Source: Paraspadella gotoi
Lineage: Eukaryota > Animalia > Chaetognatha
Assembly (NCBI GenBank): GCA_051294375.1
Contig: CM119271.1
Coordinates: 15,630,770 to 15,694,769 of the forward strand
DNA length: 64,000 nucleotides
Reading direction: 5' to 3'
Shown here in pieces: positions 1 through 64,000 of this stretch. The position numbers and the translations under genes were made by a program. Numbering within the stretch: the first letter of the stretch is position 1; every line of letters starts with the position of its first letter. The notes beneath the pieces are model-generated. The model saw nothing but the letters and a program-made list of their open reading frames with translations, did no database searches and was not told where the DNA came from.

Positions 1-963
1 TTCCTTGAAACTTCGAGGTCAAATCAGGCGCCGCGGCGACTCTCATTAAGCCGTCTAAAAAAAACAATAGGAACAGGAGCGAGAAAACTCTTCCGAAACT
101 GATCCGTCGAGGGAAATGAGATAATCTGTAATGTTTGAAAGTGAGATGTTCTTTATAAGGGGATCCCATGCCGGCGCGGTTGTTGCCGCTGGCGCCAGCC
201 TCGCGACGGAGACGCCACGCGTCGTCGAATTCCTTGCGCATCTTTTCTTCGTCCCAATTTTGGAAGTTGTCGTCGTACGTGGTCGTGTCGCCGTATCTCC
301 TTCCTGAAACTGTAAATATTTCACAAATATTAAATAGGCAATGTAATAAGCTGAAAAAACTTGTTAAAACCATTCGCTCAAATTATACGTATGAAAGTTA
401 ATCTTTAATTGCCAAATTAATTGAATTCGCCTAACAGATAAACAGGCCTTAAACAGGACTTATTGGAATAAATAATGTTAAATATAAAGTTTTAAACGGT
501 ATCAAAACAAACAAATCAACAACGGGCATAAATAAAGACGACCTAAAAACTTACCCGTGGATCGGAAAGGATCGGCGGACAAAGTGAGGTCGTAATCTTT
601 TCGACTCCTTGCATTGGAAAGGACGTTGTAGGCCTCCGACACGGCCTTGAACCGTTCTTCCGCCTTCGGGTCGCCGGGATTCACATCCGGGTGAAACTCT
701 TTCGACCGGATGTAAAAGGCGTTTTTAATTTCGTCGGCCGAGGCGTTCCGCTCGAGTCCCAGAGTTTTGTAGTGATTGTCCACCGAGCCCGTGGTAGAAA
801 ATGCTCGACATCGCCACGCCAGTGTCACTGACGAGGGTTTGTGGGCGTCGGAGATCGAGGGGAAGATGGAAAGATGAAATGAGCGCAGGGTTGCGACGAG
901 ACGAGGGTTACCCTCCACGAGAGACGTTAATCTTTGCAATGACGTCAACGCCGAATGCATCAT
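1..963 (-). CDS. Mitochondrial-type DnaJ (type III, DNAJC4/DNAJC30-like); 3' end runs off the window
   Basis: Exon 1 (963-~555) encodes a presequence-like N-terminus and a J-domain (NHYKTLGL...KEFHPDVNP...RKDYD, HPD motif). GTAAG donor, CAG acceptor at 306-304. Exon 2 stays open to position 1 and includes a hydrophobic stretch (SLLFLLFFL). Confidence 0.85.
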
Positions 964-2256
964 TCCAGTTTTCTAAAGTCCGAAGAAGCGAAAATACGAT
1001 TTCGTCATCTTCCAAACAAAGTTTTTTTAACCAATTTACATGTTATACATTAAGTACGTCCGCTCGATGCCCAGAGAACGTACTTTGCACTTGTTTTGTC
1101 TCCTTGTATAGGGAAAAAAAAGACAAACAATTTTGACTAAAACTAAAACGATTAAAAAATTGCGGGAGGAAAGAGGAATTTGAACTTAAAAAAAAAAAAA
1201 AGAATTGAACTCTTTATGGAGAAAAGAAGTCAAGGTAAAAAAGAAAATACGCAGGATGGAATAAATTAAAACATGGTGGGAGTCGGGTTTCAATGTCGTT
1301 AATGTTTAGTTCGAAAGGCATTTTAAACCTGCAAAAACGGATTGCAAGATGAAAAGCATCACTTTTTATCGTTGATATAAATGATATGTAAACTAGTTGC
1401 ACGACGCGGGGGGAATAAAAGTGAGAATAATTAATAATAACTAAAATGCATCATTCACCCTGTAGCAGCTCGCTACGGCGTGAATGAATTCATTAGCGCT
1501 GATAGCGTCGGAATAAAACAAACTTCTTTCTTGAAGTGAACTTAATCGAAATGATAAAATAAAAATGGGTGTTTCAAAAATGGGGACAGGTTTGCGATGC
1601 AGGTTAATTAATATCAGCTGCCCGGATCAATTCGAATGTAGACTAGTTTTAAATCGACTTCAATTGGAAGACATCAGACTCAAAAACCTAATATTTTCTT
1701 TCCTTTTAAAGTTGGTAAACAACTACGTAAACATTGCATAAATTATGGACGATATAGATTATAGATTGTAGAATATCACTGTCGCTCTAAATCTAATATA
1801 TAATAGCGCACGCACTTTACTAATCTCTTTCTAGCTCATAAAACGAGCGAGTGGAATAACTTAATGGTATAAAACAATGATTGTAAATATAAAACAAAAA
1901 AAATCTCAAATCGGCGTCGTAGTAGATAGGATGTAGCGAGAGAAAAGTGAGAGAGGAAATGATGACGATGTGACACGCGACAAATTTGTAATGAATTATT
2001 ACTAAAATTTAAGAAAAATAATGATGTTCTAATCATTTTTTGCAAAACATTTTGAGGCTGAAACAGAGGAAAACGTGATGGACGTGAAATGAAGTGAAGT
2101 AAATGAGAATGAAAAATACAGTTTAAATTTAAAGTTGTAAAAAATGTTGAAGATTTAAGATTAAAGAGAAGCAGAATGTCAAGATTAAAAAAAAATAGCG
2201 AAGTCACTGCGTTAGGAATAAAAAACTAAAAAAAAAAAAAAAAGAATGACTAAAGA

Positions 2257-4136
2257 CTAAAGAGGTAGTTTCTTGGTTTTAGGCTTGAGCGTCATGCTGG
2301 GAAAGAAAGCGTTGAGACGACGCGACGGCGACGAGGGATTCGAGAAGTCGCCTCCGCCTCCGTCTCCATCGCCTCCTCCGGTGTACTTCAGGAACAACCG
2401 ATCTAACTCGTCGTCGTCCAGCGCCGGAAACGCCGTCAATCCCGGCGCCGTCGCTTTCGGCGTCGTCGGCGTCGATTTGGACGAAGAGCAAGAGGACGAC
2501 GACGACGGAGCGTTGCGGCATCGACGAGAGAATCGAGGCGAAGGCGCCGCCGACGACGCCGACGAAGACGGAGACGAAATGGCGACGCTTTCGTAGAGAC
2601 TAGGCGGTTTAGTTCCGCGGGAGAGCGTGCCAAACGGGCTGGCTCCAGCGGAGAGGTCAAAGGACCCGTTGGGGTCGGGGCTGGATGACCCGTCGGGGGC
2701 GCGAAAAGGAGAAGAGTCGCAAGCCCGACCCCAAGAGGCTTGATCGAGGAGGTGTTGTTGAAAGGCGGCCCACCAGACGCGATGGGATTCTGGAGAAGGG
2801 GCGGCGAAGATGGATTCGATGGCAGAAGCTGGAAGATAGGAAGCACCGCTCAAGGGGTCCACGACACGCTCGTCTTCCTCGGCGCCGTCGGCTTCGCGCC
2901 GCACAACGATCGCCTGCTCGTGCGGCGCCCGTTGCGATGCCGACGCCAGCTCGACTCGCCCGCGACAATTGACGGGGACCAAGATGTCGGGCGGTCGGCC
3001 GCTCTCCGCCGCCGATCGAGTCATCCAGCAGGAAAGGTGACGGTCGACGAGGCGGCACCAGAAGGGCGTCCACGTGGTCGTCGTCGTCTCTTCTCCGCGC
3101 AGCAACAAATCTCCCTCCCCGGCCGGTTTGACCTGATAGTAGTAGTTATTGAATGTTATTGTTATTGCTAATTAAATGAGGATTAATTCACTTAACAAAG
3201 GTCAACCTGAACGAGATGTACTTAAAACAAGGTTCAATCAAGTCTAAAAAAATTGTACTTAAGGTATTCCAATTTTAATCTACAATCAACTTACTAATTA
3301 ATTATCATTAAATTAAAATCAAAACTTTACCTTCAACGAGGGTCGGACCGTCAACCGACAGGCCACGTGACCAAAGAGTGGAAGGGAGTCGCGCGACGCC
3401 GCCGAATCGAGGACGTCGAGACGATGGGCGCGGACGTCGTCGTCGGCGTCGTCCAGACGAAGAGTCGTTCGAGCGATGAGAGAGAAAGATGGGGAAGAGG
3501 AAGAGGAGGAGGACGACGACGACAACCCGTCCTCTTCCTCATCTCGCATTCGAGACGCCAGACGTCGACCGACCGACCGACCAACGGAGGAAGTCACGTG
3601 GGTGAGTTTGCGACGAATGAGCGACGGAGTCATCGTCACCGAAACCTTGGGTAAGTTAGTTTTATTGACGAACGTAGTTTTGAGGTACTTCAGTGAAGAG
3701 AGCATTCGTATTTAGTAATATGAAGAAATAATACTGAATAATGGTTAGGAACTGTTAAACTTTTCTGACTCATCATTTCTCTCTTTTATAATAATTCGGA
3801 TGTTCATGAAATACAACGCAAAGATCGGGAGTAAAATGAGTAAAATCCATATTCTATGGCAACAGCCGGGTTGCCTGTGATGCCCGTTGGGATGGGGCTC
3901 TCACTGTAGGCTTTGGAGCTTCCGACCCTCAGTGACGCCTCCAGTCACTGGCGCGGTTACCCTAGGACGGTCTCGCTTTGCCAACGGAGAGGGAAGTCGT
4001 TAGGACTGTGGATGGAACACTACGCCTGGGATGGTGTGTTCCCCCTATGAGCCAATGGTATTGGCTGAACAATCGTGGACGTGAGGTGGTGTGAATATAC
4101 CACCACAATTCCATTAATTTTCTCCAACCTCCCTTT

Positions 4137-4219
<83 letters not shown>

Positions 4220-5193
4220 CTCTCTCACCTCGTCCAAATTCTGGGCGTAAATCTCAACGAGGACTTCGAAATCGGGCGAGACTCTCTTGAAGACGAATGG
4301 TTCGTCGAAGACGACGTCGGTGGAGGCGCCGTCGACGCAGGGCGCCAACGGAGAGTCGCGGACTTGAGCGCCGACGCGCGCCAAGCAAAAGACGGCGAAG
4401 CGGCGCGTCAAGCCGCGCCGCTTGAAATGCTCACGTTCGCCCCACATGAGGGGAACCCGGACGTCGGAGAGAGACGCCACCGCGCGGCAGGGGACGAGGG
4501 AATGGAGGGAGTCTGAGGAAGAAGAGGAGGGGGAGGAAGGGGCGTCGGTGCTGCCGAACAACGCCCGAAGAGTCGCGCCGGATTCGCGGCGTTGAAGTTC
4601 CTATCATAATTCAATTATTACATTAATAAGTTGAATACTGAATATTCATTATTAAACGATGAATGTAGATATTAGAGAATAAATATTGTACAGAGATATT
4701 ATAGCAGGGAGGTATATATCTACATGAGAAATTGTTACCCTGATTATTCATAACATGAACATCGGTTTAAAAAAGTTCAGAGGAGAATTAACTCAGTGAG
4801 ATTATTAAATAATATTAGATATAATATATATAATATTAGTTAATATCGTCCCTCCGCCAAAACCTTCTTCAACGCGTTCATCCTAAACTCCGACACTAAG
4901 AGACTCTTGGCGCCCTCCATCCGCTGCGTCGGCAGCTGGGCCACGTGCAGCAGCTTGGAGGTCCCATCTTGCATCCGAATCTCCCTGTGGATGCTGCTGC
5001 GAAGGCGCGTTGCGGCGTCGTCGTCGTCCGCGTCGTCTTCCACGAACTCATTGTCTCCGCAGCCGCCGCCGCTGACTTCGAGCGGAAGGAAGGAGCGGAG
5101 CAGCGGGGAACCGGCGGAGCGGGAGCGTTGGTGCAGTCGACGGGGGAGCGATTGGAAAGATTGGGGGAGCGGGAGACGGCAGGACTGCTCCAT
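2257..5193 (-). CDS. RTKN: Rhotekin (HR1 + anillin-homology + PH domain), 4 exons
   Basis: HR1-like IHREIRMQDGTSKLL...EGAKSLLVS spliced to ELQRRE; anillin-homology PCRAVASLSDVRVPLMW...FAVFCL and IRRKLTHVTSSVGRSVGRRL; PH-like WTPFWCRLVDRHLSCW. In-phase GT-AG junctions; TAG stop at 2257. Confidence 0.85.
3870..4060 (-). mobile_element. SINE-like repeat, family B copy 1 (RTKN intron)
   Basis: Shares CCATTGGCT head, CAGTGAC..GTCACTG hairpin, CCAAAGCC and GGGCATCACA motifs in the same order with 30550-30745; A-box-like TGGCTCATAGG. Confidence 0.5.
4145..4225. repeat. (CT/GA)n microsatellite starting at a 5' splice donor
   Basis: Visible dinucleotide run directly after GAG|GTGAGA on the minus strand. 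Confidence 0.95.
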
Positions 5194-5765
5194 CGCTGGA
5201 GCCGGAGGCCAAGGTGGGTCGGAGTGTTGGAGTAAAAGTCGCCAAGACGAACATCGAATCTTTACTATGAATTTAAGGTTCAATGATTCTTATTGTTAAT
5301 TACTTTGTAGTAATAATTTGAATAGTTTTGATTATAAAATAAAGTGCAGTAAGCTGAATCGGTGAATGGATGGCAAGAATGTTTTGTTTTTTTTTTTATC
5401 GAGACGCGATGAAGAAAATGGTAAATTGCTAATGGCGGAGTGGGAGATCATTGTTTCTCTTTTTTCGCTTGAAAAGTTTCACTGTTTCCGTCTTGAATTA
5501 AAAATGAAAGAGCAGTCGATACAAGAAATCAAACAAAAGTCGCCCACGAATCCCAAATTGTATTTTGTTATAATAGTTTAAGAGCAACGAGGGGAATAAA
5601 ATTCGTGATTTAGGCCCTAAATTAGGGAATTAGGGAAATACTAATTCAATAATAAATAATACGAGTGACGCGACAACCTCGACAACAACGATCATAATCG
5701 AAATCACTAAATGAAATGAATATGGATATTTCTCAGAAATGCTTTCCTCCGTCGTCCTTCCGTTT

Positions 5766-8700
5766 TCACTCGGCCTCCGCCTTCACTTCCGCTTCGATCT
5801 TGACTTCCGCCATCGACGTCATCGACTCCAAAAAGGCGAGAAACTCTGGGGTGGAGGCGACGTACTTGAAGAGCGAAGAGAGGTGCTCCGCCTCCTCGAG
5901 GGGAAACCAGGCGAAGGCTTCGTGGATTTCCTTTTGTCTCACGAGTTGGAGGAAGTGGGCGGGAGGGTTGGACGCGCGCATTCGGGGCCGGCGCTTCCAG
6001 AGCGGGCGGGGTTTGCGGGAAATGTCGAAGAGGTCCTGAAATGTCATCAACGTTCATTAAATAAATGATTTTTGTACGTTTCTCCTACTATTTCTTCAAA
6101 CCTGAATGGGCTTTCCCGCGGCGCGGGCGACGTCGGGTTCGATCTGACGAAAGAAATAAAGAGTCGCGTCGCCTTTGTGCGGATTGAGGTTGTCGCCGTC
6201 CGTGCGAAGGACCGTCACCTGAAAAAAAAGACCAAAACGGATTGGACGAGTCACGGGAAGGATAAAGGCAGAGGACAACAACGCCGTCGCCTTCACCGTG
6301 CTCGATGCCTCCACGTCCTTGAGGCGAAGAGTGATGTCACACTCCTCCTTGAGTTCGCGACGAGCGCATTCCGCCGCCGATTCCAGGTGGATGCCCGTCG
6401 ACAACACCTTTTCAATTGTGATAAAATAAAATTGTTATATTTAAATAACTTAATCGCCCTGGGCTCTCAATATACAATAATAATCTAAATCGAGGCTTAT
6501 TAAAATTCTATGATTTGATCGCCTCATCAATTTTTATTTCTAAAGAATTCGACTACGCACGAAGTTTAGTCTTACAGTATTTTTTAAAATTATCCAATTA
6601 TTATTATGACAACCGCGATTGAAAACAAAAACTAGTTTAACAGAAATGGGCGATAGGAAAAACTCCAAAGGTCTCTCCAAAAGTGAATATTACGCAATGT
6701 TGATTAAATGATATTTAACTGGTGACGCCAACAACAACGAAACTGGGACACGCCCCTTCTTGACAGAGTACGGTCAGGATCGAGCGACGAACGACGCGGA
6801 AACCAACGCCAATTTGTCCAAACGATTAAGCGAAGAAGCCGATGGAGTGGACAAGGGGAAGCTCTTGGTGAGTTACACCGATATATCGCAATGGAACCAT
6901 TAACTGAAGCTTATAACTGTCATGTCTCTACTGAACAGAACTGCCTCTATTGGTTTCGGGTTCTCTGCTGTCCGCCCTGCGTTTGCTTCTCCCCTTCGGT
7001 CATGACCACGCGGTTGGCCTTCTTTCCTCCAAAGCCGAGTTATAAGATGGTGCCGCTCGCTCATTTGTCTAAAGACAGGCGAGAAGATGACATCAGTACT
7101 TTTACAGGCACCTTTGACATCTCATTCTTTTCATTCTAAATCTAGTGAATTTAAAAAAAAGAAAAGAAAGCGTCAGAGTCGCTTCGATCTCAACTACGCG
7201 TTGCAACTGAAACAATCGTCCAAGTGGCCCTTTGGTCCAGCGGAACTGGATAAGATCGAAGCAGTATTTGTGGAGACCAAACGAAAACAAGTAACGTTTG
7301 AGTAACGTTTGATTCAATCTAATTCAAAGAATCAGGTGGTAAGAGAAAAACTCGTCCCCCTATCAGTCGATCGCCTGTCTCCATTTCAAATGCGTGGATG
7401 AGCCCAAATACACGATCCTCTTCTCGCACACGAACGCCATGGATCTCGGGATGTCGGCTGCGCTGCTGCTGCAGCTAGGAGTTTTTCTCAACTGCAACGT
7501 GTGCAGCTACGACTACTCGGGTTATGGAGAGAGCAGCGGAAGACCGTCGGAGAAGAACATCCGCGCCGACATCGAGGCCGTCTTTCAAAGTTTGATATTT
7601 ATTCATTTATTTATGTTTGGATAAAGATTTAATGATAGTTTTTAAAATTTAATTCGAGATTCATTCTTATTCATCTTAATTTTGGTCTTTTGAATAGTTT
7701 AGTCATTCGTCAGTTGCCTCTTTCAATCAATACCCCCCCTTTAACAGTGCTTAGTGTGAGATACGGCGTACAACCAGGCAAAATCATTTTGTACGGCCAA
7801 AGCGTGGGAACGGCGCCGACTTGCTATCTGGCAGCAAGAAAGAAGGTCGCCGGGGTCATAATCGAATCCGGGTTTATGTCTGGAATGCGGGTAAACGAAT
7901 AAAGGATCGGTCTCTTTCCTCAACATCTCGCAACGACAACCAGTTTTATAGCTTCAATTCCTTATTGATCGACCCAGGTATTCTGTCCCAACAAGCGAGC
8001 GTGCGGTTGCTGCAGACCCGGACGTTGCGGAGATCATTGCTGCGACTCTCTGGTCAACATTGGCGAATGCCCAGATATTGGTAAAAATATAATAGGAAAC
8101 GCGAAAAAGAGACCAAAACAATTTAAGTGTGATCTCTCATTCTCAATCAGAATCGGTCGTCCTCGTCATTCATGGCGAAGCGGACGAAGTAGTTCACGTA
8201 AAACACGGATTCTACATTCAAAGCGAATGTCCCAACACAGGTTCTGTAAATGATCACTAAATTACCAAGGGTCAGACAAAATAGATTCGCCGAAATAGTT
8301 CCGACTACGCGACCTTGATGCGCCTCAATATCTCCTCCTTTTCAGTGGAGCCCCTCTTCCTCGAGATGGGTCGACACAACGACATCCACAGCTTCGTCGC
8401 CTACTGGTATCGACTTAAAAAGTTCGTCGACGTCGAGTTGCCCAAAAGAAACGTGAGGATTTTTGACTTTTTTATTTCGGTTCAGCAAAATTTTTGTCAA
8501 AATTATATTTTATTTTTGGTATAGATTACAGAATCGTTGCCGCCGCCGAAAAATTTTCTTCAAAACAATTCAAATGTAAGAGAATATAATTTTAATATAT
8601 GTGTGAGAGTCTTGATTGAAAGCTTGCAGGGACCTGCTATGTCATTATCTTGTAAGAGTGATGGAGGCCTTAAACCACCAAAGCCTGTCCAAAGTCAGGG

Positions 8701-11700
8701 GCAAGATAGCTTATTTATTAAATGAATGGATAATTTTTATATTGGTTGTACCAATTATATAATATATATTATACACAATTAAGTGTCATACTCATTTGTG
8801 TATCGCAAATATTCAGTTTTGGTTTACGTCACAGGTTTTACAATCGACGGAAATAAAGTCCAGTCCCGCAACGGATATCGAAGCATGAGATTTAATTAAT
8901 GTCATAAAAAAATATATTCTTAAAAGATGAATTATTATTCTTTACTCGAAACTGCGGTTTCGTTTTCGCCAGGGAAATTGGCTTCGCCATAAACACTGTT
9001 TATTAAGCAGTTGCGTCGAACAAAATTATAATGTTAAGCAAAGAGAAGCCAGAAAATTCAGGGGTTCAGACATGCGTATAGTTTTTTACAGCTGGGTAGC
9101 GAGGGCTAGCGAGGCTGTATGAAATTTTATGCCGTCCACCTCACCATCTTTTTTCTGCCAACCTGATGTCGAAATCCTCCGCGCGGAAGTTCCCAGTCTT
9201 TCGTCTCCTCTTCCTCCTCCTTCATTCTATCTCCCCTCCTCCTCATCTCATCGACGGCGCGCTCGGCCAACTCCGCGAATCCGTATTTCGTCTTCAGCGG
9301 AACCGAATCGTCTTCCTCGTCGCTTTTAAGCGAGTTCGTCTCTGGCGCCGTTTTCCCAGTGGGTTCTTCTATTTTATCTTCGTCGGGTTCGTCGTCGTCG
9401 TCGTCGTCGTCGTCTTCTGCGATGTCGGCAACCGCGGATCGCTTCGCTTTCTTCTCAGCTTTGGCGGAGGCGAAGAGGGCCTTCATTTCTGTAAGTAGAC
9501 CGATTCGTTATTATTATCTTATTAATCAATCATTGTATGAATCTGTTATTTTAAAATTATTTTATTCATTTAAAGAAAGAACCGGCGGCGGTTTTTCCTT
9601 CGAGCACTCCCGCCCATCTGTCCATCCACTTCCATTTCGTCAGAGCGAAAAGGGAGGAGAGGGAGGCTTTGTCCATTTTGGCAACGGCTTCTACCTCCTG
9701 CAATACATGATATATGACACGATTAAACTAAAAAACCAAATATATATTCGCAAAGAGAAAAGGAAGAGACCTGATTCGTCCAGCGTTGAATGTTCTTGAC
9801 GACTTTATTCACGTCGATTCTCATCGATCGAGTTGTCGATGAATCACGACGAAACTTGGGACGAGAACCGAAGACGTCCGCTAAAAAAAGTAATAACAAT
9901 TATTAATATTTATGGTTTTTAAGTTTTTAATAAGTTTTTAAAAACTGGAAGTTATCCCAATGAGGCAATACGCAAATTAGAGATTTAATTACTCGATCTC
10001 ATTTCATATTAAACATTTGATAAGTCCTTACATTCCTTACATTACTCCTTAACATTCAAAACCCACCAGCCCTCCTGAAGGCAAAGGCGAGCTCTTGGGC
10101 GACGGGTACAAAGGCGGGGGAGACTTTGTATCGTTTGAGGAGAACCTTGACGAGCATCTCCGACTTGGTGAGGACAACGACGCCAGCGCCCGTGAGGACG
10201 GGGGGAGTCGATGGGTCAACCTCGGAGGAAAAGGTAAGTATAATAGTATAAATTATCCTTTCCCGATTCGACGCAAAGTTATACTCACTTTTAAAATTCG
10301 CTCGCAACTGTTGGTAAGAAGAGTAATGCCGCCGCAAAATGAGACTTGCTTGAAAACAGCGTCGACGTTGACCAGCACCATCCCCGGCTCGAGCGGCGTC
10401 GGGCGACCCTCGGCGATGATCTCCAGTTTCTTTTCCGGATTGAGGCAGAGCAAAGGGCAGGAGAAAGAACCTGAGAAATTTATATCCAAGCATTTTAAAA
10501 GATGGCAAAAACAAAAAGATGGCAAAAACAAATTTAAAAGATGGCAGAAACAAATATTCATCACGAATCGTCACGAATCTTGTAAACAAATCTTCAAAAC
10601 AAATTTGTTCAAAGCCCGGCCTCTTTGAATCATCACCGTTGCCGACGACGACGACGTTCCTCTTCTCCGGCCACACCTCGACGACGATGAGGCGTTCGAG
10701 GATCGACTTGGGCACCGCCCAAGATTCCTGCGGCACCAACATCGTCTTCATCCTTTTACGCGGCTCTTGAAATTCCAGCAGCGAACGCTTTAACCCTTTT
10801 TATAAATTCGATGTAAATTAAACAACATCATATATCATATCAAATTATTCCACCTTGCGACGGAGACGCGACCTCGCGACCCAGAGCGTCGTGCATGACG
10901 ACTTTGACGATCGGCTCGGAGATTGATTTGTGGTCTTGTCCGTTCGTTGCTAAGAAACCGAAAAGAGAGGGAATAGTAAATGGTCTCAAATTTGGTCACT
11001 GGCATCAACTACCGTCTTTCTCAACCCAATTCATTAAGTCTTCCGCAGCTCGAAAAAGAGATTTTGATCTGGAATCGAATCTCTCTCGATACAAAAATAC
11101 TTTTCTCCCCACGAGATGCCAGACTGGATGCAAAGGAGCGCAGTTTCGCGAAACAAAAAATCCTGTCCGCTTCCGTCGTTGCTTAGCGACGTCGACGTCG
11201 CCTCTTTTTTTTCGCGCAAAGACTTCCGGGTGGCAAAAGAGACGGACTCCGATCCGTCCAACTGGCATCAAGGAGGTTTTCGATCCTTTTATGATTTCCG
11301 AGTCTTTGTACCTCAGTCTCGGTTATTATTAACGCAATCCGCGCGGCCTGAGTGCATTCGATGAGTCAACCGAGTTGAGGCGCCAGATTTCGTGACGTCC
11401 GGCGGAAGAGGAAGAGAGACACGATGCCTGAGGAATCGTCAACTGCCGAAACCCGCTCGTCAGATTAACGATTCGATTTTAATAATTTATGTTTAACCCG
11501 CAGGATATAAACAGAAGCGGTTAAAATCATATTCCGATCACCTCGCGCCCGTCCTTTCCTCCACGCCCCTTTCCACCCTGACTTACCCGTGAGGCCGACG
11601 ACGACCCCGAGTGCTCGACAGGCGGCTCTGGATGCGGATTCGACGGCCAAGTCGCCGTCGGGGTATTCCACGTCATCTTCGCTCGAGTATCGCGTCGAGT

Positions 11701-14700
11701 CGTCGAGAAGGATGCGGGCCACGAAGCGGCCGGACGTCTAGATGCATATAAAAGAGGATTTATTATATCTAGATTATCATATAGAGATTTGGTAAAGACT
11801 AATTGAACTCTTTAACACAAGAATGAACAACCCTGAAACCTCCCCCTTCTCACGCCAGCCTGCTCCACGACCGCTTCCGACGCTTTCCGTCCATTCTTTC
11901 GTAAAAATTCGTCGAGTCCGGCGCGCCAAGATGCAGCCGTAACGCGCGTCGCCTTCAAAAACCGCCGGGCCCGAATCGTGCGACGCGCCACGATCTTTTC
12001 CAAGTTGACCACACCGAGACCTTCGAGCGCCAGCTTGGCCGCCTCTTGCTCCGCCGTCTTCTTGCTCAAGTAGCTCGTCGCGGTGCTGCAGGGGAAAGGG
12101 GGGGGGGAAAGCCGTTCATTTTTTTTCTTTATGAAACGAAGGTTTCTTAATCTTATTTGCATATTGTAACTATGAAGAGCGCGTTGCCACTTTTAAAGTA
12201 TTCATTTTAATTCAACTGAATTTCGGGAAAAATTCAAACATGAGGGTTAAAATTAATAAATTAAAATTAATTCTTTTGAGTAATCGTCTCGAAACATCGT
12301 ACAAGATCGTCCACATCGTTTATGAAGAGGAAATAAACTTCAAGCAAATCGAAACGATCAAAGTAAAACGACGCCGACTCAAAAGATAATAAAAAACTTA
12401 AGTTAATTTTCTTTCTTTCGTTTATATTGGAATACTTGTATTTTCTTCATCGCGGATAAACGCGACTCTATTAGATCGGCTTCGCTCCGTGAATATCATA
12501 TTAAAAGTTATATTCACAAAAGAAAAAAGAGAGCGAGACACGGAACGTGACGGAGAGCGAGACAGACCTATAAGATCCGCCCTCGAATCGACAAGAGGCG
12601 AAATATCCTTTTCCTTCCTTCCGCTCGAAGGAGTAGACGGGCGGTTCGAGGTCGCGCCGCGCCAGGTGCTCTTGGAGGATCGACTTGAAAGGCTGCTGCT
12701 GCGTAGCACGCTCCGCCGCGTCGCGTTCCAAGGCTTCGTCCTTTAAAGCCGCCCAAGCCTAAAGGACAAATAGTGAAAAAAAAAAGTTGTGAACATGAAC
12801 TTTTAACATCGCAGATAGAAATGCAATATTTTTAAAACAAATAATAATAAATAAATAATAATTTTACCCCCCCCCCCAACCTCAGAGGCGGCGCCGAGTT
12901 CAGCCTGCTTCTTCGTTCGGTACAACTTTCCCGATTCGCTGTCGAAGCGTCGATCGCCGACGAAGACTTTGGCGCGGAAAGCGGGGCGACCCTCGTGGGA
13001 TATGGTCTCTGTCTTGGAAGAGAGAATAAGATACAAAAAAAGAAGAAAGATAGAGATGGAAAAAAAAAAGAGTGGAACTCACTGTATACGAGGGACCGAA
13101 CATCTGCCGCTTCATGCAATACTCGTTAAGGAGGAGTTTGCATTTGGAGGAAACGATGACGGCAATCACGTCGCCTCCGTTCTAGGATAAAGGGACACAA
13201 AAGAAATGGTTAATGAAATGGTTAATGAAATGGTTAATGAAATGATTAATGAAATGATTCATGAAATGGTTAATGAAATGGTTAACACTCCATTCACTTG
13301 ATCAGCGTCCAAGACCGCAGGAGCGGGAGGAGTAAGGCTCGCCTCGACGGCGGCGACGGCGACGGAGGCGGCGAGGTGTTCCGCCGCCTTCTTCGTCCGT
13401 GAAACTTCTTCGCTGTGGAGAAATAAACGCGTTCCAAATTGCTCTTTTTTATGAGCTCACTCCACATTGCAAAACAAAGCTTTATTTATAATTTCACATC
13501 GCAAAACCAAGCTTTTCTCTCATTTCACTCAAATCCTCACCAGGTAAAAACTTGTCCGTCGACTTCGACTGTAGAGACGAAGCCTTTGGAAGAAACTGAT
13601 TCCACGGTTTTAAAGACGGCGGGAGAAAGTTTGTTTTTCGTTAACAGATGATGAAGCCTGAAAGCGGATATTTTTTATATCAGTTGTCAAAGTTGAAGTC
13701 AGAAAGCAAAAAATGAGTGTTAGGTACATGACATAAAAAGAAAAAGTTAAAAAGTAAATTTTTTTTATATCATTTATTGGATGATGAATTGTGAAAGGTT
13801 TAATATCATAAAGTCTACTAGTGAAAATGTTTGATATAAATTCTAAGAATGTAATATTGTCACCTTTAGAAAATAAGCAGCTTCAAAGTCTGACTACCTG
13901 GCTTTAGCCGTCAAGTCCGGCGTCTTCCCGGCGGCAGGCGCCGTCTCAGCCGCGTCTTCGCCGCCGCCGCCGCCGACGCCTTCGTCAGAAGAATGCCAGA
14001 GGCCCAAGGATTCGAGGCAAAACTTAGCGGCGCTCAATTCCGCGCCCTTTTTGCTTCGCTCGGGAACCGGGCTGACGTAGGGGGATAGAGAGAATAGAAA
14101 GTCATGGGGAGAGAGAGAAAATGAGAGAGAGAGAGAGAGACTCACTTCCTGTATTCAATGTCTTTAAAAGTGACAACACAAGTCCAACTGGGTTCGAAGA
14201 CGGGGTTTCGCGTCGTTTGGTAACGGGGCATCGCCACGCCAATTCGTTGCGCGTATTCCTGAGAAAAGCGCGGAGGAATAAAAGTGTTAAGTCTAAGTAT
14301 CACTCGCCTTCTTTTTCTTCTCACTTCACAACCTGTAACTGTTTTTCCAAGAAATCGAAGGACGGAACCCTAAGTCTTTCTTGCCTTGGTTAGGAGGCGG
14401 AGCCTGAGTCAAGAAGAAAAGGAAAAAAAAAAAAAAAGAATTAAACAGCGATTAGTAAGAAATATCTTACGTTAATACGAAAATGTTAGTCTCGTACTTG
14501 GAAATGTATATGCGGTCGATCGACCATCGGCGCTTCGTAGCCATAATAATAATTTTTATCCTGCGGAAAATGAAAAAAAGGTTTTTGTTAGGGGGCGAGT
14601 TTCTTCCCGACAATTTAAGGATATATTTTCCTAATGACGTTTTCAGACTCCATGACCTCCTTACCTCCTTACCTCTGGTGAACCGTAAAAGTTGGGCGCC

Positions 14701-14824
14701 ATTCCGCCTGCAATAAAGCAAAAGCACCTAAAAATCTTTACAAAATATCTTTTGCTTCATGGCTTTTTTTTTCGCAAGGATTTCTTGTCGTACCTGGATA
14801 CGATTCGTAGCCGCTTGAATCCAT
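5766..14824 (-). CDS. Multi-dsRBD (about 5) + linker domain + Nudix hydrolase (viral decapping-enzyme-like) fusion protein, 22 exons, ~1,014 aa
   Basis: Exons: 14824-14794, 14707-14673, 14403-14333, 14258-14146, 14071-13898, 13657-13541, 13412-13298, 13181-13083, 13012-12881, 12758-12568, 12085-11854, 11737-11587, 10949-10854, 10795-10637, 10470-10346, 10220-10067, 9880-9771, 9697-9583, 9488-9163, 6407-6297, 6218-6102, 6035-5766. All junctions are GT-AG and in phase except a 1-nt shortfall in exon 3. dsRBD motifs: [61 protein letters not shown] and a degenerate fifth. Nudix: WELPRGG|...[17 protein letters not shown]. Confidence 0.75.
6646..8888 (+). CDS. ABHD17: ABHD17-like protein depalmitoylase (alpha/beta hydrolase), nested antisense in an intron of the dsRBD-Nudix gene
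   Basis: LCCPPC...[52 protein letters not shown] (Ser), [12 protein letters not shown] (Asp), GRHNDI (His). Multiple small introns; the first and last exons are less certain. Confidence 0.85.
8605..8756 (+). repeat. Dispersed repeat, family A copy (last ABHD17 intron)
   Basis: About 150 nt nearly identical to 63257-63409 (GAGAGTCTTGATT..AAGCTTGCAGGGACC..GGAGGCCTTAAACCACCAAAGCCTGTCCAAAGTCAGGGGCAAGATAGC..GTACCAATT). Confidence 0.9.
10497..10555. repeat. Short tandem repeat AAAAGATGGCAAAAACAAA x3 (intronic)
   Basis: Three visible imperfect copies. Confidence 0.8.
13204..13286. repeat. 12-bp tandem repeat (GAAATGGTTAAT) about x7, intronic
   Basis: Visible periodic array filling most of a 116-nt intron. 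Confidence 0.9.
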
Positions 14825-15407
14825 TTCTTTAACAAATTCGGACAGTTTTTACGATAATAATACTATTTTAATCGGAAACTGTAAATAATAATTAAAATGA
14901 AGCGTCTATGAGGAATGAGACTAACGGTCTTGCGATTCGTTTACACTATAAAATATAAATGTTGTTTCTTGAAGAATCAATTTTTCAAATTTTCTTTTTA
15001 AATCTTTTAATTCCGATGATTTGCGGTTTTGGTTATATTAAATTCTCGTAATAAATAAGAAAAAGTGATGCTTTTTGAATTAAGAATTTTCTTCCCCATC
15101 AGGGCCATCTTTACGCGTTTCTTGATTTCAGTTACGTTCGGGAACAGAATACCGATCAGGATACAAACTTTTAACGAACAAAGGAGAAAAGGGGTCGTAC
15201 GTAGTATGAATTTTCTCGTTTTGGATTTATTATTTTTGCGCAGAAAAATTTCGTCGATAAGATTTCAGATTCTATCGACAGTCATCGAAATAATGATTGC
15301 ATTTTTTTAAATTTTCAAGTCTATCGTTTATTGTCTTAAAGTAGAAAATAGAAGACTAGCTTAAGTCGTAGTTTTGAGCTCGACGGAAGAAGCGAAGAGA
15401 GAAGATC

Positions 15408-18397
15408 TTACTTTCCCCACGAAAACCAAGATCCCCACGAACTCCCTGAAACGAAGGAAAGAATAAGGAAAATCGTGGTAATTATAAATTACTTATTGGA
15501 ATTTCCTCACTCGACTTTTTCCTTTTCCTCACCCTTCTTGCTGGATTCCATCTTGTGCTGCAGCGAAGGGAAGGAGAGGTTGTTGAGGGCCAAGTCGAAG
15601 AAGAGCGGCTTGCAGGGAATCGGCTTCAATTCGGGAGGGAAAGGCACGAGGTTGGGCTGCGTCTTGGAACCGGGGGCGTTCCCGATGGCGCTGCCTCGAC
15701 CGCCTGATCGAGGTTAATGGTTAATGGTTAAAGGCCAGCTCAAAGGACATCATGACAATCTACAACGGTCACCGTTACCTAGCAACGCGGGATCCTCGAC
15801 GTATTCGTCCATTCGATCGATAAGCGGCTCCGTCGGTCGTTGAGACAGTTTGAGGTTGGCGACGCCGTCGGCGATCGATTCCGCGTCGAGGATGCTCGCC
15901 ACGTGGAGTCCGTACTTCTTTCCCTCCACCTTAAAACAAGCACCAAACAATTTTTCATCTATTGACAATCATCAATCACAAAGAAAAAAAATCTACATTA
16001 ATTAATTAATTAACCTTAAGTCGCAGATCTTTCAAATCGTCCAAAGCCTTCTGCTTATCCTCTCCGTCCGGGATTTGAGTCCAACCCTTGACGGCCGCGT
16101 CCACGTAAGTCAGGACTCGTTCGTACAACGCCGCCGACTCTTGAAACTTCTTCGCTTGTGCGTACGAGTAGGCCACGTAAAGGCAACGATGGGCCTGGAA
16201 CAAAACAAAATAATTATCAAATATTTTTCTGATGAATATTATTTTGTATAGTGTAACTAACCTTGTAATAGGCGATCTTGGCGTCGACTTCGGCCTGGAA
16301 CTGGTCGTCGTCCTCCAGACCGGGCAAGGCGGCCAGCTCGGTCAACATCTGAACGATCCCGTCGTGGAGGCGGACGAGATCCTGGAAAAAGATTTCGATT
16401 CGAGAGATAAAATAAGAAAAAGGAAAAAGACGATGAGAGTAAAAAATTTCACCTGCGGCTTGGTGGCTTTGTTCCTCGCCTCTCCGGCGCCTTCGCCGTC
16501 CAACTTTGGCGCCAGGGCGGCGATCATGACCGCGTTACGTCGAATGATGGCGTCGCGTTTGATGAAGGAGAGGTAGGTGAGGAGGTATTGGGCGTGAGGA
16601 AGGCGCCCCTCCGATTTGGCGCCGACTCCGCTCTTGACCAGCGGTTTGGCGTTAGGATCGTTCTTAATCTCGTCCTGCAGAGCGGCGAGGGCGTCCTTGA
16701 CTTCGTCGATCGTCTTTTCAAGGATCTCCTGTCGCTCCGAAGGGTCAGAGTTCTTGAGCGACGTCTCCGCCTCTTGTTGGCCTTTGAAGGGAAAAAATAA
16801 GGGTAAGGTGTAGCCAAGAAAAACCCTCACCCTTTCCACCACAAAAACTCACCCAAGAGAAAGACCCTGACTTTCTCCGACTTGACGGGAATCGTTCTTC
16901 CCCTGAAGGTGACCTCGGACAGCGTGGCCGCCTGCTGACGACGCGTTTGAGAGATGAGGGCGTCGAGTTTCGCGGTGAGAAGATCCTCGCCCAAACCGCC
17001 CGCCGTCATCCGCATCGATAGAAGATCCTCGATCGCCGTCTCGTCGCCGATGTTGTAGGCGCAGTAGCGGACCGACGGCTCGATCTCTTCCACCTTTGAG
17101 AGTTTATTTATTTATTTAATTATAAATAAAATAAATTTAATTATAATTGAAAAAATGAGCGATTCCTTGAAAGTTCTTGGTACGAAATAATCCAAAAATA
17201 TGTATATAAAAAAAATTCCTTCATCTACAATCGACAATGTCCACCTTCTGCATGTAGACGGCCTTGATTTCGTCGGGGAAGGCGTCGGCCAATTTCTTGT
17301 AGATGGTCTTGGCGCGATCGAGCCGCCGAAGCGACTCTCCCCACTTTTCCAGCTCAAAGTCGAGGGCGCCGTTCATCCAGGCGTCGTAGGCGCGCGTCTC
17401 GAGTTTGGTGCGGGCGTCGCCCAAGGCCTCGCCGAACGCCGCCAACTCGCCCGCGTGGGAAACGGCTTTGCGGAGGCGTTCGATTAGGTGAAACCTGTAG
17501 ATTAGATTTTTATTCAAATCTAATTTTGTTTTGATATTAAGTTGTTTAGATAACTAGACTGTAGAGAAGGAATGAGACAAATGCCATAAATTTCGTTTGG
17601 TTGTTTTTTTGTTTTTATTTTTGTTTTTTGGAATCTTTTCGTTGTAGTATTTTTAGACATTTAATCAATAAATCTGAATTCTCTCCTTGGTGGCAACAAA
17701 TAGAAACATCGGTAACTAATACAATACAATGATATACAATATACATTGTACAATCATTTTTTTTAGGTTTACTGAAAAGATTTGCCATTCATATTCCATC
17801 GATGATATTTGACGTCTTGTTTCAACTCACCGTTTCCTCGGCTCGCTGTTGGCTTCCTGCTTGAGCTGCATAGCGTAGGCCCAGGCCCGTTCGGCGCACA
17901 TGAGCGGAATGAGGAGGAACTTGGCGTCGACGACCGATTCGATCGTCACCTTCTTCTTTTGGAATCGATGCTTGGAGTGTTGGGTGAAGCCGAGCGTCTT
18001 GCGGACGCGGCGAAGACGGCGCGAGCAGTAGCCGCGGTAGCTGGAGGTAGGGAGGGTTCGGGGAACAAGTTCACTTTAATAAGTTTCATAAATTTTTTTT
18101 TTTAAATCTTAAAATCAGATTTAATCTCGTTTGCAGATTAGTCAGATAATTTTACCTCTCGAACCGTCACATAAACATAAAGAGATAATTTAGTAAGAAG
18201 TGGGGCCGCTCTCGCAAATTCTTCCTCCCTTCATCAACCTACCGCTGGTAGTCGCCGTGCCGCAACCCGTGCTGCGCCTGCTGTTCCTTAATAATCTGCA
18301 GCACCTCCAGAGAATAAGTCGTCTTCTCCTTCTCTTCGCCGTCGGCGTGGGCGTCGCCGACCTCCATCGGTTTGAAGTCGCTCGAATCAACCGTCAT
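15408..18397 (-). CDS. SRP68: Signal recognition particle subunit SRP68
   Basis: [70 protein letters not shown], C-terminal WFSWGK*. Canonical introns. Confidence 0.95.
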
Positions 18398-18890
18398 CGT
18401 CAAATTACTTCTCGTTTCCTTCACTTTTTTAATCCGTTTTTTTCTTCTTCTTCTTCTTCTTTCTGTTTGTGTTGGTTTGTTTGTTTAAAAATGTTTGTTC
18501 AATTTTTATTTTTTATTTCGAATCGAAACACGTAAAAGCGATTTCGATCACGGGACGGAGAAAAAAAAGAGGGATAAAATAATCAAATAAATATATATAA
18601 ATATATTGTAAATTCTCTTTTTTTGTCACGCAATGTAATACTAATCAGTCGGTGACTAATTACCGGCAACAACTGTAACCATTAACTAAAAATACTATAA
18701 TTAGATAGAATTGAGATAAACAATCTAGACTTTAACAAACGGAGATATCACTAAAGTCTCACACACTAACAATGGGCGATGGGCAAAAAAATTGATTCGT
18801 AACTGAACGACGAAAGCGTTCGAAGACAAAAGTTAATCACCCGCGATTCTGATTCACAGCCTGGATTTCACATTCTCAACCCTCAGTCCG

Positions 18891-21282
18891 TCATAAATCC
18901 ACGAGCGTGTTGGGCAGCGGCTTGTTGAGAGTCTCCGGCATGAGCAGCACGAGGACGCCGGCCACCAAGGATGAGACGCCGAAGACTGTGTTGACGACGC
19001 CGGACCCGTAGGCCTTGGAGAGAGTGAAGGCGCTGGGCGCCAGGATAGCCGCCACGTTGCCGAAGGCGTTGACGAGGCCGACGGCGGACGAGCGGACGAC
19101 CGTGGGGAAAACCTGCGGACGAAGGAAATCATCATTATTATTATATAAATGTAATAAGTAAATTTAATATTTCTAAACAATATGACGAAGCCTCATCACC
19201 TCCTGCGTGAAGAGGAAGAGGACTGTGAAGGATCCAGAGATGGCGAACTTCCCCGTCATGAAGAGAGCGACGGCGCCGGCCTGTGGTGCCGCCTCGGGGA
19301 TGAAGGCGAGGGCGCCGAGAGCGACGCCGCCGAGGACGTGAAGGCAGAGAAGGAGGATGCGGCGCCCGACGAAGGGGACGGCGACGAGAACGAGCACCGT
19401 AGCCGGCACCTCCACCAGGCCCGCGAGGAAGAAATTAAAGTAGAGATCGCCTGGCGATGGGAATGGAATTGAATTTTAGGGATTCGAACAAAATTCTGAA
19501 GACTAATAAATTGGTACAACCATTATAAAAATTCAAGTATTCCTATATTTAAACAAGCTATCATCTTGCCTCCTGTTTTTGAGGTGGTTTAAGGCTTCTT
19601 AGCATATAACCTGTAAGATCCTATCAACTCCCACAGTAACAGGCTTCCTACTAAGTGGTATAAATATGTGGGAATTCTGGATGAAAGACAGCTTGTTTAA
19701 TGAACGAACAGATAACTTTATGCTAGCAGTACCCTAATTAGTAATTACATACAAAGTTTAAATAAATCTCTACCGGCCAAAACGGGCGTGGAAAGCGAGA
19801 GGCCGTAATAAGTCAGATTATTGACGAAGGCGACGTAGGCCATAACGAGAACGCGTTTGACGATGCGTCGATCGAGCAGATGACGCCACTGAAGACGGCA
19901 CGACTCCGCCGTCGCCGCCGATTCCGAATTGACGGCGACGCTTCCGGAACCGGCGTCCTTTCCCGTCGAAGCCGTCTTTCCCGGCGCCAAATTGACGCGA
20001 ATGTCGCGAAGCTGTTTGGCGTAGAGCCACGGGACCGACTCTTCGACGAGCCACGCGTAAGCGATGGTGACGACGCTGGGCAAACAGACGGCTAAATAGA
20101 GATGGCGCCAATCCCGCGCCAAATACGCCATCAGCGACAACAGCAACATCCCCAGTGCCCAGAAAAAGTTGTAAGCGATTCCGCCGAGATTTCGCTGACG
20201 CGGTTGCAGCATCTCTACGACGAGAGTAAAGGCGATGAGGGAGGATCCTTGGGCGAAGGCGGCTTGAACGGCGCGAAGGAGACAGAAGGCCCAGTAGGAC
20301 GTCAGGCGGGAGATGACAATTCCGAGAAATGCTGAAACCCAACCGGTGATGAGCATGACCCACTTCCGTCCGTAGGCGTCGGCCAGAGGAGTGAAGATCA
20401 AGTTTCCAAAGGGCAGTCCGCTCATGAAGACTGTGCTGGAGACTTCGGCGAGTCGGTCGTCCGCGCAGACGAGATCCCATTCCGAGACGACGGAGCGGAG
20501 GCCGCGAGTGCCCGTCGCTGAACCTTCCTCGTCGTAGTCGTGGCCGAAGGGACACTTGGAGAAGGTCTGCTCGCGGAGGATGCTGGGGCCGATCGAGGCG
20601 TTGGACGCGGGTTCCATTCGAGATCGATTGAGGGAACATTCGCCGACTTCGTAGATCCAGGGGGAGTCGGAGAGAGTGGCGTTAGTTATGGTGGCATTGG
20701 TGGTTGCATTGGTGGTGGCGTTAGGGGGAAGGGCACAGTGGTGTTCCGGTTCAAAGGCGATAAAGACCGGGCAGACCTAGAATCAATTTAATCAGCATTT
20801 ACTTTTCTCCTGCCTCCTTCTCATACCTTTTCTTTCTTTCCTCCATTTTCTTTCCTTCTTTTCTTTCTTTCCTTCCTCCATATTCTTTCCTTCCTCCTTT
20901 CTTTCTACCTTTTCTTTCTTTACTTCCACCATTTCCTTTTCTTCCTCTTTTCTTTCTTTCTACCTTTCCTTTCTTCCTTCTCTTTTCTTTCTCCTATAAT
21001 TTCTTTTTTTTCTCCTTTTTTCTATTTCTCTTTCTTTTTTTCTCTATTTATTTCTTTCTCACCTCCTTTAATTTTTTTTCTTTCTCCTATTCCTTATCTC
21101 TTTCCTTCCTCCTTTCTTTCTCTCACCATGAGCCAACACAAGGGAAATCCGTAGAATCCCAACAAGAGATAAGACTTGATTTGTTTGCTCGAAAGCCAGG
21201 GGCGTTTGAGGCCGACCGCGACTTCGTCGTCGGAATCCACAGTGTCCGTCTCCTCGTCGCGCGTCAATTTCGTCGACGCCAT
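18891..21282 (-). CDS. SLC22-family organic cation/anion transporter (MFS), 4 exons
   Basis: SVVSEWDLVC, LADAYGRK, VEMLQPRQR, RDWRHL, ESVPWL, YYGLSL, EVFPTVVRS and PETLNKPLP motifs. Confidence 0.9.
19545..19670 (-). repeat. Diverged inverted copy of dispersed repeat family A (SLC22 intron)
   Basis: AAGCTATCATCTTGCC, GGTGGTTTAAGGC and ACTCCCACAGTAACAGGCTTCC match the reverse complement of 63195-63370. Confidence 0.6.
20800..21123. repeat. About 320-nt polypyrimidine/polypurine low-complexity intron
   Basis: Almost only C/T on the + strand. Confidence 0.9.
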
Positions 21283-22209
21283 CTTTTTTTTTATATTTTG
21301 TTCGTCGCGCGTCTAGTTGTGCTTTTGTTTAAGTTAGCCTCGAAATATTTAAAAATTGATCTGAATTCAAACGAAATTTAATACGATACGATTGTTGTTC
21401 GAACGTTAGCGCCGAGGTTCCAGTTTGTTGTGCTCTTCGCCAAATGCGATAAGGTCGCGTCAAGTTGAAAGTCTGACTAATCTTAAAATATTCATTGGAA
21501 TGAAACCTGTGGTGAATAAGAAATAGGAATAGAAATGGAAAGTTTTAAATTCTCTTTATGATATAAAGATAACTTTGTTAATTACTTTTTTTATCACAAG
21601 ATCACGATTTTAAATTTAGATGAAATTATTATTTAACTGGTTTTTTATTATGGTGTAACAGAGATCAACTTAATGATGATAATAATAATAGAGTTTAGTG
21701 ACCAGCACGTTATATATATATATATTGACGAGGTTTAGAAGATATGCCATCGCCCAAACGTCTGAAATTAACTGCAATTCGTTTCTAACAAATACCATAT
21801 CAGAATAAGGTCGAACGTAAAAAGCATATCCCTTTTATTATCAACGTCAATTGAAAAAGTAAATCACGGAAAGAATACAAAACGATCTTCGATACAAAAT
21901 CTTTAAAAAAAGATATAATGTTTATTGAAAAAAAAATATGGCAATAGTAATTTTTGGGGTTTTTTAGTAATTGGATAAGTCACAAGTCACAAGAGGTTAA
22001 AACCTAATCTCCGACGCACCGATTCCACTTTGTTTTCCCCCGCGAAGAAAAAGTAATCAACTACAGACCCAAAAATGTAAAAAAAAAAGGCTACAAGTAC
22101 TGCATGTGTTAATGCCGAGACCGTAGAATGTAAATTTGACTAGATTTCATTTTTCACCCCCCCTCAGATTGTTTTTATCTTGAGTCTCGCGATCTTCGCT
22201 TGCCCCTTT

Positions 22210-23795
<1,586 letters not shown>

Positions 23796-24271
23796 TTATT
23801 TTATTTTTTAATTCTGTAAAAAAAAATCACAAGTTTAGTTTTTTTTTTCTAAGGAAAGCAAAAAGATTGAGCACATATAAATACTTAGCACGTTCACTCA
23901 AAAGAGATCATTGTTCCTAATAATTAATAATAAAAATGATAGCAGATCAGGCAACGAAAACTCGTGCAAAAACAGAAAACCCAGCACGCAGTACAACACG
24001 TATAAAACTTGTGAAAAAAGATTCTAACAATTGCTAAATCTCGTTGTATATAAACGAATGAAAAATGAGTAGAAGCGAAAAGAATACTAAGGCTCACTAA
24101 GCCCATTATGAACTGTCAACACATCTACGAATTCTAAAAGAGTTCAATTGTTCATTGGAGTTAAATACGCAAGAGCGTGGTTGCTGTTCGGTTAATTGGA
24201 ATATTATTCTCTGATATTGATAAGGCTCTGAGATTCTTGGCAAAGCGTTGGATATTAGCATTTCTTTGTTT

Positions 24272-27200
24272 TTATTCAATTTCCATGATGAGATCTTGTC
24301 CTTCCAATTTCATGCCTTTTTCGGCGTGGATAGATATCACTTTCCCAGAGACCGGAGCGTTGACAACCATTTCCATTTTCATCGCCGACAAAACGGCGAT
24401 TGGTTTTCCCTTTTCGACGGAGTCACCGACTTTGACCACGACGTCGATGACGTCTCCGGGCATGGGCGCGCCCACGCTTCCGGGTACACCAACCCGCGCT
24501 TTGGGGTGAAAGGTCATTTCCTTGGCCGCTTCATTGTCGAGGATGAACAAAGATCTCAACTGCCCGTTGAGCTCGAAAAAAACTTCGCGCTGTCCGTTCT
24601 CGTTCAAATCGCCCTTGGCCAAAGTGACGATGTGAAGGATCTTTCCCTTTTCGATCTCCACGTCCATTTCCTCTGCGATGTCTGGTCCCGTTAAAAATGT
24701 GGGCGTGTCGAGACAAGTCACCGCGGTCCCGTATTTCTCTCGGAAAGTTAAATATTCTCTGGCGACGGCCGGATACATGGCGGCGCTCATGACGTCCGCT
24801 TCGGTGATTTGCTTCGCGTCGTAACTTTCCTTCAATTCTTTCTCGAGGGCGTCGAAATCGAAGGGCGCCATCGACTTGCCGGGTCGACCGCTCACCCGCG
24901 GCTTATCCTTCAGAACTTTGCTTCTCAAAGGCTCAGGGAATCCGCCGACGGGTTCGCCCAAATAGCCTTGAAGAAATTCCACGACTGAAGAAGGAAACGA
25001 AAGCTCTTCCGCTCTGGCGAGAACGTCCTTCGAGCTCAGTTTATTCTGGACCATAAATTGGGCGAAATCGCCCACGACTTTTGAAGATGGAGTCACTTTG
25101 ACTAAATCTCCCAAGAGAAGATTCGCTTCGATGTAAGACTTTTTCACTTCCTCAAACTGCTCGCCTAATCCCAAGGAATAAGCTTGGAACTGCATGTTGG
25201 TATATTGTCCGCCGGGAATCTCGTGCTTGTAAACGTCGGCGTTGCCCGACTTCATGGTGACGCAGCATTCGAAGGGACCGTATAATTGGCGCGCTTGTTC
25301 CCAGTAAGCGGAATAGGCGGACACGTCGTCCAGAGAGATTTGGGTGTCGCGCGGTGTTCTTTGCAACGAAGCCACCAACGCCCCCATCGACGGTTGCGAC
25401 GTCATTCCGCTCATAGAATCCACGGCGACGTCGACAATGTCGGCACCCGCTTCGGCACAGGCCAGCATGGAGGCGACGCCGCTGCCGGAAGTGTCGTGGG
25501 TATGGACGTGGATGGGAACATCGGGATATTCCTTCCGAAGGGCGCCGATGAGCATCTTGGCGGCGGAAGGTTTGAGGAGACCAGCCATGTCCTTCACGCC
25601 GAGAAAGTGCGTTCCCGATTTGACGAGAACGTCCGCCATTTTCATGTAATAATCCAGGGTGTACTTGGTCTTCTTAGGATCGGAGACGTCGCCAGAATAA
25701 GACATGGCCGCTTCGGCGATGCCACCAGCCTTGCAGACGGCCTCGATGCCCAGCTCCATGTTGGGAAGATAATTGAGGGAATCGAAAATACGGAAAACGT
25801 CCATTCCATGATCGACGGACATTTGGCAAAACTTGAAGATGACGTTGTCTGGATAAGAGGTGTAGCCGACGGCGTTGGCTCCGCGAAGAAGCATTTGAAA
25901 AGGAATGTTGGGAACGAGTTCCCTTAATTGAGCGAGACGCTCCCACGGGCATTCGTGGAGAAACCGCATGGCGACGTCGAAAGTGGCGCCGCCCCAATTT
26001 TCCAAGGAGAACAAATCGGACATGTGATGAGAGAGGAAAGGCGCGATCCGTTTTAAATCGTAGGTCCTCACTCGAGTTGCGAGGAGCGACTGATGGGCAT
26101 CGCGGGAAGTCGTGTCGGTAAGAAGGAGACGATCGGTAGCCCGAACGGCACGGGCGAGAGCCTCGGGTCCTTGTTCTTTGTAAATATTTCGAAAGCCCTT
26201 GGGAGGAGCGGGGAGCGTCTCTGCGTTATTCGAGATGTTTTCTTCTTCCGGGTTAATCGGACCCGAGGGTCGCTTGGGCGGCGGCCGACCCGCCACGGCC
26301 GGCACCGCCGGAACGATCTTGGCCGGAGGGACGTTAGTGGCCAGGGGCGTTGATGGACCGTTGACCATGACCTCTCCTAGATAGTAGAGCAATCGCTGAG
26401 CTCTATTCTGCGACGGTTCCATGTGAAACAATTGAGGATTCTCGTCGATGAAGTGAGTATCGACGACGCCGCTGAGAAACTGCGGATGTTGGAGGACGTT
26501 GAGGACGAAAGGAATGTTGGTCTTCACCCCTCGAATACGAAATTCTCGCAAGGCGCGATTCAATTTGGCGCAAGCCTCTTGGTGCGTCCTTCCCTTGGCG
26601 ATCAGCTTGACCAAGAGGGAATCGTAGTAAGGAGAGACGACGGCTCCGGCGAAGGCTGAGGCCGAGTCGATGCGAATCCCCATCCCTTCTCCCGAACGGA
26701 AGACCTCGATCCTCCCCGTGTCCGGTTGAAAGTTTTTGGTGGAATCTTCGGTGGTCATTCTGCATTGGATGGCGCAACCGTTGATTTTGATATCGTTTTG
26801 ACGAAGATTCAATTCCTCCAAGGAGTGACCTTCGGCGACGCGAATCTGTGTCTGCACGAGATCGATTCCCGTCACTTCCTCCGTCACCGTGTGCTCCACC
26901 TGCAATCGGGCGTTGACTTCGATGAAAAAGTAGTCGCCCTTGCTGTCGACGAGAAATTCCACCGTGCCGGCGTTGTGATATTTCACGTGATTAGCGAGCT
27001 TGAGAGAATCTGCCAAGACCTTTTCGCGGACTTCCTTGGGGAAGATCGGCGCCGGGGCGATCTCGATTACTTTCTGATGACGCCGCTGGACGGAACAGTC
27101 TCTCTCGTACAAATGAATGATGTTGCCATGTTTGTCTCCCATAAGTTGAACCTCGATATGACGAGGTCGTTCGATAAATCGTTCGATGAACATTGAACCG

Positions 27201-27967
27201 TCGCCGAATGCCGCCAGCGCTTCGGACGAAGCGCGTTTGAAACTATCCTCCAACTCGTCGGCGGATTTAACAATCCTCATTCCGCGTCCTCCGCCGCCGT
27301 AGGCTGCCTTCAACATTATCGGGAAGCCCGATTCTTTGCAGAAAGCGACGGCTTCGGCCGCCGACTTGATCGGGCCGTCGGAACCGGGAATGACGGGCAC
27401 GCCCGCTTCGATGGCCGCCAATCTCGCCTGGACCTTGTCACCCATCCTGGCCATCGTGCCCGAAGTGGGACCGATGAAACTCATTCCTGCATCCTCGACG
27501 GCGCGGCAAAAGTCGGATCGTTCGGAGAGAAATCCGTAACCGGGATGAATGGCGTCGACGTTTTGCGATTTGGCCAACTCGACGATCTCCGGAATGTTGA
27601 GATAAGCTTCGACGGGCTTCAACCCTTTGCCCACGATGTAGGCCTCGTCGGCCTTGACCCTGTGGATCTGGCGTTGGTCTTGTTCGGAATAGATGGCCAC
27701 TGACCTAATGCCCAATTCGGTGCAGGCGCGAAAGACTCGCGTCGCGATTTCTCCCCGATTGGCAACGAGTAATTTTCTGATCGGCTCAATCTTCCCGGAG
27801 GCATTTCGAACGTGGTTAACAGAGACTCTTTGATCGGATTTTAAAAGCCAGCGATGTCCCGTTAAAAACAAGTGTGGTCTCTTACAATTTACTGATTGCC
27901 ACTCGTGAACACTAAGTAATACAGGATTGGACACAGCCCGAGATCGAACTACGTCCAGTAGAGGCAT
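24272..27967 (-). CDS. PC: Pyruvate carboxylase, mitochondrial precursor (single coding exon)
   Basis: About 1,231-aa ORF: [31 protein letters not shown] (biotin carboxylase); [26 protein letters not shown] (carboxyltransferase); SAMKME biotin site. Confidence 0.98.
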
Positions 27968-28531
27968 CTTCAAAGGTTCCGTATTAATAAATAGCTACTC
28001 TAAACTGGCTCTAGAAAATAATAATAATAAAAAAAAATATATAGATCGTCTCCAAAATTTCGTTTAAAAAAAAATTTAAAAGTAGCGATAACAAGTTCTC
28101 TACAAAGATGTAGCGAAACCGAAGAGAAAAAAAAAACGATTAAAATAACTAGACGGATGCAGCAAGGGAAAAAATAATTATAACAATTCCATGATAAAAA
28201 ATTGATTCGTTGAAAGTTCTGGTACAATTAGCAAATTTCAAGGCGTTTTTGTTCAATTTAATCATCCAATGTTCAACCAGACCAAGACATCCTCACGATT
28301 CTTCCAAGCAAAACAACTTCTCTCTCATCTTAATGACAATCTTTTTTTTCGGATAATCGTTCATAATTATTAAATAAACCATTAGAAATTTAAAATTTAA
28401 CACAGTTTTTTTCGGCATCCCAAGTTCGTCGCCAAAGGCGGGTTTCGCAGTTTTGCCAATCGTTCACCTTCATCGTTTAATCACAGAGAGAGAAGAATCG
28501 TAGTGAATAAATCTTCAAATGCTTTCAACTA

Positions 28532-28740
28532 TCATTTAGCAAAGGGCCCCTTTTTCCCTTCGCGCTTCTTCCCTTGACCGTTGGCCGCCGGGAGAGCGTA
28601 AGAGTCGGAAAGATTTCCGAAAAGAATTTTCGCTTTTTCCTCCTCCGAAGTTTCTTTCTCCACGTTTTGTTTCACGCCTGAGGAAAAAAAAAAAACAATT
28701 TAAATAATTAAATAGATCAATCAAATACAATCGATCAAAT

Positions 28741-28832
<92 letters not shown>

Positions 28833-31800
28833 GATGAGTTGCCGCGGGATCTGCGTGAGGACGCTCTTGATCGAGTCCTTCCTCACGGCGCGGACGAGAT
28901 CCAGCCAGGTCCACGTCATGTTGTGATACTCGATCGTCGGAATCACGAATTTCCAGTTGTTGATGTTGGGCGGTGCCACGCCCACTCGTCCTTCCTTTTC
29001 ACCCTTGAAACTGACCCGAACTTCCACATCCGGGATCTTGATGTGGAGAAACGTCTTATTCTGTTCCGCCCTCAACTTCATCTCGTCGATAAAGTCCGGG
29101 TTGGCGGAGACGGCTTTGCCGTGCTGAGACTTGGCGCGGCGGGGGTGCGGCACCGGAAGCGGTGGCGCCAGCGCGGGGCCGGATGGCGCCGTGGATGAAC
29201 ACTCGGAGTAAACGGATTCCGTGTCGTCGTCGTGGGCGGCGGAGGGAGAATCCGATGAGTCGGCGTCTGGGAAATAGAAGGGCGAGAATGATTTAATATT
29301 TATTAAATTTAACTAATTTAAGATTTCATTATTTTAAAATGACCGTAATTCCCCCCCACCTGTCTCCCCCGCATTCGCCGCAGCCGCTGCCGCAGCGGAC
29401 GCCCCAGCTCCGCCGGTCTCCTTGACCTTCTTCATCCCTCGATGCGGAAAGAAGAAATCCATGATTTTATCGTAGAATTCTTTCTGCACGTGGACGACGA
29501 GCGGCATGACGTTAATCTCGAAATGTTCCTTGACCGGGATGCCGCCCACGGGCGCCCGCTCTTTGAGGAAAAAGCGGAAGACAGAGGAGGCGGAACCGGC
29601 TTCCCGCTCGGGCTCGAGAACGTCCCTGTGGGGGGAGGCGAAGGAGAAATTAGTTCTTGGAAATTTTGAATTAATTTCAATTTTGTAGTAGTTTGGTTTA
29701 CTTCAAGCATATGCAGAACTCGTGGTTCAACGAAAATGAGAATACCCGGTTTGAGAAATTTATAAGTCGGCCAATAATATTTTTGATTGGTTTAAATTAC
29801 TCACTCATATTCACAAAACATCGCATAAAAACGCCCTTGATGTAAGGCAGTTTTATGATAAATACATATTATTACATTTAGTATCAATCACGCTCATGAA
29901 GAAATATATAATGAACGTTTCTCAGTTACGATTTCCGAAATATTTAATACAACATGGTCTATTGACCAAATGGCACATTAATCACAACTCCCTGGCGAAA
30001 TTCTTCGCCCAAACCGTCTCTTCGAAAAATGACCTGTAGATGGTGTTGCTGTAGGCCGGGAGACAATTCTCGATCTTAACGTGACCGAGTTCGATATCGT
30101 GTTCGCCCGAATCGTTGTCTTTGTTGACGCGCGTGTAAAGAAACTTGCGGAGGTGAATTTTGGCCGTGTAGAGTTGCCCGTCCTTTTCGTTGAGTTTCCA
30201 GGTGGCGTGCTGGAAGGAGACTTCCGTTCGGCGGACCACCTCGGCCGGCGTCTCTGCGTAGCTGAAAGGAGGGGGATGGTGGTTATAACAACGAAGATTC
30301 ACTTTAGTTAAAATAAGAAACATTTGACGAACCGTTTACGTCCGGACACGGAGCGCGCACGCTCTGCCCGTTCTTGCAGCAGACGATGCTCTTTGAAGCA
30401 AAGGATCATCGCGCGGAGTTCTTCTGTGTCTCCCATGAGGCCGCGTTTGCATTCGTTGACGCGGTTCTCTAATCTCGCCGCCTCCTGCATAGAGAGAACA
30501 AAAAAAAAGTTTAAAACTACAAATAATATCATGTTATGGCAACGAGGAGATGTGTGATGCCCGGGGTGTGAGTTATCTCCCGACAGCTGGCGCTCAGGGC
30601 TTTGGACCTGCAGTGACCACCCCATGTCACTGCCGTGTTTATGCCAATACCATCACACTTAACCAGCATGACCGTGAGGAGATTGAACCTCGGAACTCAC
30701 GGTTGGTGAATGAGTACTTAGTTTTCCAAGCCAATGGGACGAGCAGAGTTTCACCAAGCTATACGAGAGGCGTGATGAGCGGAATTAATTGTAGAGAGCT
30801 CACCTCGATTCAGCTTGAAACGAATTGAGGATTGGCCACAATGTAATATTTAATACGTCCGTCTTGCCTGATTCAACTCGGGATCCGTCGAAGCCTCGTC
30901 CAACTTCCGATGCACAAAATAAAGATCGCGTTCCAACTGACGCAAGACGCTGATCTGAGTGCGGACGTGGTTCTGCCGCTTGAGGATGGGCTTCTTCTGG
31001 TCAGCGAGGGTCACCATCGTGGCGAAGAGGCGCTGCTTAAGGAGTTTGGCGTTGGCTTCCTGAGAAGGGAGACGTTAGGTGATGGTGAATGACGAGCTTT
31101 CGAGATGTATAATTGTATATGACTACTTTATGTAATATGTATACATTGTGATAATTCTGGCTGAATTAATTCGATTTGCATATCATCAACGGAATGGACC
31201 TATAAACGGACTTGGTTGGCCTAGTGATGTGATTGCTCGTCTCCTTCACGAATCATCAGAATGCCGACGAATCACAGACCTTACTTCAACCTTAGATTGA
31301 CCAATGACCGACAGAGGAACCGACGGAGGGATTGATGGTCAAAATTGCTAAGAGAACTCTAGGCATTCACCTCTACACCCAAACTCAAGAAAGAACTCTT
31401 CTTCAAATAATTATTGAACCATTTAATATTGTCATCACCTTTGTCTTAACCTTTGTTATCGTGTCATCGTTACCTATGTCATCACCCTAATCATTGTCCG
31501 TCATTAATAAACTATTGTCAGCCAAATACTTTGCCACTTATTAATTACCCACGTTATTTGGCTAAACGTCAACGATATGGCGGTCATTTTTAGATAATTC
31601 GAAATTCAAAATTTTGATGGAATAAACATTATTGAATGATTAAAATTTCACTGCGACCTTGAAAATCATAGGTCGAATAAATAAAAAGAATAAGATTAAT
31701 ATAAAAAAGAGCAGAAAAATAATTTTAATAAGAAATTTTAAACTTTTATTAAAAATTTTTTCCAGCGAAAAGTAATAGAATATCTGTAAGCTATCTTGTC

Positions 31801-34800
31801 TCTGACCTTAGTGTGCGGCGCAACGTAGAGAAGGACGTTATTAAGAATATCGAGTACGAGGTGGAACTGGTAAGTGTTGGTGACCACATTGAGATCATGG
31901 TGGCAGACGGTCAGGGTGGGTTCGTCAACAACAGCCTCACCCGAGATTCCCTTGTGGAAGAGTTGGTCGTCTTCCTGCACGAGGAAGAAAAGAAAATGAA
32001 AAAGAAGGAGGGGGCCTTTCGTTGTCCTCCGTTGGCCACACACCTGAACCTGCGGGGGCGCGTTATCGTTGTGACCCACTTCCGCCATGTTGGAATAAGT
32101 CACGTAGTAAATCTGACAGCCGCAGCGGGAGATGATCCGCTGCAGCTGCGCCTTGGATTCCGCTTCGCCGCCGACGCCGCCGCAGCCGATTCCCACTGTG
32201 TCTGATAGGACGCCGCCCGCTTCCCTAACATCAAAATTATAATTTAATATAATTGATACGAATTTTTCGGTTTTATGTATAATTAATGCCAAATAAAATC
32301 AATTCTCGCTCACACCTCCCGCTTCCGGGAATGGCGACGCCGTCGGCCGGCGTGGCCAAATTCAACTCCCCAACGGGATCCTCGATGACTTCCTTGGAGA
32401 CCCACTCGACATTCTCGTCGTTGGCGGCGGCGCAACTGTCTTCGCCGCGAGGTGGACTCACGGTGGCAAAGTATTGCATCCCTTCCAGACTTGCGCTCCA
32501 CCCGCTCTTGGAGCGAAGCTCCTGTTATTTTGGAAAGGGTGAGGCTTCAATATCGACTACGATGCAATGGTGTTCCCCGAATCCAAATACCTGGTTCTTC
32601 CACACGGAGCGGTGGGCGTTCTGCTCGATAACCGCATTGGCGAAACCGACGATGAGATGGCCGGGTTCGTCGCGACCCTTGAGCATGATCTGGCTGTTGT
32701 GGAACTCGATGCGACACACCTTGTCCACCACGTCGTCCAATTTGACGGCGAGTTTGAGACCCTGAAGATTCTCGGTGGCCTCGTTGACGTCCTGCTTGTC
32801 CTCGCAATGCGCCCAAGGTCTCGTCTCTATTTCCGTCTTTTCCAAAATCTTCATCATCTCGCTGTGAGCGGCCATCGTGAACTGGGTCATGGGCGAAGGG
32901 CGTGGCTCCCGTTTGGGTCGCTTGGTCGCCGGCGTCGTCGTGCCCTTTTCGTCCTTTTTATCGTCTTTCTTGTCGTCGACTTTGACAGTCTTCAAGGCGT
33001 CCGTCGAGAGGCAGATCTTGAGAGTCTGGGCGCGACGGTAGGCCTCGTGGAGTCCGTAGATGATGTCGCGGTTGGTCACGTTCCAAGATCCCTGAATGAA
33101 AAGTGACATGTGATCAGGAATTGTAGAAATCAGAAACCCAAAGACTCAAACTAACAAATCCACGCCAACCTTGAGGTCTATAATGAGCAAGCGATGGAAA
33201 GGCTCTTTGCTCTTATACAATCTCTCTCTGGCCGCCGCCGACGACGCGGCGGCCGACTCCAACTCGTCCGGCGTTTCCGGCACAGGTTCGTCGGCGTCCG
33301 GATGAGGAGAGTCGGCACGGAGACCTTCGTCGCCGGCGAGGAGAGAATCGTGGCTCTTGGAGGAAGAAGGGGCGGCGCTAGGAGGGCTTGCAGTGCCGGG
33401 GTCGGCGGCGCGGCGCTCGTAGGAGATCCGCTGCAGACGTAGAAAGAATTTGCGGTCGACGGCGCCGCGATTGACGGCCTCCACGTTGAGGCCAGACTTG
33501 GTCTTGGCCCGCGCTGAACAAAGGCGGACCCAAACGTCTTCGAGGGAAGCCTGAGAAGGAACTTGCATAATAAACAACTTGCGCAGAGAAGAAAGCTAAA
33601 AACGATAGAAGCTCGTTATGAGAAATCTTGGCCTTCCTTTTTCAATTATTAGATTTATTAAACTTGAGGATTATTGAAGGCGTAAAGAAAATAGAGGGAA
33701 AATCCTATTTCGCGGAGAGTCGAAACGAGAGAATGCGTCGCGAGACAAAATATACGGAGGGGACGGCGAGCTAAATCCTTCTCTGTTAAGGATACGAGTT
33801 TATTCATTAATAATTAATATTCATTGTTTATTCACATTTGATTCATTAGTGTTTCCCTTCGTGTTTATGAAACAAAACAACAAAAATTACAATTGCTTTA
33901 AATCTATGCTCCCTGGCCTTCTAACCTGCCACGACGTGATCTCCCAGGCAGAGATGGGGCGACGAATCAGACCATCGTCCTCGCCACCACCGCTTCCGCC
34001 GTCACCGCCGCTCCGGCCGAGGCCCAGCCGCTGCTCGAATCGGTTCCAGCTGCGAAAGACACGACTCTGCATCTCGACCCCGTACTGTTTAGCGTAAGAA
34101 GCCCAGTAGCGGAAAAAAAACTTGTGAAAGTTGATGTTGCAGTGAACCTGGAGAAGAAATATAAAAGTTGAACTTTTGATTCATTTGGAAAATGAGATCG
34201 AGTTCGTCAATTTCATTTGCATATAGTAGTGTTGACGTCGAATAAAAATTAAGTCACCACTTGTGTCATTTCATGATTTAAAATAGTAAATTCACCTTCG
34301 TCATTAGAATAGCAAATGATGAACATGATAGTTAAAGAGTTGGGGACATTTAGCATTTAATTAATAATTAATACTTATGGAACGAGTGTATTGACACAAC
34401 AATAACCTTGGTCACGTGACGTCCGAAGGGCTGCTTCCGCCTGTCGACGCCCTTAAACAGCTTGCCCTTCCTGATCGGACGCGACACCGTGGACGCGATC
34501 TGGCGGAAATCCTTCAGCCAGCGCAGCGTCGACGCGTAAAGCAGCACTGTGGGGGCGTCGTCGACGGGCGGAACCGGACGTCCGCCGCGGCTGCCGCGGC
34601 TGCTGCGGCGCGGCGTCTTTGGAGCCAACTGTAGGATAAATATCAGAGGGCAATTGCGGTAAAAGTAATTTGTCTAAGGAACAAACTATTTTTTTAAAAA
34701 ATAATATCATTCATAAAATATAAAAATAGAAAATAGTGAAACAAGTAATTTGCAAATTTTCATAATGTAGCGTACGAAAATGATGAGTGAAGACGAAGGA

Positions 34801-37800
34801 TATCGTAGACCACATAATATATTTTCCATGAGGAAAAGGCAAACGTACAAAAGGATCGAATATCGACGAATGCGAAAATCTCTATCGGCGAGAGAGGAAG
34901 AGGATAGAGAAGAGGAGAATAGGAGAGAGGAAGATCGAGAGAGATCGCCGGATACTACAATAAACTAAACTTTAGATATTTTGATTTATCTATAACACTT
35001 GTCCCCATTCTAAAATACAAACCGTTAAAAGAAGACATTATTAATCTTAATACTTACATAAATAAATCTTAAATTTTACAGCAATAAAAGATAATCTAAC
35101 ATATTAGAACAAGTAATTTTGTAGTTTACAAATAAAACTGACATCCCCCCCCCCTCACCGTCTTAAAATCGAAGGTCATCTCGAGATTGTCAGAGCGAAA
35201 AGCGCGGAATGAATCGTGCGAAGAAGCGCGGGTGACGTCGTGAACTCGATCGGGCGCCGTCGCCGCCACCAAGTGGTGGTCGTTGGGGTTGCCACCTGGG
35301 CAGTGCCAGTCCAGGCGCACCTCCAGTCGCAGGTGCGGGACGTGGAGCAAGTGGCAGTCGTCGTACTTGGAGGCGGTGCGGACGAAGACGTCGAGGAATC
35401 CGCGGAAGGCGATTTGACCGTTGGTCCAGTCGAGAATGGCCGGGATTTGAGGCGGGGAAGATGGGGTTGGTGGAGCGGACGGGGCTGCGGAATATTAAGG
35501 GAAAGGTAAGATTAAAAGTGAAACTTACCTCACTAAAAAACACGTTTAAATTACCCACCTCCTCCTCCACCTCCAAGCCCCTGCCAATTCCCGCTTCCTC
35601 CAGAGGCGACGACGTGACCTCCCGACCAGACGAGATCCAACATCTCCGTCTGATTGTAAGGATCGAGAGAAGTCAAGTAAGAGAACTTGTATATGCATTT
35701 GGTGGAAAGAGTCAGACGCCCGTGGAGGAAGAGACGCAGTTTGTCCCAAAATGGCAACGGCGGCGATGGGTCGACGGATGGCGCAGAGATGTGGTCAAAG
35801 GCGGCCCCCACTTCCGCCAGCGCCGGGTCCCAGCAAGGGCCGTGGGCGAAGAAGACGGAATCCATCTCTCCGTTGAGGTCGTGGTAGAATTTGAGGGGAC
35901 ACATGGAACGGGTCACCTCGTGGGAAGTCCAAGGAGGCTCTGGTTTTTGGGAGGAGGAGAGGTCTCTCTCTTAATTTAACATTCAAGTTGTTTCATAATT
36001 ATCCCGAGCCTCTGTCCTCACCGAGTTCGACCAAAGAACGGCGCACGGATCGCCACTGCGGCGCGATCTCCGCCCCGCACAACCGACCGACCACGAAGCC
36101 CGATTTCATTTCTAGAAGGGGCTGTGGGTAATCCCTCAGCCGCACTGTGGTCTCCTTAAAGGTGGCGTGGACGTAGCGGCACCAGAGAGTGGAGAACTCG
36201 AGGTTGTCGGGAAAGGGAGATTCGACGTCGATAACCTTGGGGGCGTAGGAAAGAACAAAGCATGAACCGACAAATGAATTCACCCACGCAACCATTCCAT
36301 CAAAAATCGATACCAGGAAAGTTAGGAAGAAGGACGCCGACTTACCTTCATGGCAGCGACGACGGCGTCGCGGCCGTGAATGGAAGTGTCGGTGAGCGCG
36401 GTGACTTCCACGCCGCGTCCCACGATGGAGACTAGAGACTCGCGTCCGGCGCCGGAACTCGATTGGTCGTAGAGTTTCCGGCTCCGTTGAACGTAGATAG
36501 AGGCGTTGCGGGCCGAGAGTTTCTAAGATTAAATATTACATTAAATAACGATAAATAAATTATTTATGCTTCTCGACCGCTTTTACCTGCCACAGCTCGT
36601 CGACTTGCGCCTTGTTGAGCGCCTTCTCACCGCCGACTCCGATCCCTATACCGATCGGTCCGCCGCGAGTCATTCGATCCGAGATGCGATCCTCCAGTTT
36701 TTGGCGTCGGACTTGAGCCTCTTTGAACTCGTCGCTGAATTAGATGAATGAATACAATGAATGAATGTAGTCAATAAAACGGATGGATAAAACCAAAAAC
36801 TACAATCGACTAACATAGACACACCTCAATAAATCGTAGTTGTTGAGTAGTTTGACTTCGAAAGGATCGCAGGTCAACTGAATCCGGAATCCGTCGGTAA
36901 TTTTGATGTTGAGATCCGGAGGCAACGGCGTTTCGGCCACGAAGGGTTTCGGACGGATTTCGTGTATCGCCTTTAGTTGGAAAGAATGATTTTGTCTGAT
37001 TTGTGAATGACGATCTTTATTCAAGGAGTTAATCCATCTCCTATTTAATAATTAATTTATTTTGGAGCAATAGGGATAAAACGGTTTCGGTTTCTCTTAG
37101 AAATTATTCTTCTACGACCAATAAGGTAGATTACAGTCTAAGATTATTATCACCAAAAGCAGAGCCTACATTACAAAAGCCTCACAATTGCAACTGTCGT
37201 TACTTCCCTTACCTTCAACCACTTGATGGTATTGACGGCTTCTTCCTTCATTCCGTCAAAGTCGAACTGAAAAGGAAAGATGAAGTCGAAGGATTCCATC
37301 TCGACGCCGAGGAGTCGATTGACAGGCGACTTGAGGTCGAAGAAGGCGTCTTGATCTCCGCCGGCCACGCCTCCGGCGCCGCGCATCTTGGCGCTGGCGG
37401 CGACGAAAGAGATCCGCGGCCGCCGCACCACCGCCACATCTTCGTGATCGTCCAGCGCCACCACGACTTCCGGCGCGAGAACGAGGAGGTCAGCGGCGCC
37501 GCCGGAGATGGAGAGTTCCGGCGCTGAGAATTTCAATCGGCGCCGGAGAGAGACGAAGAGGGTGACGACGAGCGGCGCCGAGACGGAGACGTTCAATTTT
37601 AAATCAGACTTCGGCGTCTGCGGCGGCGTCTTTCCGTCCAACGCCGCTTCCTCGGCCCCTCGAGCCGGTCGCAACGCCCTGAAAGCGTTGCTCGCTTCCT
37701 CGGCCACAGATTTGACCGTTAGATGCAGAGCGTGGCACCAACAGAAAACGACTCCGGCGGAGACTTCGGCGGAGACGGTGGTGGCGCCGTCGGCCGTCGT

Positions 37801-40800
37801 CTTTTTCTTCAGACGAAGATCAGGAAGACGAAAGGCGACCCGATCGTCGTCGTCGTCGTTGTCGTCGAAGTCGCGACATTCCAGCGACCAAGAGGAGGAA
37901 GAGGAAGAGGACGGCTTCGAAAACGTCGTCACCCTCGTCCCGCGAAAGGTGATCGAGTGGCGCGCAACGACGCCGGTGAAGGTGGCGGCGTCGATGTGGA
38001 CGGCGACGCCGGCGCCGCGGTCGCAAACGGCGAATAGATTCAACGAAGTCGCCTTTAGGTTCAAGCTGAGTTTTTTGAGGAAAGAGGAAGAGGAGGAGGA
38101 GGAGGTTCTGGCTTCCCCGTTCGTCGACGACCGACTGGACTTTTTGCCGACGAGTCCCGAGGCGAGGATCTCCTTGAAGACTCTCGCCGCTTCCGTCGTC
38201 CACCCGAATCGAGCGGAGGAGACGTCGACTTCGACGAGAGACACGTCGGGTTCGCGATCGAGGCTCATCTGAAGAAGATGGGAGAAATCAGGAGAAGAAT
38301 CGAATTCAATTTATCTGAAGAAGATGGGAGAAATCAGGAGGAGAATCGAATTCAATTTATCTGAAGAAGATGGGAGAAATCAGGAGGAGAATCGAATTCA
38401 ATTTATCTGAAGAAGATGGGAGAAATCAGGAGGAGAATCGAATTCAATTTATCTGAAGAAGATGGGAGAAATCAGGAGGAGAATCGAATTCAATTTATCT
38501 GAAGAAGATGGGAGAAATCAGGAGGAGAATCGAATTCAATTTATCTGAAGAAGATGGGAGAAATCAGTAGAAGAATCCAATTCAATTTATCTGAAGAAGA
38601 TGGGAGAAATCAGTAGAAGAATCCAATTCAATTTATCTGAAGAAGAAGGGAGAAATCAGTAGGAGAATCCAATTCAATTTATCTGAAGAAGAAGGGAGAA
38701 ATCAGTAGGAGAATCGAATTCAATTTATCTGAAGAAGATGGGAGAAATCAGGAGAATCCAATTCAATTTATTTTCAGAGTCATGATTCTGCCAGGATTAG
38801 ATTCAATTGAGAGCTGAGAATAATAATTTCTACTAAGTTTCAATTTTTTCTTCTGGTATGCAAAGACCGAATCTATTCTCTGCTATTAATTGAGAATCGA
38901 ATTCTTTTCTTATTATAACTCTTTTCCATCACAACTATTTTCCCATAATCACTATTTTCTCATCACAACTATTATTTTCTCATCACAACTATTTTCTCAT
39001 CATCACTATTTTCCCATCATCACTATTTTCTCATCACCACTATCTTCCCATCACAGCGATAAAAGGGAACAAAGATATTAATCAAGAAACGAACAATAAA
39101 CAAACAATATGCATCGGCAATCAATGAGTCTTTTAGATGATGAGCCTCAGAAAATTGTCGCCATCACTTCCCATCAGAACGATCTTTCCAACGCAACCAT
39201 CATCAAATTACAAGAAATTTCCCATCAAAACGGTTTTCCCATCTCGCCCTCACCTCCAGCCTCTCGTTAAAGAAAAGGTCGTTGGCACCGTGGCGTCCGG
39301 GGTCGGCGGCGGCGGCGAAGGCGCCGACGAAGCCGTGAGTCCGCTCCGCCGTCAACGACGCGCTGATGTGGTCGAGCAGGTCGCGCCATCCGGCGGCGTC
39401 GATCGAGATCGACGATGACGACGCCGCGGCGCCGATTTCGGCGCTGGAAAGGTCGCTGGCGAACTTAAGGCGGCGTCCGAGGAGAGAAACGCTGGCGCCT
39501 TTAACGGTCATGAAGGAAAGGGAGGCGTCGTCGACGGAGGCGTCGACGCGGAGGGACTTGGGAGTTAAGGATGAGAGGGCGCCGGGCGAAGGCGACATCT
39601 CGGGCGGCGCCGCGCCCGTCGATGCGTCCGTAGACTTGTCCGAGTCGGTTGTGCGGGCGAGGAGAGGGATCCAATAGTGGCACTCTTCGAAATGGCATCT
39701 GAGGATTAAGGGGACGACGTTTAGTCACTTTCTTATGACATAATTTAAAAAGTTGCTCGTCGAAAATATCCTGCTTAAAGTACAATCACTATTCCCCAGC
39801 AAGATCTCAAAGCGCAGTTGTCAGCGACGCAAATGAGGTCGCCTGTAAATTTTTACTTGTTATTTGATCATTGTATTATCATCTACATTTTAACCGTTGG
39901 AACAATTTATTTCTTGAAAATATAAAACAAACCTAAAACTATAGTAGATGCACCAACAAAAAAGTTTGGGAAAAAATTAGGATAAATAACAACAAAAATA
40001 AATAAAAGGAATACTTAAATATTAAATTTTAAAAATAACAATATTGATTGATTTAAAACATTATAATTCAAAAAAATTCATATTTAAACATCAGGCCCAA
40101 AATAATAAAAATATTACACAAAATCATCGAACAGAGAAATCAAAAACGTAACATGCAAATGAAGGCGAAAACGAGGTCGTTACACAAAAGAACAACTGTT
40201 TACAACCAAGACAAAAATTAAGAAACGGGAATTAAGCTAAAAACTCCATTCCTCACCTTAAGTGCAGCCCGTCCGCGGCGACGCTGACCTCCAGCTTCCT
40301 CCCTGCGCCCGTCTCTGCGTCGACGCTAAACTCCCTCAGCTGCAGCAGCTGCACGTGAGTTGAGACGAGGGAGAGACGGGCGAGGGTGAGGTTGGCCACG
40401 ACGTCGGGAAAGGAGGAGGAGGTGGAGCGGAAGGAGGTGAGGGAGGAAGAGACGGCGCGTCGAGACGGAGACAAGAAAAACTGAGAAAGAAATCGATAAA
40501 AATTTAGTTGAGTTGTAATAAATACAATAATTAGTTTAGTTTAAACAATAATAAGAAACAAAAACGCCCCTGTACCTAAAAGATGGTTTCCTAGTATATT
40601 AACAAATGAAATTCAGTTTATAAGTCTCATTTGCCTATGGTAATGTTTAAAGTTCAATTAGTTTATTATTTAAAGTATCATCAGTTTATATTCGGTTTCA
40701 AAATTAGGCATAATTTTGGCTTTAACAATGCTAATGTAATATGCATGTATTTTAAAAAATAATTTGGTAAAATTTTGATTGATGAATGATGATTGAAGCC

Positions 40801-43396
40801 CAATGAACCCGACTCTACCCGACCCACCTTGCCGCTCGTGGAGAGGGAAAAGTCTCCGCAGGTGAGGACGAGGCTTCGCGATTTGTTTCGATCGCGAAGG
40901 AAAGCGACTTCAAGGAAGGAAACGGAGAGACGAGCCGATCGGGGGAGAAAGGGGGAGAAATCGCGGGGAGGGAAATTCCAACTTGGGATCGAGGAACTGA
41001 AATACAAAATGGGAATGGAGTGTGGATCGTCATCTCTCGAGATTTTAGGCTTGGCTTGATCATCAAAGAAAATGTTACCCGGCGACAAAATCTTCGATCT
41101 TTTCTGTTCCAAATCGATTAGACTTTGACGTCGCGTCTTCCTCCCTCCTCCTCCTCTTCCTCCTCTTCCTCTCCTCCACAATCCCCATCGTCTTCTCCCA
41201 CGCCGCCTCCGTGAAAGTCAGTCTGGGTTTTTTGACGCCGACTTCGACTGCGTCGATCAGACGGGCGTCGTCCGGCGCCGCCACGCCGTCGAGGAACCGA
41301 GCCGTCGCAGTCACGTCGACGAGCAGCTCGGCGACGCAGGGTTTGGATTCGGCGCCGTCCGAGGCGGCGCCGGTGTCGCGTTGAAGAACTTTGGTTTTGA
41401 ATCCGAGGCAGAGGAAGCGGACGACGGGGTCGGCGTCTTTTGGAGCGCCGTCGTTGGTGGCGGCGTCCCGACCAACGTCGATCGCAGCAGTGTCCTTGGA
41501 AGAGTCGCGTCTTAAGGCTAATTCTTGCACGCTGGTGTGCAAGAGGCAGTTGGGAAGGAAGAAAGAGGAGGCGGTGAAGCTTACGTTGAAACCGTGAAAG
41601 CTCAGGTATTTGAAAAGTGTCCAAAGCCGCTTCGCTTTGGAACGATCGAGGCTCCACCCGCGACCTGGAAACAAAAATTATATTGAGAGAATCACTCTAC
41701 ATCGACTGTTCAAATACATTTGCATATTGCAGTAATTTCAGGCGAATGTCTTACCAGTTTTAAGACTTTTAGAGCTTTTACGAAAGTAATCCGTGGAAAC
41801 TTTCGACAAAAAATAAAAAACTAAGTCAATTCCCAACTCACCACCCGATATGGGGATATGGATTTAAAGGTTCTTTTGCAAGAATAAACAATTACTACAA
41901 TAAATTGTGGTGAGCGATTGTAAGAGATGATTATTTAATATGATCTTAAATGAGATTGATTGATTCAAGCTAACTCGCTATACACATTAAAGACAGTTTA
42001 CATAGTAAGCGAGCATTCTTCACCGATGCCAAGTCAAGTCAACATATCATCAAGTAAGATATTTATGAACACTGAACCTTTAGTATCTAGTAATATGCCT
42101 ACCTCATCACAGGCAAACATACCCTCATATATCTGGTACATAAACTCCCCTTATACGATGTCATATTTTGAATTTTTGACTCATTGTGAAGTGGTTGTGA
42201 GACTCTGGGGGAAATTGAATGTAACACTGTTGAAAATTGATGATTAGAGAGTTGATAATCGAGAAATGAGCTAAGGTTTAACGGGATAAGGGGCAAAGGT
42301 TAGGATATTTAAGATGAGAGCGGAAAGAATCAGGCATGTTGAGACGGCGATTGATAGACAATGAAGAATATTTGTTATTCATTTGAGAAAAAATTAAGAA
42401 GTTTTAAAAAACAAATCTGATGTTTTTAGTTTTTAACATTTAAAGTTTCTTTTTAATTTGTATGACTTTTGTTTTTACAGTTTTCTATGAAGTAGTTTTT
42501 AACATATGAGTAATGTTCCTACTTTTTATGTTAGTGTCTATTGTTTTATTTTTGAATTTTTGACTAAAATCTCATTTACATGTTGCAGTGAAATAGTTTT
42601 AGTCCACGTTTTCTATATAAAGTTACAACAAACTTAGAAAACGAGTAATTTTCGCTCCCGTTTTTATTAATGCTTCTTTTAATTAATTTTTCTAATAGAT
42701 TTTGATATTATTATGTGAATTATCTATCACTATTAGATCAATTGCATGGTCCTTCCTTGTTGTTCACATGATGATATATAATAGTTTTTTCTCAAGATTC
42801 TTTGCTAATCATACAATCCGCATTGTATGCTCAAACTTGTTAAATGTTTCAATGGTTTCTTGTAAACCATAAAATATAAATATTACTTAAATAAAAAAAA
42901 TTACTAGACGGTGCAATGCATACGCAAACGGTGTTAATAAACCTTAGCAACTAACCGGAAACTCCGACGCCCGAATTTCCGCAGTTGACATCGTCTCGTT
43001 CATCGACCGTCGACGCCGTCGCCCCCATCGGCATCAACGCCGCCTCCACCCTTAAGTCATTGACGACGACGGCGACGAGAGTCTTGACCCGCGAGTCGAC
43101 GAAGGAGGTGGTGAGGCCGAGACTCCCCACGCTGAGGGTGAGTCCGTCTCCGGGAAGAGAAAGGACGACGTCTCGAAGACTGAGAAACCAGAATCCGCCG
43201 ACGCGAGCCTTTTGAAGGCGGGATGAAGTTTATTCTTACTATTACTATCAAATCTATTGTATATTTATAACTAATCTATCTAGAATACCTTGACGCGGAG
43301 AAATCGAAAGACGGTGTAGCAGAGAATCTCGACGAGACATTTGGCAGCGAGCCAAAGCAGCACCGAGTAGAGAAGGAAGGTGAATAGCCAGCTCAT
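28532..43396 (-). CDS. BLTP2: Bridge-like lipid transfer protein 2 (KIAA0100/Hobbit/Fmp27 family), multi-exon
   Basis: N-terminal hydrophobic anchor MSWLFTFLLYSVLLWL; PSPPLPFWDKLRLFLHGRL, VRTASKYDDC, WSARLEGMQYFAT, LQRIISRC, GGIPVKEHFEINVMPL, PTIEYHNMTWTWLDL, EEEKAKILFG. Junctions checked were in phase. Confidence 0.92.
28743..28829. repeat. (CT/GA)n microsatellite starting at a 5' splice donor
   Basis: Perfect run directly after G|GTGAGA in the last BLTP2 intron. Confidence 0.95.
30550..30745 (-). mobile_element. tRNA-derived SINE-like element, family B copy 2 (BLTP2 intron)
   Basis: Minus strand has an A-box-like TGGCTTGGAAAACTAAG (30733-30717) and a B-box-like GGTTCAATC (30689-30681), followed by a body shared with 3870-4060. 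Confidence 0.6.
38267..38770. repeat. 46-bp tandem repeat x11, each unit containing the BLTP2 3' splice site
   Basis: Unit ATCTGAAGAAGATGGGAGAAATCAGGAGGAGAATCGAATTCAATTT starts at 38267, 38313, 38359 ... 38727. Confidence 0.95.
38920..39052. repeat. Degenerate tandem repeat of roughly 14-17 nt (CATCACTATTTTCT-like)
   Basis: Visible imperfect periodicity in the same intron as the 46-bp array. Confidence 0.7.
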
Positions 43397-44090
43397 GGTC
43401 GAGGGGAGTGTGTTTGTGATTAGGGGAGAAAGTGAGGGAAGTGAGGGGAGGGTGGAAGGGAGTTGGGGGATATTAAGCGTGTGCGAGTCCTCCGAGAAGC
43501 GGACATCGTTTATGGAGCTGGGGGACTCGACGGTGAGTCGTCCGCAGCGAAGCGCGAATACATCGCGCCAAATCTTGAGGTTGGGAAAATATTGATATTT
43601 TTCATGTCGGTGATCGAGGAAAAAATAAAGGCGAAAAAGCGAAAAATATAATGATCAATTGATAAAATGAGATCAGATTACAAATGTTTTGATATTTAGC
43701 AATAACTACCCAATAAAATTCGACAAAAACGGCAAATAAAAATAATATTCAGTCCAAAACAAAGTATAAAACTGGAAAAGTAAAAAAAATTATGACTAGA
43801 GAATTCGTAGCGACGAGTAACAGCGATAAAAGACATAGGAGTTAACTGACAACTATCTTCGGACATATCACAGTAAATTTCAACTATGGAAAAATAAATC
43901 TGTACGCATTAGGAAAAAATCTATAAATAAAATAAGCGCGAGTCGTAAAGGTAACGTAAAATTACCAAATTCGGAATTCTCAGTTGGGTCAAAGGGATGC
44001 TAACATCTAACGAGAAAAATATAGTATAGATCTAAGTCTACATTTTCTGTCATTAGTTAATTAAAAAAACTAACACACATTAGACCGATT

Positions 44091-47000
44091 CTACTCGGAA
44101 TCGGATTGTGGCGCCAAATCCAAAATCTCTCCTAATCGTTTAAACCACAAGGAGACGTTTTCCTTCAACTTGGGATCCGTGGCGTGAGTCACGAGCTGAT
44201 TGGCCGATTCGAAGAGACACGGGACGAGCGCCTCGAACTCGCCATCGCTCGGTCGAGACACGACGACGCCGAAGACGACGTTGAGGGCGGCGACAAGCGA
44301 ATCGTGGCGAGCGGCGCTGTCATCGATCAAAGATTTCTCCTTTCGGACACGACAGATTTCCTTTTCCATGGCCTCAGGAGATTTCACGAGGGGCGCGCCC
44401 ATCGGGTCGCGCAGCCCGGCCATAACGCCGGACATGGCGAGATGGCGCCGCGATCTGCCGGCGGCGCGAAAGGGTTCGACGCCGCCGTAGACTCGCGGGG
44501 CGCCGGGCATAGCTCGTTGACCCTTTCGTTTCTTGTACTCTGACGTTAGAGACTCCACGTCTTCTTCGGTGGCCGGAGTGTAGACGTTTTCTTTTAGGCT
44601 TAAATCTTTGGTTTCTTCAGGGTCGTCGTTTTCATCTTCGTCGTTTTCGTCGTCATCCTCTTCATCTGCCTCTTCCTCTTTCGATCCTCCCATCAAAGAT
44701 TTCAACTTAAACTCTGACAAGTCATCGAATTTGGCCAAAAGGAAAAACAAAGGTTTCTTAGCGAGAGCATCGGCGATGTATTCCCGACCGAATTTGTCCA
44801 ACTGAAAATCGATGTATCTCTGCGTTTGCTCTTTGACTCCCTTCCTCAACCGACGAAGGAACGACTTGTTAAATCTCGCCTCTCGAAGTAGAGAATGAAA
44901 GTAAAGAAGAAAAGAGACGGAAGAGGCGCTGTAGAGATTGAGAGCGACTCGAGCCCCGACCACGTTTTGCAACAGGATCTTGAGTCCGGGTCGAGCGTCG
45001 AAATCGTGAGCGACGTTCGTAGATTCCTCCAACGCGTCGAGGAGGAGGTTGGAATCGGTCGTCGAGAGGCCTTCGGATCCACGGGGAAATCGTCGTCGAT
45101 CTTCGAAGGCGATCGTCGTGGCGGCGGCGAAGATGGTCTCGTCGGGCGCGATTCCGCAGCCTCGCAACAAGACTCCGCCGATGGTTTGAACGACGAGCTG
45201 ATGGGCTAAGAGGCCGAGCACGACCCGACGGAACTCGACGGCTTCGTCCGGCTGGAAATTCGGGAGACGTTTGAAGCAACCGACGTCGTCTTCATCGTCG
45301 TCGTCGTTTCGATCGTAAAGCAGAAAGACGAATGATCTCATCGTCTCATCTCCAGAGGTCATCAATGGCGCGGCGTCATTTTCTTCGCTTCCCGTCATCT
45401 CGCCAATTCTTTGAGACTCGACCAGAAAAACTCTCCGCGCTAGTTGACGCAGCTGACGCGCCTCAGCCGCAGAGCAGTCTCGGCGGGCGCCGACGCGAAC
45501 GCGACGCGCGTCCCCGTAAAAGTTTTCCGATCCTTCGGAGAAACAAGTCATAAGCCGTTTTAGAGGATAGAGGGAGACGTGGACAGCGCGGCGTAACGCG
45601 CGACACGCTACGCTCCAAACTTCCGGCGAAAAATCGGCCGCCGCGTCTCCTTCCACGAAGAGATGCTTGAGACATGAGCAAGCGAGTCGAGAGATGGACT
45701 CGTCGGCGGCGGCGATTCCTTCGACGACGACTTCCAAGAATTGCTTCGTCATGAAGGCCAAATCCTTTTTTATAAAAGACGAAGAGGAAGGTCCCACCTT
45801 TATCATCAAATCAGCGATGGAATTGGTGGCCAAGCCGAAGCATTGCTTCAAGTTCATCAAGTAAGAATCTCCGAGACCAGATTTGTCGGTCGTTTCCTTT
45901 CGCAACCAAAATTGTATCATGGGCAGGAGCAGAGTGTCGATGCAATAAATAGAGAATCTTGGACCGGGACAATCCGCCAGACCGTTGAGGATATCAAACA
46001 GAAGCTGAACGGCACGAGGCTGATAAACCCGAGGGCAGAGAGTCACGGAGGAAGCGACGCCTTCCACCAGCAAATACCAAACGTGCAAAATGCCCGTCCC
46101 TTGGTCGAGATCTCCGATCGTTCGCGAATCTGGTCCATCGTCGGAATAGATGTTGTCGCGTGATTCATCCTCGTCATCCAAGGGTCGAAGATCGAGAGCG
46201 ACGTCTTCATCATCCTTCGAAATCTCTTGGGAGGAATTGGGCCGAAAAATCTCGTCTTCTTCGAGCGGGAGAGAAAATCTTTGAAACAAAAGATTCTCGC
46301 TGACGTGAGGGATCGATGAATCGATGTTCTGCGGAATGTCGCTCAGTTTTATCCAATGCGCAGCCGGAAATGTGGGGCAGTTGAGCATCTTGTACATCGA
46401 GGAAAAAATGTCGGAGGTTTCTTTAAGAAATTGAAAGGCGGGGAGACAGAGGCAGTCGGCTCCGGGAGAAAGGTTGTCGGTTTCATCGTCGGTGTCGTCG
46501 TCGTCGGTCTCGCTGTCAGAGTATGGGTCTTTGTTCGTCGGGGGATAAAGATCTTTGTCAGGAATGGCTCCTCCTCCTCTGAGATACTTGAGCAAACAAA
46601 GAACGCAATCCAGCGCCGCGTTGGCGAAAATGCCGACTTTTCCGGTGCCGAAAAAGGCGCGAAAGACGTCGAGCACCGGCTGAACGCGATCTCCGTTTCT
46701 CTCCGGCGTCTCGAAAAACCGGAAGTGGACATGACGCAAGGCAGCGAAGAGAGGCTTCCATCCGGAGCCGAGTTCCTCGGCATAGCCTTCGACGAGGGCG
46801 CAGAGGACGGTGAGGGTCTGACTCTGGACGGCGGGTTCGCTCTCTAGACAGAGGATGGTCTCGAAGGGTTTGACGAAGGCTTCGTGGAGATGAAAGTATT
46901 TTCTCTCTTTGACTCGAACGAGCATCGTGGCGACAACTTCGTAGAGAGTCTCCACCGCCTTCGACGACAACGACGCGTCTCGACTCGTCGCTGCCGCCAG

Positions 47001-50000
47001 AAGAAAAGGCTGCGCGACACTCCAGCATTTTAAGACGTGGAAAAGAGGCCGCGTCTCCGATTGACAAATTTGGATGATGGAGTCCGAGAGGCGTTGAAGT
47101 AGAATCGAACTGGAGACTTCAGATTCACGATCCTCTTTACGTTTCGAGCTTAAACTCTCCTTCAGCGCGGAGCCGAGTTCTCGAAGAAAATCGCAGAGGG
47201 CGCTGGCGGAGTAAGTCCTAGTGACTAGATCAAAGAGCATGTCAAAACGTGAAGTAAAGTACATGAGAATCAGACTCGTTTGACTGATGGGCAAACAGCC
47301 GCCGAGATCGGGCTCTTGCAAAGACGTCGGTCCGGAGTTCTCCAGGATATCGGCGATGACGACGGTGAATGGTTCCGACTTGACGCCGTAAGGGGTCTCG
47401 ACGAAATCTTCGACGGCGCTCTCAAGATTCTCGCCGACGGCCGTCTCCAGGGCGATCTTCTTCAACGACGAGGCCAACCCGGTCTGCAATCGTTGGTTGG
47501 AAATCGTCTTGGATTCTTCGGCGTCGTTGGTCTTGCAAAAGGCGCGTTCGACTCGAAAGAGATGGAGACAGGATTTGATGATTGGTCCCCAAACGGAGGG
47601 AAAATCTCGACCCAAATCGAGAGCGTTCTTCGCCACGACTTCCAAACAAAACACCGGCGACGCGTGGAGACAATTGACGTGGACGCCTTTGACGGAGACG
47701 ATCGCTTCTTTGCGCGGCGTCTCGCTCTCTCGATCCTTTTTGCGCGGTGTCTCGCTCTCTTGATCCTTTTTATCCCATTTCTCCGCGTCCCGACGCAGCG
47801 CGGCAGCGAGAAAGCCTTTGGAGAGATTCTCCGGGAGTCGCTTCTCGAGAACTTTAAACGCGTGGGATTGAAAGGTTTCTCTGGGCTTTTCTTCGAAGGC
47901 GACGTCGCTGGGCGGAGGCAGAGACGAGAAGGAAGCGTGGAGACGAGGCGGAGAAAAGCTGCGCGGTTTGACTGAGGAGGCGTCCTCCAGATGTTTGAAA
48001 GCGATGGTAGCCACGTGAGCCTCGTTCGTCAATCTAGACAATTCCAAGAGGCCGTCGAAACCGAAGGCGGCGGAATGGGCGAGAGCTCGAGATTTCTTGA
48101 GCCTCTCTTTGGGCCAGGCGTGCCAGGCGTTGAAGGGGAGGAGGGCGTGTTGAGCGAGGGACGACGATGAAGGAGCAACGACGCGACATGCCGTCGACGA
48201 TCGGTGCAGCACGCCGACAATTGGGCCGAGGCAAGTGCGGAGGACCCGTTTAACGAGGGCGGAGGCGATGCGGAAGTGGGCGGGGGTATAAGACTCAGAG
48301 GGCAAGTGAGGAGGAGAAAAAGGACAAGATTCTCTCTCAAATTTCGTGAGGAATTCGATCAAACGAGGATCGAAGGAAATCACGTGACCTCCGTCACCCG
48401 AAAAGCGTCGGTTTCTAAGGCCGACAATGCGTCGATACACACTGGCGATCCAAGCCGACGTCAAAAACACCAACGCACCACCTTCGAAAATCTCTCGCTG
48501 AAATTCCTCGGCGGAGATGATAAGATCCCCATCGGCCGAAGAGAGATACAGTCGCAAGCAGTGACACGCCAGTATGTACAGTCCGTCCGCGTTAAGAATC
48601 GTCACGCACTGAAACTGCTTTTGCGAATCGCCCATCACGCCGTGACAAAATGTCGAGGCGAATTCCAAGAGCGTCTCGTCCGCCTCCGTCGAATCCTCGC
48701 AACGATTGAGTCGCGGAACGAGGGACATCAGTTCTTCGACGAATCGGTCGGCGTCGTCGCCGGAGAGACCGTCGACGAGCAACTTGGGCGCAGAGTCGGA
48801 GGAGGTCGATTCCCGCGCTACGTAGGCGGAGGCGCGGAGTCCTAATTCCGAGGCGAGAAGATCCGATTCGGATGGAGGATTTTGACGAGAAGGGAGATGA
48901 GTTTTCGAGGTAGAAGAAGGAGACAAACTTTTTTGCTTTTCATTTTCCTTCGTAGATTTGCCGAAAACGTCGTCGTCGTCATCGTCGATTCTTTCATCGC
49001 GATCGTCTACCGTCTCTCGATTCCCCAAATAAAACTTTCCCAACTGCGTCATTCTCTTCGCCGAAATCTTTTTCTCGTTCGTCAGAATTTCCTTCAAAGA
49101 GATCAAGAGTCGATTGATGGACGCCGTCGCTGCCAAGAGACAGGACGACGCGGCGTCGTCGTCGTCGGCGACGGCGTCGACGAGATCCGCGGCGCCGTCC
49201 AACATCAGTTTGAGGATCGCGACGTCGGTGAGAGGATTCTGAGCGGCGGTGGGAGCGGATGATTGGGAGCCGGGATCGTCGTCGCTGGAGGGGTAAGGGA
49301 TTGTTTTGATATAGTTAATAAATTAATTAATCAAAACATAATCATAATAATTGTCAATATTCGTAGTCTCGACCTAACACACTTTACGACTGGCGGACCG
49401 ACCATCGTCGCGATCAATCGCGCGTCGCCCAAAATTTCTGAGAAAGTCTCCAGGGCGGCGCGACGTTGGAAAGGAGGAGAATTGAAGAGAATGCGATGAA
49501 AGAGAGCCTAATTATAATTTCATAATTTTAGAAATATGTTAATTATGGCAATAGCCAACGACTCCCGATTCTCCGTCTCAAAACCTGCAGCACGGGACGC
49601 AGAGATTCGACGCCGCCGCAAATCCGCAGCAACTCGACGGAGATCTTGTGGATGGAAAGCAAAACGTTTTCTCTTCCCTCGGAATTTTCTAACGCGGCGC
49701 CGCTTTTATCCAATTCGTGTAGAAACGCCGGCGAACGCGACGACGCCACGGTAGGCGCGCCGAGAGCGCCGACGAGTTTGGGACAGAGATCGCGCCAAAC
49801 CTGAAAGAATTAGTTGGATCAAAAGTCATAAACGACGTTATGCAAATGAGACCAAGCTCCCCTCACCAGCTCGTTAAAGGGCGAGGGAGAAAGCGAGACC
49901 GAGGCGGGAATTTTAGCCAAGAATCGACGAAGAGCTTCGAGAGAAAAAACGAGGAGATCTTCTTTGAAAGAGATCGTCGACGCGTCCCCCTTGGCCTCTC

Positions 50001-51076
50001 TTCCGGCGACCCCCTCGGCGACGTCTTCCAAAAGCCTCTTCGCGATCTCCACCGAGTCGCCGACGAGGGAATCGACCGAGTTGAGGTCGACGCCGAAAAG
50101 GTCGGCCAAGGCGTCGTCGTCGTCGTGTCGCCGAAATCCGGCTCCGTTGGATCTCTCGGTCAAATCGGCAAAAGACTCGAGGGCGGAACGCGTCACGGAG
50201 AGGCTTTTGGCGCGGGTGGCGGGAGTCTTGGTAGGGGGAGGAAAAAATAAGATTTTCATGTCTAATTAATTGGGTGTAGTAATAATTAATTGCGTGTAGT
50301 GCAACAAATATAAGAAATTGCTTATTCAATAACTTTGGACTTTGGACAGGCGATGGCGGATTAAGGCCTCCAAGCCCTCCATACTTTGGACAGGCGATGG
50401 AGGATTAAGGCCTCCATACTTTGGACAGGCGATGGAGGATTAAGGCCTCCATACTTTGGACAGGCGATGGAGGATTAAGGCCTCCATACTTTGGACAGGT
50501 GATGGAGGATTATAAATATTAGTATAAATTGTCTAACCTGCAACCTTGAGAGATATATATCCTTGCAAAGTTCGTAAAGATCGACGACGACTTTGGCATT
50601 GGATGCAAAGACGGTTCCATAGATCATCCGCTGAAGCATCTCAAGAGTGGTCAATTGCAGATCCGCAGGAAGATTGAGGGCCGATTGAACCGCCTCGATT
50701 ACCTGCGGTCAAATCGGAAAACTTCAATGATTTTACGACCATAACTATTGACTGAGGAATCAGTGACCCCCACCTGCGCCCCCGTCCACATGGCGGGAAT
50801 CTCCGAGGCCATCGAGGAATGGAACCGCCCATCGTGCCACATAAGTTGGACGGCGTCGACGGCGAGTTTGACGAGATCCGCTTGACCAGAGTCGAAGGCG
50901 AGCTTGAGAGGCTGGAAGCATCGCTGGCGCAGTCGAAAGGCGGGAGCGACTTTGGCGCATTCCGGATCGGAGAGAAGTTCGAGCGCCTCGTCCACCGAAG
51001 AGACGAACTCCGCGTCGAGCGGGGATCGAGACTCGTGATCGCGGAGGCGGAGGAGGAGACTCTCCACGGTTGCCAT
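44091..51076 (-). CDS. ARFGEF3: Brefeldin A-inhibited GEF 3 (BIG3/KIAA1244), with a ~5.2-kb terminal exon
   Basis: LRQRCFQPLKLAFDS, VESLRPVLQ|ALFHRIL, ILNADGLY, RKYFHLHEAFVKPFE, ELGSGWKPLF, GIFANAALDCVLCL, ENFYGDARRVRVGAR, DFDARPGLKILLQ. Confidence 0.88.
50339..50512. repeat. 35-bp tandem repeat about x5 derived from dispersed family A
   Basis: Unit ACTTTGGACAGGCGATGGAGGATTAAGGCCTCCAT at 50339, 50383, 50418, 50453, 50488; closely matches the reverse complement of the family A core. Confidence 0.9.
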
Positions 51077-51463
51077 GGCGACGAGAATGAAGGTTTTTTT
51101 TTAATATAAACTATGTAAGTCTAATGAGGGAGTAACGTATCCATTTTTAGACTAAATGTTGGTCTTTTTTCTTCTCATCTTCGAGTTTCCCTTCGTCCCT
51201 TTTGCTCTAATTAACAATAAAAATAAAAATTGAAAAACGTAAAATCGGTGGAACGAGAAAAGAAGAAGAGGAAAAGAAAAAACAAAAGAATTTTGGTGAA
51301 TGAAGTTTCAAAAATGGTGAAACCTCGGGGTTTTAACGAACCGTGATAACTTTTAAACGTAAACTGCACGTCGGCAGTTCATTTTCGGTGATACGATTAG
51401 AATTTTATGTCAACGATGTAATCCGCTAAAGCCTTTCAAGGTGACCATCAGTCCTTGCGCCCT

Positions 51464-53975
51464 TCAGATTGGCGAGCTTTTCCGGGCGTCGCCCGAATTG
51501 CTCATCCTCCTTCCCCAAAACAAGAAGAGCCCAGTGTAAAGCCTCGTGGACTGCTGCCGGAGGCTATCGTCCGAATGTCTCGTCAAGTTGAGCAGCGAGT
51601 TTCTCAATTGAGTCGATTTGGTTTCGGTGCAGAGAAGAGCGCGAATCGAGGAATCGTCGTCGACGTCGTCGTCGTCGTCGTCTTTGGCGTCGCCTTCGCT
51701 CCTTCGAACCGGAAAGGCCCCTAGTCTGGAATTGGTCGTCGCGGCTTCTTTGTTGACAAAGTCCATGAGGTTGGAGAGGAAGTAACAGACTCTCAAGGCT
51801 TCGACGCCGCCGTCGACGAGGCAAGCGCGGAGCCGGTCCGGGCAGTGGAGATTGAGGAGGGCCGAGGCCGAGGATTCGTTGGAGGACAGGTTGACGAGGA
51901 TCTGGAGAGACTGGGAGCAGAGGCTGGCGGAGGAGTCGGTTAACCTGAGGAGAGCGGAATCAATTGAAAAATGTTTAAATCTCTCGCTATATTTTTCTGT
52001 AAACATTGATTGAACCTATAATCTAATTTACATATTGTAGTATTTACTATATGAAAGTGAAAACCATTTAAACTTAAATTGTTGTGAATTCAGGCTTTTT
52101 TTTGGATTGTTTTCGCTTTTATCACTTAAGGAGATAATTACTTAAGATTTTAGTGAAAGAGCTTCAGCCTGATCCTACTTAATGTACTTAACGTACTTAA
52201 TGCTGTTGTTAGAAAATAAAATTCACACATATAAAAGAAAGACTCAAGATAAATTTTAAAATTAAGGGAAAAAAAAAAAAAAAAAATTGTATCGATATTC
52301 AATTGAATTAAATTGAATTGAATTCAATTCAATTTTTACGCTGTTATTGATACCGTTACCATTACTGTACTGTTACTGTTTTTGTATTCAATTTTTTTTA
52401 TTAAATTGTGTTAATAAGAAAAAAAATAGTCATTTTAGTCAAGTTTGGTCCTTATTTAAATTTTTTTTAAAAATATCGTTTTTGTTATTAATAAATAAAA
52501 AAAACCAAACTTTCATTAACGTCATTACTTGATTATGTCATTACGTCCGAGTCATGTTAAAAAAAAGGTAAAAAAAAGAAGTGTCGATTATTTTAAAATT
52601 ACCTTATGCAAAGAAAGAAAGAAAGAACCTGTGGTTTCTGTATGACGTAAATAGAAGTTACATTTTTTTAAACTTTTGCGACGCGCAGCAAGCGATTCTT
52701 CTCATTTATCATTACATAATTTATACTGTAATTAGTGATTATGTCATCGACCCTTCACCCAAAACTCCTCAAATCACCTGGCGGCGTTCTCGACGTCGAA
52801 AAGAAGTTCCGGCGCGAGAGGAAGAACGACGCCGTGAAATTTCGGCGTCACCGTCAAATTGGTGAGCGTCGCCAAAGCGCGGAGCCTGACGCAGACGTCG
52901 CCGCCCCGGGACGCCGCGCGGACGACGTCGACGAGAACGCGGACGGAGCGTTCCATGTAGTCTTGGTTCTCCTCGTTGACGGCCAAATTGGCAAGCGCCT
53001 TCATGGAGTGATCCTGGACGGTCGGGTCGTCGTCGCGCATGAGGTCGTTGAGGACAGGGATGCAGCCGGCGCGGCGGAGCAAGTACTGATTAGCGGCGAA
53101 GGCTGCGGCGTTGGCCACCGTCACAAGGCACTTGATTTTCCACTCGGCGTCGCCGCGGCGGAGCGCCGATGTCAGCGCCTCTGCCTCTTCGGGAGAGAAG
53201 ACGGCGGCGCCGTCGCCCTCTGGAAGGGAGGAGGCGTTGAAAGAGTCTTCCTCCTGTATTTAAAGATTTTAATTTAAATCCTTAGATTTAGAAGCTCAAT
53301 ATTAATATTAATACTATGTTTTTCCTAATTCGTACTTGTAATTCAATTAAATCGGTACTCATTGGTAGCCGGAATTAATCGGTTATTGAGACACCATATT
53401 TATTTATGTTCTTTTAGACAGATTTCGTTGTATAGTATCTGTTAATAGTACATAACATTTTAGAGTGCGTTTTTTCTGTATTTTTTTCTCTTGTTACTAG
53501 GTAAATTGGTCTCTTTATATACTTTTGTTCAGCATCTTTCCCGAACCTTGCTCTCCTCGGCGGAAATATCCAACGAGTCTTCTGCATCATCCTCGTCGTC
53601 GTCGTCGTCATCGACCCCGAAGACGTTCTCCGAATCCGCGGGCGACGCTGACGAAGGGTTGGAGGATCCTCCGACTGAGATGAGGTGCGCTTGGGCGATG
53701 TCCTCGCGAGTCACGGATTCGTCGCGGAGATCGAGACTGAGTTTTGAGGAGGGATGATCCTTCGTCCCCTGGACCTCTTGGGTCCCCTGAACCTTTTGGG
53801 TCCCCTGAACCTTTTGCGCCTCCCGCGTCGCCCCAACCCGATCGCCCTTCTCCTCCGCCCCTTTCTTCTCTTCTTTTCGTCCTCGCAGAGAATAATACCG
53901 CCAGGCGGCGACGGCGAAGAGAAAAGCGCCACCGCCGGTCGCCAAAAGCAAAAGCGTTCGATGACTTTTGTTCAT
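51464..53975 (-). CDS. ARMC10/ARMCX-like armadillo-repeat protein with N-terminal membrane anchor, 3 exons
   Basis: TM segment LLLLATGGGAFLFAVAAWRYY; ARM repeats LVTVANAAAFAANQ, KALANLAVNEENQ, ALATLTNLTV, LQILVNLSSN. Exons 53975-53547, 53252-52778, ~51944-51464 are in phase. Confidence 0.75.
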
Positions 53976-55036
53976 TTTTCGGAGGGGTTTTCGTTTTTAT
54001 TTTTATCTACGTTCGTCCGTTGGTCATCGACCCTTCGTGGCTTTTATCAATCATTTTTCCCGCTTTCCCTTTCTCTCTCTCCCGACTAATTTTGGGGCTA
54101 AAAAAAAAGTATAAAAAGAAAAAACCCGAATCGATGGACTTGAAAGCAGACGAACGAGTGAACTTACTTGTAAATATATATCTCCCAAAGAAGACATAAT
54201 TTTATTGAAATTTAATTATCACTATTTAGAGAGATCGAACTGAGAGCCGGGTTTTTAAACTCATTCGTTTCACCGTACAAAAGCTTATAGGGTAGTGCGG
54301 GGTAATTTGGAAGTAATCCGGCGTTAACTTCCATTCCAAACTTTTGTATATTTTTTATTGCTAAAAATAGATTTTTTAATGTAATATTATTTCTGCCCAA
54401 ATAATTCTGCTTAAATAATCTATACCATAACTAATAATTAATCGTCTCGTTTATCAGATATTAATATTTAAAAGTCATATTACATCAAATATGGCTGTGA
54501 AAGAGGCTTGAAAACGACTGCTCAAAGACGAAATTTATTTAATTTTATACGTCAGTGTTCCGAATTACCCCGCACTACCCTAAGCAGTCTGACGGTGAAA
54601 AAATAAAAACAAAAGCACAACAAACTCGGAGAAAAGGCGGATATATATCCGGTTATATATCAAACTGCAAACTAAAACAAAGAATCGAAGGAGATTCTGT
54701 TTTCTATTTAAAAACTGTAGAGGGGATAAATGTCACTTCGTTACCCAGGGACTTTTCTAATACGTTTTCTTACTGTATTTGACTACAGTATAAAAGGCAT
54801 TTAATATTTTATTTAATATTTCAAATAAACCAAGCAAAATCATCGAATAATCCAAAAAAAGAAATGTGTGAGAAAAAATATAGTAATCCCTCCGGTAATA
54901 AAATTCTGTCTCCTAAACGAGACAATTTTATAAAATCACATTTGACAGAGAGAAGAAGCAGACGATATTCTCATTTCCAAGGACACGCCCACTTCCGTTC
55001 TCCAAGCCGCGCCAATCCCAACACCCCCCCCTCTCT

Positions 55037-55777
55037 TCACTCCAAATCCATGACGAACTCGTACATCTTATTGTTGAAGAAAGGAATGACGGTGCCCAAG
55101 TTTTTGGTGCAGGCGTGTCGGCACACCTCCGACTTGTTCCTCCGCACGTTCTCGAGAAACTCCGCCTCGAAGACGGAGACGCCGAAGCGAATCTTCTTGT
55201 AACGCTGCCGCCGCAGATCCTCTCTCGCGGCGCGGAGCAGCGCCGTGCCGACCCCTGAGTTTCTGTACTCTTTCCGCACGAAAAAGTGGAGCAGCAACGC
55301 AGTCTGCCGATGGAAAGGCGCCGTGGCCAAGTGGCCGATCACCCGCCGATTCTTGTACATCGCCAGGTAGACGTGGTTGCCGCGGGCGCCGACCTCCGAG
55401 TAGAAATCGCGGAGACGACGATAAAGAATTCTCTTGGATTTGAGTTTGTAGTGATTGAGATAAACGAGGATGGCGGGGATGACGGTGAGGGGAGACAGAG
55501 TCAAAGAGATCGTCCACGATTCCACGAAGAGATTCACGCCGAACATGATGACGCCGAGAAGGAAAGGGACGAGAACGCCGCCGAAAACCACGCGATACAC
55601 GTTGAGAAAAGTCTCGTTGTAGCCCATCATCAGCATCTTGACGAGGGGTTCGAGGCGTTCTTCTCCGCGGTCGTCGGCCGAGAGTCTCGTCACGGTCACG
55701 TCCTCGGTCGTGTCGAACTTGATCGGCGACCGCTTGGGGCGGGAGATGCCCGCCAGGACTTTGAACACAGACGTCAT
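55037..55777 (-). CDS. Membrane-associated GNAT N-acetyltransferase (NAT8/camello/NAT14-like), single exon
   Basis: Hydrophobic hairpin followed by GNAT motif A (HFFVRKEYRNSGVGTALL). Confidence 0.75.
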   Translation of the reverse strand: MTSVFKVLAGISRPKRSPIKFDTTEDVTVTRLSADDRGEERLEPLVKMLMMGYNETFLNVYRVVFGGVLVPFLLGVIMFGVNLFVESWTISLTLSPLTVIPAILVYLNHYKLKSKRILYRRLRDFYSEVGARGNHVYLAMYKNRRVIGHLATAPFHRQTALLLHFFVRKEYRNSGVGTALLRAAREDLRRQRYKKIRFGVSVFEAEFLENVRRNKSEVCRHACTKNLGTVIPFFNNKMYEFVMDLE

Positions 55778-56187
55778 TCTCGCTTTTATAAAAACGATCC
55801 TAGGTTTAGATTAAATCGGACAATAACCTTTCGTTTTTTTTTTAATGAGGGAGTTCGAATAAATTACTAATGCCTATTATTAGCAAATTCACGTATTAAA
55901 ATATTCATCGATTAATAAACGAAAATTGTTTCGCGATTTCGCAACAATTCAAAATTCAACTCATAAAAAACACATCGAGATGAGCTGTAATCCAACGGGA
56001 CGATACGAGTGAACTAGAAAAGAAAATTAAAACCCCGATATCAACTTTACCAGTACAAAGAAAAAACGATAAAAATACTGGATTAAAAAAAAAAATACTG
56101 AAACGTGCTAAGCGTATGAGAAAAAAACGAGATACTACAAAGTACTAAAAAAGATAAAAACGAAATACTATATATCTAAAAATAGAA

Positions 56188-58080
56188 CTAAGATCTGCAA
56201 TTGTTCCGCATGAGCTTTTTAAATCCTCCCTTGACTCGATCTCGAACGAATCCAGTGATGGTGAGTCCGCAGACTTTGAAGTCTTTCGTTTCGCAATCGA
56301 GGAGAAAAGGAAAGTGATTGAGGAAGGCGTCGACGCACTGAGCGATGAACACCAACACGTAGGCGTCCTTTTTAGGAGGGAAAAGGGGTCGGGGTCGGGG
56401 TGTATATGGATATCATTTGCATGTTGTCGTATGTGGATCAAGTATAAATATATTTTTAGTCAGTTTCGTTATAAGATTATTCCTAAAAAATTGGAAACCA
56501 AAAAAAAATTTATCCATTCAATAAATACATGTAATCCATCTTTTCGCTATATAATTTAACCACGTCGATTAAACGCAATAAGGATTATAAGCAAATGAGA
56601 TTGAAGAACTATCTCATTTTCAATGAAATCGAATGTCACTTATAAAGTTATAAATAAAAGTGGACGAAGTACAACAAATACTAAAAGTACTACAAATAGT
56701 AAAAAAAAACAAACTACAAGTTCCGAAGCCCCTAAAACCTACAGGTGAGAAGCCCCACCCATAATCCCATATAAACATTAAAGACAATCCAACTATCGCC
56801 ACAACTTTATTAATCGATCTCGACCATCTGAGGTCAACTCCAGCTTAAATCGTTCCCCTCCCCCCACAATTACCTTGATATCTTTCGGCGCGGGGGCATA
56901 TCGATAAAGGAGCTTGCCAAAGTCGTAGACTGTCGAGGCGAAGAGTCTGTATTCGGTCGTCGATTTGAGGAGAAGATTGGGCGTGGTCATAGAAGCGAGT
57001 CCGTGCATCTTTTGCCGAAGAGAATCGGGAAGAAGAATCGTCCGATCGTTGGGCAAAAACATGGCGCTGCCTCCGTGGCGCCAGTCTTCCGACTCCTCGG
57101 CCGTCGGCGGCGCCACCGCGGACCGATCGTCGAAGGATGCCGGCGCCTGAGCGAAGGCGCGCGGCTCCGAAGGAGATCTCAACGCCACCTCGAGACCGTC
57201 TCCGTGCCCGACGCCGCGCCAAGCGTTGTGAGACGCGTCGTCTTCGTCGCTTACGACTTGACAATCGTCCTCCGGCCCCGCGTCTTCCTCTTTCACGGCG
57301 ACGAGAGAACCGGCGCGACGAATCTTCGAATCCCGCGCCTCGTAGACGGCGCCGGAGGAACGCCGCTTTCTCGATTTGAAACGAGAAGGCGCCGAAGAAG
57401 GGAAAACGGCGCCGGGATCGAGACCGTTGACGTCGACGACGGAAATGGGTTCGACGCTGACGACGTCGTGACGCGACGCCGCGGCGACGCTGGCGGCCGG
57501 TGGGCGTTCGCGAACCTGGAGGAGAGTGACAGCTTAAAGGTATTTATATTAATTATCATAATAATGATAATAATATATCCACCGGGTACGCAATTCATAA
57601 TTATTTTTTTTCGTTCAAGCTTTTGAAGGTTTCAATTAAAATATTACTATAATTACTGTTAATCACAAGTATTCCTAAAAACTATAATGAAGTCTTTTTT
57701 AAAGTTTTTTTTAAAAACTTTCTGAGGCTAAGAAGACTAAATGATAAGCATTCCAGAGAAAAAAATTATTTTGCCGGCTTATGTGCATTCGCGGGATACA
57801 TTTAAAGAAGGGAAATATTTCGGCGCACCGTGGGTGTGTCCGTGTCGACGTCGAGCCTTGAGTCGGCGTCGGTCGGTCGAAGGGCGCCGGACGAGTAGGC
57901 GTCGCACAAGTGACCCGCGCCGGCGAACTTGCGTCCTTCCGGCGTCTCGATAAGGACGAAAAGATTGAGGTCGGTCAGCTGACTCAGCTTGACGGCCGCC
58001 TCGACCAGGATTCGTCCGAAGGAGGCCTCCAGGTTGTGGAGGTGGTTCACCAGTTCGATCAGACCCAGTGACGACGACAT
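56188..58080 (-). CDS. Uncharacterised protein with divergent MADS-box-like N-terminus, 3 exons
   Basis: Exons 58080-57829, 57514-56874, ~56367-56188 join in phase 0. ILVEAAVKLSQLTDLNLFVLIETPEGRKFAG resembles the SRF-type core IMKKAYELSTLTGTQVLLLVASETG; basic KSRKRR stretch; helical C-terminal region. Confidence 0.6.
56720..56765 (+). repeat. Fragment of SINE-like family B
   Basis: CCGAAGCCCCTAAAACCTACAGGTGAGAAGCCCCACCC resembles CGGAAGCTCCAAAGCCTACAGTGAGAGCCCCATCCC, the reverse complement of ~3890-3925. Confidence 0.45.
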
Positions 58081-59006
58081 CGCGAGGAATGAATCGTCTT
58101 AACTTTGTTTTGTCCTAATTTTGTTTCTATTTCTGTTTCTTGTATTGATTAAGAGACCTTTTTTTGTTAAACGCAATAATCGGGTAGAATACGCTAGACA
58201 CGCATCCTGGTGGGGATTGGGAATGCTACTTATAGTTAGAACCCTTTACCTTCTCTTATTTTAAATAAACTCGAGCAAAACGGGTTACGTTTTATTTCAA
58301 AACTAGAACGCCTTAATCGTTTATGACAAAATTATGACCCAAAGAGTTAGATCTGTCATTTGTTAACTTCTTTTGTTTGAGAGAAATAATCATTGGGAAG
58401 AGAAAATAGAAAAGAATCACAGGCGATTATTAATATCATAAAATTACAATTGCATTAATGTAATAATAGAAATCGTTCATTATTGATTCGGGGAAATAAT
58501 TTACTTCTTCCCTGCGTTGAGGTTTTATGACTTCCTCCATCATGAACAAGTATTTCACGTGCAAAAAACCCAACCACCATATGACCCCCTCCCTTTTAGG
58601 GATTTGTTACAAAACGTTACAACGCGTTACAATCCTTTAGATTCATATTAGAAAAAAAAAACCATGTATAATAACAATAGCAAAAAAAAAAGCAACTGGA
58701 AACAAACTAGCTGTGAATCTAGTAATATATTCTATCGCGACAGAGAGAAACGGTTTGGAATTAAAAACAAAAATTATAAGGCTTTTTTATCTTTTAACCC
58801 AAGACTAAGAATAAAAACATTACGAAAGGATCTCGAATACGAAGCTCCCTCTAATCCCCAGTCAAAAAAATAATAAATTTTAACCCCCCCCCCTTTTGCG
58901 TTGATTTTAAGCCGAAACCGATGACGACAGATTCTCATAGCACAAGGAAAACGAAAAGGGCGCGCACGCGACGCCGCCGCAGTCAGCGACGGCGCCGCCA
59001 TCTCAA

Positions 59007-59009
<3 letters not shown>

Positions 59010-59049
<40 letters not shown>
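59010..59049. repeat. (CT/GA)n microsatellite directly after the EDF1 stop codon
   Basis: Visible run abutting TGA on the minus strand. Confidence 0.95.
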
Positions 59050-59053
<4 letters not shown>

Positions 59054-60068
59054 CTTCTTGGGTTCGAGAGGCTTCCCCATGTCCTTCCCTCTCAACTTGA
59101 CGCCGAGAGCTCGCTCCATCTTGGAGATGATCTGCTGGTTGGGAATCGCTTTCCCTTGTTCATACTCGTTCACGACTTGAGGCTTCTCGTTAATCTGGAA
59201 ACGAAGAGAGGTCAGGGTAGAAGGTAGAGCTTTTGTAGAGAAGTGAAGATCGAAAGTAAGTTTTTTTAGAGAGGATGAGTATCTAGAATATTAGTCTTTT
59301 TAAAGGGATGAGGATACAAGATGAGTTTTTTCTGGAGAGGTTAGGATTAAGGTTGAGTTTTTTTTTGAGGAAAGCGAAGATAGAAGATAAGGTTTCTGAG
59401 AGAGATGAGGATCGAGGTAAGGTTTTCGTTGAGGTTTGTTCACTCACCTTGGTGGCGAGTTCCTTCTGAGTGAAACCTTTGTTGTTGCGAGCCTGCTGCA
59501 TTACGATGCTGAGGCTGCGGCTGACGTGGTCGTGCCGCAACTCCTCGGATTCGGCGTCGAGGACCGAAGTGTTCTTGGCGGCCGAAGATTGTTTGTTGCC
59601 GCCGGCGCCGAATTTCTTAGTAGTTTCAACGTCGCCGCCCTGACGTCGCGCCTGATTTATCGCCTGACAAAAGTGCCACGGAGGAATCATTCGCTTCTCA
59701 GTATCTAAAGTGTAGCCTTTCAGACCTCGCGTCTACTTTCCCTCTAAACCATTCGCTTTTATAGGTTTTTACCCGGTCTCGTGTTCCCTGGTGATTGATG
59801 TCCAAAATAACCAAAACCGGGTTAATCTTATTGTTGGTTCTTTATTCAATATATTATATTATATTATATTATATTATCCTCACATTAGTTTCTCAATCTC
59901 ATTCCACCCTTCCCATACTCCCCCCGCTTTTATACCCTTCGTCTATCACTCTCATATCACTCCCCGATCAGTCTTTTCCCTTACTCTGTCGCTCTTGAGC
60001 GCGCTCTGACTCTGAGGCTTCTTTCGCAGGTAGGTGACCGTGTCCCAATCGTCCCCGCCCGATGCCAT
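59048..60068 (-). CDS. EDF1: Endothelial differentiation-related factor 1 / MBF1, 3 exons
   Basis: [37 protein letters not shown]|[38 protein letters not shown]. Confidence 0.96.
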
Positions 60069-60555
60069 TTTCTTTATTTCTTTAGTTTTGTTTTTTGTTT
60101 TCAGGATTGACTTCTTGTTTTTACTTTTCGTTTCTTAAAACGAAACAACGAACGATGCAAAACGTTTTGTAACTTGATAAAAATCCCGGGAAAATGATAA
60201 AAAACTTTTTTTTTTCTCTCTCGACGTTTCTAACCTGGACGCGGGAGGGGAAGACCCGATTTAAAAATCTGTCGATCAATACTATTTTTATTTTTCTATA
60301 ATTATATCAATAAACGATCAGTGTAATAATCTATGAAATTGAATAGTTTTGAGGCGCTAATAAAATGACGACTTAATCACAGTTGTGGTGTTTTTTTTCC
60401 GACGTCAGTCTACATTTTTCGATTTAATCTTTTTTTGATTCTTCGGCGACGATCGGCGATTGGAAGGTGAAGGGATAAAACGAAGGGAAGTGGAAAGGAG
60501 GACGAAGTCACGAACCGATGGCACAAAATCACTAAATCTCAATCTCGGGGCGAGG

Positions 60556-61801
60556 TCAGCCGATGACCCCTTCTTCCTTGAGCTTAGCGATGAGAGTGGG
60601 GACGTCCTCGACCTTCTCGCCCGCTTGACGCGTGGGCGGTTCGGCGACCGAGAGGATCTCGACGCGCGGCTTCATGTCGACGCCGAAGTCAGATGGAGAC
60701 TTTTTATCGATCTTCTTCTTCTTCGCCTTCATGATGTTGGGAAGAGTCGCGTAGCGGGGCTCGTTGAGTCTAGTTGGGAGGGAGAGGGGTTTTATTGTAT
60801 GAAATTGATACTAAAGTATAAAAGAATATATTTAATATACGATGGAGATGAAGTGATAGATCGCCGGAGACGACAGTCTTAACCCTATAACTCTGTTAAC
60901 CTCAAGTCCGCCGTAATGACGGCAGGGATGCTGCAGGCGATCGTCTCGAGTCCTCCGTCAATTTCCCGCGTCACTTTTAACCCGTCCCCGTCTTTCTCCA
61001 CCTCAAAATAGAAATGATGGGGAAATGATGTAGTAGACCTCAAGGTCGCAAGTCGGTCATGATGTTTACAACAACAGCAGTTTCGTTCCAGCATTCTCCT
61101 GCACATCCGCGCATAGGAAAGTTTAATCCTTGCCGAGATTCGGCAATAAATTTGGAAAGTAGGTTCATTCATAAAATATTCACCTTCATCAAATCTAAAT
61201 GTAAGAAAAGAATGTCATCCTTTAAAAATACGAAAAATTGTTCTAGTTCTAGTTCTCGGACATCACCAATAAAACCGGACAACCAATCACCTTTGAAGCG
61301 AAAGTTGCCTGAGGCCAATCGAGGACGGCCGCCGTCATCTGACCCGTTTGATTGCAGTCGTCATCAATGGCCTGTTTGCCCATAATGACGAGGTCGGCCT
61401 TCTCCGCTTTGGCGACGGCGGCGATGAGTTTGGCAATTTGAAGAGGCTGCACCAACTCGAATCCCGCGGCGGGGACTTCGATGTGGATGGCTCTGGTGGG
61501 TAGAGAGAAGAGAAAATAATCGTGGATTTCTTCAAAAATCAGATATCTCCACTCACCTGTCGACCCCCATCGCCAACGCTGTCCTGATGGTCTCCTGACA
61601 TTGTGCGGGTCCGACTGAGACGGCCACAATCTCCTCCACGATCTTCTTCTCTTTAAGGCGGACGGCCTCTTCCACGGCGATCTCGCAGAAGGGGTTCATG
61701 CTGTGTTTGACGCCATCCGTCACCACGCCCGTCTTGTCCGGCTTCACGCGGATCTTCACCGCGTAGTCGATTACGCGTTTCACTCCCACCAGGGCGCGCA
61801 T
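60556..61801 (-). CDS. ETFB: Electron transfer flavoprotein beta subunit, 4 exons
   Basis: [76 protein letters not shown]. Confidence 0.97.
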
Positions 61802-62087
61802 TTTTTTTTGTTTTGAAAGGTTTATTTATTACCTAGAGAGGACGCATTACTGTTTTTTTTTTCACAAAAACCTGGTCGATTTTTTTTTCAAAGAAAAAGA
61901 AAACACAAACGGGAATTTTAAATATAATACTTGAAGAGATTCAACTACTTCTTAATGTTAATAGGGAGAAAAAAAAACCAACTCTGGAAGCTGACTTATA
62001 AATAAACAACCGCCTGGATAATTTTAAACAAACAAAAACGGCGCTAAAAGTTTGTATCCGGCGCTGAATGGAAAAAAGAAGAGGCGC

Positions 62088-63576
62088 TCAATCGAAGAGA
62101 GAGAATCCCATGTCTTCGTCGGATTCTTCCTCGCTCTCCTCCTTCTTCTCCTCCTTCGCTTCCTCTTTCTCTTCGGGGGCAGCGCCGCCGCCGCCGCCGG
62201 CCGACGCGGCGCCGCTCGAGGTGGCGACTCCTGCGCGATGAGGCGTGAGTTATGATTAAGAAAGATCTTTGAATTCACAACAGGTCATTTTTAATTTTTA
62301 ATTTATTAATAGATTCATTCATTCATACATCCATTCATCCCTCCCAACCTGCGCCGACGGAGGCCGCGGCCGAGCCGAGGGACCCGAGCAAAGCCCCGAC
62401 GTCGACGCCGTCCAAGGCTTTGGCGAAGAGGGTCGGCCAGTAGGGCTCGACGCTCACCCCGGCCGCCTTCAAGAGGGTGTTGATCTTGTCCGCGGTGATG
62501 GAGATTCCTGAAGAAAATAGAAGATGAACTGAAGCAGATTAATTTGTGGTTCGTTTCAAATGAGATTGAGTTCTTCAATCTCATTTACATATTGTAGCAG
62601 TTTAGATCATTTCTCATATCTTTTGATACGGTTTTCATAGTAGTCTTATTTTACGGTTTTAATAGGTTTTAATAATGATTTAGTTTTCCAATTATTATTC
62701 AAATATTTTATTGGAGAATTTACAAATGGATCTAAAAGTCTCGATGATAGTCCGTTATTAATTCCTGCTATTTGTTATGTTATATCATTTTCGGTGCTGT
62801 CACTCTACCAATAATACTATACTCTCTGGATGGTACTGATTTGGTAATAAATAAAACATATTACTGAAAAAAAAAGGATTTCAGGGTCGGTCTGAACCAT
62901 TATGCTTTTTTCTTAGCTTACCAATTATAATATGTTAATCATTATGCATCTCGTTTAAAACTATTAATGTTAAGTTAACAATACAATAAATAATGAAATT
63001 AACCACTACTGTATTACTTCTCTCGCTCAGTTAAGCTTATCAGATATTAATTCATAGACGTTATTAAGTATAAGAGCAAGAAGAACAATGCGAGTGTTCT
63101 ACTACTAACCATAAGGTCAACAATAATAATAATAATATAATCTATCTAATACTTAAGGGAGTGGTCTTTTCATATAATTGAAACATTCTTTAAAATATTT
63201 TCCACTTCATTGATAGGGAAGCCAGGTACTCTGGGAGTGAATAAACGGGACTGTGAGAGAGTCTTGATTAAAAGCTTGCAGGGACCTTCTTATGTAATTA
63301 TCTTGTAAGAGTGATGGAGGCCTTAAACCACCAAAGCCTGTCCAAAGTCAGGGGCAAGATAGCTTATTTATTAAATAAATGGATAATTTTTATATTGGTT
63401 GTACCAATTTCATAAGATACCCCCCCCCCGTTAGAGTGGTGCATCGTCCGGGAAAGAGTCGCTCTCATTAACAATAACCAATCATGCACAATTGCAATAT
63501 GCAAAATGCTAATCTCACCATCGTCGTGAAGGATGAGGGCGGCGTAGATGCAGGCCAGTTCGTCGTTGGACGCCAT
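62088..63576 (-). CDS. RPLP1: 60S acidic ribosomal protein P1, 3 exons
   Basis: MASNDELACIYAALILHDD..ITADKINTLLKAAGVSVEPYWPTLFAKAL..EESDEDMGFSLFD*. Confidence 0.97.
63195..63409 (+). repeat. Dispersed repeat, family A longest copy (RPLP1 intron 1)
   Basis: 3' part nearly identical to 8605-8756; 5' part homologous to the inverted copy at 19545-19670. Confidence 0.85.
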
Positions 63577-64000
63577 CTTTATTTAGACGATCGAGTTGTT
63601 TTATTTACTTTCAAAATTTTGTTTATTTAGTACAATTATGTTGTGCGAATCTCAGTGCAAGTCGGCAAGAACGCCCTTAGCTCCAGGGGGAGAACAAACA
63701 CCTTGAATACTAACAAGAGAGGAGAAAGAGTTAGTACTAAATTATGTAAAATTATTATTAATGTCATATATTATGTCAATCAAATAGTCAATGGGAAACT
63801 AAACTAGAATTTTTTAAAGGCCGATCGAATGATTTTTCAAACAGGAACTGGGGATTTACTTATAAAATACAATATAAAACAAAATTTATATAACAACGTA
63901 TCCAGTATTTTTGAGACCAAGCACTTGAGGTTTATTAAATTCGCAATATCAGAAGCCTCTACCCAGAACTGGCCTTATTGTGATGTTGTAAAAAATTTGG

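Follow-up and report, generated by a model that had tools for sequence, protein, structure and literature searches.

Trans-spliced operons in chaetognaths and other animals

The chaetognath Spadella cephaloptera is counted among the animals with trans-spliced operons (PMC2776167). In this species, leaders of 36 nt have been described together with a validated RPS14-PCNA operon (PMC2481426), in which the two genes are separated by a gap of 291 nt, with three bases between the poly(A) site and the acceptor, and for which a PCNA EST begins about 107 nt before the coding start. Other neighbours in the BAC table of the same paper are 199-868 nt apart. Its 119 annotated leader-bearing genes include those for V-ATPase subunit E and FAM108B1 (ABHD17 family), and the ribosomal protein set is said there to be trans-spliced. 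Table S5 of that paper, which describes the 158-kb BAC 35A21, places each of the 14 named cellular genes on the same strand, and its five opposite-strand rows correspond to transposon proteins; the table covers SwissProt-matched genes only and has gaps of 10-29 kb.

In Paraspadella gotoi, 10,197 of 21,072 genes are reported to be trans-spliced and 18% of genes belong to operons, which are enriched for protein metabolism (PMC12460157). Trans-spliced genes outside operons number 6,457 versus 3,740 operon genes. Operons were delimited in that study by less than 250 bp between annotated genes, the longest comprising nine genes, and an operon-specific leader was not found; the main text uses none of the words "orientation", "same strand", "intergenic" and "nested". 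Published chaetognath genomes measure 257 and 794 Mb, the latter being the F. enflata assembly (bioRxiv 10.1101/2025.03.14.643333).

Outside the phylum, tunicates use a common leader pool for operon and non-operon genes, with intercistronic medians of 1 and 31-33 bp and with operons that in Ciona contain at most six or seven genes (PMC7986045). C. elegans operons contain two to eight genes with core cellular functions, and one of them, CEOP3416, spans an opposite-strand gene located in an intron (PMC1657053). In a literature search covering few subscription journals, no animal operon of more than nine genes was found.

A head-to-tail run of 15 genes

The window, which is the whole 64,000-nt stretch of DNA analysed here, was annotated with a small hidden-state predictor combined with hand building. 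The resulting gene models comprise 15 protein-coding genes, all on the minus strand and arranged head to tail, in agreement with the original prediction of 15 co-oriented, non-nested genes; when a nested plus-strand hydrolase (see below) is counted, 15 of 16 genes are on the minus strand. Translation is open in 12 of the 15 models, those of BLTP2 and of a dsRBD-Nudix gene being incompletely closed and that of a DnaJ gene leaving the window. Sixty-six ORFs were scanned against Pfam, yielding a match on at least one exon for 13 of the 15 genes and none for the MADS-like gene or for the RPLP1 exons. Among plus-strand ORFs of at least 50 aa outside minus-strand exons, the nested hydrolase alone is convincing. 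Predicted plus-strand genes that turned out to be shadows of minus-strand exons were dropped. No tRNA was found in the window.

The first gene of the run within the window is RPLP1, encoding the 60S acidic ribosomal protein P1 (62088..63576, 3 exons). It is followed by ETFB, for the electron transfer flavoprotein beta (60556..61801, 4 exons, Pfam ETF), MBF1/EDF1 (59048..60068, 3 exons, Pfam MBF1 and HTH_3), a gene for a MADS-like protein of 357 aa and unknown function (56188..58080, 3 exons), an intronless GNAT acetyltransferase gene (55037..55777, Pfam Acetyltransf_1), an ARMC10-like armadillo gene (51464..53975, 3 exons, Pfam Arm_2), and a gene that we take to be of the BIG3/ARFGEF3 subfamily (44091..51076, Pfam Sec7-like_HDS), with 6 exons of which the last is 5.2 kb long (44091-49284). 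Next come BLTP2/KIAA0100 (Hobbit; 28532..43396, ca. 26 exons, Pfam Hobbit on 5 of them), an intronless pyruvate carboxylase gene (PC; 24272..27967) whose start corresponds to residue 1 of two homologues, the gene for V-ATPase subunit E (22210..23789, 5 exons, Pfam vATP-synt_E), an SLC22-like MFS transporter gene (18891..21282, 4 exons, Pfam MFS_1 and Sugar_tr) and SRP68 (15409..18397, 10 exons, Pfam SRP68). The run ends in the window with the dsRBD-Nudix gene (5770..14824), a rhotekin/anillin-domain gene (2257..5193, 4 exons, Pfam Anillin) and the DnaJ-domain gene (1..963, Pfam DnaJ), which extends past the window edge. The start codons of the MADS-like, BLTP2, dsRBD-Nudix and rhotekin-like genes are guesses of the models.

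Several of these models show individual features. The N-terminus of the MADS-like protein resembles SRF/MADS proteins at the level of a lead (atlas score 0.80-0.81). The 5' end of the rhotekin-like gene is uncertain: in the region 5253-5193 (minus strand) an ATG located 11 nt past a TAG opens a frame of ca. 68 codons, different from the reading frame of the gene, which may be an upstream ORF or else point to an indel in the assembly or to a 5' exon that is missing. PC (3.7 kb) and GNAT have no introns, the small neighbouring genes having 4-6 introns per kb; for both genes, as for the 5.2-kb exon of the BIG3-like gene, retrocopies or intron loss are possible.

Stop-to-ATG gaps, which include the UTRs, range from 286 to 1293 nt, very close to the 290-1,300 nt that had been predicted. 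From RPLP1 to the BIG3-like gene they measure 286, 487, 967, 410, 1061 and 387 nt, and from the latter to DnaJ 694, 564, 482, 927, 493, 584, 576 and 1293 nt; the four spacers above 900 nt are those before the MADS-like, ARMC10, SLC22 and DnaJ genes. The RPLP1-ETFB gap (286 nt) is close to that of the Spadella RPS14-PCNA pair (291 nt), and the run resembles the P. gotoi and Spadella operons both in its same-strand neighbours separated by a few hundred bases from stop to start and in its housekeeping content (a ribosomal protein, SRP68, V-ATPase and mitochondrial enzymes). It differs from the P. gotoi operons by its 15 co-oriented genes, against a maximum of nine, and by the lack of a leader among the contig ends listed (see below). 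Apart from V-ATPase E and the ABHD17 family, the genes of the run are not among the 119 leader-bearing Spadella genes (PMC2481426), and the locus or its orthologue may already figure in the P. gotoi operon gene table.

A chance of about 2^-14 had been attached to the common orientation. This value is correct for a single window, but over 21,072 genes about 0.6 (0.64) same-strand runs of 15 genes are expected per genome by chance. Such a run is therefore not rare genome-wide, and the signal lies in co-orientation together with 14 short gaps.

The window proteins appear to be of chaetognath origin by similarity, RPLP1 being the one named gene on which this assignment rests. Over its whole length RPLP1 shares 85% identity with the protein of S. 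cephaloptera versus 61-63% with those of three molluscs and annelids (Biomphalaria, Physella and Owenia); S. cephaloptera is also the best match of an RPLP1 exon (73 hits) and its sister in the RPLP1 tree, with weak support (84/80). PC shares 64-69% identity with named molluscs and insects and 77-82% with three other proteins, with which it forms a clade apart from insects, annelids and molluscs in a 48-row tree for which 47 sequences were picked from 120 hits. A metagenome scan with a PC relative returned two loci (67-70% identity) that are uninformative on gene order.

An antisense gene nested in a dsRBD-Nudix gene

The product of the dsRBD-Nudix gene, ca. 1100 aa long, contains several dsRNA-binding domains and, at its C-terminus, a Nudix domain whose Nudix box is interrupted by the intron 9162-6408. 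This intron contains, on the plus strand, an alpha/beta hydrolase gene (6891..~8500, 3' end approximate) presumably of the ABHD17 family, as judged by its motifs. The hydrolase has seven or more exons, with an open 7-exon model of about 350 aa, an atlas score of 0.92-0.93 and Pfam matches only below the cut-off; a PDB search with one of its exons gave a single chance match (E 0.41). In all four homologues of the host protein that were tested, the residues aligned to either side of the intron are contiguous, indicating that the nesting is real and that the minus-strand run is unbroken. This nested plus-strand gene would require its own promoter.

A search with the Nudix exon retrieved only six relatives, five of which have a dsRNA-binding domain. 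The dsRBD-Nudix protein is possibly lineage-specific, and its participation in the processing of RNA caps or ends would be a guess.

Contigs joining neighbouring genes

The contigs assembled from run X1, which is guessed to be an RNA run and contains 99% of the PC words, were compared with window positions 44001-64000; three other runs (X2-X4) gave scattered pieces only. At least nine minus-strand introns are joined in X1 contigs, among 15 joints listed of 101: both introns of RPLP1, three in ETFB, two in MBF1 and two in the MADS-like gene. The ARMC10-like gene is also found on a spliced contig. One spliced contig of 1687 nt contains most of ETFB, the whole 487-nt spacer (60069..60555), which it spans without a gap, and MBF1; the assignment of five joints of equal depth to this contig agrees with its length and with the depths of the bins. 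The MADS-like, GNAT and ARMC10 genes are distributed over three contigs, whose overlaps measure 30 and 29 nt, the GNAT gene being on an ungapped contig (54552-56095). The breaks between these contigs fall in a T run and in a MITE-like element (54288..54580, terminal inverted repeats of ca. 23 nt) of the GNAT-ARMC10 spacer, within which two contigs meet, and not at candidate acceptors. Among the pieces listed (32 of 2993), no base is left uncovered at ETFB-MBF1, MADS-like-GNAT and GNAT-ARMC10, corresponding to 3 of the 14 junctions.

The MBF1 introns have 427 nt at a depth of 0.1 versus 577, which argues against DNA there; other introns have depths of 3-63. Contigs cannot reveal RNA ends, and a two-gene contig is not the demonstration of a single transcript. 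Since contig depth is a flat mean and residual intron depth amounts to 3-63, the bridge could be due to rare read-through or to DNA.

No spliced leader was present among the 24 loose contig ends listed of 662, X1 contributing 6 of the 24; short tips are, however, often lost during assembly. The window itself contains no full leader copy, only scattered matches of 7 and 9 nt, and no Rfam family was found in it.

Candidate acceptors and spacer composition

The original prediction pointed to pyrimidine-rich AG acceptors lying 10-45 nt upstream of six start codons. The six AGs do occur 9-43 nt before the ATG of ETFB (61834-61833), GNAT (55801-55800), BIG3 (51112-51111), PC (28012-28011), V-ATPase E (23815-23814) and DnaJ (974-973), but they are weak and their occurrence does not exceed chance. 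When scored with a matrix derived from 59 introns of the window, they rank at the 3rd-19th percentile of the corresponding acceptors, and the 15 nt at the AG contain 9 pyrimidines for BIG3 and 8 for GNAT. The matrix set was obtained from 79 introns that passed a GT-AG check, 21 of the dsRBD-Nudix gene being dropped and one corrected intron added; being built on cis introns, it may undervalue trans-splice sites. A YAG is found within 45 nt of the ATG in 11 of the 15 genes versus 9.97 in shuffled sequences (P 0.39), with no enrichment over shuffles within 60 or 80 nt either, and a TAG in 9 of 15 versus 6.8 (P 0.17). Five of the six AGs are TAG, the intron acceptors being CAG in 41 of 59 cases and TAG in 7 of 59. 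The 59 introns have donors that are degenerate after GT (GTGAGG, the commonest, in 6 of 59) and acceptors with a weak pyrimidine tract and a G after the AG in 42 of 59.

Over a longer distance, the best acceptor within 150 nt of the ATG scores above shuffles, only 11 of 2000 reaching it. It also scores above 35 windows taken upstream in the spacers (P 0.04) and above 60 intron windows (P 0.003), but not above the opposite strand (P 0.07). The advantage over shuffles is lost when two outliers, the rhotekin-like and MADS-like genes, are dropped, 257 of 2000 shuffles then reaching the score. The sites actually used for splicing may be farther from the ATG than the six AGs, as suggested by the Spadella PCNA EST, which starts ca. 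107 nt before the coding start.

Base composition switches from T-rich to A-rich 60-120 nt before the ATG, and upstream ATGs are depleted, with 1 observed versus 8.7 within 45 nt. Both features mark 5' UTRs, though not the way in which these begin. Canonical poly(A) hexamers occur at variable distances from the ATG and are absent in 3 of the 14 spacers; TATA-like words and the CpG ratio gave no usable signal in the spacers.

Transcriptional organization of the run

Operons with trans-splicing are the best reading of the run, because leaders and operons are published for the phylum and because spliced contigs cross several of the spacers. The polycistronic transcription originally proposed is strengthened by these two points; its other part, resolution by a leader at the AGs, is met by no leader among the ends listed, by AGs at chance level and by contigs that run unbroken through the 5' regions of GNAT, MBF1, ARMC10 and the MADS-like gene. 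We give somewhat better than even chances to a run made of a few consecutive chaetognath operons (about 2-5 genes) that are transcribed as multi-gene precursors and resolved by the leader. RNA polymerase II would read through several genes per precursor; 3' cleavage would end each upstream mRNA, and the spliced leader would be added to the following one at an AG just behind. In each spacer, the T-rich 3' UTR of the preceding gene would then take up most of the length, an A-rich and ATG-poor 5' UTR of ca. 30-120 nt would come next, and the two UTRs would be directly or nearly adjacent, as at Spadella RPS14-PCNA. Promoters would be likeliest in the four spacers above 900 nt. The scant intercistronic DNA of the Ciona and Oikopleura operons would likewise give continuous RNA cover, although tunicates represent another phylum with another leader. 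The SL2 operons of C. elegans share core functions and an intronic opposite-strand gene with the window, but differ by their operon-specific SL2 leader, which P. gotoi lacks, and by runs that are shorter than the present one.

Each gene could instead have its own promoter in the spacer, contigs joining neighbours through overlapping UTRs or rare read-through, and leader addition, with removal of a short outron, might still take place at many genes. This situation, which we regard as rather unlikely, would be in line with the excess of trans-spliced non-operon genes over operon genes in P. gotoi and with a 15-gene run that, by orientation alone, is not rare genome-wide; a promoter would fit into gaps of 286-1293 nt, and the nested hydrolase implies at least one promoter inside the run. 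It accounts poorly, however, for 14 gaps that are all short although genomes of the phylum reach 257 and 794 Mb, for gap lengths that match the validated chaetognath operon junction, and for the complete assembly of the ETFB-MBF1 spacer next to introns that are empty. Ordinary 5' UTR introns ending at the AGs before the ATG, with no trans-splicing involved, are highly improbable: donor-like sites scoring above the first quartile occur in 9 of the 14 spacers, but the other 5 hold none and, among the contigs listed, the regions upstream of GNAT, MBF1, ARMC10 and the MADS-like gene are crossed unbroken. At GNAT, whose AG alone among the six is crossed by a contig listed, and where an intron ending at this AG would have spoken against the original prediction, the contig runs through ungapped.

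At the other extreme, the whole run could be transcribed as a single unit, comprising 15 genes or more over at least 63 kb, from a promoter at or beyond RPLP1. Every gap is of 1.3 kb or less, and contigs abut across the 1061-nt GNAT-ARMC10 spacer, but they meet there inside the MITE-like repeat, and the contig data are confined to 44001-64000, nine junctions lying below 44 kb. The one-stranded Spadella BAC adds to the case, within the limits of a table restricted to SwissProt-matched genes with gaps of 10-29 kb, and the longest operon annotated in P. gotoi has nine genes. We consider a single unit improbable. The preferred reading of a few consecutive operons would make this cluster probably one more example of a published chaetognath feature, and the locus would be mainly a good place for testing it.

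The Spadella BAC table hints that long same-strand arrays are common. An extended version of the single unit, to which we attach a small probability, would see long directional arrays in chaetognath chromosomes, the present one being a polycistronic unit of at least 15 genes and at least 63 kb that holds an antisense gene with its own promoter and in which PC and GNAT, as possible retrocopies, would use the shared promoter and leader. One unit of this size would exceed the known operons of P. gotoi (nine genes), C. elegans (eight) and Ciona (seven). If the run is a single unit, or if such arrays are common, the 250-bp rule would underestimate operon size in chaetognaths, and gene arrangement in an animal would come near to the directional gene clusters of protists.

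Repeated sequences in the window

A repeat of 129 nt occurs in two copies that are 96% identical (8638-8766 and 63291-63419). The summed X1 contig depth exceeds 16,000 at the second copy, indicating a high-copy element. Finally, intronic minisatellites are located at 38175-38864 (46 nt), 50328-50511 (35 nt) and 13188-13297 (12 nt).

Follow-up and report, generated by a model that had tools for sequence, protein, structure and literature searches.

A spliced Paraspadella gotoi gene joins five dsRNA-binding domains to an inserted-helix Nudix domain with similarity to giant-virus decapping enzymes

Introduction

Proteins with several dsRNA-binding domains (dsRBDs) include Staufen, TRBP/PACT/Loquacious and the plant DRBs, and PKR and ADAR are fusions of dsRBDs to enzymes; we know of no multi-dsRBD protein that carries an OB-fold and a Nudix hydrolase. 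The Nudix box of the decapping enzyme DCP2 is of the W-G-F-P-K-G and C-A-x-RE type.

Nudix enzymes whose fold is interrupted by a helical domain are known from large DNA viruses (available parts of PMC9131872 and bioRxiv 2021.10.04.463123). As far as the available parts of these reports and of PMC8478210 describe them, g5Rp, L375 and D9 liberate m7GDP when acting on capped RNA, and they depend on the box glutamates. D9 accepts both duplexes and single strands, and viral decapping enzymes limit dsRNA build-up (bioRxiv 2021.10.04.463123, in part). The helical domain of DCP2 lies N-terminal, whereas that of D9/D10 is inserted (same source, in part).

Our literature search, which covered mainly open-access papers and not their supplementary domain tables, returned neither a dsRBD-Nudix fusion nor a cellular enzyme of this type, in agreement with the first-pass annotation, which knew of no such architecture. 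The part of PMC9775027 available places dsRBD and Nudix on different Dus2 paralogs; the search also covered PMC4793324, a DCP2 paper, in part. Here we describe a gene in a 64,000-nt stretch of the Paraspadella gotoi genome (the window; GCA_051294375.1, CM119271.1, 15,630,770 to 15,694,769) that represents a real, conserved and apparently undescribed family.

Results

One spliced gene of 23 coding exons

The gene model rests on reading phase, GT-AG borders, RNA joints and colinear orthologs:

5766..14824, minus strand: whole gene, 23 coding exons, 1,054 aa
Exons 1-6, minus strand: 14824-14794, 14707-14673, 14560-14498, 14403-14333, 14258-14146, 14071-13898
Exons 7-12, minus strand: 13657-13541, 13412-13298, 13181-13083, 13012-12881, 12758-12568, 12085-11854
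Exons 13-18, minus strand: 11737-11587, 10949-10854, 10795-10637, 10470-10289, 10220-10067, 9880-9771
Exons 19-23, minus strand: 9697-9583, 9488-9163, 6407-6297, 6218-6102, 6035-5766
14340..14341, strand not applicable: one base absent from the window assembly in exon 4 (DNA runs X1, X5 and X6, and X9)

All 22 introns are GT-AG, GC content is 0.58 in exons versus 0.35 in introns, and the joined exons read in phase without an internal stop, given one added base in exon 4. This base, behind plus-strand coordinate 14340, is present in all three DNA runs compared and in the RNA-like run X9, and its absence is therefore an assembly error in the window and not a broken gene; a true frameshift is ruled out by the three DNA runs. 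One-base indels relative to the short-read runs were also seen at 7076-7144, 14307, 14644, 14720 and 14935-15072, alongside one joint with non-canonical ends, which together indicate homopolymer errors in the assembly.

RNA evidence was taken from contigs of X9, whose RNA nature is our guess and whose contigs skip introns. At least 11 of the 22 joints occur in spliced X9 contigs, including 11587>10949 and 9163>6407, the latter skipping 2,755 nt. Nine further joints agree by length, exons 3-13 plus 29 nt amounting to 1,488 nt against an X9 contig of 1,491 nt, and the offset of exon 12 (181) agreeing exactly. Introns 1 and 2 have no joint among the X9 joints listed, and no X9 contig spans the entire coding sequence, the breaks falling at exon 14 and at a GAC repeat (9380-9425).

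The first-pass annotation had proposed that open reading frames resembling three unrelated genes splice in phase into one gene of 22 exons and about 1,014 aa. Phase, RNA joints and orthologs uphold the single gene, and the exon count and length are revised to 23 and 1,054 aa. Three separate genes are ruled out by the X9 joints together with the single-contig orthologs. The joint 11587>10949, named in advance as one to look for, is present; that to 6407 was found from donor 9163 and not from the alternative donor 9145. Neither of the transcript ends that would have assigned the 6407 exon to another mRNA gained support from X9. Donor 9145 and an end at 9127 were rejected on the X9 joint at 9163 and on bins 8824-9099, which lack RNA cover; for an end at 11366 there are only low-depth contigs of intron 13 (depth 20.9 and 30.2 versus 127.8), and contigs cannot show ends. 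We read these contigs, at 11040-11595, as retained intron or pre-mRNA; if the intron is retained, translation would stop near 11465 and the isoform would consist of dsRBDs only.

Two observations concern the gene borders. One X9 contig of 3,246 nt extends from exon 20 through the stop codon and on past 5300 in the direction of an anillin-domain gene on the same (minus) strand; a contig crossing two genes in this way (5300-5766) does not prove a single transcript. At 14879, 54 nt before the ATG, there is an acceptor-like site where an X9 contig from the SRP68 side stops and continues with 833 nt unplaced in the stretch compared; a 22-nt piece of these is absent from the window. Trans-splicing or an operon at 14879 is possible.

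Five dsRBDs and a predicted OB-fold precede the Nudix domain

The N-terminal and central domains are as follows:

14002..14352, minus strand: dsRBD1, aa 61-128 (Pfam dsrm on orthologs)
13343..13911, minus strand: dsRBD2, aa 159-225
12741..13148, minus strand: dsRBD3, aa 252-323
12013..12692, minus strand: dsRBD4, aa 340-405, the most conserved of the five
11606..11931, minus strand: dsRBD5, aa 433-502, degenerate, without the KK of helix 2
10289..10724, minus strand: predicted OB-fold of SSB/PriB/RPA type, about aa 565-654

Four stretches of each of the four full-length orthologs match dsrm (PF00035; E 1e-32 to 1e-46). In a leave-one-out test, none of 1,000 shuffles scored as high for any of the five dsRBDs, locating the "about five" of the initial annotation. 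The degenerate dsRBD5 scored 11.1 bits (0/1000 shuffles as high), and Pfam dsrm gave no match on its exon 13. A tandem array with a degenerate last copy before the effector part recalls known multi-dsRBD proteins. The linker of about 110 aa that had been annotated as an unknown domain is now predicted to be an OB-fold.

The architecture is conserved in other species

A search of 1.84 billion representatives with the natural frame containing exons 15 and 17 gave seven proteins, one of them (P0002) full-length. The C-terminal 476 aa of P0002 yielded four more relatives from 7,994 candidates scored, making 11 distinct relatives in all. Their sources are contigs of JGI, Logan, ENA or MERC, with no annotated NCBI or UniRef source among them. 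Five orthologs were aligned, four full-length (1,049-1,136 aa) and one beginning at dsRBD3. Each follows the model colinearly on a single contig of 3.0-4.1 kb, and pairwise identities are 40-66%. Genomic-looking fragments (P0004-P0008) start or stop their match at the exon 15/16, 16/17 and 17/18 borders, and at the exon 8/9 border L240 opens with intron-like sequence. Since these fragments break at exon borders of the window, intron positions appear common to other species, and together with the colinear single-contig orthologs this indicates that the fusion is old and has been kept by selection.

Exon 23 had no relative among 540 candidates or among 413 stretches, and exons 16, 17 and 23 and P0021 retrieved nothing useful from the PDB. 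Two prokaryotic pattern matches look like chance frames and were discarded. An RG-rich tail present in all five orthologs is absent from the end of this protein (5766-5800), where X9 has no indel.

The Nudix fold has an inserted helical domain and an extended box

The catalytic part comprises:

10113..10196, minus strand: first two Nudix strands, aa 663-690, ending in K-R-Y-x4-A-F
9196..10112, minus strand: inserted helical domain, aa 691-878, with W-[TS]-x-x-E and two invariant Trp
About 9444-9310, minus strand: variable acidic loop within the insert, aa 796-840
6333..9195, minus strand: Nudix box, aa 879-914, split by intron 20
5766..6332, minus strand: C-terminal Nudix half with Y-F strand, Q-x-E...W motif and an invariant loop ([15 protein letters not shown])

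Helices are predicted between the strands (aa 663-690) and the box (from aa 879), giving the inserted-helical layout. The box consists of WELPRG, a conserved 8-residue insertion and E-X7-RELKEE-C-D-I. The canonical G-X5-E spacing is absent, 13 residues separating G884 from E898 in all six members, while the catalytic helix E898-X7-RELKEE has equal spacing in all five orthologs. The motifs and spacing quoted in the earlier annotation are correct, as are its intact glutamates; its replacement of the terminal G by D is true of this protein and not of the family, in which the last box residue is G in four of six members and A in P0002. The same count rules out the terminal D as a sign of particular closeness to D9. 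Against the Pfam NUDIX cut-off of 21.1 bits, three of the five orthologs score above (23.1, 21.9 and 26.2) and two below (19.5 and 19.1), and exon 21 alone reaches 18.2 bits.

With g5Rp/D250R and L375 (PDB 7DNT, 7DNU) the protein shares, in the same order, a strand pair, an inserted helical domain, W-x-x-P-[KR]-G, E-x4-C-A-x-RE-x-x-EE, a Y-F strand and the Q-x-E...W motif, as well as the K-R-Y...A-F that opens the insert and a T-x-x-E within it; two orthologs carry WGFPKG, like the W-x-x-P-[KR]-G of the viral type. Those enzymes are stand-alone products of intronless genes, about 250-400 aa long, and their box is canonical, whereas this gene is cellular, has 22 introns and encodes a 1,054-aa fusion in which the enzyme stands behind five dsRBDs and an OB-fold, with eight extra box residues, an acidic loop in the insert and the family-specific 15-residue loop. 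The protein is thus viral-type by layout, yet, being fused, spliced and extended in its box, outside the viral decapping family.

D9/D10 (PDB 7SEZ) likewise have a helical domain inside the Nudix fold, and D9 a similar box, E-S-x-x-[DE]-C-x-RRELKEE-x-D. Their HH probability of 79-88% is box-driven, the profile similarity being essentially confined to the box; with the box held fixed, 1 of 500 shuffles for the D9 profile and 241 of 500 for D10 scored as high. Of the D9 cap-stacking pair, F54 corresponds to a variable M/T/P and Y158 maps to no residue with confidence, so there is no clear counterpart. DCP2 has its helical regulatory (BoxA) domain N-terminal to Nudix, whereas here an OB-fold precedes and the helices are inserted. 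Pfam DCP2 matched none of the five orthologs, and the protein is not DCP2.

Probable kinship with giant-virus enzymes and the origin of the domain

In a whole-domain profile comparison, g5R/D250R-L375 was recovered with an HH probability of 97.8% (E 1e-12) and no cellular profile alongside, and none of 60 comparisons with shuffled flanks scored as high. Identity to these viral enzymes is about 17%. The viral profile itself matches DCP2 chains at E about 1e-12. These data support the conclusion that, within the set tested, which had no DCP2 or NUDT2 profile, g5R/L375-type viral enzymes come closest to the inserted-helical Nudix domain. The resemblance to NCLDV enzymes over DCP2, first noticed by eye in the motif order, is consistent with this comparison, the inserted helices and the lack of a Pfam DCP2 match, and no robust grouping with a standard animal NUDT family lacking the helical insertion was found.

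Taken alone, the similarity of the insert to the g5Rp helical domain is marginal. Shuffles scored as high in 516/2000 and 94/150 cases with single sequences; hand-picked blocks gave 22/1000 shuffles and 6/128 decoy windows, and profiles 0/120, 6/150 and 4/120. Structure models were poor (mean pLDDT 53.5 and 45.1), Foldseek gave E = 2.5 against g5Rp, and 25 unrelated helical rows rank above g5Rp. Single-sequence comparisons (phmmer, pairwise shuffles) were too weak, HMMER scores of 6-16 bits covering the box only. There were no viral matches at E<=0.001, a sequence search of the PDB with the family profile missed g5Rp, and tiling exons along one viral protein was unsuccessful. In a weak test, the viral profile found one protein, without dsrm, among 7,988 candidates scored in proteins of 689-2000 aa.

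The catalytic domain probably entered the host lineage by an ancient capture from a nucleocytoplasmic large DNA virus. In its fullest form, in which an animal lineage captured a giant-virus decapping enzyme, with which these viruses shut off their host and conceal their own dsRNA, and added introns, five dsRBDs and an OB-fold to make an effector that decaps when triggered by dsRNA and joins PKR and ADAR as a third kind of dsRBD-guided enzyme, this history is tentative. A cellular origin, with the insert-type Nudix an old eukaryotic lineage surviving in few taxa and the viral enzymes its relatives or derivatives, is possible at a similarly low level. The tree, which has no cellular outgroup, gives no direction. 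Its long stem (4.29) and the lack of starred support for placing the family within the viral rows suit a cellular origin, as do the common intron positions, which make the gene old, and the finding of no family member in viral contigs, nor of any close viral relative. But the 11 of 11 relatives outside annotated sources point to a narrow range, and the structure papers on g5Rp and D9 report that searches with the inserts gave no homologue elsewhere (PMC9131872 and bioRxiv 2021.10.04.463123, in the parts available).

A candidate dsRNA-targeted 5'-end pyrophosphatase

Our main reading, to which we give a probability of about 0.5, is that this single spliced, conserved gene encodes a relative of giant-virus decapping enzymes acting as a dsRNA-targeted 5'-end pyrophosphatase. 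dsRBD1-4 would grip a long RNA duplex by shape, and the predicted OB-fold may hold a single-stranded or frayed end. By analogy with g5Rp, L375 and D9, the glutamates of E-X7-RE-L-K-EE would bind metal and cut a 5' pyrophosphate, most likely that of an m7G cap, where the Nudix domain meets the inserted helical domain, with specificity set by the family-specific loops. The 5'-monophosphate product would then enter 5'-3' decay, clearing duplex RNA of viral, transposon or antisense origin.

Because the D9 aromatics have no clear counterpart and the family has loops of its own, a triphosphate end or a small molecule is a real rival substrate. Nematode PIR-1 has a role comparable to the first, and bacterial RppH is a Nudix 5'-pyrophosphohydrolase. 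An RNA 5'-polyphosphatase of a small-RNA pathway, converting 5'-triphosphate duplexes to monophosphates for Dicer or Argonaute, would be consistent with the cap-stacking aromatics not being visibly kept, with tandem dsRBDs whose degenerate last copy recalls Dicer partners, with the RppH precedent and with the weak match of the viral set to RNA pyrophosphohydrolases. We consider it unlikely, since the tested relatives are m7G-dependent, L375 not cutting unmethylated caps (PMC8478210, in part), and no Dicer or RdRP gene lies among the neighbours scanned.

A dsRNA-switched enzyme acting on inositol pyrophosphates, ApnA or ADP-ribose, with the dsRBDs as sensor and RNA not the substrate, seems rather improbable. 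Two loops bordering the active site are invariant and specific to the family, which suggests a changed pocket, and g5Rp cleaves diphosphoinositol polyphosphates and dinucleotide polyphosphates (PMC9131872, PMC8478210, both in part); but the predicted OB-fold right before the catalytic domain and the RG-rich ortholog tails fit RNA, and the g5Rp helical domain binds RNA (PMC9131872, in part).

Intron 20 and the gene neighbourhood

6408..9162, minus strand: intron 20, 2,755 nt, holding a spliced plus-strand alpha/beta-hydrolase gene and a high-copy repeat

The nested antisense gene (6564-8530, plus strand), presumably ABHD17-like, has at least eight RNA joints and weak Pfam abhydrolase matches. 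The first 31 nt of its X9 contig (at 6564) are absent from the window and match none of the chaetognath leader forms given in the available part of PMC2481426; they may be a distant exon, a leader or a chimera. The repeat at 8600-8760 is short and very high-copy (contig depth >100,000 in X1).

The neighbours are SRP68, the anillin-domain gene, an Arm_2 gene and pyruvate carboxylase, a set that would suit an animal genome. The last (24272-27967, minus strand; 1,231 aa), whose closest PDB entry is a mitochondrial enzyme, is intronless, and like a 1,743-aa stretch in one frame that carries a Sec7-like HDS domain (44091-49322, minus strand) it stands in an otherwise intron-rich region. The position among SRP68, the anillin-domain gene and pyruvate carboxylase, and the steady conservation across all domains, would suit housekeeping cap processing of structured cellular RNAs (snRNA, spliced-leader or SRP-type RNA) in place of defence. 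We regard this as doubtful: a eukaryotic gene neighbourhood says little, and the lack of relatives from annotated genomes is unusual for a core factor.

Discussion

The inserted-helix layout described from large DNA viruses occurs here in a conserved cellular family, joined to dsRNA-binding domains. If the dsRNA-targeted pyrophosphatase reading is true, cells would possess a new way of handling dsRNA, by removal of its 5' end, in contrast to the editing, dicing or signalling of known systems; the antisense overlap between the gene and its nested neighbour could itself make dsRNA. The enzyme would be either a viral host-shutoff enzyme kept by the host or the missing cellular source of the viral enzymes, and either origin bears on where viral decapping arose.

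What the first reader, a model, noticed from the sequence alone, without database searches (positions are those of the whole stretch)
6408..9162. Nudix box split by a 2.75-kb intron that contains a whole antisense ABHD17 gene
Seen: the exon at 6407 has no start codon, and I found no other minus-strand exon just upstream of it. The exon at 9488 ends in WELPRGG with two phase-0 donors (CAG|GTTGGC at 9163/9162, ATG|GTGAGG at 9145/9144) that fit the phase-0 acceptor AAG|GTG at 6408. The same GTTGGC donor appears in BLTP2 near 33169. The intron holds the only plus-strand gene in the window. Inference: overlapping antisense transcription could regulate inclusion of the catalytic exons, or make dsRNA from the locus of a dsRNA-binding protein.
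Basis: partly seen in the sequence, partly recalled or inferred. Interest (0 to 1): 0.7.

Follow-up and report, generated by a model that had tools for sequence, protein, structure and literature searches.

The report
Antisense gene nested in HYL1-like intron
A complete, spliced ABHD17-like enzyme gene lies backwards inside what is very likely one intron of a gene for a double-stranded-RNA-binding (HYL1-like) protein; such nesting is ordinary in animals, but the host protein's enzyme half is predicted to be built like viral mRNA-decapping enzymes.

Summary
The anatomy is real. A 22-exon minus-strand gene (14824-5766, 1033 aa) has a 2755-nt phase-0 intron (9162-6408) in the loop of its Nudix motif. 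Six of six homologues read straight across it and pick the 9163 donor; five of five genomic fragments of close relatives break at the same codon, so the intron is old. A spliced, plus-strand ABHD17-like transcript (6564 to at least 8465) lies inside it. The junction itself was not displayed, but contig length and depth fit it to within a base. Antisense nesting is common (9.5% of fly genes are in nested pairs, 71% antisense), the mature mRNAs do not overlap, and nothing here supports regulation or dsRNA feedback. The host is a relative of Nematostella HYL1-like a, with five dsRNA-binding domains and an intact Nudix box. A predicted model of a homologue's C-terminal half best matches the asfarvirus decapping enzyme g5Rp, including its helical insertion; activity is untested and the host animal's lineage is unresolved. 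Verdict: ordinary nesting, moderately interesting host protein.

The parts
5766..14824 (-). Host gene, 22 coding exons, 1033 aa: five dsRNA-binding domains, a beta-rich (possibly OB-fold) domain, Nudix fold with helical and acidic insertion; HYL1-like
   Evidence: Model built by coordinates, one N at a 1-base gap; 40-51% identical to P0002-P0006; phmmer to Nematostella P0016 E 4.5e-45; spliced RNA contigs 9488-10949 and 11587 on
11854..14403 (-). Exons for the five dsRNA-binding domains (about aa 40-490; the fifth ends in exon 11737-11587)
   Evidence: Pfam dsrm partial hits on single exons; 4 dsrm stretches in 4 of 5 long homologues, 2 in the shorter P0003; five alpha-beta-beta-beta-alpha units in the P0004 model; tblastn
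10289..10795 (-). Exons for the beta-rich domain before the Nudix fold (aa ~545-640); OB-fold is a lead only
   Evidence: Residues 1-97 of the homologue model, pLDDT 80-95; Foldseek hits to RPA70 N-OB E 0.03, TMt 0.41-0.44 (range in model not given, assignment inferred)
10067..10220 (-). Exon with the first two Nudix strands, followed by the helical insertion (exons 9880-9771, 9697-9583)
   Evidence: Nudix structures align from model residue ~98; window aa 643
9163..9488 (-). Exon 19: acidic linker, helix, and first half of the Nudix motif loop ([11 protein letters not shown]); donor at 9163/9162
6408..9162 (-). 2755-nt phase-0 GT-AG intron holding the nested gene; alternative donor at 9144 unsupported by homologues
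6297..6407 (-). Exon 20: rest of the Nudix box, E-x7-RELKEE intact
   Evidence: Pfam NUDIX E 0.006 on the single ORF
6102..6218 (-). Exon 21, after a 78-nt in-frame intron (6296-6219)
   Evidence: homologues lack the 26 residues; depth 55.6 observed, 56.3 predicted
5766..6035 (-). Last coding exon and stop
6564..8465 (+). Nested ABHD17-like transcript, at least 9 exons, ATG at 6646, 378-429 aa depending on an unresolved last intron; Cys cluster, GQSVG serine, HGEAD aspartate, GRHND histidine; one GC-AG intron (7079-7145)
   Evidence: RNA contig 2, 8 joints, depth 450; translation
8600..8766 (+). Dispersed high-abundance repeat with a twister-ribozyme-like core (8657-8699), downstream of the nested gene and on its strand
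   Evidence: Rfam Twister-P5 25.8 bits, E 0.023, below gathering 37.6; 95% copy at 63252-63419; 6 motif matches, 0 expected; RNA depth about 119,000 at 8701
8999..9004 (-). AATAAA 158 nt into the intron; candidate signal for a truncated isoform, untested
   Evidence: read-through stops 10 codons after the donor

Best explanation
An ABHD17-like gene is transcribed and spliced on the plus strand inside an old intron of a minus-strand HYL1-like dsRBD-Nudix gene; the host very likely splices 9163 to 6407 to rebuild its Nudix motif, and the nesting is likely a tolerated insertion rather than a regulatory switch. Shown: splice signals and frame; a spliced nested transcript; homologues contiguous across the joint; the same intron position in relatives. 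Inferred: the joint in this species; a separate promoter for the nested gene in the 156 nt beside the host acceptor; arrival as a DNA-level copy (8 introns, so not a recent retrocopy) tolerated because its splice and poly(A) signals face away from the host strand. The host protein most likely binds structured RNA through five dsRBDs, as a Dicer-partner-like factor, and is predicted to hydrolyse an RNA 5' cap or a related pyrophosphate with a Nudix domain that carries a helical insertion as in g5Rp (substrate untested).
For: 6 of 6 homologues read GGF[RK]HQ-xL[SP]x[14 protein letters not shown] without a gap; L001 is such an uninterrupted reading frame. 5 of 5 genomic-looking fragments of the close clade that hold the GG loop stop at HQ followed by Val, as a phase-0 GT donor reads, and P0032 begins at Q-ALSTG. 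RNA contig 1 has 480 letters upstream of 6034; the spliced model predicts 481 if it begins at the GAC repeat at 9414, and 8 of 8 bin depths fit the spliced model within 8 units, while run-on into the intron misfits two bins (81.9 and 279.1 predicted, 55.6 and 220.1 seen). Nested genes: 9.5% of fly genes, 71% antisense, uncorrelated with hosts; 2357 in a ctenophore, 1109 flanked by transposons. Host identity: profile hit P0016 E 2.8e-36, named Nematostella HYL1-like a; top PDB sequence hits plant DRB4, Dus2 dsRBD and HYL1. Fold: model pLDDT 78; only 2 PDB chains at E<=0.001, both g5Rp; VIA aligns 216-220 of 243-247 g5Rp residues against about 128 for other Nudix cores.
Against: The 9163-6407 joint was not among the 15 of 35 joints displayed and no second lay was obtained. 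The 9145 donor scores higher on a local matrix (7.7 against 6.2), so a +6-residue isoform may exist. Synteny of the nested gene was not testable. The model is of a homologue (P0003, 54% identical over 442 columns), not of the window protein. The g5Rp match has rmsd 5.3-5.4 A (12.8 in Foldseek) and 12-18% identity; Ap4A hydrolase (Z 12.5-13.3) and Dcp2 (Z about 12) score higher than g5Rp (Z 10.6-11.2) on the core. The motif has a 7-residue loop insertion, and several relatives have lost the catalytic glutamates. The ABHD17 label rests on motifs, partly recalled; a homologue search with one exon found nothing.
Confidence: 0.78

Rival explanations
1. Regulatory nesting: where the nested gene is strongly transcribed, polymerase collision or antisense pairing blocks the long splice, and the host ends at an intronic poly(A) site as a dsRNA-binding form without the catalytic box.
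For: Read-through gives a stop 10 codons past the donor; AATAAA at 9004; the nested 5' end lies 156 nt from the host acceptor; contigs upstream of the intron have depth 128-139, the downstream one 108 (the tool warns against ranking by depth).
Against: Both genes are spliced in the same run; no such truncated contig among the rows displayed (tables cut; bins near 9004 are swamped by repeats); 7 minus-strand AATAAA lie in this AT-rich intron; fly pairs show no correlation beyond random.
Confidence: 0.12
2. Two separate host genes: the exons from 6407 form their own transcript, from a promoter shared head-to-head with the ABHD17-like gene or by spliced-leader addition, in a region that looks operon-like.
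For: All 14 genes placed by Pfam or homology other than the nested one lie on the minus strand, with short spacers and AG acceptors shortly before the ATG, as in leader-splicing animals (PMC12460157, PMC2481426 passages).
Against: No Met before residue 95; homologues are single chains; contig 1 carries 251 further letters beyond 6407, while published leaders seen here are 35-48 nt; no cover at 6408-6563.
Confidence: 0.05
3. Assembly artefact placing the ABHD17-like gene inside the intron.
For: The window has a 1-base gap against RNA at about 14341 and a dispersed repeat inside the intron; no DNA run or genome was available.
Against: Both intron ends are intact and contiguous with unique sequence; the repeat is only 167 nt; no N in the window.
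Confidence: 0.04

Closest known systems
Nested intronic genes on the opposite strand (Drosophila, human NF1 intron genes, Hormiphora ctenophore)
   Same: Whole intron-containing gene inside one intron, antisense, unrelated function, flanked by a repeat (PMC3814207 sections 4-5; PMC4394429 and PMC8527503 passages).
   Different: Very tight: 156 nt between the host acceptor and the nested 5' end; the host intron falls inside a catalytic motif, which has no consequence after splicing.
Nematostella HYL1-like a (AGW15600.1, P0016) and animal HYL1L proteins
   Same: N-terminal dsRBDs and the whole C-terminal half in the same order, same 7-residue loop insertion, intact E-x7-RELxEE. Moran 2013 already notes that one Nematostella HYL1L has a NUDIX domain (PMC3840309 section 7; figure 3A not seen).
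   Different: Five dsRBDs against three; acidic linker; 29-37% identity in the C-terminal stretches; long branch in the tree. Tripathi 2022 describes Hyl1La as three DSRMs and has no 'nudix' in its main text. Orthology to a rather than b and a Dicer link were not tested.
African swine fever virus mRNA-decapping enzyme g5Rp and related giant-virus Nudix proteins
   Same: Helical domain inserted between the first Nudix strands and the motif (g5Rp 36-124, PMC9131872 passages); best Foldseek hit in PDB (E 8e-6) and BFVD (abalone asfa-like g5R, E 2.5e-7); ESM Atlas top hits are Nucleocytoviricota Nudix clusters at 0.87, a lead only.
   Different: 12-18% identity, rmsd over 5 A; 7-residue loop insertion, extra dsRBDs, beta domain and acidic linker; no sequence-level link found; activity untested.
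ABHD17 depalmitoylases
   Same: Cysteine cluster near the N-terminus and G-x-S-x-G serine (PMC4755737 passages); Asp and His motifs as recalled for the family.
   Different: About 45 extra N-terminal residues, a basic insert and a Cys-rich loop; orthology and activity untested.

Membership tests
Nested intronic gene | Nested transcript lies wholly within one host intron | tested here: met
   Contig 6564-~8465 within 6408-9162; true 3' end not seen, and 31 unplaced letters precede 6564
Nested intronic gene | Host exons on both sides are joined in one mRNA | tested here: met
   Indirect: homologues, contig length and depth; joint not displayed
Nested intronic gene | Independent promoter | not testable with these tools
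   Opposite strand implies it; no raw reads or cap data
HYL1-like (HYL1L) | dsRBDs closest to plant HYL1/DRB | tested here: inconclusive
   Profile of the close clade: DRB4 E 5e-14 first, then Dus2 dsRBD and HYL1 at 1e-8 to 8e-8; no dsRBD tree built
HYL1-like (HYL1L) | Colinear homology to Nematostella HYL1La over dsRBDs and C-terminal half | tested here: met
   phmmer E 4.5e-45, six colinear stretches; profile E 2.8e-36
HYL1-like (HYL1L) | Acts in small-RNA processing | not testable with these tools
   Shown only for Nematostella (PMC9098223 passages)
Nudix hydrolase | E-x7-REUXEE helix with catalytic glutamates | tested here: met
   Intact in the window and 6 of 6 close homologues; Pfam NUDIX in 6 of 6
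Nudix hydrolase | Canonical G-x5-E spacing | tested here: not met
   G-x12-E: a 7-residue insertion, shared with Nematostella, modelled as short strands
Nudix hydrolase | Nudix fold | tested here: met
   Homologue model, Z 12.5-13.3, rmsd 2.3-2.8 A over 126-128 residues
g5R-type viral decapping Nudix | Helical domain inserted after the first strands | tested here: met
   216-220 residues aligned, Z 10.6-11.2, rmsd 5.3-5.4 A; Foldseek E 8e-6
g5R-type viral decapping Nudix | Sequence homology or common clade | tested here: inconclusive
   PDB profile search of the C-half found nothing significant; viral scan gave 3 weak box-only hits
g5R-type viral decapping Nudix | Releases m7GDP from capped RNA | not testable with these tools
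   Needs an assay
ABHD17 | N-terminal cysteine cluster and nucleophile serine | tested here: met
   LCCPPCVC and GQSVG in the spliced frame; features from PMC4755737
ABHD17 | Orthology by database hit or tree | tested here: inconclusive
   Single exons give only generic hydrolase hints; none at E<=1e-5 among 47 candidates
Twister ribozyme type P5 | Rfam gathering score | tested here: not met
   25.8 bits against 37.6; P1 loop missing

The most novel reading that the evidence does not exclude
Animal HYL1-like proteins are dsRNA-guided decapping enzymes: their unstudied C-terminal half is an OB-like domain plus a Nudix hydrolase of the asfarvirus g5R type, shared with giant viruses by descent, and this five-dsRBD clade with an intact active site belongs to an animal with operon-like gene arrays, possibly a bilaterian, where HYL1-like genes are said to be lost.
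Probability: 0.22. Interest if true: 0.78.

Novelty: new member of a known kind. Interest (0 to 1): 0.42.

Why it matters
The nesting adds one more case to a common genome feature and matters mainly for annotation: the gene would otherwise be called as two fragments. The host protein matters more. HYL1-like proteins carry the argument for a shared origin of plant and animal microRNA processing, yet in the papers read only their dsRBDs are discussed. An intact Nudix site with a g5R-like insertion gives a direct test (decapping or 5'-end trimming of structured RNA) in an animal that already has knockdown tools. If the host here is a bilaterian, the published loss of HYL1-like genes in Bilateria would need revision.

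Tried and rejected
No genome is held, so no genome-wide count of nested genes or search for the ABHD17 parent. Run search: no holder on record as RNA; X1 is a guess, but its contigs skip introns and intronic bins have no cover. No second view of the joint was obtained. The 9145 donor as main donor: rejected on homology. Metagenome scan: 1 of 15 loci a true relative (L001), 14 unrelated prokaryote-type Nudix proteins. Viral scan: 3 box-only hits, not examined. Full-length fold from 6 rows: C-half under pLDDT 50, not used. PDB sequence search of the C-half: nothing significant. ABHD17 exon searches: nothing decisive. Lineage: V-ATPase E shows an animal; ctenophore and chaetognath papers fit parts of the genome style but gave no test, and 3 supplementary files of PMC12460157 had 0 hits for HYL1, NUDIX, PF00293, ABHD17, dsrm. 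The 31 loose letters before 6564 are not in the window and do not resemble the leaders printed; likely a chimeric end, unexplained. Tree: 13 of 21 rows kept (over 250 aa of the domain); window plus 6 close rows form a starred clade that joins Nematostella on long branches, so no direction or donor is claimed. Four look-ups of earlier findings returned nothing. No complex prediction was sent.
Full report
Observation. Without splicing, the upstream exon stops 10 codons past the first donor; the downstream exons have no Met before residue 95. The intron is 2755 nt, against 58-637 nt for the gene's other 20 introns. The first 'exon' below the intron is itself split by a 78-nt in-frame intron.

RNA. 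One run (X1, contigs only, RNA by guess) was laid on 5200-14800. It shows a plus-strand contig with 8 joints from 6564 to about 8465, and minus-strand joints of the host from 9488 upward. Only 15 of 35 joints were displayed and the long one was not among them; no second view was obtained. Indirect evidence is close: contig 1 has 480 letters upstream of 6034, the spliced model predicts 481 if it begins at the GAC repeat at 9414, and 8 of 8 bin depths fit the spliced model, whereas run-on into the intron predicts 81.9 and 279.1 where 55.6 and 220.1 are seen. These sums do not show where the 251 letters beyond 6407 come from; that they are exon 19 is inferred.

Homologues. A search with the Nudix exon found 6 proteins among 264 candidates, 5 of them 798-1136 aa with dsRBDs; a second search found no further full-length ones among 7990. 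All 6 run straight across the joint and fit the 9163 donor. A profile search of 1.84 billion representatives gave 65 hits. Seven short fragments hold the GG loop and stop: 5 of the close clade at HQ followed by Val, the reading of a phase-0 donor, and 2 more distant ones about four codons later; one further fragment starts just after HQ. The intron position is therefore older than this species. Their contigs are 0.5-2.2 kb, so what the intron holds there is unknown.

The nested gene. It encodes 378-429 aa with a cysteine cluster, GQSVG, and Asp and His motifs, which fits ABHD17 depalmitoylases (PMC4755737, passages; remaining motifs recalled). Database confirmation failed on single exons. With 8 introns it is not a recent retrocopy. 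A 167-nt dispersed repeat with a twister-like core follows it on its own strand.

Is nesting unusual? No. In Drosophila 9.5% of genes are in nested structures, 71% of nested genes are antisense, and pairs are no more co-expressed than random pairs (PMC3814207, abstract, introduction and sections 4-5). Human has 373 (PMC4394429, passages), a ctenophore 2357 (PMC8527503, passages). Here the mature mRNAs share no exon, so only nascent host RNA could pair with the nested mRNA. The regulatory reading stays possible (AATAAA at 9004, one of 7 in the intron) but has no positive evidence.

The host protein. Of 26 proteins looked up as queries, 2 carried informative names: Nematostella HYL1-like a and an uncharacterised Sycon protein. 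The window model matches the first over dsRBDs and C-half (E 4.5e-45). Moran 2013 states that one Nematostella HYL1L has a NUDIX domain (PMC3840309, passages and section 7, figure not seen), so the architecture is known in outline; Tripathi 2022 describes Hyl1La as three DSRMs and reports loss in Bilateria (PMC9098223, passages). A model of the C-half of homologue P0003 from 22 rows is confident (pLDDT 78, pTM 0.72). Foldseek's only PDB matches at E<=0.001 are the two g5Rp entries and the top viral match is an asfa-like g5R. VIA-align puts Ap4A hydrolase and Dcp2 first on the core, but aligns about 90 more residues to g5Rp, i.e. the helical insertion, at rmsd 5.3-5.4 A; the g5Rp paper found no homologue for that helical domain (PMC9131872, passages). 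Descent or convergence is open, as is the substrate. I found no paper linking HYL1L to g5R or decapping in listings of searches (open-licence library only; of 38 and 34 papers were listed); figures and supplements of the two Nematostella papers were not seen and may name the domain.

Setting. 26 of 59 selected minus-strand ORFs and 0 of 62 plus-strand ones beyond 15 kb hit Pfam; spacers are short and several ATGs follow an AG acceptor closely. This resembles operons with leader splicing (PMC12460157, passages and 3 supplementary files; PMC2481426, passages and section 12) but was not tested, and the animal's lineage is unresolved.

Verdict. Observation confirmed; interpretation partly supported; nesting ordinary; host a new member of the HYL1-like Nudix proteins with a testable enzyme prediction. 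Interest 0.42.

Noticed in passing
window 8600-8766 (+), 63252-63419 (+), 50338-50487 (-), 19509-19598 (-): Repeat family with a twister-P5-like core whose P1 is a loopless palindrome; 35-45-nt tandem units at 50.3-50.5 kb; RNA depth about 119,000. Possibly a ribozyme-bearing retroelement that folds as a dimer; in the intron it faces away from the host strand and could cut the nested gene's 3' end.
   Followed up: partly
window 1-64000: All 14 genes placed by Pfam or homology other than the nested one are on the minus strand, with spacers of about 300-600 nt where measured and AG acceptors shortly before the ATG: operon-like.
   Followed up: partly
window 2260-6034: RNA contig 1 (3246 nt) runs from the host's last exon through 5200 and 1931 letters beyond, apparently into the anillin-domain gene downstream: read-through, overlap or a dicistronic precursor.
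   Followed up: no
window ~14341: The window is one base short of the RNA contig in exon 3 of the host, which shifts the frame; likely an assembly error or allele.
   Followed up: yes
window 7079-7145: GC-AG intron in the nested gene.
   Followed up: yes
window 24275-27994: Pyruvate carboxylase in one 1240-codon frame without introns, and a 1743-codon frame at 44094-49322, in a genome of small exons.
   Followed up: no
window 6564: 31 letters at the 5' end of the nested gene's contig lie nowhere in the window.
   Followed up: partly
P0024, P0025, P0027, P0028, P0044, P0061, P0064: A second clade of HYL1-like relatives has lost the Nudix glutamates, so active and dead forms coexist in the family.
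   Followed up: partly
P0016: The record labelled HYL1-like a passes Pfam's NUDIX cut-off (22.2 against 21.1 bits), though the functional paper lists only three DSRMs for Hyl1La and gives extra domains to Hyl1Lb.
   Followed up: partly
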